Below are positions 1-31,572 of a DNA stretch of 31,572 nt, piece by piece. The stretch lies in the IMG/VR virus record IMGVR_UViG_3300029171_000001. One strand, written 5' to 3'. The stretch is from a virus. Within the stretch, counting starts at the first letter, position 1. Each line of letters begins with the position of its first letter. The translations under genes were made by a program, and so were the position numbers. Under the pieces are notes generated by a model, which was not told the DNA's origin, did not search any database, and saw only the letters and a program-made list of their open reading frames with translations.

Positions 1-385
1 GTTTCCCAGTCACGATCCCATGTTTAATAAATTCTATAGGTTTTCCTTGATAAAGGATTAAATGTTTCTTGATACATATTTGCGCTATGTCTTTATAATA
101 ATTAACAGTGCCAGGTTGTTTATTGTGAGATGTTACCATTCCAAAATTATTCATATACCCATGAGAATTATCTTGTGTACTAATCAGTTTACTATATTTA
201 ATATAAGATAAAATTTCCCAATGTTGTTCAAATTCTTCTTTGGTGAACTCATACTCTTTATCTTTATCTCCTTTAATATCAAATTGATAGACGTGATATT
301 TTTTTCCTATTGATAAGAAAAAAGCGCAATTATATTGATTTTCTCTAAGATTTTTTGGCCAACAATAAATCTTTAAATTTTTCAT
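1..385 (-). CDS. hypothetical protein, runs off window edge
   Basis: ATG at 385 (MKNLKIYCWP...), frame open to position 1. Confidence 0.5.
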   Translation of the reverse strand, partial: MKNLKIYCWPKNLRENQYNCAFFLSIGKKYHVYQFDIKGDKDKEYEFTKEEFEQHWEILSYIKYSKLISTQDNSHGYMNNFGMVTSHNKQPGTVNYYKDIAQICIKKHLILYQGKPIEFIKHGIVTGK

Positions 386-472
386 ACTTGAATCTGGTCG
401 CTTTTATTTTTTCTTATTATACGTTTTTAGGCAAAGAAAGATGATAGAGTCTCATTAGAATTTTCAATTGCA

Positions 473-784
473 TCATCTATTTTTAGAATCTCTATCATTT
501 TCTTTTGAGATGGTTTTTTTTATTTCTTGTGTAAGCAATTTTGTTAATTCTTTTTCAGCATCCAAATGTTGGAAATACCCCACATTAAATCCAGATATTG
601 GCTCCCACTTAACTGTTATTGGATAATAAACCTGATATTTACCCTGATGTGTTTTTAACCACTCATCTACAAATAAAACCTCATATGCGTTTTTTTGTTT
701 TAAATTTACTGCACTCTTTAAAATTTCTGAATTAATTTCAGCAGAAATTTGTGCTACAATTTCTTTATCTGTTTGATATCCCAT
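473..784 (-). CDS. hypothetical protein
   Basis: 103 aa ORF, co-oriented with neighbours. Confidence 0.6.
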   Translation of the reverse strand: MGYQTDKEIVAQISAEINSEILKSAVNLKQKNAYEVLFVDEWLKTHQGKYQVYYPITVKWEPISGFNVGYFQHLDAEKELTKLLTQEIKKTISKENDRDSKNR

Positions 785-811
785 ACTTTTAATTTTTTAC
801 TTCTATCACAA

Positions 812-1198
812 TTAATTTGTTACACTAAATCCTTGTGAACAATTCCACCCAGCACGTCCAGAGCTTCCTACTCCCACTAATTTGTTTATTTTTTTAATAT
901 CATCCTTTGAACCTTTAAATAAGCAAACTGATTTATAGCCTCTTGGAATATAATTAATAGATTTACCATGTCCAGTGTTTACTTTTACAAGTTCCAGATC
1001 AAAATCAAATAAAAATTGCTTATCCAATGACAAGTTGTGGTTAAAAATTTTTGTAATCTTTTCACCAACTCGTATTTCTTGATTAGAATAGCCAAAGAAA
1101 AGAATAACAGTGTTTTCACTCAATTCAAACTCTACATCTTTCAATACAATTTTTTCTGTACAACGACCATGCACATATAATCTAAAATCCATATTCAA
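812..1198 (-). CDS. hypothetical protein
   Basis: 128 aa ORF; TAnnTTTG element at 1196-1203 suggests the downstream ATG is the start. Confidence 0.6.
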   Translation of the reverse strand: MNMDFRLYVHGRCTEKIVLKDVEFELSENTVILFFGYSNQEIRVGEKITKIFNHNLSLDKQFLFDFDLELVKVNTGHGKSINYIPRGYKSVCLFKGSKDDIKKINKLVGVGSSGRAGWNCSQGFSVTN

Positions 1199-1205
1199 AT
1201 ATAAT

Positions 1206-1235
1206 AAAAAAGAGCAATAATCAAATTGCTCTTTT
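1206..1235 (-). terminator. intrinsic terminator ending the Leu/Cys tRNA operon
   Basis: AAAAGAGCAAT...ATTGCTCTTTT hairpin with U tract. Confidence 0.65.
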
Positions 1236-1239
1236 CAAT

Positions 1240-1313
1240 TGGAGGTCCTGACTGGATTTTAACCAGTGTAGCAGCTTTTGCAGAGCTGAGCCTTTTCTCT
1301 CGGCCACAGGACC
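1240..1313 (-). tRNA. tRNA-Cys(GCA)
   Basis: cloverleaf, loop CT-GCA-AA, encoded CCA; atypical T loop TTAAAAT. Confidence 0.85.
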
Positions 1314-1318
1314 ATTGA

Positions 1319-1395
1319 GACACCGACTGGAATCGAACCAGCATTTAATTAGTTTTGCAGACTAATCCCGCTATCCACGTATTGGGTACGGTGTC
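1319..1395 (-). tRNA. tRNA-Cys(GCA)
   Basis: GACACCG/CGGTGTC acceptor, loop CTGCAAA, TTCGATT T loop. Confidence 0.85.
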
Positions 1396-1399
1396 ATGT

Positions 1400-1457
1400 T
1401 ATACCCGAACAGGTATAGAAACTACATTTTTATAGAAACTATACCCGATCAGGTATA
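1400..1457. repeat. two near-palindromic 18-mers TATACCCGAWCAGGTATA, 40 bp apart
   Basis: copies at 1400-1417 and 1440-1457. Confidence 0.8.
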
Positions 1458-1459
1458 AA

Positions 1460-2365
1460 TTAAGCAGCTTTTTTGTTTTTACTCTTCTTGTACTTACCTG
1501 TTCTTCTCTTCTTTTGTTTATCACAAACGAAGTCTGCAGCACAATTAGCAGCCCAGCTATGAGGTTTATATCTTACCCTAAAACCTTGACCCTCTAAAGC
1601 AGCCTTCGCTCCTTCGTAAACATATGAAGATTTATTCTTCACATCTTTGTTGGTCATAGAAGCAAGGTAGCTTCTAAGTTTAGCTGGTTGTGTAAGTTGA
1701 ACATTCATTACATATTCCAACTCAGATTCGCTGATGTCATTCAACGAAAGAGTGTTTGTAGGATTTGTAACATTTATCAACCTGTCATTCTTTTCATCAA
1801 TGAAGTATTGTCTTCCCTTGATAAGAACCTTACCCTGAAGATCCTCTGGGATTTTAAAACCAGGGTCGATGTTAATATCTACGTCAAGTCCAATCAACTT
1901 ATTTTGGTGAGATGAATATCCTTGCGCAACAAGATCATCCATATTCATTCTCTTAACAACGCCATCAAGTTCTTTTTCAAGGTAGTTACCAAGATAAAGC
2001 ACACGCTCAACTTCACCCCAGATCTTTCCATAGATGCTAGATTCTTTAGCTGCTTTTACAAGTGCCTTATCTCTGTTTTTATCACCAGTTTTTTCTACCC
2101 ATAACCTCTCACTAGGTACAAGTTCTTTGTTGAAGATGTAGTGAACACCGTCACGTCTAAACTCATCGTAAAACGCAACCACACAAGCGTAAAGAGTGTT
2201 TCTACCCCTTTCTGCGGCATCGGCTCCGACAAAAACTTTGGTTCCTGGAAACTTCTTAAGATAGTTCCGAACATATTCACCAAGGTCTGGGATTAATTCA
2301 CCACCAAACTTCTTGAACCCTTTTTCAAGAGGAATTTTTTCTTCCATTTTTTCTACTGTTTTCAT
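1460..2365 (-). CDS. RNase H-like YkuK (DUF458) family protein with insertions
   Basis: motifs VFVGADA, YACVVAFY, WGEVER, LDVDIN, KPHSWAANCAAD. Confidence 0.7.
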   Translation of the reverse strand: MKTVEKMEEKIPLEKGFKKFGGELIPDLGEYVRNYLKKFPGTKVFVGADAAERGRNTLYACVVAFYDEFRRDGVHYIFNKELVPSERLWVEKTGDKNRDKALVKAAKESSIYGKIWGEVERVLYLGNYLEKELDGVVKRMNMDDLVAQGYSSHQNKLIGLDVDINIDPGFKIPEDLQGKVLIKGRQYFIDEKNDRLINVTNPTNTLSLNDISESELEYVMNVQLTQPAKLRSYLASMTNKDVKNKSSYVYEGAKAALEGQGFRVRYKPHSWAANCAADFVCDKQKKRRTGKYKKSKNKKAA

Positions 2366-2400
2366 AAATATATCTCAATTTTTACGAAAAACAAATTTTG

Positions 2401-2491
2401 TACTCCAGCTGGGATTTGAACCCAGATTGTGATCATTAATCCGTGAAGGATTTTAAGTCCTTTGCGTTTCAGCCAGTTTCGCCACTGGAGC
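2401..2491 (-). tRNA. tRNA-Leu(TAA)
   Basis: class II cloverleaf, loop CT-TAA-AA. Confidence 0.9.
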
Positions 2492-2551
2492 ATTTACCTT
2501 GTTCTTCTTGTTTATAATCGCTTCATTTCGTTTTTATTATTTTTATTTTTG

Positions 2552-2636
2552 TAGCCGAGGCGGGACTCGAACCCGCACGAGCGTAATGCTCACAGGATTT
2601 TAAGTCCTGCGTGTCTACCAATTCCACCACTCGGCC
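2552..2636 (-). tRNA. tRNA-Leu(TAA)
   Basis: canonical class II cloverleaf, loop CT-TAA-AA. Confidence 0.95.
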
Positions 2637-2651
2637 ATTTTAAGTATCGTT

Positions 2652-2688
2652 AAAAAAAAAGGACCCAGATTTAAGTCTGAGCCCTTTT
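2652..2688 (-). terminator. attenuator terminator upstream of Leu/Cys tRNAs
   Basis: AAAAGGGCTCAGA-cttaaa-TCTGGGTCC followed by T9. Confidence 0.85.
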
Positions 2689-2714
2689 ATCAAAAAAATA
2701 CTTTTTATAGATAC

Positions 2715-2828
2715 CTAAGAACTCAAACATAACGGTGCGCATAAACACAAAAAGCCATACCCTAGATCTGTTTTCACAGAAATAGATGGGCTCATTGACC
2801 ACGCTGTTATATTTTGATTTCTTTTCAT
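2715..2828 (-). CDS. putative Leu/Cys leader peptide, 37 aa
   Basis: MKRNQNITAWSMSPSISVKTDLGYGFLCLCAPLCLSS; lies between promoter motifs and terminator. Confidence 0.75.
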   Translation of the reverse strand: MKRNQNITAWSMSPSISVKTDLGYGFLCLCAPLCLSS

Positions 2829-2901
2829 CTTTTATAAATAAGCGGAAAAATTTCTTTTTCCAACACACAAATGTAATACTTTATTTTTTAATTTACAACA
2901 A

Positions 2902-2930
2902 TTATACGAAATATTTTTTAAAAGGTTACA
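2902..2930 (-). promoter_or_regulatory. ECF-type promoter TGTAAC-N16-CGTATAA
   Basis: one of six copies with identical spacing; TAnnTTTG also at 2868-2875. Confidence 0.7.
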
Positions 2931-2937
2931 TTTTTTA

Positions 2938-3132
2938 TTAATCCGTAAACGCTTTATAAGGTTCCCAACCCATTAACTCATAATGCTGCCTCATACAATC
3001 ATCTATGTCTTTACCAACAATTTCTCTAAGTTTTATAGCATCATGCTCTAAAAGTTTTTTAGATCTTTCATCACCTTTTTCAACAACAGTTACACTATTG
3101 TTAGATTCTGCTGTATAAATTTCTATTGTCAT
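2938..3132 (-). CDS. hypothetical protein
   Basis: 64 aa, TAATG overlap with upstream gene. Confidence 0.65.
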   Translation of the reverse strand: MTIEIYTAESNNSVTVVEKGDERSKKLLEHDAIKLREIVGKDIDDCMRQHYELMGWEPYKAFTD

Positions 3133-3617
3133 TACTTAAAATAACGTAAAAAAGGATGGTTGTATGGTTTTATTTTTGGCAAAGTAGATAAAAAATTTTT
3201 AAAAATTTTCAAGCCGCTTTTATCTGTTTGTTGCTCTAAGAAGTAGAGTAATTTTTCGCTTTCCTCTCTAGCTTTTTTCCAATCCACAGGACTATCTCTT
3301 TCTAAAAAAGACATAGCTTCTTGTTTTGTTATATAAACTTCATAATCAAGACATTCACTTTTTTGACTAACACCTATTGGTATTTCACATTCAAGAAAAA
3401 TTTTTTGAATTTCATTTGCTTTTTCCTGAGTAAGTTTGTCAACAAGAAAACCATCAATCACCTCTATTTTTTCCAACTGAACTACTTTAGTTCTCTTTTT
3501 TCCTTCTTTACGTACAAAATTTTTACTTTTATCTAATTTGGACCAAGGGCTTTTTTTTATAAACCATTCAACTTTAAATCTTTCGTTTAATTTCTGTATT
3601 ACTATTTCTATATCCAT
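3132..3617 (-). CDS. hypothetical protein
   Basis: probable start MDIEIV just after the HNH gene stop. Confidence 0.65.
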   Translation of the reverse strand: MDIEIVIQKLNERFKVEWFIKKSPWSKLDKSKNFVRKEGKKRTKVVQLEKIEVIDGFLVDKLTQEKANEIQKIFLECEIPIGVSQKSECLDYEVYITKQEAMSFLERDSPVDWKKAREESEKLLYFLEQQTDKSGLKIFKNFLSTLPKIKPYNHPFLRYFK

Positions 3618-3627
3618 TTTTACATTA

Positions 3628-4161
3628 TTATTTTTTCCACCTTCCAATTGTAGCGTGTGACACTCCATATTTATTAGCACACCACATTACACCATGTTCT
3701 TTAATTTCTTTTTTTAACTCATCTATGTCTGGCCTTACAAAGATTCTTTTGTTTTTTTCATTACAAGGCCTGCAGCGTTTATAAGTATAATTAATTTCAA
3801 CACCACAATCACAGCATTTCGGTTTATTAACCTTTGGTTTGTTTATCAAAATTGTTTGTTCAAGATTTTTCACTCGCTCTCTAACGTCTTTAACCAACAA
3901 ATCTTCATTATGCACTTCTCTATGACAATTAGCACAAACAACCAAACATTTTTCGAACTCCGATTCTATCCACTCCATTGTAGAATTAGAAAGTTTTCGC
4001 ATATCCAACTGACTTTCTTTAGCACCTGGATCTTTATGATGAAATTCAAATGCAGCCAAGTTTTTGTTATAACCACATTTTTCACAACATCCGCCTCGTT
4101 GATCTACAAGAAACAACTTACGTTTTAAACCTCTCAATTTTTGATATTCATATGTATTCAT
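3628..4161 (-). CDS. HNH endonuclease with C-terminal Zn-ribbon and HTH-like tail
   Basis: CEKCG...FEFHH...CANCHREVH; CxxC pairs; ANKYGVSHATIGRW. Confidence 0.85.
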   Translation of the reverse strand: MNTYEYQKLRGLKRKLFLVDQRGGCCEKCGYNKNLAAFEFHHKDPGAKESQLDMRKLSNSTMEWIESEFEKCLVVCANCHREVHNEDLLVKDVRERVKNLEQTILINKPKVNKPKCCDCGVEINYTYKRCRPCNEKNKRIFVRPDIDELKKEIKEHGVMWCANKYGVSHATIGRWKK

Positions 4162-4216
4162 ACTAATAAATAGTATAAAAAACTGAATATCAACATAAAA
4201 TTAAGGTTGATAGTTG

Positions 4217-4289
4217 TGGCCCCTGTCGGACTTGAACCGACGATCCCTTGATTATGAGTCAAGTGCTTTAACCACTAAGCTAAAGGGCC
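4217..4289 (-). tRNA. tRNA(CAT), probably Ile2 (lysidine)
   Basis: GGCCC acceptor start typical of Ile2; loop CT-CAT-AA. Confidence 0.85.
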
Positions 4290-4309
4290 TACAAAGAACG
4301 TTTAGGAAT

Positions 4310-4561
4310 TTACTCTTTCCATTGAGTGTTTCTATTATACTTCCAGGTTTTATATTCCCTGGCCTTGTACACATACACTGGCCTTCCACTTCCATGTCTT
4401 CCTTTTGAGCGCATGCTTTGAGGAGAACAGTCTATATAAAAAGAACCACTTCTTTTAGCACAAATGTAACAATAATCGTGATAATAATGTTTAGCGATTT
4501 TTGTATATTCTCTGCTTGTTTTTGCTTTATTCAGTTTAGCTCTGTTTCTGTTTATTGACAT
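4310..4561 (-). CDS. small basic hypothetical protein
   Basis: 83 aa with CxxC and terminal WKYNRNTQWK. Confidence 0.65.
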   Translation of the reverse strand: MSINRNRAKLNKAKTSREYTKIAKHYYHDYCYICAKRSGSFYIDCSPQSMRSKGRHGSGRPVYVYKAREYKTWKYNRNTQWKE

Positions 4562-4615
4562 CGGTCATCGTTTTAGAGATTAACCTAACGACATCCAGAT
4601 GCATATTTAAAAGGG

Positions 4616-4939
4616 TTATTCATTTTTTAATTCAATTTTAATATATTCTTCTATTGTGTTAAGAAGATGATTTGTTTGAAATTTTATTGAACCAATGGTG
4701 ATGCCAAACATTTCTAGTTCTCTTTTCGAAAATTTTCCATCTCTGATTGCTTCTGAAATTGCGAAAAACTGAGAAGTACCCGCCTTACTTGAAGACATCT
4801 CCTCTGAATCAAAACGTTTTAACATTTCATAAATAGCATCCCTTAGACTATGGTTGTTCCATTCCTCTTCTTCAAAGTTTAAAACAATATCCTTATTAAC
4901 AGGATATCCAACAACTGGTATGACAACTTTGCTTTTCAT
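4616..4939 (-). CDS. hypothetical protein
   Basis: probable start MKSKVV. Confidence 0.55.
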   Translation of the reverse strand: MKSKVVIPVVGYPVNKDIVLNFEEEEWNNHSLRDAIYEMLKRFDSEEMSSSKAGTSQFFAISEAIRDGKFSKRELEMFGITIGSIKFQTNHLLNTIEEYIKIELKNE

Positions 4940-5081
4940 GCTTTTTAAAATTTTGCCACTATACTCGCAACCACACAATCCATACAATAAAGTTTATCAC
5001 CAGAAATACAGCGAGACACTTTTAATAGATTGCAACTACAGGTATAACAAACAATGGTTTTATGTAACTTAATTTTTAATT

Positions 5082-5276
5082 TCATTTTTCTTTGGTTAGC
5101 GCTTTAAGACACATCATAAAAAAATCAGCCTGTTCTTTGGTTTTAATCACCTTGCTAAGTGAAGTTTCTATTGGTTTTTCTTTTGACCAATCCACTTTTA
5201 TCCCCTTAGTTTTTGCAAGCTCAATTATTTCATTAATCTTTTCTTGAACTTTTTGTTTGCTCAAATCTTTGTTCAT
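5082..5276 (-). CDS. hypothetical protein
   Basis: 64 aa, preceded by TATCTTTG at 5281-5288. Confidence 0.6.
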   Translation of the reverse strand: MNKDLSKQKVQEKINEIIELAKTKGIKVDWSKEKPIETSLSKVIKTKEQADFFMMCLKALTKEK

Positions 5277-5298
5277 GTTTCAAAGATACAAAAAAACC

Positions 5299-5955
5299 TT
5301 AAATCAACAAAGATAAATCTCCATTTACCTCTTCTTTTAATGCTCCTTCGCCAAACTCTAGCTTTAATCGCTCTAGCCAGTCATTTGTCTTGATTTTAAC
5401 AACCCAGACAGATCTGCTACCATCAGTCAAAACACCCTTGCACATAACACCTTCTTTTACCTTTCTTTTGCCCTCCCTCACAGAGAGTATAAATTCTTCA
5501 GTAAGTGGTCCTTGATAAATAACCTTTGGAATGTGAAGATTTCCGAAATCTTTAATAAATTGCTTGGGTTCTACAAAACTATTATTCGTATAATCACCTG
5601 GCGCTATATCAAATAACACAACATCCATTGTGTCTCCAGATTTGTGACGGCCAGCAAATGAATTCTCACCTACATACTCAGCAAATACTGTAAAGTTTTT
5701 TGTGTTTCTATAGTTTTTGCTCTTTGTGAAGATCTCCTCTAGGGCATCTCCATATTTTTTTTCAAACAAAGATACCACACCTTCAAATTGAGCACTACTA
5801 TCATTGATTAGATTGGTTCTGGTGCCAAATTTATACCACCCCTTATTCTTACTCCACTCCGCACGAAAATTTTGTCCATCTAGTTTATCAAATGCAATAA
5901 TATGAGAACCAATGAGACCCTGATTAAAATATTCAATATGTGGATATGCTTTTAT
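5299..5955 (-). CDS. RNA ligase family nucleotidyltransferase, apparent ATA start
   Basis: frame extends 59 codons above the tracked GTG and contains KLDG (motif I); also FAEY, VLFDI, KEGV, VKIK motifs. Confidence 0.75.
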   Translation of the reverse strand: MKAYPHIEYFNQGLIGSHIIAFDKLDGQNFRAEWSKNKGWYKFGTRTNLINDSSAQFEGVVSLFEKKYGDALEEIFTKSKNYRNTKNFTVFAEYVGENSFAGRHKSGDTMDVVLFDIAPGDYTNNSFVEPKQFIKDFGNLHIPKVIYQGPLTEEFILSVREGKRKVKEGVMCKGVLTDGSRSVWVVKIKTNDWLERLKLEFGEGALKEEVNGDLSLLI

Positions 5956-6143
5956 GGTATAAGTTTAATATTTTCTTTTTTAGAATCACTGTAATAACTC
6001 ACAGAATCCCCCTCAATTAATTTTTTAATTTGAGTAGCAGCGTCTTGAAAATCTTTTTTATAATGCTCAAGCTCAATGCCACGTATAAATGTGGAACTCA
6101 CAATAAGATCCACAATTTGTTCTTCTGTAATTTCTGTTTTCAT
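5952..6143 (-). CDS. hypothetical protein
   Basis: 63 aa, preceded by TATATTTG at 6148-6155. Confidence 0.6.
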   Translation of the reverse strand: MKTEITEEQIVDLIVSSTFIRGIELEHYKKDFQDAATQIKKLIEGDSVSYYSDSKKENIKLIP

Positions 6144-6165
6144 AAAACAAATATAACAATTTTTT

Positions 6166-6250
6166 TGGTAGTGGTGAGGGGGTTTGAACCCCTATTTTCA
6201 ACGACCAGTTACGTTTCTCCAAGGTATAAGCTTGGGACGGTACACCACTA
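6166..6250 (-). tRNA. atypical D-armless tRNA-like RNA, anticodon TAT (Ile)
   Basis: acceptor stem with CCA, CCAAG-CTTATAC-CTTGG arm, T arm; no D arm. Confidence 0.7.
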
Positions 6251-6255
6251 TATTG

Positions 6256-6337
6256 TCGGCCTGGAGGAATTTGAACCCACGTTTTCAACACCGCTACAAG
6301 TTATCCATCTTATCAGGATGGTCTGAGTACAGGCCGA
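6256..6337 (-). tRNA. atypical D-armless tRNA-like RNA, anticodon GAT (Ile)
   Basis: TCGGCCTG/CAGGCCGA stem, CCATC-CTGATAA-GATGG arm, T arm; no D arm. Confidence 0.7.
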
Positions 6338-6347
6338 TTGTTTTTTG

Positions 6348-6431
6348 TTGTGACGGCGGGGATCGAACCCACGTTGACATTTCTGTCCCATCTTATCAGG
6401 ATGGTGCCTAAAACCACTCGACCACGTCACA
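6348..6431 (-). tRNA. tRNA-Ile(GAT) with long variable arm
   Basis: cloverleaf; GACA-GAAA-TGTC variable hairpin. Confidence 0.85.
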
Positions 6432-6439
6432 ATATTAAG

Positions 6440-6514
6440 TAGTCCCAGACAGATTTGAACTGTCGACATCATGCGTATCAGGCAAGCGCTCTAACCAGGC
6501 TGAGCTATAGGACT
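6440..6514 (-). tRNA. tRNA-Ile(GAT)
   Basis: canonical cloverleaf, loop CT-GAT-AC. Confidence 0.9.
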
Positions 6515-6591
6515 ATGTGGGGGAAGCTTTGACATAGTGCATATGATATTGTCATCGCTTTTTTATATTCCGCCCCTTCGGGTTTTTATTT

Positions 6592-6816
6592 TCAAATTTG
6601 TGAAAGAACGATATTTCTTAAATTCTCCAAACTGAAATCTTGCACATTTTTTGCAAAATACATTCTGTAGCTTTCGTTTTGATTCAAAGGAAACACTGTT
6701 ATTACAACACTCCCAAATCTGGTGTGTTGTAACCAAACTCTTCTGAATCTATCTGCAAAAGAAGCAGCCAACTCCTTTTGTCTTTCAATCATATTTACAC
6801 TGTTCAAACTTTCCAT
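6592..6816 (-). CDS. hypothetical protein
   Basis: 74 aa ORF between tRNAs. Confidence 0.55.
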   Translation of the reverse strand: MESLNSVNMIERQKELAASFADRFRRVWLQHTRFGSVVITVFPLNQNESYRMYFAKNVQDFSLENLRNIVLSQI

Positions 6817-6835
6817 TTTATTCCTTTATTTTAAG

Positions 6836-6909
6836 TGACCCTGGGGAGGCTCGAACTCCCGACCTTGATGTTAAAAGCATCTTGCTACCACCAGCTGAGC
6901 TACAGAGTC
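6836..6909 (-). tRNA. tRNA-Lys(TTT)
   Basis: cloverleaf, loop CT-TTT-AA. Confidence 0.9.
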
Positions 6910-6919
6910 ATAATTTCTG

Positions 6920-7006
6920 TGCGTCTGGCAGGAGTCGAACCTGCGATGGAGTTTTACCTCACCCGCTTAAGAGGCGGGTCCTGTCGGCCACTAAGGGAAC
7001 AGACGC
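6920..7006 (-). tRNA. tRNA-Lys(CTT), long variable arm
   Basis: loop CT-CTT-AA. Confidence 0.85.
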
Positions 7007-7020
7007 AATTATTTTTTCTG

Positions 7021-7104
7021 TGCGCCTGGAGGGATTCGAACCCCCGATGGATTTTACTCGACTGGTTAAAAGCCAGTTGCTATCAGCCGCTAAGCGACAG
7101 GCGC
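7021..7104 (-). tRNA. tRNA-Lys(TTT), extended variable region
   Basis: loop CT-TTT-AA. Confidence 0.85.
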
Positions 7105-7118
7105 AGTTATGTTTTGTG

Positions 7119-7205
7119 TGCGCCTGACAGGATTCGAACCTGTGATTGAGCTTTCGCTCGTCTGCTTAAAAGGCAGTGCCGTTAGGCCTCTACGGGAACA
7201 GACGC
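7119..7205 (-). tRNA. tRNA-Lys(TTT), long variable arm
   Basis: loop CT-TTT-AA; GAGC-GAAA-GCTC variable hairpin. Confidence 0.85.
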
Positions 7206-7220
7206 AAATTTTATTTATTG

Positions 7221-7293
7221 TCCTCCCGCTTGGAATCGAACCAAGCCTTGTCGGTTAAAAGCCGAGTGCCTACTGCCAGTTTGCTACGAGAGG
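7221..7293 (-). tRNA. tRNA-Lys(TTT)
   Basis: loop CT-TTT-AA. Confidence 0.85.
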
Positions 7294-7383
7294 ATATGAT
7301 GAGATCATAGAGACTCGCAACTTTCTAGCCGTGGCGAATCCCTTATGGTTTCTTCTGTTTATATTTGAACATTTTTTTCATTT

Positions 7384-8025
7384 TTACTTTTTTAATTTCA
7401 ACATTAATCTATCAAATCCTATTGCGAACCCAATACCTTCTTTGTATGTTCCGCCGCCTACAACTTGTTTCTGAGCTCCTAGTGATGGTAAAGAAATTTC
7501 AAATCCTTCATTCACATAATAACTCAACCCTCTCTTTACATTTTCACTGACTTCATATTCATCAGTTACCAACTCCACCATTCTTTTTGCAAGAGAAACT
7601 AATTCCTCTCTTGCTTTTTCCAGGTCTCTTGGATTTATCCACTCCAGACCAAATTGAAAGAACTCTCTATATCTTCCTGTTTGTGGTCTTTCATATCTCC
7701 AACACCTTTCAAAATACCACAGCTTTACATCCTTTTGTTGCTTCCAATATTTGTTTGCAATCAACTGTACTGTTGCAGTACCTTCAGGTCTTAAACAAAT
7801 ATCTCTCTCACCCTTATCTTGAAACACATACATCTGTCCAAGAATTTCTTCCCCTGCTTTTTCCGTGTATATCGACTGTGGTTCGATACTCGGAAGAATT
7901 ATTTCATTGAAATTTTCTGCATGTGCAATCTCGATCATACTGTTAAGGATTATACGTCTATCCTTTGCTTCTTGACCAGAGATGATTCTTACACCCTTGC
8001 TTTGTTTTTCAATTTCTAATTCCAT
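7384..8025 (-). CDS. minimal histidyl-tRNA synthetase-like protein (class II catalytic core only)
   Basis: LRPEGT, RYERPQTGRYREFFQ, RGLSYY, GGGTY, GFAIGFDRL; 213 aa, no anticodon-binding domain. Confidence 0.85.
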   Translation of the reverse strand: MELEIEKQSKGVRIISGQEAKDRRIILNSMIEIAHAENFNEIILPSIEPQSIYTEKAGEEILGQMYVFQDKGERDICLRPEGTATVQLIANKYWKQQKDVKLWYFERCWRYERPQTGRYREFFQFGLEWINPRDLEKAREELVSLAKRMVELVTDEYEVSENVKRGLSYYVNEGFEISLPSLGAQKQVVGGGTYKEGIGFAIGFDRLMLKLKK

Positions 8026-8188
8026 ACTTTGAATCCTTTAGTGGATCTACAAATTTAAATTTACCTTTTAATTCCTCTGAAAGATTAGATAACTTCCCAC
8101 CTGACCTAAGATGGACATGCAATTCTTCTTTCGCTTTTTGTCTTTCCAAAATCATTTTTATGATTTCAGGTTTTTTTATTTCTTTCAT
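8009..8188 (-). CDS. hypothetical protein
   Basis: probable start MKEIKK; the tracked N-terminus overlaps tRNA-Thr. Confidence 0.55.
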   Translation of the reverse strand: MKEIKKPEIIKMILERQKAKEELHVHLRSGGKLSNLSEELKGKFKFVDPLKDSKYGIRN

Positions 8189-8193
8189 TTCAG

Positions 8194-8266
8194 AGCCACA
8201 GGTCGGATTTGAACCGACAACCTCAGGTTTACAAAACCCGTGCACCGCCAATTGTGCTACTGTGGC
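8194..8266 (-). tRNA. tRNA-Thr(TGT)
   Basis: cloverleaf, loop TT-TGT-AA. Confidence 0.9.
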
Positions 8267-8339
8267 ATTTTAATTTTTCTACGCAACTTGCTGGTTCGGC
8301 CAAGTCTATAAAAAATTATAAAACAGTCTCATAACTGAG

Positions 8340-8421
8340 AGCCTGAGAGGAGATTCGAACTCCTGGTGTTTGTATTCTCGCTTACAAGGCGAGCGCAATC
8401 GGCCACTAATGCAACACAGGC
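8340..8421 (-). tRNA. tRNA-Thr(TGT), extended variable region
   Basis: loop CT-TGT-AA; one acceptor mismatch. Confidence 0.8.
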
Positions 8422-8444
8422 AATATTTTATTCTAAAGAACTTG

Positions 8445-8516
<72 letters not shown>

Positions 8517-8531
8517 TTGTTGTGTTTATTG

Positions 8532-8603
8532 AGCATCTTTCCAGACTTGAACTGGTTTCTCATGCTTACGAAGCAAGTGCATCACCATCAATGCTTAAGA
8601 TGC
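8532..8603 (-). tRNA. tRNA-Thr(CGT)
   Basis: loop TT-CGT-AA. Confidence 0.85.
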
Positions 8604-8608
8604 TTTTG

Positions 8609-8700
8609 GGTGCATGACGGGATTTGAACCCGTGTTGTTTGCTTTCGCTCTTCCTGCTTCACAGGCAGGTTCCTTCGACCATACTCGGACCACACGCACC
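8609..8700 (-). tRNA. tRNA-His(GTG), long variable region
   Basis: G-1:C73 pair, loop CT-GTG-AA. Confidence 0.85.
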
Positions 8701-8712
8701 ATATTAAAAATT

Positions 8713-8789
8713 GGGCAACAAAGAGGAGTCGAACCTCAAGCAACTAGTATACGGTACCACTAAGGTACCTGCGCTCCACAGCTGCTGCC
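8713..8789 (-). ncRNA. tRNA-like RNA with His-type 8 bp acceptor and loop CTTAGTG
   Basis: GGCAGCAG/TTGTTGCC stem, GGTAC/GTACC arm, GAGG-TTCGACT-CCTC T arm; reduced D region. Confidence 0.55.
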
Positions 8790-8795
8790 ATAACG

Positions 8796-8871
8796 GGTAA
8801 CATATCGGGTTCGAACCGATGACCTCTTGAATCACAATCAAGCGCTCTAAACCAACTGAGCTAATGCTACC
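8796..8871 (-). tRNA. tRNA-His(GTG)
   Basis: G-1:C73 pair, loop TT-GTG-AT. Confidence 0.9.
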
Positions 8872-8875
8872 ATGT

Positions 8876-8957
8876 ATTGAGGAAATTGTGTTAGTGAATT
8901 TTTCATTAACAGTGAATTGCCTTACGGCGAGAAGTAACTAAACCACATGGCCTCAAT
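8876..8957 (-). ncRNA. small structured RNA, paralog of 8965-9109 without the tRNA domain
   Basis: ATTGAGG/CCTCAAT closing stem; shared GGCCATGTG...GYTACTTCT and CAATTTC motifs. Confidence 0.6.
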
Positions 8958-8964
8958 AATAATT

Positions 8965-9109
8965 TTGTTGACAGAAATTGCACCAGCAATACGCTGCTCT
9001 ACCACTGAGCTACATTCCCAATTTTATTTCTTGTGGGAATGCCAGGAATCGGACCTGGGACAGGCGGCTTATAATGCATAGAAGTAGCATGACACATGGC
9101 CGTCAACAA
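8965..9109 (-). ncRNA. Y RNA (YrlA)-like RNA with circularly permuted tRNA domain
   Basis: order T arm, closed acceptor hairpin, D arm, all inside a terminal TTGTTGAC/GTCAACAA stem. Confidence 0.65.
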
Positions 9110-9214
9110 TTGGCATTGTGCGGGGATTCTCACCCCTACAGCCTTAAGCATTGTCTAGAATACTTTTGCCACAATATTTTTAATATTTCAAATTACAAAG
9201 AACGTTTTCTTTTT

Positions 9215-9291
9215 GCCTTCTTAGGTGGATTCGAACCACTTTTTCCACTTGCTCGTGTGTATAGCTATAACACACACCGCTTCTAAGAAGA
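9215..9291 (-). ncRNA. D-armless tRNA-like RNA
   Basis: TCTTCTTA/TAAGAAGG stem, GTGTGT/ACACAC hairpin, GTGG-TTCGAAT-CCAC T arm. Confidence 0.55.
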
Positions 9292-9295
9292 TTTG

Positions 9296-9372
9296 CTGAC
9301 CAGGTAGGACTCGAACCCACAACCCTCCCGCTAACAACGGGCCGCTCTAAACCAATTAGTAGCTACTGGTCA
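9296..9372 (-). tRNA. tRNA-Asn(GTT)
   Basis: loop TT-GTT-AG, G73. Confidence 0.85.
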
Positions 9373-9378
9373 TTTTTG

Positions 9379-9465
9379 CTGTCCTGATGGGATTCGAACC
9401 CACGACCCTTCGCTTAACAGGCGAGCGCTCTAAGACTTTCGTCAAACCGCTGGAGCTACAGAACA
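9379..9465 (-). tRNA. tRNA-Asn(GTT) with hairpin inserted in the D loop
   Basis: loop CT-GTT-AA; GAC-GAAA-GTC inside the D loop. Confidence 0.85.
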
Positions 9466-9472
9466 GATATTG

Positions 9473-9544
9473 CTCTTCAGGCGGGGATTGAACCTGCGAC
9501 CCTTCGCTTAACAGGCGAGCGCTCTACCACTGAGCTACTGAAGA
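9473..9544 (-). tRNA. tRNA-Asn(GTT)
   Basis: canonical cloverleaf. Confidence 0.92.
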
Positions 9545-9621
9545 ATATACATTGAAAGACTTTCACTTTCCCTTGTGGGGTTGAGGACCCATTTCCTCAA
9601 CCCAACATACTTTTTCATTAA

Positions 9622-9879
9622 TCAAAGAACATCACCAAGTTCGTTTCGCAAATCTTTTTTGAGTTGTTGTCTTACTCCTTTTTTTAGTGAGCGATTTGCG
9701 TTTCTCACCTCTTCTTTTTTACTTTTACTCTTCAAGTTACTTGGCACATCTTGAGAGTGATCTATTGTCCATTTTCTTTCCTGGTTTTTCGAGAAGGGTG
9801 TCATTTTTTTATGCTTACCTTCTTTTTTTACGATTCCACTTTTAGAACCTGGAACAATTTTATTTTTTTTATTGCTCAT
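9622..9879 (-). CDS. small basic hypothetical protein
   Basis: 85 aa Lys-rich ORF, first gene after the attenuator. Confidence 0.65.
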   Translation of the reverse strand: MSNKKNKIVPGSKSGIVKKEGKHKKMTPFSKNQERKWTIDHSQDVPSNLKSKSKKEEVRNANRSLKKGVRQQLKKDLRNELGDVL

Positions 9880-9906
9880 AATTTTTTAAAACTTTGTCGA
9901 ACCTAT

Positions 9907-9948
9907 AGAAAACAAGAAGGCCCGTATCTTGTGTGGATACGGGCCTTC
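9907..9948 (-). terminator. attenuator terminator of the large tRNA operon
   Basis: perfect 13 bp stem GAAGGCCCGTATC/GATACGGGCCTTC followed by TTGTTTTCT. Confidence 0.9.
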
Positions 9949-9984
9949 GGAATTTCTTTTGGCTCAGTTTTTAAATTATGCGCC

Positions 9985-10086
9985 TCATGATCTGTTTCCT
10001 ACATACCCGTATACCAACGTTTTATTAATATGCTTTTTGCATATAATCGTTGTGTTATTGGTTGTATGTAAGATATTCATTAGCAT
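9985..10086 (-). CDS. putative Asn/His/Thr/Lys/Ile leader peptide, 33 aa
   Basis: MLMNILHTTNNTTIICKKHINKTLVYGYVGNRS; 18 of codons 4-23 are N/H/T/K/I. Confidence 0.85.
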   Translation of the reverse strand: MLMNILHTTNNTTIICKKHINKTLVYGYVGNRS

Positions 10087-10149
10087 GATTTCTTATTTTT
10101 TACTTTTGTTGTTTCTTTTAAATAGTTGAAAAAATTGTTTTTCGATAAT

Positions 10150-10178
10150 TTATACGTACAAAGATAGAATAAGTTTCA
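10150..10178 (-). promoter_or_regulatory. ECF-type promoter TGAAAC-N16-CGTATAA with nested TATCTTTG
   Basis: repeated motif directly upstream of the leader ORF. Confidence 0.7.
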
Positions 10179-10209
10179 ATTAAAACCAAACATTTTTTCA
10201 AACTTTATT

Positions 10210-10821
10210 CTAAATCGCTGATAAACAGTATGATATTTTTTGATCGTTGGGTTCTAAAGTGATCAAAATCCCTTTTATTTTATTGGGATCACAATCGTAT
10301 ACGTACACATTTTCTGGTGTGATACAATCATAACGCACGGTATCAAATCCATTTGGCGGTATTGCTCTGGTTTGCCAATCCCCACGTGTATTTGTAAGCC
10401 TTATAGCTTTACGATGAGGCCAAAAATCCACACTAAGTTCTTGCCAATAGATTTTGTAGGCAGTCGTTGTGAAATCATATGGTTTAGAAGGGTAATTAAA
10501 GTACGGTGTGAAATTTCTAAACTTACCCCACAATTCACGTGCTGCGTCATTTGCGCAATTATCTTCTGTAATTGCAAAATAAGGTAATTTACCCAGATTT
10601 TTGTCGGTGTAATATTCTTTGGGCCAATAGAATATAAGTTCAAAGAGCGTCTTTTTTTCTTTTTGTAATTCTTCTGGAAGAGGCAGTGAGTGATCTAACT
10701 CATATGATTTTGCATATTGCAAACAACGCTTGGTAACTAATGAAACAATTTTGTTATCCACTTTAATAAACGTGGAATAGGTTACAAGCTCTAGGGTTTT
10801 GTCAATTTTTACACAAATCAT
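10210..10821 (-). CDS. hypothetical protein
   Basis: probable start MICVK just after the promoter at 10830-10858. Confidence 0.65.
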   Translation of the reverse strand: MICVKIDKTLELVTYSTFIKVDNKIVSLVTKRCLQYAKSYELDHSLPLPEELQKEKKTLFELIFYWPKEYYTDKNLGKLPYFAITEDNCANDAARELWGKFRNFTPYFNYPSKPYDFTTTAYKIYWQELSVDFWPHRKAIRLTNTRGDWQTRAIPPNGFDTVRYDCITPENVYVYDCDPNKIKGILITLEPNDQKISYCLSAI

Positions 10822-10829
10822 TCTTACAA

Positions 10830-10858
10830 TTATACGAATAAAATGCAAAAAAGTTACA
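10830..10858 (-). promoter_or_regulatory. ECF-type promoter TGTAAC-N16-CGTATAA
   Basis: repeated motif. Confidence 0.65.
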
Positions 10859-11336
10859 TAAATTTTATCCAGGATCCTTCTTTTTTATGATAAAAAGCAA
10901 ACTGGTCTTTATTAACATTAAAAAAGAGCTCATTGTCAGTATATATTGTTTTTTTAGGCGTTACTGAAGATTTCTTTATTTTATTCATCAATGTTGCAGC
11001 AATGGTATCACAACCATTGTTAACCATTACAAACAAATCTGCTTCACTATCTTTTTTTCTATGAGGAATATCAATTGTCCCCCACCCCTGCCATTTACCA
11101 GACTTTACCCAAACCTTTTTTCTTTCTACCTCAACACCAACAGTTTTATTTTTTATTAAATCAACAATTGTAAAATCATATTTTTTATAAACTTCTTGTT
11201 GCTCTTCAAGAGGTGTAACAAGTTTATATTTTCCTGTTGATTGCAAAAAATCTACAGCAACATTTTTGGCAACCAAATCATTTTCATCTGAAAGTTCTTT
11301 AGAAAAGGGTTTAAATTCCTCCATTTTAATTTTCAC
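10854..11336 (-). CDS. PD-(D/E)XK nuclease-like protein
   Basis: YDF...VEVERK pattern. Confidence 0.5.
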   Translation of the reverse strand: MKIKMEEFKPFSKELSDENDLVAKNVAVDFLQSTGKYKLVTPLEEQQEVYKKYDFTIVDLIKNKTVGVEVERKKVWVKSGKWQGWGTIDIPHRKKDSEADLFVMVNNGCDTIAATLMNKIKKSSVTPKKTIYTDNELFFNVNKDQFAFYHKKEGSWIKFM

Positions 11337-11505
11337 TTTTTATTTCTCTTGTAAGCACCGTGGCTCTATGCATTTTTTCATTATCACCACTTGGTTTACT
11401 TAATATTAAAATTTGAATAACCTCTCTGCCTTGTTTCATAAGGTCGTTTATTCCCTCTTCAAGTTGGTAATAATAATGATAATCTATTTGTTCAATCCTA
11501 TACAT
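11326..11505 (-). CDS. hypothetical protein, 59 aa (below ORF track cutoff)
   Basis: MYRIEQIDYHYYYQLEEG... fills the gap between co-oriented genes. Confidence 0.55.
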   Translation of the reverse strand: MYRIEQIDYHYYYQLEEGINDLMKQGREVIQILILSKPSGDNEKMHRATVLTREIKSEN

Positions 11506-11508
11506 AAA

Positions 11509-11889
11509 TTAATCATGTTCGTATTCTTCAATTGTGGTACCCTCTCTGGTAATTGTTATAAAAGCATGATCCCCAAATAATTCAAACATCAAAGCATCGT
11601 CAAATTGTGATAAAAAAGACTTTACCTCTGTCTCAATTTCACTATGATTTTCTAAATCACCCTCTAAATTTGGATAATTATGTCGTGAGTGGTAGTAGCA
11701 AGTATCTCCATCATTAAAATATGGAGTATATGCTACCCAACTAATAGAAACAAGTGCTGGGTATTTGTCAAATATTACTTTACAATTATCGTTTAAAAAT
11801 TTGCTTCCAATTTCAGTAATTCTAGTTCTTAAAGCTTGTATATTATCCTTAAAATCTTGGAAATCTTGTTGTTGTTTCTGTGTTACCAT
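11509..11889 (-). CDS. hypothetical phage protein
   Basis: 126 aa, W..YTPYFNDGD motif. Confidence 0.75.
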   Translation of the reverse strand: MVTQKQQQDFQDFKDNIQALRTRITEIGSKFLNDNCKVIFDKYPALVSISWVAYTPYFNDGDTCYYHSRHNYPNLEGDLENHSEIETEVKSFLSQFDDALMFELFGDHAFITITREGTTIEEYEHD

Positions 11890-11891
11890 AA

Positions 11892-12269
11892 TTATTCAAT
11901 TTCTATTTCTGCTACTTTAAAAAATTCTATTTTTAAACAATCAAATATTTGTTCCAACTGTTCATATGTTGCTGTTGTTGGAATTTGAAAATCATCTTTA
12001 TCTAACCCAAGCTCTTCCATAATTTGATCGAACTTTTCCATCATACCGCTTTTAATTAAAGAATCTACGCCTTCCTCAGAATAAAGCCCAAGATAAAGTC
12101 CACTCAATTTTTTAATGCTTTCTTTCTTACAAAACACAATTGCTTTTTCTTTGTCTAAAAATAATTTGCTTGGTTTTTCGTACATTGCACCATAATTACC
12201 AGTGCTATAATATTGATCATCGTACTCAAAACCAACTTCTAGAACTATATATCCTTTCTTGTTTTCCAT
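11892..12269 (-). CDS. hypothetical protein
   Basis: 125 aa, tight operon spacing. Confidence 0.7.
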   Translation of the reverse strand: MENKKGYIVLEVGFEYDDQYYSTGNYGAMYEKPSKLFLDKEKAIVFCKKESIKKLSGLYLGLYSEEGVDSLIKSGMMEKFDQIMEELGLDKDDFQIPTTATYEQLEQIFDCLKIEFFKVAEIEIE

Positions 12270-12270
12270 A

Positions 12271-12705
12271 TTAATCTGCCTTTATAAACTTTATGTTTTT
12301 ATTTGACTCTATTTTTTTAAATGATGTTGGTGGTTCACCAATACCATTATTCATCCATGATTTCATTTCCATTTCTTGAATATAATCTTGGGCTGAAGGT
12401 ATATATCTCATGCCAAAATCTTCTAAGACGTGTTGTTCAGCAATTTCTCTCACAGAAATTTCTTTATTGTCAGAATTTATAATTGTGTAAAACCTACCAT
12501 CTGGTTTGCAAGATGTGGAATTTTGAAATTTTATACGCTCTATGATTTCTGATATAAACCAAGAATTGTGCGTCAATGCACGGTGTCTATTGTCGGCTAT
12601 TGCGCCTTTACTGGAATCCATGAGTTTATGTATCTCTACATAATCTTCCCAAATTCCACCAAATCTTTTAGCGCTGGATTTTGCGTGTATTTCTGGTTTT
12701 GCCAT
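12271..12705 (-). CDS. DUF6915-like protein
   Basis: HAKSSAKRFGG...DSSK...RHRALTH...EQHVLED. Confidence 0.7.
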   Translation of the reverse strand: MAKPEIHAKSSAKRFGGIWEDYVEIHKLMDSSKGAIADNRHRALTHNSWFISEIIERIKFQNSTSCKPDGRFYTIINSDNKEISVREIAEQHVLEDFGMRYIPSAQDYIQEMEMKSWMNNGIGEPPTSFKKIESNKNIKFIKAD

Positions 12706-12758
12706 TTATTGCTATATTCTTTTCTAAAACATAAGCAATAAAAAACAAAACTCCAAAT

Positions 12759-14732
12759 TTAAAAATCATACCCCCATTCGTGGATATTGTTTCCATCTGT
12801 GAATAGTTGTTTTGCCAAAACACGTTTAGTCAATATTTTATAAGAGTTTCTAAGATTGTCTTGACCGTGTTCTTTAGCATATTGTTTATTTATGGTAACC
12901 CAATCACCTTTGTTTATTTTTAACCCAGGAAGCAATTGTTTACTTAACTCTTCAGCTTGAGAATAAATGTCATCAAATATTAATTGCTGTTGTTTTTCAT
13001 ATCCATATTTTTCAATATCATATTTATCTTGTAAATCCCAAACCAGTTTAGTTTTTGGAGGGAAAAATCCAAATTTATTATAGTAATTTACAATATCGTA
13101 AAGCTGTGTTACTTTTGCTTTAACATCTTTATTAATATCAGGCACAGCTCTATAAATAACGATTATTGCATTGGGTTTGTTTCTAGCGCTTTTTATAATT
13201 GATATGCTTTCTACATCTTTAGAATCCCCATTATCACCGTACATTCTAACTGCATCTGGACCATATATATCTTCTGGATACATAGAAGTTAAATTATATA
13301 ACGGCGCACCGCTTTCTTTATCTGGAGCCTCATGTTCTCCAGCATATTCATTACTTTCATCCAGAATATCATCTGAAAAACCACATCTACGTGCAAATTC
13401 TTTTTCATTAATGTCTATCCCCTCACCCTTTAGACCCTTGATTTGATCAATTACCATCTTCTTTCTATTGTTCATGTCTTTTACTTGACACAATAAATCA
13501 ATAATACCAGATATCATCTCTGTGTTTTCTTCATCTTCGCCAGCAACAACTTCGTTTAAATTGCCTTGTTTATCCAACATATTATAATCAGAAATTTTAT
13601 CACCAGGTTTTATTTGTGTTGTGTTAACAATTTTATTCATGTTGTATAAAACCATCATTTTTTCACCCCAACCAAATGGATTATCTACAATTTCATAATC
13701 AATTCCATTATTAACATAAAAAGCTCTTAAATATTGAGTATTGGTGGATTTAATTGCTTTCTCGTTTAATATAATGTTGTTAAATGCATAAGCTACTATT
13801 TTGCCATCAACAACAAATTTTGGATTGCTTATTCTCTCCCATATTTGTTTTCTAAGATGTTTAATAACATATGTGTCAACAAACTGCTTCGCTTTGTCAA
13901 TATCAATAAAAGCATCATTTATGTCAACACCTTTTTCAACTGTTACGATATAAAGTTTACGGCTACCTCTTGCATATTTTGCAGCAACATCATATTTTGT
14001 AATCAGATAAAGACCAGCTCCCCATTCATATCTTCCATTTTTCTGAGCAATGATATCACTATAATCATCTAGATTTCCACCATGCCAAAAGGTCATCGTG
14101 TTTGGAATATCTGGAACCACAATTTCTTCTTCAGATAAATTTGAGTTTCTATTTTTCCAAAAACTTTGAGCATCTTGGCTTGCCACAGTTGAAATATCTG
14201 TTTTTAAACCAAGAACCTTATTGGCATAATCATGCATTGCGGTTGCTATTCCCTGCCTTCTTTTATCCTCTCTCACCCACAACCCATCAGAAAGTGTTGG
14301 TGTTGATCTATAGACTCCATCTTCACACTCTTCAAGCCACAATACCCCAACATTTTCTCCACCCAAATAACTACCAGTTCGCCCATATCTATCTTTTCTA
14401 TCAACTTGCTCGCCAAGTGTTTTAACAACTATGGTATAATATTGCCTGGAAGAACCACCACTTTCGTGAACAAAAATTATATATTTTTGACCAGACTTAT
14501 CTTCAAATATTTTTGAAGGGAGTGTTGAAGTATCAAATCCATAACCGTATGGAACGCCATCTAAAAATTTTGTTGACTCATTAAGGTCAACATCTATTTC
14601 ATACAATGTTTCACCCTCATGAGTATTTGCCAACAAAGCTGCCATATATTTGTGAACATCACCTTTAGTGCAACCAACTTTTGCACCAGTATCTTTACGA
14701 TAAATACATTTTCCCCTGATCTCGTATGGCAT
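12759..14732 (-). CDS. multi-domain polyvalent protein (GNAT-like plus ART-like modules)
   Basis: RRQGIAT acetyl-CoA motif; FWHGG...GAGLYL; IYRAVP...GDWVT...YAKEHG; probable start MPYEIRG. Confidence 0.65.
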   Translation of the reverse strand: MPYEIRGKCIYRKDTGAKVGCTKGDVHKYMAALLANTHEGETLYEIDVDLNESTKFLDGVPYGYGFDTSTLPSKIFEDKSGQKYIIFVHESGGSSRQYYTIVVKTLGEQVDRKDRYGRTGSYLGGENVGVLWLEECEDGVYRSTPTLSDGLWVREDKRRQGIATAMHDYANKVLGLKTDISTVASQDAQSFWKNRNSNLSEEEIVVPDIPNTMTFWHGGNLDDYSDIIAQKNGRYEWGAGLYLITKYDVAAKYARGSRKLYIVTVEKGVDINDAFIDIDKAKQFVDTYVIKHLRKQIWERISNPKFVVDGKIVAYAFNNIILNEKAIKSTNTQYLRAFYVNNGIDYEIVDNPFGWGEKMMVLYNMNKIVNTTQIKPGDKISDYNMLDKQGNLNEVVAGEDEENTEMISGIIDLLCQVKDMNNRKKMVIDQIKGLKGEGIDINEKEFARRCGFSDDILDESNEYAGEHEAPDKESGAPLYNLTSMYPEDIYGPDAVRMYGDNGDSKDVESISIIKSARNKPNAIIVIYRAVPDINKDVKAKVTQLYDIVNYYNKFGFFPPKTKLVWDLQDKYDIEKYGYEKQQQLIFDDIYSQAEELSKQLLPGLKINKGDWVTINKQYAKEHGQDNLRNSYKILTKRVLAKQLFTDGNNIHEWGYDF

Positions 14733-14733
14733 A

Positions 14734-17526
14734 TTATCTGTGTATTCCCTTACCTTGATTAACGTAATAATCAATATTATTAACTTTCTTTAATTGCTCT
14801 GAAACGGTTTTAAACAAAGCCTTAGCTGGAAGGCTTAAGTTTTTCACTGGTTTTCCATCTCTCATATTTTCACAATAAACCCTCACCTCTTTAATTGCTG
14901 TAGCCATTTGGAATTTATCCCTAGCTGCGTCTACCATATCTCTTGAGTATAAATCTAAATAACCCAAAATTGCTGAATGGACCTGGAAACTCTGTGTTTG
15001 TTCTGTGTTTTGTTTTACACCATTATCAACTGGTTTTTGTTGCCCCAAAGCAACAGAAGTAAATAAAGAAAGTGCTACTACTAAATTTTCTTTCCACCCC
15101 TCTTCAATTTTCTTTGGCTCCTTTTTAGGTAAAGCAACAAACGCCTCAACTTCTGTTTCTCCATTTGCAAGCCTAACCGAACATCTGTTATATCCATCGA
15201 GCAATATTCCATCAACAACCACTGGCTCATTGTGTAAATCGTCTTCGTGTGGCCCCTCATTATTTTCGATATCGGAATCATATCTACCACCTTCTTTTTG
15301 GTATGCCTCATAGTATTCTTTAAAACTTGCATCGCTATTTAATAAATCAATCAAAGATATTTTTTGTATTTTAAAACTTCTGTGAGCTATTAAATTTTTC
15401 ATAAAATAATCTGGCAGATCATTAGAGTCTGGTGTAATATTTCTTATATGGTTATTTACATCTCTACCTGAAAAAATCCAATCGCCGTTAATTTGCTTTG
15501 CTTCTCTTAAACTAACTTTATGATAATGATTAGAGTAAACATCTTCAGTAAGACCAAAATCAACTAAAACAATTGCGTCTTGTCCACCTCTTTTTACAAT
15601 TCCATATGAGTTTAATCTTTGCAAATCTCCAATTGGAAGATCATAGCCTCCTATAAAATTAAAAATAGAATATACAAACTCATCTTCCCACATTTGTTTT
15701 ACAATCTCAGGGTCAACATCCATTTCATAATTTGGTTTACCTTTTGCTTTAACCTGATTACCATAATTATTTATTGCAGCACAATAATCCTTAAAAGAAA
15801 AACCAACAATTCTTTCGAAATCTTCTTTAGATGCTGGTCTTGCTAATTCCATTTCCACCCACAAATTCTCTTCATCGTATTCAAACACTTGTGCCAAAAC
15901 ATCTTTAATGTCATAATAATTAGAATATTGTATTTCGACTTCATTTTGAGCTATACCCTTACCATTCTTTGCTAGTTTCAACACCTTATCGTTATCAATT
16001 TTATAAACTATCCTTGAAGAGCCTGCTGCCAATCTCTGTAAATTACTTTGACAATATTGAATACGTTGCTTAAAAGTTTTAAGAGCTTTAAAATAATTCA
16101 TATCAAAGTGTTGTGGGTATTCTTCATCTATTACAACCTCGTTTACTGTATCTACTTTTTTCAACAAATGCTTTTCAATAAAATTTATAACTCTCTTTAT
16201 ATCATTTACAGAATAAAACTCTCCAACTATATTTCCATCAGCATATAACAAGTATGAATTTTTATTCATTCCAGTTTTTGTATCTTTTCTAATTAAACCT
16301 ACGGCAACTCTTAAATCAATACCATTTAAATTTTTTCTAGCAACAGGATTATCATAATTGAACAGGTTTGTTCTTATATCTTTGTTGGCATTTCCAAAAC
16401 GTACAACGCCTGGAGGAAGATAATTTGATTCTATTTCTTTTTTTAAATCCAACGCTTGTTGTTTATTTAAAAACCCACCCTCAATTCCATTCTTATTTAA
16501 AACACTATTAATTTTGTCAATATTTGCCGCAACAACATTTTGTAAAACAAAAGATTCTTTAATTGTGTTTTTTACTATATCTCTTAACTCGTTTTTGCCT
16601 TCAACATAATGCTCGTAATGTTGTATCAATTGATTGTCGTTTAAATAATATTTTACATTTTCAGGAGTAAAATTTACAATTTCCCTGCCCTTAATTTCTA
16701 TACCATCATAACCAAGTTTAAGCATTTCTTGTTCAATAGAAGTATTGGCCTCAAATTCTCTTGCGTCTTTGTATTTTTTAAAAATCAAATTTTGTTGAAT
16801 CCATATCTCGGCAATATTGGCATCTCTAAAAACCATAGGGTTCTTTGGTTTTCCATTAACAACATAATAAACTGTCCCATACCCTTTTGCCATTGCTTTG
16901 TTACTAAGTGGTACCATGTATAAACCTCTTCCAAATCTTGCACTTGAACCGTTGGCGACATCTAGTGTAGAATCTGAAGATATGCCTCTATAAGTCACAT
17001 TTTTTCTTTTCCATTTTTTATATTCAGCCATGCTAGGATCATATTCCTCTTCTTTGAATATGTTTTTATTCGATGAATCCCACTCACCTTTATTTTTTAC
17101 AGATTTAAGTTGATTTGGCTCAAAAACAAACCCATCAAAATTTCCACTACCATCTGGTAGAATTGCTCCATCATAACCTAAACCTTTCAATTGACCAAGA
17201 CCATACTTTTCATATTCTTCCCAGCCAGCTGGATTTTGAATTGATGCGTATAGCTCCATGATGTGACCACTACCTGCAGCCCCAACTTCTCCAGCTTCAA
17301 TTGCTGACTTATTTGATGTGAACCATATGATCGGCTGGACCGACTTTTTTATGTTAAATTTGCTGAATTTTTTGCTGGTGCCGTGATAAACAACAATGGG
17401 CACCCCACCAGAGGAAACCTTACTACTGCCAAACCAAGACTTAAAATTGTCATTTAGATTATCTAGTGCTGGTTCAACTGCTTCTTTTAAAATTTGATTT
17501 ATGAATTTTCTAAGTTCAAATGACAT
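14734..17526 (-). CDS. multi-domain polyvalent protein (two ART-like, kinase-like, ParB-like modules)
   Basis: VYHGT...GYDG...PNQLKS; YRG...GRGLY; GSSRIVY...VLKLA...LVDFG; LLDGYNR. Confidence 0.7.
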   Translation of the reverse strand: MSFELRKFINQILKEAVEPALDNLNDNFKSWFGSSKVSSGGVPIVVYHGTSKKFSKFNIKKSVQPIIWFTSNKSAIEAGEVGAAGSGHIMELYASIQNPAGWEEYEKYGLGQLKGLGYDGAILPDGSGNFDGFVFEPNQLKSVKNKGEWDSSNKNIFKEEEYDPSMAEYKKWKRKNVTYRGISSDSTLDVANGSSARFGRGLYMVPLSNKAMAKGYGTVYYVVNGKPKNPMVFRDANIAEIWIQQNLIFKKYKDAREFEANTSIEQEMLKLGYDGIEIKGREIVNFTPENVKYYLNDNQLIQHYEHYVEGKNELRDIVKNTIKESFVLQNVVAANIDKINSVLNKNGIEGGFLNKQQALDLKKEIESNYLPPGVVRFGNANKDIRTNLFNYDNPVARKNLNGIDLRVAVGLIRKDTKTGMNKNSYLLYADGNIVGEFYSVNDIKRVINFIEKHLLKKVDTVNEVVIDEEYPQHFDMNYFKALKTFKQRIQYCQSNLQRLAAGSSRIVYKIDNDKVLKLAKNGKGIAQNEVEIQYSNYYDIKDVLAQVFEYDEENLWVEMELARPASKEDFERIVGFSFKDYCAAINNYGNQVKAKGKPNYEMDVDPEIVKQMWEDEFVYSIFNFIGGYDLPIGDLQRLNSYGIVKRGGQDAIVLVDFGLTEDVYSNHYHKVSLREAKQINGDWIFSGRDVNNHIRNITPDSNDLPDYFMKNLIAHRSFKIQKISLIDLLNSDASFKEYYEAYQKEGGRYDSDIENNEGPHEDDLHNEPVVVDGILLDGYNRCSVRLANGETEVEAFVALPKKEPKKIEEGWKENLVVALSLFTSVALGQQKPVDNGVKQNTEQTQSFQVHSAILGYLDLYSRDMVDAARDKFQMATAIKEVRVYCENMRDGKPVKNLSLPAKALFKTVSEQLKKVNNIDYYVNQGKGIHR

Positions 17527-17544
17527 ACCAATAAATAGTTTTTA

Positions 17545-17577
17545 AAAGCAAAAAGCTGGCCTTTTTGGACCAGCTTT
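17545..17577 (-). terminator. intrinsic terminator
   Basis: AAAGCTGG...CCAGCTTT hairpin with U-rich tail. Confidence 0.6.
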
Positions 17578-17586
17578 CAGCTTCTT

Positions 17587-17877
17587 TTAGAGGATCTCTC
17601 GGTTTTTAACCCAGATTCCATCTTCGAGTCTGTACAACCCTTGTGAAACCCATTTTCCATCAATTTGGAACATGTTTTCCAGGTGTTCAACTCTAATTGT
17701 CCAGATTTTTGGAAAACGGCTTAACCCAGTTTTTTCCTTAGCCATCTGTAAAGCTTCTTGTTCCGCTACCTCTCTAGTTTTGGTACCAGGTGTACTGGTT
17801 TCAACCCAGAAAGAGGGGGCTTGAAGTCCGAAACTGTTCGAGACTTCTACCCTCCATAGTCGTTGTTTGTTGTTCAT
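17587..17877 (-). CDS. hypothetical protein
   Basis: 96 aa ORF. Confidence 0.65.
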   Translation of the reverse strand: MNNKQRLWRVEVSNSFGLQAPSFWVETSTPGTKTREVAEQEALQMAKEKTGLSRFPKIWTIRVEHLENMFQIDGKWVSQGLYRLEDGIWVKNREIL

Positions 17878-17943
17878 AAGAACCCCATTGATAATTGATC
17901 ACTGGGGTTTTATGATGTATTTGTAAAACTAATTTTGACTATT

Positions 17944-18138
17944 TTAATCATTCTTTTCTTTTTGATAAACAACATCTAAAATTTCATAATACATTGTATT
18001 ATAAATATTTTGCTTTGCGATATAATCCAAATGTAATGTTTTTCTAGTTTGAGAATCCGTTGCATCTTGTACTAATTTTTCACAAACACACATATCATGA
18101 TATGCTACACACAACTCTTTTATTTTTAAGTGAACCAC
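17944..18138 (-). CDS. hypothetical protein
   Basis: 64 aa ORF, GTG start. Confidence 0.45.
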   Translation of the reverse strand: MVHLKIKELCVAYHDMCVCEKLVQDATDSQTRKTLHLDYIAKQNIYNTMYYEILDVVYQKEKND

Positions 18139-18178
18139 AATGTTTACTTTTAAATAACTAAAAATTTTATAAAACAGG

Positions 18179-18415
18179 CTATAGATTAAATTCTAAAATG
18201 CTTTTTTGTAGAATTTTTAAAAACCCATCTCTATCACCATCGCCATTTGAGTGAACTCCTTTGATTTCAAACAAAGGCTCTTCTTGACCTTCTTTATAAA
18301 ATAACATTCCATCCACAAGTGACCATAAATCAGAATTCCAAGACCAGTCCAACTTGTGTTTTACCATCAAATCTTTCATTTGGTTTACAAAATCTTCTTT
18401 ACTAATTTCTGTCAT
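18179..18415 (-). CDS. hypothetical protein
   Basis: ATGA overlap with upstream gene. Confidence 0.65.
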   Translation of the reverse strand: MTEISKEDFVNQMKDLMVKHKLDWSWNSDLWSLVDGMLFYKEGQEEPLFEIKGVHSNGDGDRDGFLKILQKSILEFNL

Positions 18416-18753
18416 AAATTAAAATTTGCATATCTAAACCCTTGAAATCCTTTCATTTCAATCGGAGCAATATGGTTAAACCTTCCTGATCTTTCTATAT
18501 AATTTCCTATTGGCCATTCTTTTCCAGTAGTTGTGCACTTAAAAGGTCCAGTTTTTGTCCCAACAATTTTCATCCAACCTTTAACTTCACCGTCGTGTAC
18601 AATATAACATCTATTACCAGGTAACACCTTTGGCATAGTGGGAACTTTGAAATTCATCACTTGAGATCCATCTTTGACCGCTTCTAATTCTTTTTCGTAA
18701 TCGTCCCAGGAAATAGTTTTTGGTAATGTAATTATTATATCTCTTCCAATCAC
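18412..18753 (-). CDS. hypothetical protein (possibly PUA/ASCH-like)
   Basis: 113 aa ending MKGFQGFRY; fold assignment tentative. Confidence 0.6.
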   Translation of the reverse strand: MIGRDIIITLPKTISWDDYEKELEAVKDGSQVMNFKVPTMPKVLPGNRCYIVHDGEVKGWMKIVGTKTGPFKCTTTGKEWPIGNYIERSGRFNHIAPIEMKGFQGFRYANFNL

Positions 18754-18844
18754 TTAAATACTTGTAAAATATAAATTAAAAGTTGACAAACTCCTGATAT
18801 TCCAAACATAATTGCTGCCCACATTTTTAAACTCAATTTATTCA

Positions 18845-19531
18845 TTATTTTTTCAATAATTCCAATTTGCCTTTCATGAACTGTTTCAAACTTGCTTCTT
18901 TACCAGTTTCATGATCGACAACTCTATCGTCTTTTTCACGATACGTTCTTTTTTTGTCTGACCTTTCACCACTTCCAATCTGTTCAGTTCTTACACCTGC
19001 AGATTCTTCATCGTGTCCAGTTTTATAAAAATTGTTTACCCTTTTCTTCATCTCCTTAAAAGCATCTTCTTTATTTTGATGTTGCTTTCTTCCATCTCTC
19101 ACAACTTTTATTCCCGTAGCATAGTGTGTCATAATAACACAACTATCCGTCACGTTCTTGTGTTGGCCACCTGCGCCAGAACCCCTGGTGAACTCAATTC
19201 TTACATCACTATCCTTGATATCAACCTCTTGATAAAAGGCTTCTTCTAATACAGCAACAGTAATTGTTGATGTGTGAACTCTACCCTTCCTTTCAGTCGG
19301 CGGAATTCTTTGCCAGCGATGACCGCCAGATTCATTTTCAAAATATTTTAGAACGTTATCTCCAGTTAGTCAGATGGAGATCAAACCAGGAGTTCAGTGT
19401 TCGTTGCTAACAACGAAATTATTATTTTTAGCTGCTTTGATATACATAGCAGCCATATCCCTGATGAGAAGTTTTGAGTCTTCTCCACCTTCTGCTGCTC
19501 TGAGCTCAAGTGTGATCTTTTGGTTTTTCAT
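18845..19531 (-). CDS. class I peptide chain release factor-like protein lacking domain 1, with two in-frame TGA codons
   Basis: one frame: ELRAAEGG...ESGGHRWQRIPPTERKGRVHTST...GAGGQH...RSDKKRTY; TGA at 19394-19396 and 19370-19372. Confidence 0.85.
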
Positions 19532-19571
19532 GACTGTATTATTTGAGTATAAATATACTGTTTTTTTACAA

Positions 19572-20021
19572 TTAATCCAACAGTTTGTCAATAATTTTTG
19601 TAGCAATTTTTGTCTTAATAATGTTTTCTATATCTAAAATTGGAATTTCCATTTTTTTAGCAGCCTCATCAAAAGAAATTTCGTTTTTAAACATTTGATA
19701 ACATGTGGAAATTATGTCATAACCTCTTCTTTTTATAGGATCCATTCTTTTTATAGCATTGCTAAAATCAGAATCACCAGACTCAACAAGGCGAATCATT
19801 TCCCAATAATCCTCTTTTAAGTTTTTAGAATCTTTGGCTAATGGATTTTCTTTTTCAATAGCTAAATCAATAGCGTTTAAAACTTTTTTTTCAACATCAC
19901 GCAACCTAGCGGCCTCTTCGTAGTTTTGAGATCTAACAATTACGTGTTTTTCTTCTTTTATTTGTTCTATTTGACTAACAAGCTCAAATACATCTTTGGA
20001 TAATTCTAAAAAATGCTTCAT
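19572..20021 (-). CDS. UVR-motif protein
   Basis: QNYEEAARLRD. Confidence 0.7.
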   Translation of the reverse strand: MKHFLELSKDVFELVSQIEQIKEEKHVIVRSQNYEEAARLRDVEKKVLNAIDLAIEKENPLAKDSKNLKEDYWEMIRLVESGDSDFSNAIKRMDPIKRRGYDIISTCYQMFKNEISFDEAAKKMEIPILDIENIIKTKIATKIIDKLLD

Positions 20022-20026
20022 GTGGT

Positions 20027-20055
20027 TTATACGTTTTTTTTGGATAAAGGTTTCA
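20027..20055 (-). promoter_or_regulatory. ECF-type promoter TGAAAC-N16-CGTATAA
   Basis: repeated motif. Confidence 0.65.
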
Positions 20056-20060
20056 TTTTT

Positions 20061-20891
20061 TTAAAATCTTGATATTATGTCTTTTAGATTAACCCAAACA
20101 GTAAATAAATTTGGTAACATCAAAGCGCTGGTGCAAAAATCAAACATATAACGATATGTAGAAAAAGTACTTCCAACAGTCACATTATCGCTGGTAACAT
20201 AAACAAACAACAAGGTTGTAACAGTGGAGTAAACGATAAACTGAATACATAAATTATATTTTGCAGAAATATTTGAATACTTAACACTTAACAACCTATT
20301 TGCCTCTAAAAATCTATTTAATTGAAACAATACTTTTCCGCTAAAAACACTTACCTGCTTTTCATTATAATTATTACGCTTTATTGTGACCCCAGCTATC
20401 CTTGGACTAAAATAAAACGAAAGACAAACAATCAAAGTACCAGCAATTAGCAAACCAACACCTAAAATGTAATTTATTTGAAAAACTATATAACAAGATC
20501 CAATAGTGCCAATTAGGAAACTAAAGAGCATTGACACATGCACCTCAAAAAAACCAATTATGTTGTCAAGCATATTATATCTTCCAGAAATTGTTGAGAC
20601 ATCAACATTCTTCTCATACATCTTTGCAATTTCTCTATTAGCTAAGTCTTTTCTAATTCTAGAAAACACTATTGTGTCGTATATATTACTTGCTAGAGAG
20701 GTAATCATAAAACCAAAAAACAGCGCAGCTAAACTTACCAGGCTGTAATAATCACCAACGATCATTCTATCAATCGTATTACCCAATATTTTTGGATACA
20801 AGAACATTAAAAAATTGGAAACAATAATCAGAAAGTAGGATAAAATAATGGAGTATTTATACTCTTTAAAAATCGTTAATAGTTTATTCAT
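20061..20891 (-). CDS. ABC transporter six-TM membrane-domain-like protein (no ATPase domain)
   Basis: multiple TM segments, YPKILGNTID, YDTIVFSRI, TVGSTFSTYRY. Confidence 0.65.
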   Translation of the reverse strand: MNKLLTIFKEYKYSIILSYFLIIVSNFLMFLYPKILGNTIDRMIVGDYYSLVSLAALFFGFMITSLASNIYDTIVFSRIRKDLANREIAKMYEKNVDVSTISGRYNMLDNIIGFFEVHVSMLFSFLIGTIGSCYIVFQINYILGVGLLIAGTLIVCLSFYFSPRIAGVTIKRNNYNEKQVSVFSGKVLFQLNRFLEANRLLSVKYSNISAKYNLCIQFIVYSTVTTLLFVYVTSDNVTVGSTFSTYRYMFDFCTSALMLPNLFTVWVNLKDIISRF

Positions 20892-20917
20892 TAAAGTGTC
20901 ACTTTTTAAACTTCGAC

Positions 20918-21589
20918 TTATTTCATTATTTTTTCGAGTACCTCAACTTCTTTTACAATTTGCGACCACTTCTCTTTTTTCATTTTCTTTCCATAATCAG
21001 AAATAAACTCTACTCCATCCATAAACTTCTTTTGCCCTTTTAAAAATTCTTCAACACTCAAATTCAGCTCTTTTGAAAGTCCTAAAATTGTTTGTTGCAA
21101 CCAATTATATTCAAACAACTGCATGATATCAGCGTCTCTAATAATGGCCTGGTATTTATTTAAATCTTTGTTCTCAATGACATATGGATACTGAGTGGCA
21201 TCCAGCATTTTATCTATAAACTCAAGATCTAAATTTGTTATGTGATTTTTTTCAGCGAATTCTCTTACTCCTTTTTTGGCATCTGCCACATTTTTATCAT
21301 CTTTGTTTTTTCCTTCTGAATGATTAAAATCGTGAAACATAGCTGCAACCAAACTAAGTACACCATTTTTACCATCAAGAATTCCTTCTGTTTTTAGTCC
21401 GTAATAAACATGCTTGGTAACAGTTAAAAGATGATTTAAATTGTGATATGGAGCATAATTTGAACTACTGTTTAAAATTATATATTTCAACGCCTTTGAA
21501 AGCAATTCGTATTTATCTATTATTTCAATAATAGAAAGCTCTTTGTCATCAAGCCCAGCAAGTGTTGCCATTTTTGTTTTTTGATCCAT
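20918..21589 (-). CDS. HD-domain phosphohydrolase
   Basis: YHNLNH...FHDFNH...IRDAD. Confidence 0.8.
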   Translation of the reverse strand: MDQKTKMATLAGLDDKELSIIEIIDKYELLSKALKYIILNSSSNYAPYHNLNHLLTVTKHVYYGLKTEGILDGKNGVLSLVAAMFHDFNHSEGKNKDDKNVADAKKGVREFAEKNHITNLDLEFIDKMLDATQYPYVIENKDLNKYQAIIRDADIMQLFEYNWLQQTILGLSKELNLSVEEFLKGQKKFMDGVEFISDYGKKMKKEKWSQIVKEVEVLEKIMK

Positions 21590-21591
21590 GA

Positions 21592-21873
21592 TTATTCTAC
21601 CTCTTCTTCTTCGCCAGGAATATAATATCTATTTTTATCGTAATTCCAATGCCTAGAATCATAAAAATTAAAACTTAACCACATTCCAAATATTTCAATA
21701 TTAAAATTTAATCCTGCGTGATCACAATGTCTAGTTAATTTAAAAATAAGCTCAAACCAGCTCCACTCTTTGTGTATCCCACCTTCAAACTCAATTGCTT
21801 TGTTCTTACCAACATATTGATAAAAACAAAAATGCTTATCCATAAAAGGGCTTTTAAAAAATCTCATATTCAA
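21592..21873 (-). CDS. hypothetical protein
   Basis: 93 aa, DHAG...YDSRHW. Confidence 0.65.
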   Translation of the reverse strand: MNMRFFKSPFMDKHFCFYQYVGKNKAIEFEGGIHKEWSWFELIFKLTRHCDHAGLNFNIEIFGMWLSFNFYDSRHWNYDKNRYYIPGEEEEVE

Positions 21874-21902
21874 ATATAAGAAACTCGCCCCAAAATAACA
21901 AA

Positions 21903-22169
21903 TTATTTATCGTATGTGTCTTTTAAAAACTGCCTTACAACTCTTTGATCCACAAGTTCGGCCCCAGCATTAATTGCAATTTGGATTTGTTCGCCACGAA
22001 GGTCGTAATGTGGTTGATTTTTTGACTTACCAGTGCGTTTATTTCTTTTGTTGCTATACCAACATTTATTCACACCGATTCGCTCTGCAAAAGCATGTAA
22101 ATTAGGAATTGTGTCGGCTACTAAATGAGCCCATCCTTTAGAATTTGGCAGGTGGATTAAAACTCTCAT
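21903..22169 (-). CDS. DUF4031-like protein
   Basis: HLVADT...LHAFAERIG...PHYDL; probable start MRVLIH. Confidence 0.7.
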   Translation of the reverse strand: MRVLIHLPNSKGWAHLVADTIPNLHAFAERIGVNKCWYSNKRNKRTGKSKNQPHYDLRGEQIQIAINAGAELVDQRVVRQFLKDTYDK

Positions 22170-22175
22170 GTTTTT

Positions 22176-22430
22176 TTGATAACAACACGGAGGTGGGAAG
22201 CCAGTCTTCCTACATGGCTGTGAGTTGCAAGTGCGTTTAGACATTACTGTCGCCTTGGTTTCTCACCGCCCTGGATTCGAACCAGAATTTAACAAGCACA
22301 CCTCGGTGCATTATCATAAATATTTTTCCTGTCAATACTAAGGCCTGTGTTTCCTTAAAGCTACGGGTTATCCATAAATGGTTTCCTTATCCGCCAGCGC
22401 ACGTCACTGCTTCATTTTGAAGCTATCAAC
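22176..22430 (-). ncRNA. candidate ~255 nt structured RNA with a T-loop hairpin
   Basis: TTGATAGC/GTTATCAA closing stem, CTGG-TTCGAAT-CCAG and several other hairpins; GC-enriched gap. Confidence 0.5.
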
Positions 22431-22449
22431 ATTATTATAATCAAAGAAC

Positions 22450-22560
22450 AAAACTAAGTGTGGGATTCGATTTTTATTTCCCTACCCACATTTCTTGTTG
22501 CTCATCCGAAAATCGGGAGTCAACTGGCCGCTTTGTTAATTTACGGTCTAACTTAGTTTT
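22450..22560 (-). ncRNA. candidate 111 nt four-way-junction RNA
   Basis: perfect 10 bp AAAACTAAGT/ACTTAGTTTT stem enclosing three hairpins. Confidence 0.5.
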
Positions 22561-22582
22561 TAACCTCAGAGGTTGTATATGC

Positions 22583-22611
22583 TTATACGCTATTATAATA
22601 TAAAGGTTGCA
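22583..22611 (-). promoter_or_regulatory. ECF-type promoter TGCAAC-N16-CGTATAA
   Basis: repeated motif directly upstream of the ncRNA candidates. Confidence 0.65.
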
Positions 22612-22617
22612 AAAAAA

Positions 22618-23517
22618 TCAAATATTTTCAGGATTAATATTCAAATCTGTATCTGGATTGTAGTCCAAATCTGAGTCATAATCTTCATCTTCAATTAAAT
22701 CGGATTCAGAAAAAATCAATGGCGCTTTTGGTTTATTTTCTGTTGGCGCTTTGAATGCTGTCTTTGAAGAATCGTTACTAACTGGTTTATCTTTTGGGTC
22801 AAGCAGTGTCAAATTTTTAAAGTGAGACAAAATCCTATCATTGTTTTCTTTGAATCTTATGTGAGCAATTTGTTTGTCTGTTTTGATAACAAAAGCCATT
22901 TGACCAGCATATTTTCCAATTTCTAGTCGCTCCTGAGGAGTCATTAATTTGCTTTCCAATATTACCCAATCTCCGTGCTTAAGATCTTTTAACAAATTGG
23001 CTTGCTTGGTACCATTTCTTGTTAAATAGTAGTTTCTAAAATATTCAAGCATCATTATTTTTCGATTTTCTGGAAGTGGTTTTAAAGGTTCATCGCTCTT
23101 TATTTCTTCTCTTTCCCACTTTGGTCCAATCAACATTGCTGTGGTACAAACCCCGCCAACTGGTCTAACATAATGCCAACCATCAATATGTGTCATATCG
23201 TAATAAGACCCACCATCTTCCATCAATATGGTACACATTTTTGGGGGCTCTTCAAGACCTGAGCCATAACCCAAACCCATTTCATATCTACCAGAAATAA
23301 CATGCATTGCGCTTGGCCATGGATGAGGATGAAATAACGCATCTTTGGCTTCACATTGATGGATCCAATGTAATAATATCCTGTAATTACCAATCTGCGC
23401 CCATATTCTCTCCACAACGGGTGGGTGATAATCAATCATTAAGGATTTCCACTTATTAGGGTCATTTAATAACTCCAAAATGACCTGATTTTCTATTTGT
23501 TGCAGTTTATTAATCAT
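22618..23517 (-). CDS. cupin-like domain protein with acidic tail
   Basis: FHPHPW...GRYE...WHYV; probable start MINKLQ. Confidence 0.6.
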   Translation of the reverse strand: MINKLQQIENQVILELLNDPNKWKSLMIDYHPPVVERIWAQIGNYRILLHWIHQCEAKDALFHPHPWPSAMHVISGRYEMGLGYGSGLEEPPKMCTILMEDGGSYYDMTHIDGWHYVRPVGGVCTTAMLIGPKWEREEIKSDEPLKPLPENRKIMMLEYFRNYYLTRNGTKQANLLKDLKHGDWVILESKLMTPQERLEIGKYAGQMAFVIKTDKQIAHIRFKENNDRILSHFKNLTLLDPKDKPVSNDSSKTAFKAPTENKPKAPLIFSESDLIEDEDYDSDLDYNPDTDLNINPENI

Positions 23518-23521
23518 TTTA

Positions 23522-23550
23522 TGTAACTTTGCATCGTAAATTACGTATAA
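23522..23550 (+). promoter_or_regulatory. ECF-type promoter TGTAAC-N16-CGTATAA with nested TAACTTTG
   Basis: repeated motif, on the plus strand before a plus-strand gene. Confidence 0.65.
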
Positions 23551-23572
23551 AGATACATATAATAGCACCAAT

Positions 23573-23818
23573 ATGAAAGAATTAGTTGATGAAAAAAATG
23601 ATTTTGTGATTTTTGCAGAGCCGATTTCTCTTGAAAGGATTTCTAAAAAAATAGCATTCTCATGTTCACAAATTAACTCACACGAACAGCAATTTTTACA
23701 CATAAAAACAGCTTGCGACATAAATGATATCCGCAAAAATTTGATTGGTGAAGACTATAAGTTACAAATTCTTGGGAAAAGAACTGGGATATCTTTCGAG
23801 GCTCCCTGCTTAAATTAA
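23573..23818 (+). CDS. hypothetical protein
   Basis: 81 aa, follows the plus-strand promoter. Confidence 0.6.
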   Translation: MKELVDEKNDFVIFAEPISLERISKKIAFSCSQINSHEQQFLHIKTACDINDIRKNLIGEDYKLQILGKRTGISFEAPCLN

Positions 23819-24454
23819 GCTCATTATTTTTTCTTGTGTTTGTGGGTCAACTGTATCCATAAAAGACATTAAATCCATTAAAACAGAGGGATTGTTCTTT
23901 TTATACGCCTTTTCTGTTGCGGAATCAATTACCCATTGTACACCATTTACATTTACAGTAGGCAGCGTGGGTTTTTCTTGAACTGGTTGTTTGACTTGTG
24001 TTGCAGTTGTAAGTCTCTTTAAATCTTTGTCTGTAAGATTAAAATCTCCACCTTTGTCTTTTTCTATATAATCTTTTAAACGTTCAATGTTTAAATGAAT
24101 TTGTGTGTTTTTTGGTTTATAAGCACTATCCCCAAACACAATTGTCTCCATGTCATTTGCTCTAATAACAGCCCACACAAAACTACCCTCTGAGTGTTCA
24201 GTTTTACCGCCAATCTCTTGGTGATAAACATATTTTGATGGTCCTTTCATTAAAAGCACACCAATATTATCTTGACCAGGGAAATTTACTTTATTTAAAA
24301 AATCAATCATAGATTTTACCCTATTTTGAATTTCGGGTTTTTCACTTTTAAAGTTGGTAAATTCACTCTCCAACCTATCAAACATCCTTTCTTTAAAGTG
24401 GCTTGTAGCAATCGCTTCCTTGATTACGTTTCTTATGTATACTCGTAGTCCCAT
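23810..24454 (-). CDS. hypothetical protein
   Basis: probable start MGLRVY after TATTTAT motif. Confidence 0.7.
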   Translation of the reverse strand: MGLRVYIRNVIKEAIATSHFKERMFDRLESEFTNFKSEKPEIQNRVKSMIDFLNKVNFPGQDNIGVLLMKGPSKYVYHQEIGGKTEHSEGSFVWAVIRANDMETIVFGDSAYKPKNTQIHLNIERLKDYIEKDKGGDFNLTDKDLKRLTTATQVKQPVQEKPTLPTVNVNGVQWVIDSATEKAYKKNNPSVLMDLMSFMDTVDPQTQEKIMSLI

Positions 24455-24512
24455 TTTGTTTATAAATAGCATAAAAACAAGAAAATACCACCTATTTATA
24501 AACAAAAAGTAC

Positions 24513-26399
24513 ATGGAACTTAATTTCGACCCAGATAGAATAAAAAAGATACTTGACAACATGGAAAACAGTCAACTCAAACAACTTGAGGAAGGTTTAG
24601 CCATGCCTAGCCCAGTAAAAAAACCTTTACCTATTTCTACAGTATCTTTTGATAGAGACGAAGCTCATGGTGATGCTTTGGCTGCAGCTATGGCAGATTT
24701 CAAAAAAGACAACATGCAAGATTTAACAGCTGGTGATAGTTTATATAGTGACGATGCCATGGAGTTTGATGATGTTGCATTTAGATCAAACTTTCAAAAA
24801 GACCCAAAATACAAAAAAGAACTTGAGAAAAACGCAGAATATATTGATAAACGTTATAGGGCTGGCTCTGTAAACGAAGAGGGTGAAAACTTAAATCTTC
24901 CAAAAGAAAAACCACAACTCACAAAACACAACAGAGAGTTAAACGCAAATTATTACGAAAATCAACCAAAATCAATGAAGGAATGGTCTGCTGAAGACGA
25001 AGGGCCTCAACCTGGAGATTCAGAATATCATTACCCAGGCCCAAATAAAAAACAATACGGATTAAGTAAATTTAATGATATTGACTGGCAAGTGCTTCAC
25101 GAAACCATTGTTGCAAATACAGAATTTCAAAACACTGGTAAAGTAGAAGGTAATCCAAGATTTTACGAAATACACGCAAGTGATTTAACAGATTCTGGCG
25201 AAGGAATGATGACACCTGAAGATCTTAATCTTTTAAAAGAACATGGTGTTTTAGATGTTACATCAAATCGTGTTACTTTCGGAGATAATAAATACTTAAA
25301 TTTTGACGATTTTTATCAAGCCGTACAAGATGCTTGGAGTAGAGGTTTTCCACCATCTCACAATGATAATAGTTCTGAAATTCCATATTTGAGAGGAAGA
25401 GAAATTGACGAAGAAGTAAACAAGGAATATGAAGATGAAAAAGAGTTTTACTTTGACACAAAATCTCTTTATCACTTTCTTCAAGATGCCTTTGATCAAC
25501 TTTCAATTTACAACGAAGCAGAAGCAGCTCAAATTCTTGAGAAAGAACTTTTAAAATATTACGATGTTACTCCAAAAAAACTTGAAGAGGCCTCAGGGAT
25601 ACTTAGACCAAAAGATGCTAATGGTGTTGACATTACAAACAAATCACGTGTAGTACACGTTGAAACTGGTTATATTGGTCATGTTTTAAGACCTGGTGTA
25701 AACGATAAAAGCGAACAAATTATTCAAGTTGATTGGATGAAAGATCCTTCTACAACTGATGGTCCTGGAAGAGATGTTTATCCTACTGAAATAGTAGTAG
25801 ATGATGATACCAGAATTGTAAGAGAAGCCACCTCTCATTCTATTCCAAACGGACGTTCTGCAAATGGTAGACCAGAAACTTTTCCAGGATATTTCGAAAG
25901 AGATATTGCGAACAAGAACCTTGCGAATAATGGTACTCCAGAAATTTTCTCTGCAAATAGAATCACAAACACAGAATTTGACATTATGGCAAACGCAAGA
26001 GCAATGAATGCTCAAAAAGAAGATCCTCTAATGAATATAGTACCAAAACCTGCTGTTGAAACTATTAAATACACAATGTACGAAAAAGAAAAACTTGAAG
26101 AGGGTTATGATTTTGCTGCCGCAGAAAGAGATTTTCACAACCAAGCCAACCTTGAAGATCTTGCTCAATATACTCAAAAAGCGATAGAAATATCAAACCC
26201 TAACGCAATTGTGATGTTGGCTAATAATAGCGAAAGAAGATTAAATTCCATCATGGATTCACTCAAAGAAGAATTGGAAGCAATGAGGGTTAATAACAAC
26301 ACTGTTATTGCGACAGATTACCTTGACACAAACTGGGTGTTTAACATCGACAAAGTAGATGATAGCACAGTATATGTAACATTTAAAAAACAACAATAA
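24513..26399 (+). CDS. large acidic hypothetical protein, possibly virion-associated
   Basis: probable start MELNFD after TATTTAT; recurrent LEE/VNE/VRE motifs. Confidence 0.75.
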   Translation: MELNFDPDRIKKILDNMENSQLKQLEEGLAMPSPVKKPLPISTVSFDRDEAHGDALAAAMADFKKDNMQDLTAGDSLYSDDAMEFDDVAFRSNFQKDPKYKKELEKNAEYIDKRYRAGSVNEEGENLNLPKEKPQLTKHNRELNANYYENQPKSMKEWSAEDEGPQPGDSEYHYPGPNKKQYGLSKFNDIDWQVLHETIVANTEFQNTGKVEGNPRFYEIHASDLTDSGEGMMTPEDLNLLKEHGVLDVTSNRVTFGDNKYLNFDDFYQAVQDAWSRGFPPSHNDNSSEIPYLRGREIDEEVNKEYEDEKEFYFDTKSLYHFLQDAFDQLSIYNEAEAAQILEKELLKYYDVTPKKLEEASGILRPKDANGVDITNKSRVVHVETGYIGHVLRPGVNDKSEQIIQVDWMKDPSTTDGPGRDVYPTEIVVDDDTRIVREATSHSIPNGRSANGRPETFPGYFERDIANKNLANNGTPEIFSANRITNTEFDIMANARAMNAQKEDPLMNIVPKPAVETIKYTMYEKEKLEEGYDFAAAERDFHNQANLEDLAQYTQKAIEISNPNAIVMLANNSERRLNSIMDSLKEELEAMRVNNNTVIATDYLDTNWVFNIDKVDDSTVYVTFKKQQ

Positions 26400-26400
26400 A

Positions 26401-26766
26401 ATGAAACTTTTTAGTAACGATCCTAAAAAAACCAGAACACAGTATGGTAAATTCATAACTCAAAAGAGCTGGTTTAAAACTGAAGAAGATTTAAATTTTG
26501 AAGATTCTTTTAAATTTTGGTTCGCCCTTATGTGGCAAAACAAATATATTCAATTAGCCACTCTTGGTCTTGTGGTTACAATAATAGAGTTATTCAATAT
26601 GGGAAACCTAATAGATACATATTATGAAAATATGCATGTCGATGGTTTTTGGGGTGGATTATTTAGTATAATTGGTATATTAATTATACCAGCTATGTTG
26701 GTACTTGTATCCTATAAAGGATTATGGCAATACTGGGATGACATGAAAAAAGGTAGATCCAGATAA
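26401..26766 (+). CDS. membrane protein
   Basis: two hydrophobic segments. Confidence 0.7.
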   Translation: MKLFSNDPKKTRTQYGKFITQKSWFKTEEDLNFEDSFKFWFALMWQNKYIQLATLGLVVTIIELFNMGNLIDTYYENMHVDGFWGGLFSIIGILIIPAMLVLVSYKGLWQYWDDMKKGRSR

Positions 26767-26835
26767 AATACTGGGATTTTTCCCAAAAGAAACGACCTAG
26801 GGCCGTTGCACATAACTGTGAAGTTACGATGTGTA

Positions 26836-26876
26836 GAACCCCAACCTTTTCGCTATCGGTTGGGGTTCACTTTTTC
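26836..26876 (+). terminator. intrinsic terminator
   Basis: GAACCCCAACC/GGTTGGGGTTC stem followed by ACTTTTT. Confidence 0.8.
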
Positions 26877-26917
26877 TGTTTTTTCAATTTCCTCCACATA
26901 TTTATTTTTAAAACAAA

Positions 26918-28141
26918 ATGCCAACTAAAGCTCCATATACTTTATCAAAATCAAAATCCCAAGCAGCTACCAAAAAAAGCGTCAACAAAACCAAAGACCC
27001 AGTTAAAGAGCTACTTAAAAGAAAGATAGACGCAATTATATCTTCTTATGAAAGAAGAATGCAGCCAAAAATTATACAATCCGCTTCTGAACAATTAAAA
27101 CACTATATAGACTCTGGGCAAATAAAACAATTTAATTTTACTCATGGCCCAGATTCACATTTAAATACTTTGTTAACAGCTGGTCTTATGACAATCGCTA
27201 TAAATAGCAATGACAACAAAGCAAAAAAAATAGTTGAGGATTCTTTATTGCCGTCAAAGAATCCAATTTTTCTAGATAGAATAGTTAAAAGTTATAATGG
27301 AAGCACACATTCAAAATTCCCTATAAAAAAATTAACACAACAAGTGATTAAAATTGCTGATGAATCTTTTCATTATGCTTTTAATGAGGCGTGGAAAATG
27401 TGGGTTGCCGATAATACTCGTGAAAACAAAATATTGTTAGGTGGTTTTATTGGTGAAATGGATAGTAGAATGACTGGAAATCAAGGAAGATTTTCAAGTA
27501 GTGGTTTTCCATTTCGTTGGAATTCTTTTAATCAAAATCCAGAGAAATTTCAAAACGTACAAGCTGGCCCACCAAATCAAGTTGATAAATCTAACCACAC
27601 AATAAGTTCTATTATAAAATATATTTACAGCAATAAAGACGCTGCTGGTATAGCTAGAATGGACGCATTTAATAAAGCTAATAAAGAAAACTATAATTTA
27701 GTTGTCTCAAACACAAAAAATAATTTGGCACCAATTGTATTTGATGGAGTTGTGAATTCAAAATTAGATTTTGAAGAGATATCAAAATTACATAAAGATT
27801 TCAAAAAAAATAAATCAATAGTTAAAAGCGTATTTAGTAATCTTCAAAGGAACAAAAACTTGGTAAACATGATTAATAATACATATAAAAAACACGGACT
27901 TAAACTGCCTAGTTTTGATACTTGGAATGCTTCTGATTTAAACAAAGGACCATCAGATAGAGGTGAACTTACTGCTGATAAACCAGAAATAGGAAGAGAC
28001 GAAAGAGGTAATCTTGCAAAAATAAAATACAATCAATATGGTGATAAAACTTATTCAAAACTTCAAGAAATAAGAACTATCATCAGAGAAACCTTAGAAA
28101 ACAACTTTAAACAAACAAACAATGGCAGCAGCATCAACTAA
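26918..28141 (+). CDS. basic hypothetical protein
   Basis: 407 aa ORF after TATTTAT. Confidence 0.75.
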   Translation: MPTKAPYTLSKSKSQAATKKSVNKTKDPVKELLKRKIDAIISSYERRMQPKIIQSASEQLKHYIDSGQIKQFNFTHGPDSHLNTLLTAGLMTIAINSNDNKAKKIVEDSLLPSKNPIFLDRIVKSYNGSTHSKFPIKKLTQQVIKIADESFHYAFNEAWKMWVADNTRENKILLGGFIGEMDSRMTGNQGRFSSSGFPFRWNSFNQNPEKFQNVQAGPPNQVDKSNHTISSIIKYIYSNKDAAGIARMDAFNKANKENYNLVVSNTKNNLAPIVFDGVVNSKLDFEEISKLHKDFKKNKSIVKSVFSNLQRNKNLVNMINNTYKKHGLKLPSFDTWNASDLNKGPSDRGELTADKPEIGRDERGNLAKIKYNQYGDKTYSKLQEIRTIIRETLENNFKQTNNGSSIN

Positions 28142-28277
28142 AAAACAAAACACACAAACCGTTTCTATAAGAATTAAATCAAAAAAGAAACGCCCTGGTA
28201 TTCACAGCAAAAAGAAGAGCGCAAAATTAAAAAGCTCTAAAAACTATGTGAAATTATATCGTGGTCAAGGACGTTAA
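28122..28277 (+). CDS. small very basic protein, 51 aa, ending YRGQGR (below ORF track cutoff)
   Basis: MAAASTKKQ...KRPGIHSK...KNYVKLYRGQGR; TAATG coupling to next gene. Confidence 0.75.
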   Translation: MAAASTKKQNTQTVSIRIKSKKKRPGIHSKKKSAKLKSSKNYVKLYRGQGR

Positions 28278-28858
28278 TGGATTCTATAAAAAAAATAATT
28301 GAAGAAACTTTAACCAATTTAATGGAAGATATTACCATTCCAATAAATGTTGGAGATGAAGTTCTTGGCGGTAAATTTAAAAACAAAAAAGTCAAAGTAA
28401 AAGAAATAGGTAAAAATGAAAAAGGGGACATTACAATAAACAATAAACCTCTTTTACGTTTTAGAACAATACAAGAAGACTTTTTACCATCATCTTCTTT
28501 TTATGAATCAATTATAAAAGTTTCAGATTTATATGTAGAATCTGACAACATGCTTGATGCTTATTATAAATCTAAAAACAGTATAGGTCCATCATCAAGA
28601 AGTACAGATAAACCTTTAACTGTATCTAAATTACTAGATGGGTCTCTTATATTATTGGATGGCCATCACAGAATAGCGGATTTAATAACGCAATTAGACA
28701 AACCATCTATTAATAAAATATTAAATTTAAAACTTAAAGCAATTGTTCACAATGAAAATTATAACAGCATTGAAGATATGCCGAGCGATTTTCAATACTG
28801 GTTACCATTTATAGACTGGGCTTACGCTACGTTTCCATCTACACAATATAAAAAATAA
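28277..28858 (+). CDS. hypothetical protein with ParB/Srx-like C-terminal domain
   Basis: LILLDGHHR. Confidence 0.65.
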   Translation: MDSIKKIIEETLTNLMEDITIPINVGDEVLGGKFKNKKVKVKEIGKNEKGDITINNKPLLRFRTIQEDFLPSSSFYESIIKVSDLYVESDNMLDAYYKSKNSIGPSSRSTDKPLTVSKLLDGSLILLDGHHRIADLITQLDKPSINKILNLKLKAIVHNENYNSIEDMPSDFQYWLPFIDWAYATFPSTQYKK

Positions 28859-28909
28859 AATATTGTGATTGTCAAAAAATATTATTATATTACATAAAAA
28901 GGAGGTCAC

Positions 28910-29377
28910 ATGAAAACACTACTGTTTTTAATAACAATGTATTTCAATCTTAATTTCGCTTTTTCTCAACAAGCAAACAATGATTGTGATAAAGATAAAA
29001 GCGACACAACTACATTTAGATACAGTAGAAAACACATGGTATCTGGAGCTCTATATAACGGAGCAAAAGAGGGAAACTACAATCACCTTGTTATGTTTCT
29101 AAACCCAAACATTTTCCTTTCTTTTTCTAGGGATACAATGGTTATTCAAACACATGAAATATCAAATTATCAAGCGCTTTCGTTTTTAAACAAACTTTCA
29201 GATATAACCCCGTATTCTATGTTTAAAATCATAGATTCAGCTAAATACAATGACCTAGACGTTATTGTAGTTCAACTTTTAAAAAACGAAGATAAAAAAG
29301 GTGTTTTAATGAATGTTTTTTTTATTCTTAATTCTGAAAACTTTATCACAGACATTGTGATAGAAAACCCAAACTAA
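28910..29377 (+). CDS. secreted hypothetical protein
   Basis: signal-peptide-like N-terminus; AGGAGG upstream. Confidence 0.65.
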   Translation: MKTLLFLITMYFNLNFAFSQQANNDCDKDKSDTTTFRYSRKHMVSGALYNGAKEGNYNHLVMFLNPNIFLSFSRDTMVIQTHEISNYQALSFLNKLSDITPYSMFKIIDSAKYNDLDVIVVQLLKNEDKKGVLMNVFFILNSENFITDIVIENPN

Positions 29378-29400
29378 AACATACTGGGAAATAAGTATAG

Positions 29401-29487
29401 AAGCGGATACTGGATTCGAACACAGTGACACCGTTTCTGGTGTTCGAGCTTATGAGACTCGTGAGATGACCCCTTCTCTAATCCGCA
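29401..29487 (-). tRNA. tRNA-Met(CAT), initiator-like, long variable arm
   Basis: 1:72 mismatch, loop CT-CAT-AA, bulged T stem. Confidence 0.7.
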
Positions 29488-29496
29488 ATATTTTTA

Positions 29497-29583
29497 TTAA
29501 CGCTTACTTATCCTGCGCAATTAGACGACATGCCCAATTAAGGACACACTTGGACTTGAACCAAAATCTTGTAAAGACATTAA
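29497..29583 (-). ncRNA. permuted tRNA-like RNA
   Basis: T arm TTGG-TTCAAGT-CCAA, closed acceptor-like hairpin, then D-arm-like GTCTAATTGCGCAGGAT, inside a terminal stem. Confidence 0.5.
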
Positions 29584-29589
29584 ATGTAG

Positions 29590-29674
29590 TAGCGGGAGTC
29601 AGATTCGAACTGACGTTCTCTTTCGAGTTAGAGGTTATGAGCCTCCGCTGGATCCACCTCCAGTCGATCCCGCA
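29590..29674 (-). tRNA. tRNA-Met(CAT), initiator-like, long variable arm
   Basis: 1:72 mismatch, loop CT-CAT-AA. Confidence 0.8.
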
Positions 29675-29679
29675 ATTTG

Positions 29680-29827
29680 TGGCGATGATAGGAATCGAAC
29701 CTATTTTCTCTGCGACATGCACCGCAGCGAGTTTTAGACCGACAGATTTTACAAACCAAACACCTATCTATAGTTCAGTGTCTTAAAAATCAAAATCTCA
29801 TTAAGTCTTCCATCTCTCTCCATCGCA
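29680..29827 (-). ncRNA. 148 nt expanded tRNA-like RNA
   Basis: GCGATG/CATCGC acceptor, ATAGG-TTCGATT-CCTAT T arm, variable hairpin, greatly enlarged anticodon region. Confidence 0.55.
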
Positions 29828-29838
29828 AACGTTTGTTG

Positions 29839-29924
29839 TACCAAAGGTGGGACTCGAACCCACAATTCCACAAGGGAACTCGCTTATGAGGCGAGCGCAA
29901 TTACCACATCTGACTCACTTTGGC
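29839..29924 (-). tRNA. tRNA(CAT), Met or Ile2, long variable arm
   Basis: loop CT-CAT-AA. Confidence 0.8.
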
Positions 29925-29964
29925 ATATTATAGACACTATAATGGTGTCTATAAATTTTTCTTG

Positions 29965-30047
29965 TTGAATAGACAGGATTTTAACCTGTGAACACATTAT
30001 GTGATCTGTGTTACACACAGACGGTTTTAACACTTACCTACTATCCA
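29965..30047 (-). tRNA. degenerate tRNA-Tyr(GTA)-like RNA
   Basis: TGGATAG/CTATTCA acceptor, loop GT-GTA-AC, variable hairpin, T loop TTAAAAT. Confidence 0.5.
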
Positions 30048-30161
30048 TGACATGATTTCTCATTTACTAACACTGTTTCAATTAGATCGAGCGTTGCATG
30101 CCACGCCGAGAGAGTTCGTGTTTGGCGGATGTTATCTCACTCACAACTATCAACACTATGT

Positions 30162-30485
30162 TTAGATGCTGGGATGTTTTGCATCCATTTCATCAATTAC
30201 ACTGAATGGTGATCCACCAATTCCAGAATATCTAATGTTTTCAAAACCATTTTCTTTCGTAATCAAAGATTCGCTTTCACTAATCGCACCAGTATATTTA
30301 TCAAAACCTTTTTTGTTTTCAATATTTCCTGTACTTGGATTATATGAACCCCAATCAGCTGGACGATCTGGTCCTATAGGCTCAACAAAGTATGTTTTAC
30401 CAGTTCGAAATGAATAGACATAGAATCTTCCAGTTTCATCTCTGTTTTCAAGGAATTTATACCTGAATTGCTGCATGTTTTTCAT
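30162..30485 (-). CDS. conserved-looking hypothetical protein
   Basis: DETGRF...S.RTGKTYFVEPI...WG...ESLIT.ENGF. Confidence 0.7.
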   Translation of the reverse strand: MKNMQQFRYKFLENRDETGRFYVYSFRTGKTYFVEPIGPDRPADWGSYNPSTGNIENKKGFDKYTGAISESESLITKENGFENIRYSGIGGSPFSVIDEMDAKHPSI

Positions 30486-30542
30486 AACTGTTTTTTTAGG
30501 GGTTTATAATTTATTTGTTTTTTTATTAGATAAAAAACCAAT

Positions 30543-30731
30543 TCACTTTAGTGAATTCAATTGAACCTTTAAATCTTGTATCTTTCTTTGATAATCAGAT
30601 ACACTGATTTCTTTGGTATTAGAAGTTTTTTTGGTCAACTCCATTCTCATTTCATCTTCCAAAAACTTAATCCTTTCCTGGATTTTCTTTCTCTTTTTTT
30701 CCTGGTTTGCCATATTCTTCTTTTTGCTCAA
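30543..30731 (-). CDS. small coiled-coil hypothetical protein
   Basis: 62 aa ORF. Confidence 0.55.
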   Translation of the reverse strand: MSKKKNMANQEKKRKKIQERIKFLEDEMRMELTKKTSNTKEISVSDYQRKIQDLKVQLNSLK

Positions 30732-31043
30732 CTTCGTTTGGTTCCTGCATTGATTTCATGTGTTGAGCATAAACATTCATCGCTGCAATTATTTGTTCAA
30801 TTTGGTGTGTGGAATTTATTAATCTAGTATTGTTTCCATCATCACCGTTTTTATTTTGCATTTATTTCTTTTCCTCCTCTCTACGGCATTGTTAAAGTCA
30901 ACAATACTCGTGTCAATATCGTCTTCATATAAACGACATTTTAATTTTAAATTGTTTATTACATAAAATGTAGATGCAAATACTAATCCAATAATAAACA
31001 ACTTTTCTTTTCTTCAATTTCAATTTTTCATATTTATTTTTTT

Positions 31044-31562
31044 TTATTTGTTTGTTCTTTTCTCTCTTCTTTTTTTACGCCCATTACCCTTATTAGCTCC
31101 TCCCCATGTGGCAGTGAGAGTATGACAGTTAGGGCAAAGTAATTTTAGATTGTTTAGATCATTATTTTCTGAATTACCATCTATATGCTCAAGTTGAATT
31201 GGTGTTTTTCCTGTATATTGATTCACTTTATTCCAACCGCACTCCATACACTTTTCGCCATGTTTATAAATTAAGTAGTCTTTATAACGATCTGAGGTGA
31301 AATTTGTTTCCCCTAATTCTATGGCTTTAAATGTTAATTTTTTTTTAAATAAACCTTGGCACTGATTACTACAAAATGATAAAGAACCTTTTTTAATTTC
31401 TTTACCACATTCCATACAATCTGGGCGTTTTTTCTTTTCTTTATTTCTGCCATTTGAACATTTTGTAGAACAAGTTTTTCTATATCTGCCTTTGTTAAAC
31501 TCGGCTTCCGTACAAGATATCTGGTATTTAGCATCACATTTTTCACAATTTAATGTATACAC
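31044..31562 (-). CDS. HNH endonuclease with N-terminal Zn-binding repeats
   Basis: CMECG...LEHIDGN...NLKLLCPNCH. Confidence 0.85.
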   Translation of the reverse strand: MYTLNCEKCDAKYQISCTEAEFNKGRYRKTCSTKCSNGRNKEKKKRPDCMECGKEIKKGSLSFCSNQCQGLFKKKLTFKAIELGETNFTSDRYKDYLIYKHGEKCMECGWNKVNQYTGKTPIQLEHIDGNSENNDLNNLKLLCPNCHTLTATWGGANKGNGRKKRREKRTNK

Positions 31563-31572
31563 ATTTCTTGGT

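Follow-up and report, generated by a model that had tools for sequence, protein, structure and literature searches.

The window analysed here is the whole 31,572-nucleotide stretch of the IMG/VR virus record IMGVR_UViG_3300029171_000001, which comes from a giant freshwater phage of the Mahaphage type with Bacteroidota-type promoters. The initial annotation had proposed that positions 1206-19531 hold a self-sensing module rescuing translation, and all the components it listed are found at or close to where it had placed them. They comprise two tRNA operons with their control elements and a release factor gene, all on the minus strand; unrelated polyvalent-protein genes also lie within this span (12759-17526).

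Operon 1 carries a tRNA set for Asn, His, Thr, Lys and Ile. Across both operons, between 1240 and 9544, ARAGORN predicts 19 tRNAs, five of them for Lys, to which Rfam adds a long-arm His(GUG) at 8609-8699, an Asn(GUU) with a 22-nt D-loop insert at 9379-9465 and an element at 6169-6249. The first gene past the attenuator (9622-9879) encodes an 85-aa basic protein (19 Lys, 5 Arg), for which no family match was found and which has a 60% identical homologue in the related genome G002. Then come three tRNA-Asn(GUU), two standard and one with the D-loop insert (9295-9544), a pair of structured RNAs (8876-9109), a tRNA-His(GUG) with its long-arm variant and a weak tRNA-like element at 8714-8789 (8609-8870 altogether), four tRNA-Thr (UGU twice, GGU and CGU; 8193-8603), the five tRNA-Lys (6835-7293), and two tRNA-Ile(GAU), one of them long-armed, with two D-arm-less Ile-like RNAs bearing UAU and GAU anticodon loops (6166-6514). 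The final tRNA of the operon, with a CAU anticodon, lies at 4216-4289.

The redundancy and altered structure that had been claimed for the tRNAs are borne out. Three of the five tRNA-Lys have a class-II-like extra arm and are 85-88 nt long; three related phages have this arm too, and it shows compensatory changes across 10 sequences from 4 genomes. Each of the five tRNA-Lys has an anticodon loop of the standard CU-NNN-AA form. Four have the anticodon UUU and one has CUU, and these copy numbers fit codon usage, the AAA:AAG count being 588:139 and Lys being the commonest residue (9.6%).

The larger of the two structured RNAs contains a circularly permuted tRNA mimic of the YrlA type (8989-9066). 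Its Rfam score of 37.2 bits is below the gathering score of 69, with a local E-value of 1.9e-6, and the order T-arm, closed acceptor, D-arm can be read in the sequence. No TROVE/Ro60 gene is found within the window; among the relatives, G002, G001 and LR745206.1 have such genes and two others lack them.

Two enzymes are encoded among the tRNAs. The first, at 7384-8025, is the small histidyl-tRNA synthetase (HisRS) of the initial annotation, a 213-aa catalytic core (Pfam tRNA-synt_His, 8.6e-21; hisS model, 162 bits) that covers residues 4-166 and 261-295 of a solved HisRS of 434 aa. Its motif 2, RGLSYY and GGGTY align to that protein, so that the class II motifs and the histidine-binding loop are present, and the same alignment reveals neither the insertion domain nor the C-terminal anticodon-binding domain. 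The second, at 5299-5964, is the RNA ligase, likewise recovered, with 221 aa and an adenylyltransferase domain only. It matches PF09414 (7.7e-10) only if read from 5964, where an ATA overlapping the stop of ORF 5952-6143 occupies the position of an ATG in three relatives; despite this ATA, the KxDG nucleotidyl-transfer motif is present as KLDG. PF09414 is the only ligase family matched, the T4 Rnl1 family models giving no match, and no end-healing kinase or phosphatase is encoded among the window ORFs. HisRS homologues adjoin His/Lys arrays in LR745206.1 and LR756502.1, and HisRS and ligase together adjoin such arrays in three genomes, in shuffled gene order.

Upstream of these genes, operon 1 starts with a Bacteroidota-type promoter (TAnnTTTG), whose -7 box TATCTTTG (10159-10166) has a TTTG about 20 nt upstream; the box is kept in the G002 homologue, and similar cassettes stand ahead of arrays in LR745206.1. 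The promoter is followed by a leader ORF of 33 codons (9985-10086), of which codons 4-23 are NILHTTNNTTIICKKHINKT, and by an intrinsic terminator with a 13-bp stem and a T-rich tail (9916-9948). This leader samples every anticodon species of the array: its ACA/ACC/ACG, AAA/AAG and AUC/AUU plus AUA codons match the Thr UGU/GGU/CGU, Lys UUU/CUU and Ile GAU/UAU genes, and residues of its own set make up 62% against 33% expected. The homologous G002 leader has kept this composition and not its order. Leader positions 10005-10014, towards the 3' end, base-pair with the terminator 5' arm and form a candidate antiterminator. When truncated transcripts were folded in silico with the ribosome footprint masked, this pairing formed with the ribosome at codons 1-21 and was lost at codons 22-31. 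At one position, a three-way compensatory change links the leader segment, the 5' arm and the 3' arm between the window and G002.

Operon 2 is built in the same order of promoter, short leader ORF, terminator and tRNA genes. Its -7 box, TACATTTG (2868-2875), is identical in G005, and its leader of 37 codons (2715-2828) ends with FLCLCAPLCL, a run in which the Leu codons are UUA/UUG only. The terminator (2657-2688) has competing partners for its 5' arm located in the leader and is followed by two tRNA-Leu(UAA), a 301-aa ORF, two tRNA-Cys(GCA) and a final terminator at 1236-1207 (1207-2636 altogether). Of all the attenuators this one has the weakest statistics (P 0.018), and as its sole relative is 99% identical it offers no covariation.

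The same layout is found at nine further arrays in LR745206.1, LR756502.1, G001 and G002. The amino acids of the array are enriched in its own leader in 11/11 cases (binomial P from 0.018 to 7e-7), and none of 100,000 permutations of the leader and array labels reached the observed match sum, a result unchanged when two homologous pairs were dropped. An unusually strong upstream partner for the terminator 5' arm exists in 6/9 scorable cases (z -3 to -4.3; in two of these 6, the arm picked automatically takes in an upstream hairpin as well). This partner sits in the 3' third of the leader in four of the 6, and in attenuator 2 of the window it ends at codon 14. The relatives' attenuated arrays cover almost all amino acids, including Glu, Arg, Gln, Phe, Val, Pro, Asp, Gly and Ala. 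At the level of sequence, anatomy, codon matching and conservation thus uphold the two codon-sensing attenuators of the initial annotation: a short ORF, codon enrichment and an intrinsic terminator are present, together with an antiterminator whose pairing depends, in silico, on ribosome position.

The direction of the switch we infer from this anatomy. Slow decoding of the leader codons would stall the ribosome and leave the 3' segment of the leader free to pair with the terminator 5' arm, and RNA polymerase would then enter the tRNA genes. With fast decoding, the ribosome would cover this segment and the terminator would form. As equilibrium folds always retain the very stable terminators, such a switch must be kinetic. 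HisRS, the YrlA-like RNA and the RNA ligase are probably under the same control; this requires their co-transcription with operon 1, which is plausible. Between 9916 and 2688 the minus strand has no predicted terminator, and promoter-like boxes lie within the operon at 6155 and 5288, which could uncouple the ligase from the control of operon 1.

The release factor gene (18845-19531; PCRF and RF-1 domains, PF03462 and PF00472) has 228 codons and encodes domains 2-4 with the PPT and GGQ motifs. Its best model is prfA (210 bits, vs 116 for prfB and 68 for prfH), the match covering model positions 103-333 of 347; domain 1 is therefore missing, and the relatives begin at the same point. Two TGA codons interrupt the frame, at 19394-19396 (context CAC TGA A) and 19370-19372 (ATC TGA C). 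A single frame runs through both of them, without a frameshift, and the stretch from the second TGA to GGQ contains no in-frame start codon, so that the full factor needs readthrough of both stops. Among 11 distinct homologues of 39-75% identity, the first position is a stop in 8 and the second in 9, being TAG in L042-L044 (one subclade). At least one in-frame stop at the conserved positions is present in 10/11, always TGA or TAG and never TAA, and PPT, GGQ and the reading frame are intact throughout. The UGA gating of this gene, as initially annotated, thus stands, with two conserved stops; the type of factor had to be revised, to an RF1 without domain 1.

This type matters, as an RF1-type factor cannot terminate at the UGA that gates its own gene. 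Autoregulation of the prfB type was considered and rejected for this reason and for want of a +1 frameshift, the premature stop being self-recognised only at the TAG of L042-L044. The second stop lies in a UGA-C or UAG-C context, and both rank as weak-termination contexts in E. coli work. The two serial stops imply a very low basal output of the factor unless readthrough is boosted. We propose that the two stops are leaky and that the factor is completed only when both are read through. Its output should then rise when termination is weak, through host RF2 at UGA or through RF1 itself at the UAG variant of some relatives, and the extra RF1-type factor would help termination at UAA, the stop codon of 35 of the 45 long frames of the window (TGA ends 7).

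All these results lead us to favour, as the reading that is probably correct, that the span is part of a huge-phage translation toolkit containing two separate cis-acting translation feedbacks, rather than one dedicated rescue module. Its likeliest purpose is to fit the translation capacity that the phage supplies to what is needed, irrespective of whether a shortage stems from codon mismatch, decay of host RNA, starvation or tRNA nucleases. General demand-driven supply is a better reading than a rescue or counter-defence module because the RF1 does not read UGA, the release factor gene is far from the arrays in distant relatives, the attenuated arrays span nearly all amino acids and the Lys gene copies fit codon usage. 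The self-sensing that had been proposed suits the tRNA supply, both operons lying behind codon-matched leader attenuators. The claim that every component is gated by the very defect it would mend does not hold for the release factor, which cannot terminate at the UGA gating its gene. Nor do the components form one conserved module, as the release factor gene is unlinked to tRNA arrays in LR745206.1, where about 300 kb separate them, and in LR756502.1, and no HisRS match was found in the 20 kb examined of G002.

A fully closed loop would go further. Each tRNA block, with its synthetase, ligase and Y-like RNA, would be transcribed in proportion to stalling on its own codons, and the RF1 lacking domain 1 would be translated in proportion to failed termination, both jointly acting as a broad inducible antidote to host attack on tRNAs and release factors. 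We hold this extended version to be doubtful.

Somewhat less probable, and in our view unlikely, is the counter-defence originally proposed, in which the whole span is switched on when anticodon nucleases such as PrrC or PARIS AriB cut tRNAs, the five tRNA-Lys replacing the losses, the ligase repairing, HisRS recharging and the release factor restoring termination. Defences that target tRNAs can be neutralised by phage tRNAs, as is known from earlier work (PMC10264068, PMC11464382, PMC11555353), and tRNA loss would trigger the attenuators. Lys is also the most redundant isotype in the window and its relatives, three genomes show linkage between the ligase and their Lys arrays, and the extra-arm variants are conserved. 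However, the breadth of the relatives' attenuated arrays goes beyond the known targets, the five standard Lys anticodon loops are unlike the loop changes of escape tRNAs (PMC10264068), and the four-to-one ratio of the Lys genes agrees with codon usage. The lack of a healing enzyme among the window ORFs, a ligase outside the T4 Rnl1 models and an RF1-type factor whose gene is unlinked to the arrays in LR745206.1 and LR756502.1 also argue against it. The attenuators and the stop-gated release factor look like translation feedback, and neither a single module nor an anti-defence action finds support in them; the counter-defence role is pure inference.

A less probable alternative again is a timed programme, not a sensor of defects. 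The stops of the release factor gene would be read by a decoder that the phage supplies, be it a suppressor, some odd tRNA or tRNA-Trp made in excess; RF1 would be made at a middle or late stage as part of a partial code switch, and the attenuators would only set tRNA dosage. A module of suppressor tRNA, TrpRS and RF1 exists in recoded Jade phages (10.1101/2021.08.26.457843). The TAG of L042-L044 fits a decoder, as does an odd tRNA of G002, with the loop CUCCUAGG, about 1.4 kb from its release factor gene; a useful yield through two serial stops also needs efficient decoding. Against it, no tRNA with a UCA anticodon is found in the window or among the ~63 tRNA-like genes of LR745206.1, whose release factor gene has two TGA, and neither UCA nor CUA occurs among the 28 tRNAs called in G001, where this gene has a TGA plus a TAG. 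The window is otherwise standard-code, and the weak context of the second stop also counts against a decoder. A stop-codon-recoded phage (code 4 type) was rejected for the lack of a UCA tRNA in the window and LR745206.1 and because the long ORFs are without TGA and intact in code 11. That nothing is regulated, the tRNAs being constitutive and set by codon usage, the leaders chance ORFs beside ordinary terminators and the release factor gene a decaying pseudogene, is very improbable: AT-rich DNA commonly contains short ORFs and hairpins, and the ligase has lost its ATG, but the label permutations, the compensatory change spanning leader and terminator, and the release factor stops held with motifs and frame already contradict it.

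tRNA genes are usually viewed as constitutive or controlled by growth rate, and phage tRNAs as passive supplements. If the demand-driven reading is true, the codon-matched attenuators would let a virus measure decoding speed codon by codon and top up the tRNAs that run short, and the stop-gated RF1 would carry the same logic over to termination; both would alter the interpretation of the large sets of translation genes carried by huge phages. Inducible counter-defence, the least supported part, would have the widest consequences for phage-host conflict.

Leader-peptide attenuators are known from trp, his, ilvGMEDA and pheST, where a translated leader rich in regulatory codons precedes a terminator with a competing antiterminator. 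The position of the ribosome decides the fold; the ilv leader is multivalent, and pheST is an aminoacyl-tRNA synthetase operon. The elements described here share the codon-rich short leader, the intrinsic terminator and the competing antiterminator, but what they control are phage tRNA genes themselves (with a HisRS core), and their leaders sample up to nine anticodon species. Our literature search found no paper on leader-peptide attenuation of tRNA genes. The permuted tRNA-like domain, and the TROVE genes of related phages, recall bacterial Ro60/YrlA modules (RF02553), from which the window differs by a score under the family threshold, the lack of a TROVE gene and the position of the RNA inside a tRNA array. 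An RNA ligase with redundant tRNA-Lys genes is reminiscent of T4 Pnkp and Rnl1 repair against PrrC and of defence-evading phage tRNAs (PMC10264068, PMC11464382), but here a 221-aa PF09414 ligase stands with no healing enzyme seen in the window and with unaltered anticodon loops.

The release factor gene has three counterparts. In prfB (RF2), an in-frame UGA is combined with a +1 frameshift, and weak termination raises synthesis of the factor (PMC12421855). Both genes are broken by a premature stop, but here the frame continues through two stops, the encoded factor is of the RF1 type, and the gene would be cross-regulated, not autoregulated, except for the L042-L044 variant. The Jade modules likewise combine a phage RF1 with tRNAs and synthetases, by which decoding is reshaped; they are standard-code themselves and serve genomes full of in-frame TGA (10.1101/2021.08.26.457843), whereas here the genome is standard-code and the stops are in the RF1 gene itself. 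Finally, a class-I release factor gene of Mimivirus and Megavirus has two internal stops that are passed, as shown by experiment (Jeudy et al., 2012, PMC3521657). Both cases concern a virus termination factor and translation past two internal stop codons; that of the eukaryotic giant viruses is eRF1-type and uses one frameshift and one readthrough, whereas a bacterial RF1 without domain 1 would here be made by two readthroughs.

Judged from its sequence, the stretch 1206-19531 harbours two genuine, conserved devices that would provide feedback on translation. The Asn/His/Thr/Lys/Ile tRNA operon (operon 1) is preceded by a 33-codon leader (leader 1, 10086-9985), in which codons 4-23 are nearly all Asn, His, Thr, Lys and Ile, that is, the isotypes of the downstream array. 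The match extends to isoacceptors: the Thr codons ACA, ACC and ACG correspond to UGU, GGU and CGU tRNAs, the Lys codons AAA and AAG to UUU and CUU tRNAs, and the Ile codons AUC/AUU and AUA to a GAU tRNA and a UAU-type RNA, respectively. ACG in particular makes up 2 of 5 Thr codons in leader 1, versus 23 of 355 in the genes of the window. A UUA and a UGC (10071-10069 and 10041-10039) also occur once each in the leader; these are the two codon types sensed by the Leu/Cys tRNA operon (operon 2; Leu UAA, Cys GCA). A terminator with a 13-bp stem follows (9948-9916). Equilibrium folding is uninformative on the switch, as the terminators win every time. In nascent-transcript folds, the 5' arm of this terminator pairs with leader positions 10014-10005 when the ribosome is at codons 1-21, and this pairing is lost when the ribosome lies over codons 22-31; ribosome stalling would lead to terminator readthrough. 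The product of the first gene behind this attenuator (9622-9879) is a strongly basic protein of 85 aa, with 19 Lys and 5 Arg, conserved in the IMG/VR relative G002 and without any family match.

Operon 2 has the same kind of leader (leader 2, 2828-2715), ending in a run of nine codons, of which seven specify Leu (UUA/UUG only) or Cys, and its terminator (2688-2657) has an arm with two competing partners within the leader. Downstream are found two tRNA-Leu(UAA), a 301-aa ORF, two tRNA-Cys and a final terminator (1236-1207). The promoter, leader and terminator cassette (2650-2950) is 99% identical to its counterpart in the relative G005 (L077:3400-3730), whereas the release factor proteins of the two are only 52% identical; this being the sole relative of the cassette, covariation is uninformative for attenuator 2. 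As the identity ends directly after the T-run of the terminator, the cassette may move by recombination. Promoter-like TAnnTTTG boxes are present upstream of both operons and of the arrays of relatives.

A leader and a terminator were also found upstream of three of the four arrays of the huge phage genome LR745206.1 and of all four of the IMG/VR relative G001, as well as at the single array examined in LR756502.1 and at the homologous array of G002. The composition of these leaders varies as that of the arrays does (e.g., Glu/Arg; Gln/Phe/Thr/Val/Leu; His/Asn/Ile/Trp/Ser/Arg; Tyr/Pro/Asp/Gly/Ala/Cys/Lys; Pro/Asp/Gln). When 11 leaders were scored against 11 arrays, the top or joint-top score of every leader was with its own array or that of a homologue, and none of 100,000 label permutations reached the observed matrix sum, also after removal of the two homologous pairs. 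The terminator 5' arm has an unusually strong upstream partner in six of nine scorable cases (z -3 to -4.3). Four of these partners fall within the 3'-terminal third of the leader, that of attenuator 2 ends at codon 14, and in two of the cases the automatically picked arm includes an upstream hairpin. G002 and the window differ in the order of the regulatory codons but share the antiterminator segment and the terminator, with one position showing a compensating change in all three strands. The two codon-sensing attenuators proposed in the initial annotation are, as predicted elements, well supported at the sequence level.

The arrays themselves comprise 19 tRNAs within 1240-9544 according to ARAGORN, to which Rfam adds a long-arm His(GUG) (8609-8699), a tRNA-like RNA (6169-6249) and an Asn(GUU) with a 22-nt D-loop insert (9379-9465). 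The redundant and structurally altered tRNAs noted initially are indeed present, including five tRNA-Lys (four UUU and one CUU), three of which carry an extra arm and are 85-88 nt long. A common structure fits ten long-arm Lys tRNAs of four genomes and shows compensatory changes in 18 of its 23 pairs, extra arm included, so that the altered tRNAs represent a conserved design rather than decay. Between two His tRNAs, the tRNA-like element 8714-8789 matches only the tRNA-Sec model, and weakly; relaxed-threshold ARAGORN gives it no normal anticodon. The Y-like RNA matches YrlA at 37 bits, below the 69-bit threshold, and its sequence shows a T arm, a closed acceptor stem and a D arm, in this order; TROVE (Ro60) genes are present in three of five relatives searched.

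Two protein genes adjoin these arrays. The product of 7384-8025, described as a mini-HisRS, matches the hisS model at 162 bits and aligns with residues 4-166 and 261-295 of a solved 434-aa HisRS. It retains the class II motifs and the histidine loop but has neither an insertion domain nor an anticodon-binding domain. BLAST against the first 20 kb of G002 gives no match for HisRS or for the Y-like RNA. The RNA ligase is also recognisable, by PF09414 (7.7e-10) and a KLDG motif, but only if read from 5964; at its start position (5952-5967), ATA stands in the window versus ATG in LR745206.1, LR756502.1 and G002. This ATA overlaps the TAA stop of an upstream 63-codon ORF (5952-6143), which G002 does not have here. 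The ligase may use a non-standard start by way of translational coupling, or the gene may be weakened; a frameshift from the upstream ORF is ruled out by stops in the path. A PDB sequence search yielded no relative of the ligase.

The release factor gene (19531-18845, minus strand) is a single 228-codon frame whose codons 46 and 54 are TGA and which ends in TAA. Its product has the PPT and GGQ motifs, lacks domain 1 and is of RF1 type (prfA 210 bits, versus 116 for prfB and 68 for prfH), these scores ruling out a PrfH or ArfB identity. The frame offers no start codon from the second TGA to GGQ, so a functional product would need double readthrough. Among 11 distinct homologues (39-75% identity), a stop is found at site 1 in eight and at site 2 in nine; an additional TGA lies close by in one homologue, and that of LR756511.1 alone is stop-free. 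All these internal stops are TGA, except for TAG at site 2 of three homologues (L042-L044), and none is TAA; the base after site 2 is C in most cases. Stop-free sites encode Ile, Val or Ser (site 1) and Ser or Lys (site 2), so that selection acts on the presence of a stop and on no particular residue. The gene can be described, as initially, as UGA-gated, with two in-frame TGA at conserved positions, the factor itself being of RF1 type.

These stops could act as a sensor of weak termination or as a gate driven by a suppressor tRNA. A tRNA with a UCA anticodon was found neither in the window nor in LR745206.1 (about 63 tRNA-like genes), and the 28 tRNAs called in G001 include no UCA or CUA anticodon, which favours the sensor, odd decoders being possible. 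A tRNA-like gene of G002 (L047:18692-18768), GC-rich and situated about 1.4 kb from the release factor gene, has an 8-nt anticodon loop CUCCUAGG, given by ARAGORN as the four-base anticodon CCUA, and could read UAG or a quadruplet. A tRNA gene of the Pro/Asp/Gln array of LR745206.1 (L015, 407364-407437) also has an irregular anticodon loop, read as GUAG by ARAGORN. General TGA recoding (codes 4 or 25) is ruled out, as TGA terminates 7 of 45 long frames and is absent from the 930-, 681- and 671-codon ORFs, and is thus a normal stop in this phage.

All the components listed in the initial annotation exist in the window, which has a G+C content of 34% and nearly all genes of 1-24,000 on the minus strand. 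For the release factor, ligase and HisRS-like proteins, the top matches, with identities of 43-50%, are encoded by uncultured phages whose genomes measure 634-735 kb (LR745206.1, LR756502.1, LR756504.1 and LR756501.1) and are the largest of the Mahaphage clade, whose predicted hosts are Bacteroidetes (PMC7162821); nearer relatives are IMG/VR contigs (release factor identity 52-75%). HNH endonuclease genes lie at tRNA array edges (3628-4161 and 31044-31562) and, as a homologue is found between two Asn tRNAs in G002, look like mobile homing elements. Directly upstream of the release factor gene are genes for an ABC-transporter-like membrane protein (20061-20891) and an HD-domain protein (20918-21589), the latter without an early in-frame stop.

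Whether these components form one module is another matter. His/Lys arrays have HisRS and ligase next to them, in shuffled order, in the window as well as in LR745206.1 and LR756502.1, which speaks for a functional link between these genes and the arrays. From 9916 to 2688 the minus strand has no predicted terminator, so that co-transcription of HisRS, Y-like RNA and ligase with operon 1 is plausible, but promoter-like boxes inside the operon (6155 and 5288) could uncouple the ligase. In the window, about 9 kb separate the release factor gene from attenuator 1, and its placement in G002 is similar. In LR745206.1, by contrast, the distance to the arrays is about 300 kb, and in LR756502.1 the gene is about 270 kb away from ligase and HisRS. 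Furthermore, part of the claimed span (12759-17526), between the tRNA island and the release factor gene, is occupied by unrelated genes for two large polyvalent-type proteins, one with an ART-PolyVal ADP-ribosyltransferase domain and the other with a weak GNAT match. Given the distant release factor gene in these two genomes and the missing HisRS match in the 20 kb examined of G002, a single module is not demonstrated by genomic context. That each component is gated by the defect it would fix seems to hold for the tRNAs and plausibly for HisRS, because leader 1 contains His codons. An RF1-type factor cannot read UGA, so that the release factor would not be strictly gated in this way, and could take over at UAA only. 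The initial observation is confirmed, and its interpretation is supported in part.

We prefer a general, demand-driven control of the phage-supplied translation apparatus. The attenuated arrays span nearly all amino acids, lysine, at 9.6%, is the most frequent residue, and the proportion of UUU to CUU genes, 4:1, reflects the counts of AAA and AAG codons (588:139). An inducible counter-defence against tRNA nucleases had been proposed, and tRNA-cutting defences can be defeated by phage tRNAs (PMC10264068, PMC11464382, PMC11555353); such a defence is a possible trigger, as one among several. Besides the breadth and codon-usage fit of the arrays, the anticodon loops of all five tRNA-Lys are the unaltered, standard CU-NNN-AA, and no end-healing enzyme is in view. 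A counter-defence role is thus not demonstrated, and demand-driven control accounts better for these features.

Our search of a literature library found no paper describing attenuation of tRNA genes, nor any published description of the two feedback devices. Attenuator 1 follows the classical attenuation logic, in which stalling leads to readthrough, and the nearest published parallels to the release factor stops are the prfB frameshift and the release factor gene of Mimivirus, with its two internal stops (PMC3521657).

Follow-up and report, generated by a model that had tools for sequence, protein, structure and literature searches.

The Leu/Cys locus of this phage is likely to be a leader-peptide transcription attenuator that controls an operon of phage tRNA genes, judging from the arrangement, conservation, and predicted folding of its sequence. 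The phage probably makes tRNA-Leu(UAA) and tRNA-Cys only when UUA/UUG and Cys codons are being read slowly. At the level of sequence, the locus appears to have every feature by which leader-peptide attenuators are recognized except a conserved 1:2 helix; what is new here is the target of the proposed attenuation, which is a set of tRNA genes, in a phage. No description of leader-peptide (trp-operon-style) control of tRNA genes was found in searches of the full-text literature, where a candidate paper dealt with amino acid operons alone.

The locus lies in a window (the whole stretch of DNA analyzed, 31,572 nucleotides) of AT-rich, phage-like DNA from an uncultured giant phage. ARAGORN finds 23 tRNA genes in the window, all on the minus strand, and between them are HNH-type ORFs, a HisRS-core fragment, and other phage genes. 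Positions 1-6000 gave no match to GenBank phages by megablast. The elements of the Leu/Cys operon, in the direction of transcription, are as follows.

2898-2868, minus strand: putative promoter of the Bacteroidota type (TTG, 20 nt, TACATTTG; -7 box at 2875-2868), from a motif scan
2828-2715, minus strand: leader ORF of 37 codons plus TAG, encoding MKRNQNITAWSMSPSISVKTDLGYGFLCLCAPLCLSS (ATG at 2828, TAG at 2717-2715)
2780-2767, minus strand: mid-ORF hairpin TCTGT-GAAA-ACAGA, from minimum-energy folds
2750-2724, minus strand: regulatory codon run, L27 C28 L29 C30 A P L33 C34 L35
2728-2717, minus strand: segment 2, the predicted 5' strand of the antiterminator, GTTTGAGTTCTT, with its partner at 2688-2675
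2712-2690, minus strand: spacer, lying inside the antiterminator helix in nascent-RNA folds and itself forming a small hairpin (ATC...GAT)
2688-2652, minus strand: attenuator terminator, with a 13-bp stem, a 6-nt loop, and nine T (2660-2652)
2636-2551, minus strand: tRNA-Leu(UAA), the first gene under the proposed control (ARAGORN; Rfam, 60.9 bits)
2491-2400, minus strand: second tRNA-Leu(UAA), 92 nt (ARAGORN; Rfam, 55.1 bits)
2365-1460, minus strand: YkuK/DUF458-like, RNase H-like protein of 301 aa (weak match to Pfam PF04308)
1395-1317, minus strand: tRNA-Cys(GCA), first copy (ARAGORN only)
1313-1240, minus strand: tRNA-Cys(GCA), second copy (ARAGORN; Rfam, 58 bits)
1236-1207, minus strand: operon-end terminator, from a terminator scan

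The order of these elements is that which an attenuator needs and leaves no room for a second promoter, and the minus strand has no terminator-like site between 2657 and the operon-end terminator. The leader ORF and the attenuator terminator are separated by 30 nt. The terminator stem consists of AAAAGGGCTCAGA (2688-2676) and TCTGGGTCCTTTT (2669-2657) around the loop CTTAAA; an earlier note on this DNA had placed its end 15 nt before tRNA-Leu, and this is confirmed, since the T-run extends to 2652 and tRNA-Leu(UAA) starts from G2636.

The 37-codon ORF and its Leu/Cys run, both described in the earlier note, were borne out. The ORF ends with the codons TTG TGT TTA TGC GCA CCG TTA TGT TTG AGT TCT TAG, giving a peptide C terminus of L-C-L-C-A-P-L-C-L-S-S, and 7 of the 9 consecutive codons at 2750-2724 specify Leu or Cys. 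The statement that the Leu codons are TTA or TTG only is true within the run, and a single CTA occurs earlier, at codon 22. UUR-Leu and Cys codons together make up 5.8% of the codons in the long ORFs of the window; their enrichment in the leader ORF as a whole has a P value of 0.005, and the last 16 codons hold seven of them (P = 1.6e-5, for a stretch picked post hoc). A stop-free stretch of nine codons with at least seven UUR-Leu or Cys codons is unique among the six frames of the 31.5-kb window, with 0.13 places expected from shuffles.

Homologous loci were sought through the YkuK-like protein, for which there are 71 homologs, and their DNA was fetched from viral contigs, metagenome contigs, and assemblies. 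A scan of viral contigs with the single protein returned only a relative of 95% identity, a profile scan added three loci, and the metagenome scan together with contig look-ups supplied the useful set. The exact 15-mer TGTTTGAGTTCTTAG gave at least 117 matches in viral contigs, mostly unrelated, the only relevant one being in a relative already known (L110). In all, 18 distinct homologous leaders were obtained from related phage contigs, with YkuK identities to the window of 41-100%. Each consists of an ORF of 33-39 codons followed by a terminator that ends just before tRNA-Leu; all 18 directly precede tRNA-Leu(UAA), and the order tRNA-Leu(UAA), YkuK, tRNA-Cys(GCA) is kept wherever the locus extends that far, so that the YkuK-like gene always lies between the Leu and Cys tRNAs in the relatives examined.

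Conservation of the frame and of the Leu/Cys codons among homologs had been set in advance as the check that could overturn the attenuator reading, and the result upheld it. The Leu/Cys frame is open in 18 of 18 variants, and the other two frames have stops in nearly all. Every homologous leader has two or three Cys codons, and the number of UUR-Leu codons ranges from 2 to 7. When the leaders are pooled, Cys accounts for 7.1% of codons against a background of 1.04% (6.8-fold) and UUR-Leu for 12.5% against 4.75% in phage codons (2.6-fold), whereas CUN-Leu codons, which are not read by the UAA anticodon, are not enriched (3.4% against 3.3%; 1.0-fold). The homologous peptides are only 16-53% identical to that of the window, and their alignment gives the consensus M.R.IN...GLC.Y..LCG...CLS, with GLC..LC..CLS as its core and little else shared.

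Some lineages depart from this arrangement around the leader or downstream of it. In the L014 lineage an HNH gene replaces the leader, in L001 tRNA-Leu is followed by a terminator and an HNH insertion, and L030, L032, and L033 have an additional terminator-like hairpin directly upstream of tRNA-Cys. The extra terminators in the last four suggest that Cys is perhaps outside the control of the leader there, and co-regulation of tRNA-Cys by the leader may therefore not occur in every phage of the set.

Among close relatives, substitutions in the leader ORF fall mostly in the third codon position (by position, for example, 1/2/7 and 6/4/15), a bias that is the signature of a translated frame and argues that the leader ORF is translated. 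This bears on the possibility that the leader acts purely as RNA, whether as a switch or as a processing element (for instance a T-box-like sensor of uncharged tRNA, a protein-binding leader, or an RNase site), in which case the ORF would be untranslated and the Leu/Cys codons would be by-products of RNA structure. Such an element would account for the strong structure of the leader RNA (251 nt; folding z = -5.6 versus shuffles) and for the constraint on segment 2 as RNA, and several of the Leu/Cys codons (UGU UUG) do lie within that helix-forming segment. However, it would not predict that the frame stays open in 18 variants despite wide nucleotide divergence, nor the predominance of third-position changes. 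Moreover, the Leu-Cys pairs upstream of segment 2 are kept as codons, TGT alternating with TGC and TTA with TTG, and are part of no conserved helix, RNAalifold giving no consensus structure for the body of the ORF. Rfam searches of the leader, at the gathering threshold and at E values up to 5, gave tRNA models only, with no T-box and no Leu, His, Thr, or Trp leader, the sub-threshold matches being chance matches to terminator-like small RNAs. An element of this kind is thus highly improbable.

Covariation was computed for both helices on a 19-row DNA alignment. Of the cells in the terminator helix, 93% are paired (slid controls, 68% at most), and 8 of the 13 pairs have changes on both sides; none of 500 shuffles reaches this level. 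The earlier note had named two leader segments able to pair with the 5' arm of the terminator, TGAGCCC (2793-2787) and TTTGAGTTCTT (2727-2717). Both are present, and it is the second that stands, extended to GTTTGAGTTCTT (2728-2717), which is the 3' end of the ORF itself, spanning the last leader codons and reaching one base into the stop codon. Its pairing is conserved in all lineages (19 of 19 sequences); 85.6% of cells in the helix are paired, compared with at most 60% in slid controls, and the 7-bp core is almost always paired (about 98%). The pair formed by alignment columns 128 and 172 changes from AU to GC in five sequences, the one compensatory pair of the antiterminator. In this change, column 172 in the 5' arm goes from U to C jointly with both of its alternative partners, column 128 at the end of the ORF (A to G) and column 190 in the 3' arm. 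That the antiterminator has one clean two-sided change only is attributable to the additional constraint on segment 2 as codons. Divergent terminators are each accompanied by a matching ORF end (AACCCAAGC/GTTTGGGTT, GAGCCCGAAC/GTCGGGCTC, and AAGCTCAAAC/GTTTGAGCTT).

Folding of the nascent RNA gives the same picture. For the piece from the end of the ORF to the end of the 5' arm, RNAalifold returns the antiterminator helix, which is also in the minimum-energy fold of all 19 nascent sequences, at -8.4 to -16.2 kcal/mol compared with -4 to -7 for shuffles. A spacer hairpin within the antiterminator is predicted in nearly every lineage, with differing sequences. It should be noted that the core of the antiterminator is short, 7-8 bp with G-U pairs. 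From the conservation and predicted folding of the sequences, we regard it as settled that the antiterminator is the 3' end of the leader ORF paired with the 5' arm of the terminator. TGAGCCC was rejected as an antiterminator because it is not conserved, being TGAGTCC in L001, the relative of 95% identity, with nothing in its place in the other lineages.

The TCTGT-GAAA-ACAGA hairpin reported in the earlier note is present at 2780-2767, and minimum-energy folds place a hairpin at this mid-ORF position in every lineage, with differing sequences; it may be an RNA polymerase pause hairpin. The start of the ORF pairs with segment 2 in about 12 of the 19 minimum-energy folds, in differing registers, and RNAalifold gives no consensus 1:2 (anti-antiterminator) helix; a 1:2 anti-antiterminator is no more than plausible.

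The leader could instead be an ordinary small phage gene, encoding a Cys-rich micro-protein or RiPP-like precursor and followed by its own terminator, with the tRNAs transcribed through constitutive leaky readthrough and a Leu/Cys content dictated by the function of the peptide instead of by codon sensing. The coding signature of the ORF would be expected of such a gene, existing gene calls include 39-aa genes at this position, and among close relatives the N-terminal half of the peptide (MKR.IN.. / MRIMINMTSNPIEN..) is conserved outside the Leu and Cys positions and beyond what a pure codon sensor needs. In distant lineages, however, only the Leu, Cys, and Gly positions survive, and there is no modifying enzyme, no hydrophobic signal region, and no Pfam match to the 37-aa peptide. 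A small gene also leaves unexplained why the last 8-12 nt of the ORF are complementary to, and covary with, the 5' arm of the terminator in every lineage, why UUR-Leu codons are enriched and CUN-Leu codons are not, and why the ORF has a constant place before tRNA-Leu(UAA) with tRNA-Cys downstream. We consider this explanation unlikely. A lipoprotein signal or RiPP precursor was rejected as an identity for the peptide, since the peptide lacks a hydrophobic region and a lipobox order and no modifying enzymes are encoded in the vicinity.

The geometry of the proposed attenuator was assessed with a model in which the ribosome covers, counted from the first base of the A-site codon, about 15 nt on the upstream side and 12 nt on the downstream side. 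With the modeled ribosome stalled at an upstream Leu or Cys codon, the antiterminator is predicted in 17 of 19 sequences, and with the ribosome at the stop codon it is predicted in 0 of 19 and the terminator in all. Each leader has 2-7 Leu/Cys codons at which a stall leaves segment 2 free; in the window, the footprint of a ribosome stalled at codons 27-30 (2750-2739) ends before segment 2. Stalling at three of the seven regulatory codons of the window (L33, C34, and L35) would mask segment 2. For the full-length RNA at equilibrium, the terminator is favored in 19 of 19 sequences, even in the presence of a stalled ribosome. Given this preference, the switch must be kinetic; in the E. coli trp attenuator the terminator is likewise the more stable fold and the choice is kinetic. 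The models therefore point to kinetic competition between the two helices and to the direction of regulation described below.

In the mechanism that we propose, the 12 nt with which the leader ORF ends (GUUUGAGUUCUU, segment 2) would pair with segment 3, which is the 5' arm of the terminator, and so block formation of the 3:4 terminator hairpin. When UUA/UUG and UGU/UGC codons are decoded fast, the ribosome would reach UAG and sit on segment 2; with segment 2 masked, the 3:4 hairpin would form and transcription, presumably by the host RNA polymerase, would stop 15 nt short of the tRNA genes. A shortage of charged tRNA-Leu(UAA) or tRNA-Cys would stall the ribosome at codons 27-30 (L-C-L-C) and leave segment 2 free to form the 2:3 helix once the 5' arm has been transcribed, and the polymerase would enter the tRNA genes. 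Readthrough into tRNA-Leu(UAA), ykuK, and tRNA-Cys would then allow RNase P to free the tRNAs, and the net effect would be negative feedback on the supply of exactly tRNA-Leu(UAA) and tRNA-Cys.

A related arrangement, in which the attenuator is coupled to translation but reports its overall capacity or timing rather than the decoding of Leu and Cys codons, for example ribosome-polymerase coupling or shut-off of host translation, would use the same geometry, as this needs only a ribosome that reaches, or fails to reach, the stop codon. The potential of the ORF start to pair with segment 2, seen in some 12 of the 19 sequences, would allow an absence of translation to be read out as well. However, for such a sensor the conserved enrichment of UUR-Leu and Cys codons would be superfluous, as would the different, array-matched composition of the other leader in the same window, and it is quite improbable that the locus responds to translation in this unspecific way. 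The other leader, which is the first of the two in the window, has the following location.

10086-9985, minus strand: first leader ORF, MLMNILHTTNNTTIICKKHINKTL..., followed by a 13-bp terminator; its promoter box ends at 10159

The first leader precedes an Asn/His/Thr/Lys/Ile tRNA array. Its homologs (MYGLNLHITINNTICNKKH...), in L004 and L033, precede arrays of this same type and are rich in Asn, His, Thr, Ile, and Lys; their position ahead of matching arrays indicates that the design does recur with other amino acids. The earlier suggestion that the two leaders follow the same logic with different amino acids is supported to this extent, by a first leader that is conserved and matched to its array, but the contrast in composition over the whole ORFs is marginal (Fisher P = 0.03-0.09). 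A strong contrast between the leaders is seen only in windows picked post hoc.

Multivalent leader-peptide attenuators are represented in enterobacterial amino acid operons by leuL, ilvL of ilvGMEDA, and thrL, with trpL as the prototype, and leader-peptide attenuation is textbook knowledge for amino acid biosynthesis. The phage locus resembles these systems in that a short 5' leader ORF, here predicted to be translated, carries a cluster of regulatory codons specific to two or more amino acids, that the first structural gene is preceded by an intrinsic terminator, and that the 5' arm of this terminator can alternatively be taken up by an antiterminator, only one of the two helices being able to exist at a time. 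It is also like them in that the antiterminator strand is covered once a ribosome has arrived at the stop codon (in the present case, in the model) and that the terminator is the more stable structure, so that the choice is kinetic. In contrast to these systems, the Leu/Cys leader belongs to a phage and would regulate tRNA genes rather than biosynthetic enzymes; the output would be a decoding molecule, and the feedback would act on the supply of tRNA as opposed to that of amino acid. The phage leaders differ further in having segment 2 within the ORF, where it overlaps the stop codon; no conserved 1:2 helix was found in them, and the phage leader has no sequence similarity to the enterobacterial leaders and no match to an Rfam leader family.

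The attenuator of pheST, which encodes the E. coli phenylalanyl-tRNA synthetase and has the pheM leader, is a closer parallel in one respect, since leader-peptide attenuation there acts on a gene of the translation apparatus and senses decoding of the cognate codon, but the regulated product is a tRNA synthetase protein, a single amino acid is involved, and the system is chromosomal. T-box riboswitches share with the phage locus a terminator/antiterminator pair gated by the state of a specific tRNA. Their contact with the uncharged tRNA is direct, is made by a specifier codon and the T-box sequence, and needs no translation, whereas the phage leader has a conserved ORF and no Rfam T-box match. 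The operon also resembles the tRNA clusters of other phages, such as the tRNA region of phage T4 and those of jumbo phages, in which tRNA arrays are interspersed with small ORFs and homing endonuclease genes; we know of no codon-sensing control in these clusters.

It is conceivable, although we hold the idea tentatively, that the Leu/Cys unit is one module of a phage-wide set of mutually independent, codon-matched sensors that together form an inducible regulon for tRNA homeostasis and counter-defense. If this were so, a given tRNA block would be turned on only by a failure to decode its own codons, the triggers would include host anticodon nucleases and other tRNA-depleting defenses, and the virus would in effect monitor the translation apparatus of its host codon by codon. 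Confirmation of the attenuator would mean that phages meter each tRNA set against the real-time speed of decoding, as opposed to plain dumping of tRNAs, and would give a mechanistic handle on the long-running debate over why large phages carry tRNA genes, whether for codon-usage compensation or for replacement of degraded or cleaved host tRNAs. The family alignment provides natural variants for testing, with differing terminators and matching antiterminators.

The promoter-like motifs suggest a host for the phage. The earlier note had described the same promoter motif before both leaders; a motif type is indeed shared, but it is better read as a Bacteroidota-type TTG-N20-TACATTTG, TTG-N17-23-TAnnTTTG being the consensus of Bacteroidota primary-sigma promoters. 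The minus strand of the window has 5 matches to the motif, compared with 1.9 +/- 1.4 in shuffles, among them the sites that precede the two leaders and sites that precede two further genes. There is no Shine-Dalgarno sequence upstream of the leader ATG, and this absence also fits Bacteroidota hosts. On such sequence signals, we infer that the host belongs to the Bacteroidota, and the leaders could serve as compact, codon-specific sensors of translation speed in hosts of this type. The leader ATG of the window is 39 nt downstream of the promoter-like -7 box, and the same motif is found upstream of the leader in 16 of 19 loci, at 7-54 nt from the ATG in some and at about 190-240 nt in others; the loci with the distant motif have an ORF of about 60 aa in between.

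In one lineage, at locus L014, an HNH endonuclease gene (296-757) extends as far as tRNA-Leu(UAA) and shares its first bases, and neither a Leu/Cys leader nor a terminator was found at the site before this tRNA; this locus, in which YkuK is 65% identical, is a natural knockout of the predicted attenuator. The YkuK gene of the window has the following location:

1460-2365, minus strand, YkuK/DUF458 RNase H-like gene

Across this phage family it is always placed between tRNA-Leu and tRNA-Cys and, given this constant position in the sequences, it would be co-regulated by the predicted attenuator; its role is possibly in tRNA processing or repair. Additional terminator-like hairpins, which may be second control points or breaks in the operon, are present in four relatives, in three of them immediately 5' of tRNA-Cys and after ykuK:

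L030, about 3926, before tRNA-Cys
L032, about 3945, before tRNA-Cys
L033, about 3764, before tRNA-Cys
L001, 3095-3146, after tRNA-Leu, beside an HNH insertion

In most relatives, the leader ORF is separated from the promoter by an ORF of about 60 codons (...RPNVIAEGDT...), the product of which, judged by eye, looks like a HicB/UPF0150 protein:

L006, 1880-2025, upstream of the leader; same sequence in L007
L008, L016, L025-L027, L030, L032, and L035, also upstream of the leader

This ORF is present in L006 and L007, although their YkuK is 100% identical to that of the window. It appears to have been lost from the window and L001 through a recent deletion, because only its first bases, TTGGAAAAG, remain there (about 2845-2862 in the window). 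In L004, L017, and L022, only 7 nt lie between the end of the -7 promoter box and the leader ATG, so that, from the predicted promoter position, the leader mRNA would be leaderless or almost so.

The other leader ORF of the window, the first leader, lies in the following region:

9907-10178, minus strand, Asn/His/Thr/Ile/Lys-rich leader, then a 13-bp perfect terminator

Its homologs (MYGLNLHITINNTICNKKH...) are conserved in distant relatives (L004:2423-2527 and L033:273-377), where they precede Asn-Asn-His-Thr-Thr-Lys-Lys-Ile arrays.

Many tRNAs of the window for amino acids whose tRNAs usually belong to class I (Lys, Ile, Thr, and Met) are 82-88 nt in length and appear to bear a long extra (variable) arm:

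6347-6431, 6919-7205, 8339-8421, and 29402-29924, minus strand, long tRNAs

The tRNA-like genes at 6169-6249 and 8609-8699 were called by Rfam but not by ARAGORN, and tRNA-Cys 1317-1395 was called by ARAGORN but not by Rfam. Two further protein genes were matched to known domains, the first, inside the tRNA array, only to the catalytic core of histidyl-tRNA synthetase, without the anticodon-binding domain:

7384-8025, minus strand, 213-aa ORF, histidyl-tRNA synthetase catalytic core (PF13393, 8.6e-21; PF00587)
14734-17526, minus strand, 930-aa ORF, N-terminal ART-PolyVal ADP-ribosyltransferase domain (PF18760, 2.4e-18)

Follow-up and report, generated by a model that had tools for sequence, protein, structure and literature searches.

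We report here that, on the minus strand of a stretch of 31,572 nucleotides from a large uncultured phage (IMG/VR record IMGVR_UViG_3300029171_000001, the whole of which is called the window below), an array of tRNA genes is preceded by what is probably a ribosome-mediated (leader-peptide) transcription attenuator gating a phage tRNA operon. This reading had been put forward in an original prediction made from the letters of the window, and it is now backed, still at the level of sequence, by comparative evidence, namely the conservation of the reading frame, covariation, the cognate pairing of leader tails with terminator arms and the match between leaders and tRNA arrays. That the leader is translated, which way the switch works and that it senses tRNA supply are our inferences.

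Anatomy of the cassette

The original prediction described a promoter, a 33-codon ORF, a 13-bp terminator and a tRNA array on the minus strand; every coordinate checks out, and its list of codons 4-23 agreed exactly with our re-reading. The features of this cassette, called type A below, are the following.

10190-10159, minus strand: promoter of the Bacteroidota type, with a -33 element TTTG at 10190-10187, a 20-nt spacer and a -7 element TATCTTTG at 10166-10159 (sequence and motif scan)
10158-10087, minus strand: A-rich 5' untranslated leader, with a conserved AAGAAATC immediately 5' of the ATG
10086-9985, minus strand: leader ORF of 33 codons plus TGA (ATG at 10086, TGA at 9987-9985), product MLMNILHTTNNTTIICKKHINKTLVYGYVGNRS
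10077-10018, minus strand: regulatory codon run, codons 4-23, with Asn, His, Thr, Lys or Ile in 18 of 20
10073-10060, minus strand: segment 1, TCTTACATAC..CC, on the 5' side of the leader hairpin (from the fold)
10044-10028, minus strand: apical hairpin of the leader, ATATGC-AAAAA-GCATAT
10012-9997, minus strand: segment 2, in which ATACGGGT (10012-10005) can pair with the terminator 5' arm and GGGTATGTAGGA (10008-9997) with segment 1
9984-9961, minus strand: spacer from stop codon to terminator, with a conserved small GGC...GCC helix and an AGCCAAAAG motif
9948-9907, minus strand: intrinsic terminator (segments 3 and 4), with a 13-bp stem (9948-9936 with 9928-9916), a 7-nt loop and a T-tract at 9915-9907
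9879-9622, minus strand: ORF85, the first gene past the terminator, 85 codons, lysine-rich product, starting 36 nt after the terminator stem
9544-4216, minus strand: type-A tRNA array of 15 tRNA genes with interspersed ORFs (ARAGORN)

The GC-rich terminator stem reads GAAGGCCCGTATC, the loop CACACAA and the second arm GATACGGGCCTTC at 9948-9916, after which comes TTGTTTTCT. Terminator and array follow each other as predicted, but ORF85, which lies between the two, had been overlooked. Its product belongs to no Pfam or PHROG family, has only viral hypothetical proteins as neighbours in the Atlas and is modelled by AlphaFold, at low confidence (pLDDT 69), as a disordered N-terminus and one long helix. 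In the array, ARAGORN identifies two Asn tRNAs, one His, Thr CGT, GGT and TGT (the latter twice), four Lys TTT and one Lys CTT, two Ile GAT and one CAT tRNA. Of the anticodons named at the outset, those for Thr (three) and Lys (two), Ile GAT and CAT are present, but the Ile(TAT) tRNA is absent from the window (ARAGORN); such a tRNA is present in relatives. The leader also contains codons beyond the service of this array, for Leu, Met, Cys, Phe, Val and Ser.

A consensus scan of the minus strand between 10190 and ~5310 revealed no further promoter-like motif, and the gaps behind the terminators are short, with 36 nt in front of ORF85 and 20 nt between the terminator of a second cassette in the window (see below) and its first gene, a tRNA-Leu. 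From these short gaps and the lack of another promoter, as judged by the consensus scan, it follows that the downstream genes can be expressed only if transcription runs on past the terminator. The promoter class is generic and not specific to leaders, since the same type also heads ordinary protein genes at two places (near 67.3 kb in G001 and near 43.2 kb in G002). Judged solely from this promoter motif, the host is presumed to be a member of the Bacteroidota, and transcription-translation coupling in this presumed host is hence an assumption of ours.

Relatives and conservation of the leader frame

A DNA similarity search of 50,697 deposited phage genomes returned no match. With the ORF85 protein as bait, three IMG/VR contigs of 96-154 kb were recovered, and a protein search combined with context look-ups added further relatives, bringing the total to 14 distinct promoter-leader-terminator-ORF85 units. 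Other routes were less productive: the upstream 212-aa protein used as bait found no relatives among viral contigs, a scan of viral contigs with the leader motif returned three already known relatives and three chance matches and nothing more, and the same scan of metagenome contigs, with a pattern that is itself AT-rich, gave no homologue among the matches listed (119 stretches).

The layout of promoter and untranslated region is kept upstream of all 14 type-A leaders, and likewise upstream of the paralogous leaders described below; the context of the start codon is near-invariant among 13 homologues. Despite a mean column divergence of 25%, all 14 distinct homologues keep the leader ORF open, with a length of 32-39 codons and an invariant ATG. 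Gaps within the ORF are all multiples of three, except in one homologue (L020), where a -1/+1 pair 21 nt apart compensates itself, whereas the spacer after the stop codon has indels of 1-2 nt. This difference between ORF and spacer argues that the leader frame is under selection and that the element is not an RNA-only one. In all type-A relatives the tRNA order Asn/His/Thr/Lys/Ile is identical. One of them (L017) has an HNH gene downstream of leader and terminator, both of which are intact.

Codon content of the leader

As A-rich codons are favoured in AT-rich DNA, the original prediction had itself cautioned that composition might produce the codon run, and had named a composition-matched null as a test able to refute it. 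A-rich composition accounts for part of the codon bias, not all of it. Dinucleotide-preserving shuffles of the regulatory part keep the frame open in just 13% of cases; 17 of 21 codons belong to the set Asn/His/Thr/Lys/Ile, against ~12 of 21 in the open-frame dinucleotide shuffles (P = 0.004), and the same test gave P <= 0.002 in four relatives. The caution was therefore justified in that the shuffles already reach ~58% in-set codons, but the observed 81-90% lies above that null. The bias is moreover confined to one frame: across 13 homologues, in-set codons make up 82% of the leader frame but 39% and 30% of the two alternative frames, and the leader frame contains no stop codon whereas each of the alternatives has up to eight. 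Real genes give a similar contrast, the 31 long ORFs of the window having 30.8% in-set codons overall and at most 15 in any 21-codon window (7,078 windows). The enrichment hence survives dinucleotide shuffles, frame controls and comparison with real genes.

RNA structures and alternative pairings

The three alternative pairings proposed for the type-A leader (1:2, 2:3 and 3:4) are all present where they had been placed. Folded alone, the ORF region forms a long hairpin that contains the 1:2 pairing (z = -5.1). For the terminated state, which combines leader hairpin and terminator, an alignment of 13 sequences gives 97.5% pairing and compensatory changes at 10 pairs; none of 500 shuffles did as well, and slid controls reached 28-44%. 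Compensatory changes are found in the segment 1 helix ACATAC/GTATGT (C-G to A-U in two homologues), at three or four pairs of the apical hairpin and at five pairs of the terminator stem among the 13 homologues. The 1:2 hairpin, i.e., the anti-antiterminator feature, is present, and helices 2-4 covary.

The 2:3 pairing joins ATACGGGT (10012-10005) to GCCCGTAT (9944-9937), and the duplex between segment 2 and the 5' arm has an energy of -16.4 kcal/mol against -8.8 +/- 2.7 in shuffles. As the GGGU of segment 2 is held by segment 1 inside the leader hairpin, the 1:2 and 2:3 pairings are mutually exclusive. In the alignment, the antiterminator helix (segment 2 being columns 100-108) is 80% paired against 12-58% in slid controls; its covariation is modest, with a score of 0.14 against 0.079 that 2 of 500 shuffles reach. 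In one homologue (L002), segment 2 and the two arms of the terminator together show a CGGG to CAGG change. The antiterminator is short: it has 8 bp in the window and no more than 5-6 bp in five of the 13 homologues, while L015 and L020 reach 8-9 perfect pairs. The type-A start codon pairs with the stop-codon region (TCATG/CATGA), a near-invariant feature, and it may be speculated that this pairing limits the leader to one round of co-transcriptional translation.

Folding of the leader under ribosome constraints had been suggested along with the original prediction, and we imposed a 28-nt ribosome footprint along the leader in 13 units. While the A site is within the codon run, the terminator 5' arm is mostly paired, and when the ribosome covers the ORF tail this pairing falls in 10 of the 13 units, with little or no drop in three. 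As modelled, the geometry is that known from classical attenuation. In equilibrium folding of the nascent RNA, however, most units form the antiterminator in the absence of a ribosome as well. The OFF state must hence rest on the order of folding or on a ribosome located on segment 2.

One cassette for each tRNA array

The relatives have 37-40 or more tRNA genes each, distributed over several arrays, and we fetched these other arrays and scanned them for terminators. Every array examined, in the relatives as well as one more in the window, is headed by its own promoter, mini-ORF and terminator. The plan is constant: a promoter with TTTGTACGTATAA or a closely similar motif is followed by an A-rich leader that ends in ...ATTTATAACAA-ATG-AAA, then by a mini-ORF and finally by a strong terminator. 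These paralogous leaders share this layout but not the sequence of the hairpin. In the window, the second cassette and its array are located as follows.

2898-2657, minus strand: second cassette, with promoter at 2898-2868, leader ORF at 2828-2715 (ending in FLCLCAPLCLSS) and terminator at 2688-2657
2636-1240, minus strand: tRNA array of the second cassette, two Leu(TAA) and two Cys(GCA) (ARAGORN)

Homologues of this Leu/Cys leader occur in G003, L012, L013 and L017, and five Leu/Cys leader homologues contain about three Leu-Cys codon pairs each. The two codons of the type-A run that fall outside the five isotypes, TTA and TGC, had been read as matches to these Leu(TAA) and Cys(GCA) tRNAs; this was probably an over-reading, as these tRNAs form a separately attenuated array. 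We considered a deliberate sampling of Leu and Cys tRNAs by the type-A leader and rejected it as unnecessary, both codons being located in conserved stem strands (CTTACATAC and ATATGC).

The other leaders follow the content of their own arrays. The Gln leader MKNLFNTQQQQQQQTFFEGCLVI, with seven Gln codons, precedes four Gln TTG and one Gln CTG tRNA. Ser/Arg/Trp leaders (...NNRSWSWRRSSSSSR... and ...YRWSWRSSSSSSKR...) precede three Ser tRNAs, Arg TCT and CCT and two Trp tRNAs; Pro/Ala/Gly/Asp/Tyr leaders (...PAAPMMGGAGYAPAYDYSYGSGY... and ...YPVYTVAAPAMGDAGMGYAPDY...) precede Pro, Asp, Tyr, Ala, Gly and Met tRNAs; and the Phe/Val/Leu/Arg leader (...LRLRSFVLVQVLFVLF...) precedes three Phe, three Val, Arg ACG and Leu CAA, TAG and AAG.

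This correspondence was scored as the wobble-decodability of leader codons by an array. In every leader there is a window of 10 codons of which its own array can read 7-10, against at most 6, mostly 0-5, for non-cognate arrays. When each of the six leader types is given one representative, the true assignment of leaders to arrays reaches a score of 50, the mean of the permutations being 21, and is the unique best of 720. The match also distinguishes isoacceptors. In Ser/Arg/Trp leaders, Arg is encoded by AGR only (7 of 7) and the arrays carry Arg TCT/CCT; in Phe/Val/Leu/Arg leaders, it is encoded by CGY only (4 of 4), and Arg ACG is present in the complete array, that of G003, the corresponding array of G001 being cut by the end of the contig. 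Likewise, CTN Leu codons are concentrated in leaders whose arrays have Leu TAG/AAG. Among type-A orthologues, the invariant array content makes a test of covariation between leader codons and array anticodons impossible. Across paralogous arrays, the covariation that the original prediction called for is clear, the true assignment ranking 1 of 720, with the proviso that the six paralogous types recur by descent in few related genomes and that 1/720 is the floor of P.

A second correspondence links each leader to its own terminator. The final ORF codons of every type contain a copy of the terminator 3' arm, as exemplified by the tail/arm pairs GGTCGGG with CCCGACC, AGCGGGTT with AACCCGCT, AGCCAGG with CCTGGCT and TTTGAGTTCTT with AAGGGCTCAGA. 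Duplexes between ORF tails and their own 5' arms have energies between -12 and -20 kcal/mol (shuffles: -7 to -9), with P <= 0.04 in 11 of 13 units; the Gln leader is an exception, its -8.5 kcal/mol being no better than shuffles, and one type-A homologue is weak too. Among the 720 possible assignments of tails to arms, the cognate one ranks first (-85.2, the mean being -60.6), and with a second set of representatives 3 of the 720 assignments, the true one included, are as good or better.

Proposed mechanism and alternative explanations

We propose the following working model. Transcription would start at the conserved promoter, and a ribosome would translate the 33-codon leader, the first two thirds of which consist almost entirely of Asn/His/Thr/Lys/Ile codons. 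With quick decoding, the ribosome would be on the ORF tail (segment 2) while the terminator is transcribed, so that the hairpin could form and the transcript would end at about 9907. Were the cognate aminoacyl-tRNAs scarce, the ribosome would stall in the run, masking segment 1 and leaving segment 2 free; the free ATACGGGT would then capture the terminator 5' arm, allowing read-through into ORF85 and the tRNA genes for Asn, His, Thr, Lys and Ile. Once enough phage tRNAs have built up, stalling would stop and the operon would be switched off, a predicted negative feedback on decoding capacity. Within this phage family, every tRNA array would have a separate cassette, adjusted to the isoacceptors that this array encodes.

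Three other explanations deserve consideration. The same attenuator design might respond to amino-acid starvation or to the general translational state, the choice of codons being secondary. Ribosome availability after host shut-off is an example of such a state. Leader-peptide attenuators respond to charged tRNA, as known from trp, his and thr, so stalling is also expected upon amino-acid shortage, and the folding analysis leaves the ribosome-free default state unsettled; but extra tRNA brings no relief for amino-acid starvation, each array has its own leader, and the match reaches isoacceptors, with AGR leaders ahead of Arg TCT/CCT and CGY leaders ahead of Arg ACG, which makes a starvation or general signal unlikely in our opinion. 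We give even less credence to a ribosome-independent RNA switch, in which the leader RNA would bind tRNAs in the manner of a T-box, or a phage protein, with the ORF being incidental. The 85-aa product is a candidate for such a protein ligand. While the leader is a conserved, covarying long hairpin and a small basic conserved protein is encoded just downstream, a frame open in 14 of 14 homologues, indels in multiples of three, a compensated frameshift and a frame-specific bias are not expected of a frame-free element, and the paralogous leaders have no common hairpin sequence. Moreover, no T-box or other Rfam family was found at threshold: T-box (RF00230) gave no match even at E <= 10, the matches obtained at that level were sub-threshold noise on the terminator only, and Thr_leader (RF00506) scored 20.2-20.3 bits, again on the terminator only, against a gathering threshold of 55, so that the element is not a member of this family.

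Finally, the leader could be a stand-alone small gene (a micropeptide or a small RNA) with its terminator, its likeness to the tRNA array arising from A-richness and the tRNAs being expressed from elsewhere. A-rich DNA does favour Asn, Lys, Ile and Thr codons, as the ~58% in-set codons of the open-frame shuffles illustrate, but the observed share exceeds this null, the bias is specific to the frame, a promoter has no room between the terminator and the downstream genes, and leaders with G/C-containing codons (Pro/Ala/Gly, Ser/Arg/Trp and Gln) head matching arrays in the same AT-rich genomes, on which grounds we hold a stand-alone gene to be highly improbable, the least credible of the three.

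Regarding the purpose of a ribosome-mediated attenuator of the tRNA operon, we find it reasonably probable that it serves as an isoacceptor-resolved monitor of the decoding capacity of the host cell, with one attenuator per array, each array being turned on when its own codons are read slowly and shutting itself off.

Significance and comparison with known systems

Several reasons have been proposed for the large tRNA sets of phages: these may compensate for codon usage, replace host tRNAs that have been degraded or help the phage to escape anticodon nucleases. Codon-matched attenuators, one for each array, would imply that the phage gauges the speed of decoding by codon family and provides tRNAs on demand, with feedback. 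Slow reading could have its cause in a host pool unfit for the AT-rich codon usage of the phage, or in anticodon nucleases or tRNA depletion acting as a defence, and a testable question thus arises, namely which stress opens which cassette. If true, this would be the first attenuation system over tRNA genes, with a built-in counter to tRNA-targeting immunity, and its cassettes would be compact natural sensors for the availability of specific tRNAs. The original prediction knew of no description of such control for phage tRNA arrays, and a search of the full-text literature, phage tRNA literature included, likewise found no published account of leader-peptide control of tRNA genes; nor did looking for leader peptides in Bacteroidetes yield anything of use.

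The tRNA clusters of cultured phages such as T4 and T5 are similar in having tRNA arrays interspersed with small ORFs and homing endonucleases; to our knowledge, no codon-matched leader/terminator cassette has been described for them, and the literature search gave none. T-box riboswitches also exert terminator/antiterminator control over genes of the translation apparatus according to the state of a specific tRNA, but they read the tRNA through a specifier loop, with neither ribosome nor ORF, whereas in the phage element a conserved reading frame would do the reading. In pheM-pheST of E. coli, leader-peptide attenuation governs a component of the translation apparatus with feedback on the supply of charged tRNA; this system is cellular, responds to a single amino acid and controls a synthetase (that for phenylalanyl-tRNA), whereas the phage cassettes control tRNAs.

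Enterobacterial leaders such as trpL, hisL and pheL are accompanied by multivalent ones, thrL containing Thr and Ile codons and the ilvGMEDA leader Ile, Leu and Val codons. With leaders of the thrL and ilvGMEDA type, the phage cassette has in common a promoter-proximal mini-ORF in which a run of codons covers several amino acids, an intrinsic terminator, and 1:2, 2:3 and 3:4 pairings that exclude one another, as well as, as predicted here, read-through upon ribosome stalling. It differs from them in that the phage leader samples five isotypes, is unrelated to them by sequence or Rfam family and belongs to a set of paralogous cassettes, one per array, each matched to its array down to the codon family. 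While classical leaders control genes of amino-acid biosynthesis or transport or of aminoacyl-tRNA synthetases, the genes behind the present one are tRNA genes and an 85-aa ORF, and they are viral; attenuation would thereby reach beyond metabolism and include the viral translation apparatus.

A second cassette and conserved elements around the proposed attenuator

Besides the proposed attenuator preceding the Asn/His/Thr/Lys/Ile tRNA array, a second cassette is present in the window, and its terminator lies 20 nt upstream of two tRNA-Leu(TAA) and two tRNA-Cys genes. This cassette is the Leu/Cys counterpart of the main Asn/His/Thr/Lys/Ile finding.

2657-2898, minus strand: promoter, mini-ORF and terminator; leader end, FLCLCAPLCLSS
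9961-9984, minus strand: GGC...GCC mini-helix and AGCCAAAAG motif, between leader stop codon and terminator
9622-9879, minus strand: ORF85, small basic protein, first gene behind the attenuator
9570-9611, minus strand: conserved GC-rich hairpin, GGGTTGAGG...CCTCAACCC (L001:4258-4300 in a related phage)

Regarding the main attenuator, the mini-helix and the AGCCAAAAG motif are kept in all type-A homologues, i.e., the homologous leader-terminator units of related phages. The ORF85 protein is strongly conserved, with an invariant NANRSLKKG motif (alignment A2), and matched no known family; its predicted structure consists of one long helix and a disordered N-terminus. Remoter homologues are encoded by other phages with no tRNAs nearby (loci L004 and L005). 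Between ORF85 and the first tRNA lies the GC-rich hairpin, which is devoid of a T-tract. In one relative (L017), whose array lacks Asn and His tRNAs, the type-A terminator is separated from ORF85 by an inserted HNH homing-endonuclease gene (L017:298-717), behind which lies a duplicated remnant of the terminator 3' arm.

Genes associated with the tRNA arrays

The Asn/His/Thr/Lys/Ile array of the window contains the following ORF.

7384-8025, minus strand: 213-aa ORF (Pfam PF13393, E = 9e-21)

Its product resembles histidyl-tRNA synthetase and class II synthetases in their core region, the match being partial (profile positions 6-141 of 308). Within or adjoining the arrays of relatives, an RNA ligase gene (Pfam PF09414) was found at six loci (L012, L013, L015, L017, L020 and L023), which suggests a tRNA repair function alongside tRNA supply. 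Relatives (L031 and L033, on contigs G001 and G002) also carry a tRNA with the anticodon CUA, an amber suppressor, which hints at possible TAG recoding within a portion of these genomes.

Over-long tRNAs

Numerous tRNAs of the window, as well as of loci L001-L024 from related phages, measure 78-92 nt, including the following, among others.

6347-6431, 6919-7006, 7020-7104, 7118-7205, 8339-8421 and 9295-9372: over-long tRNAs

Most isotypes are represented both by a tRNA of normal length (73-76 nt) and by a long one. As judged by length, over-long copies also occur among the Asn, Thr, Ile, Met and Cys tRNAs, while drawings of three long Lys copies (85-88 nt) revealed in each a long variable arm with a 3-5 bp stem. 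Among bacterial tRNAs, such a long variable arm is normally found in Leu, Ser and Tyr tRNAs only.
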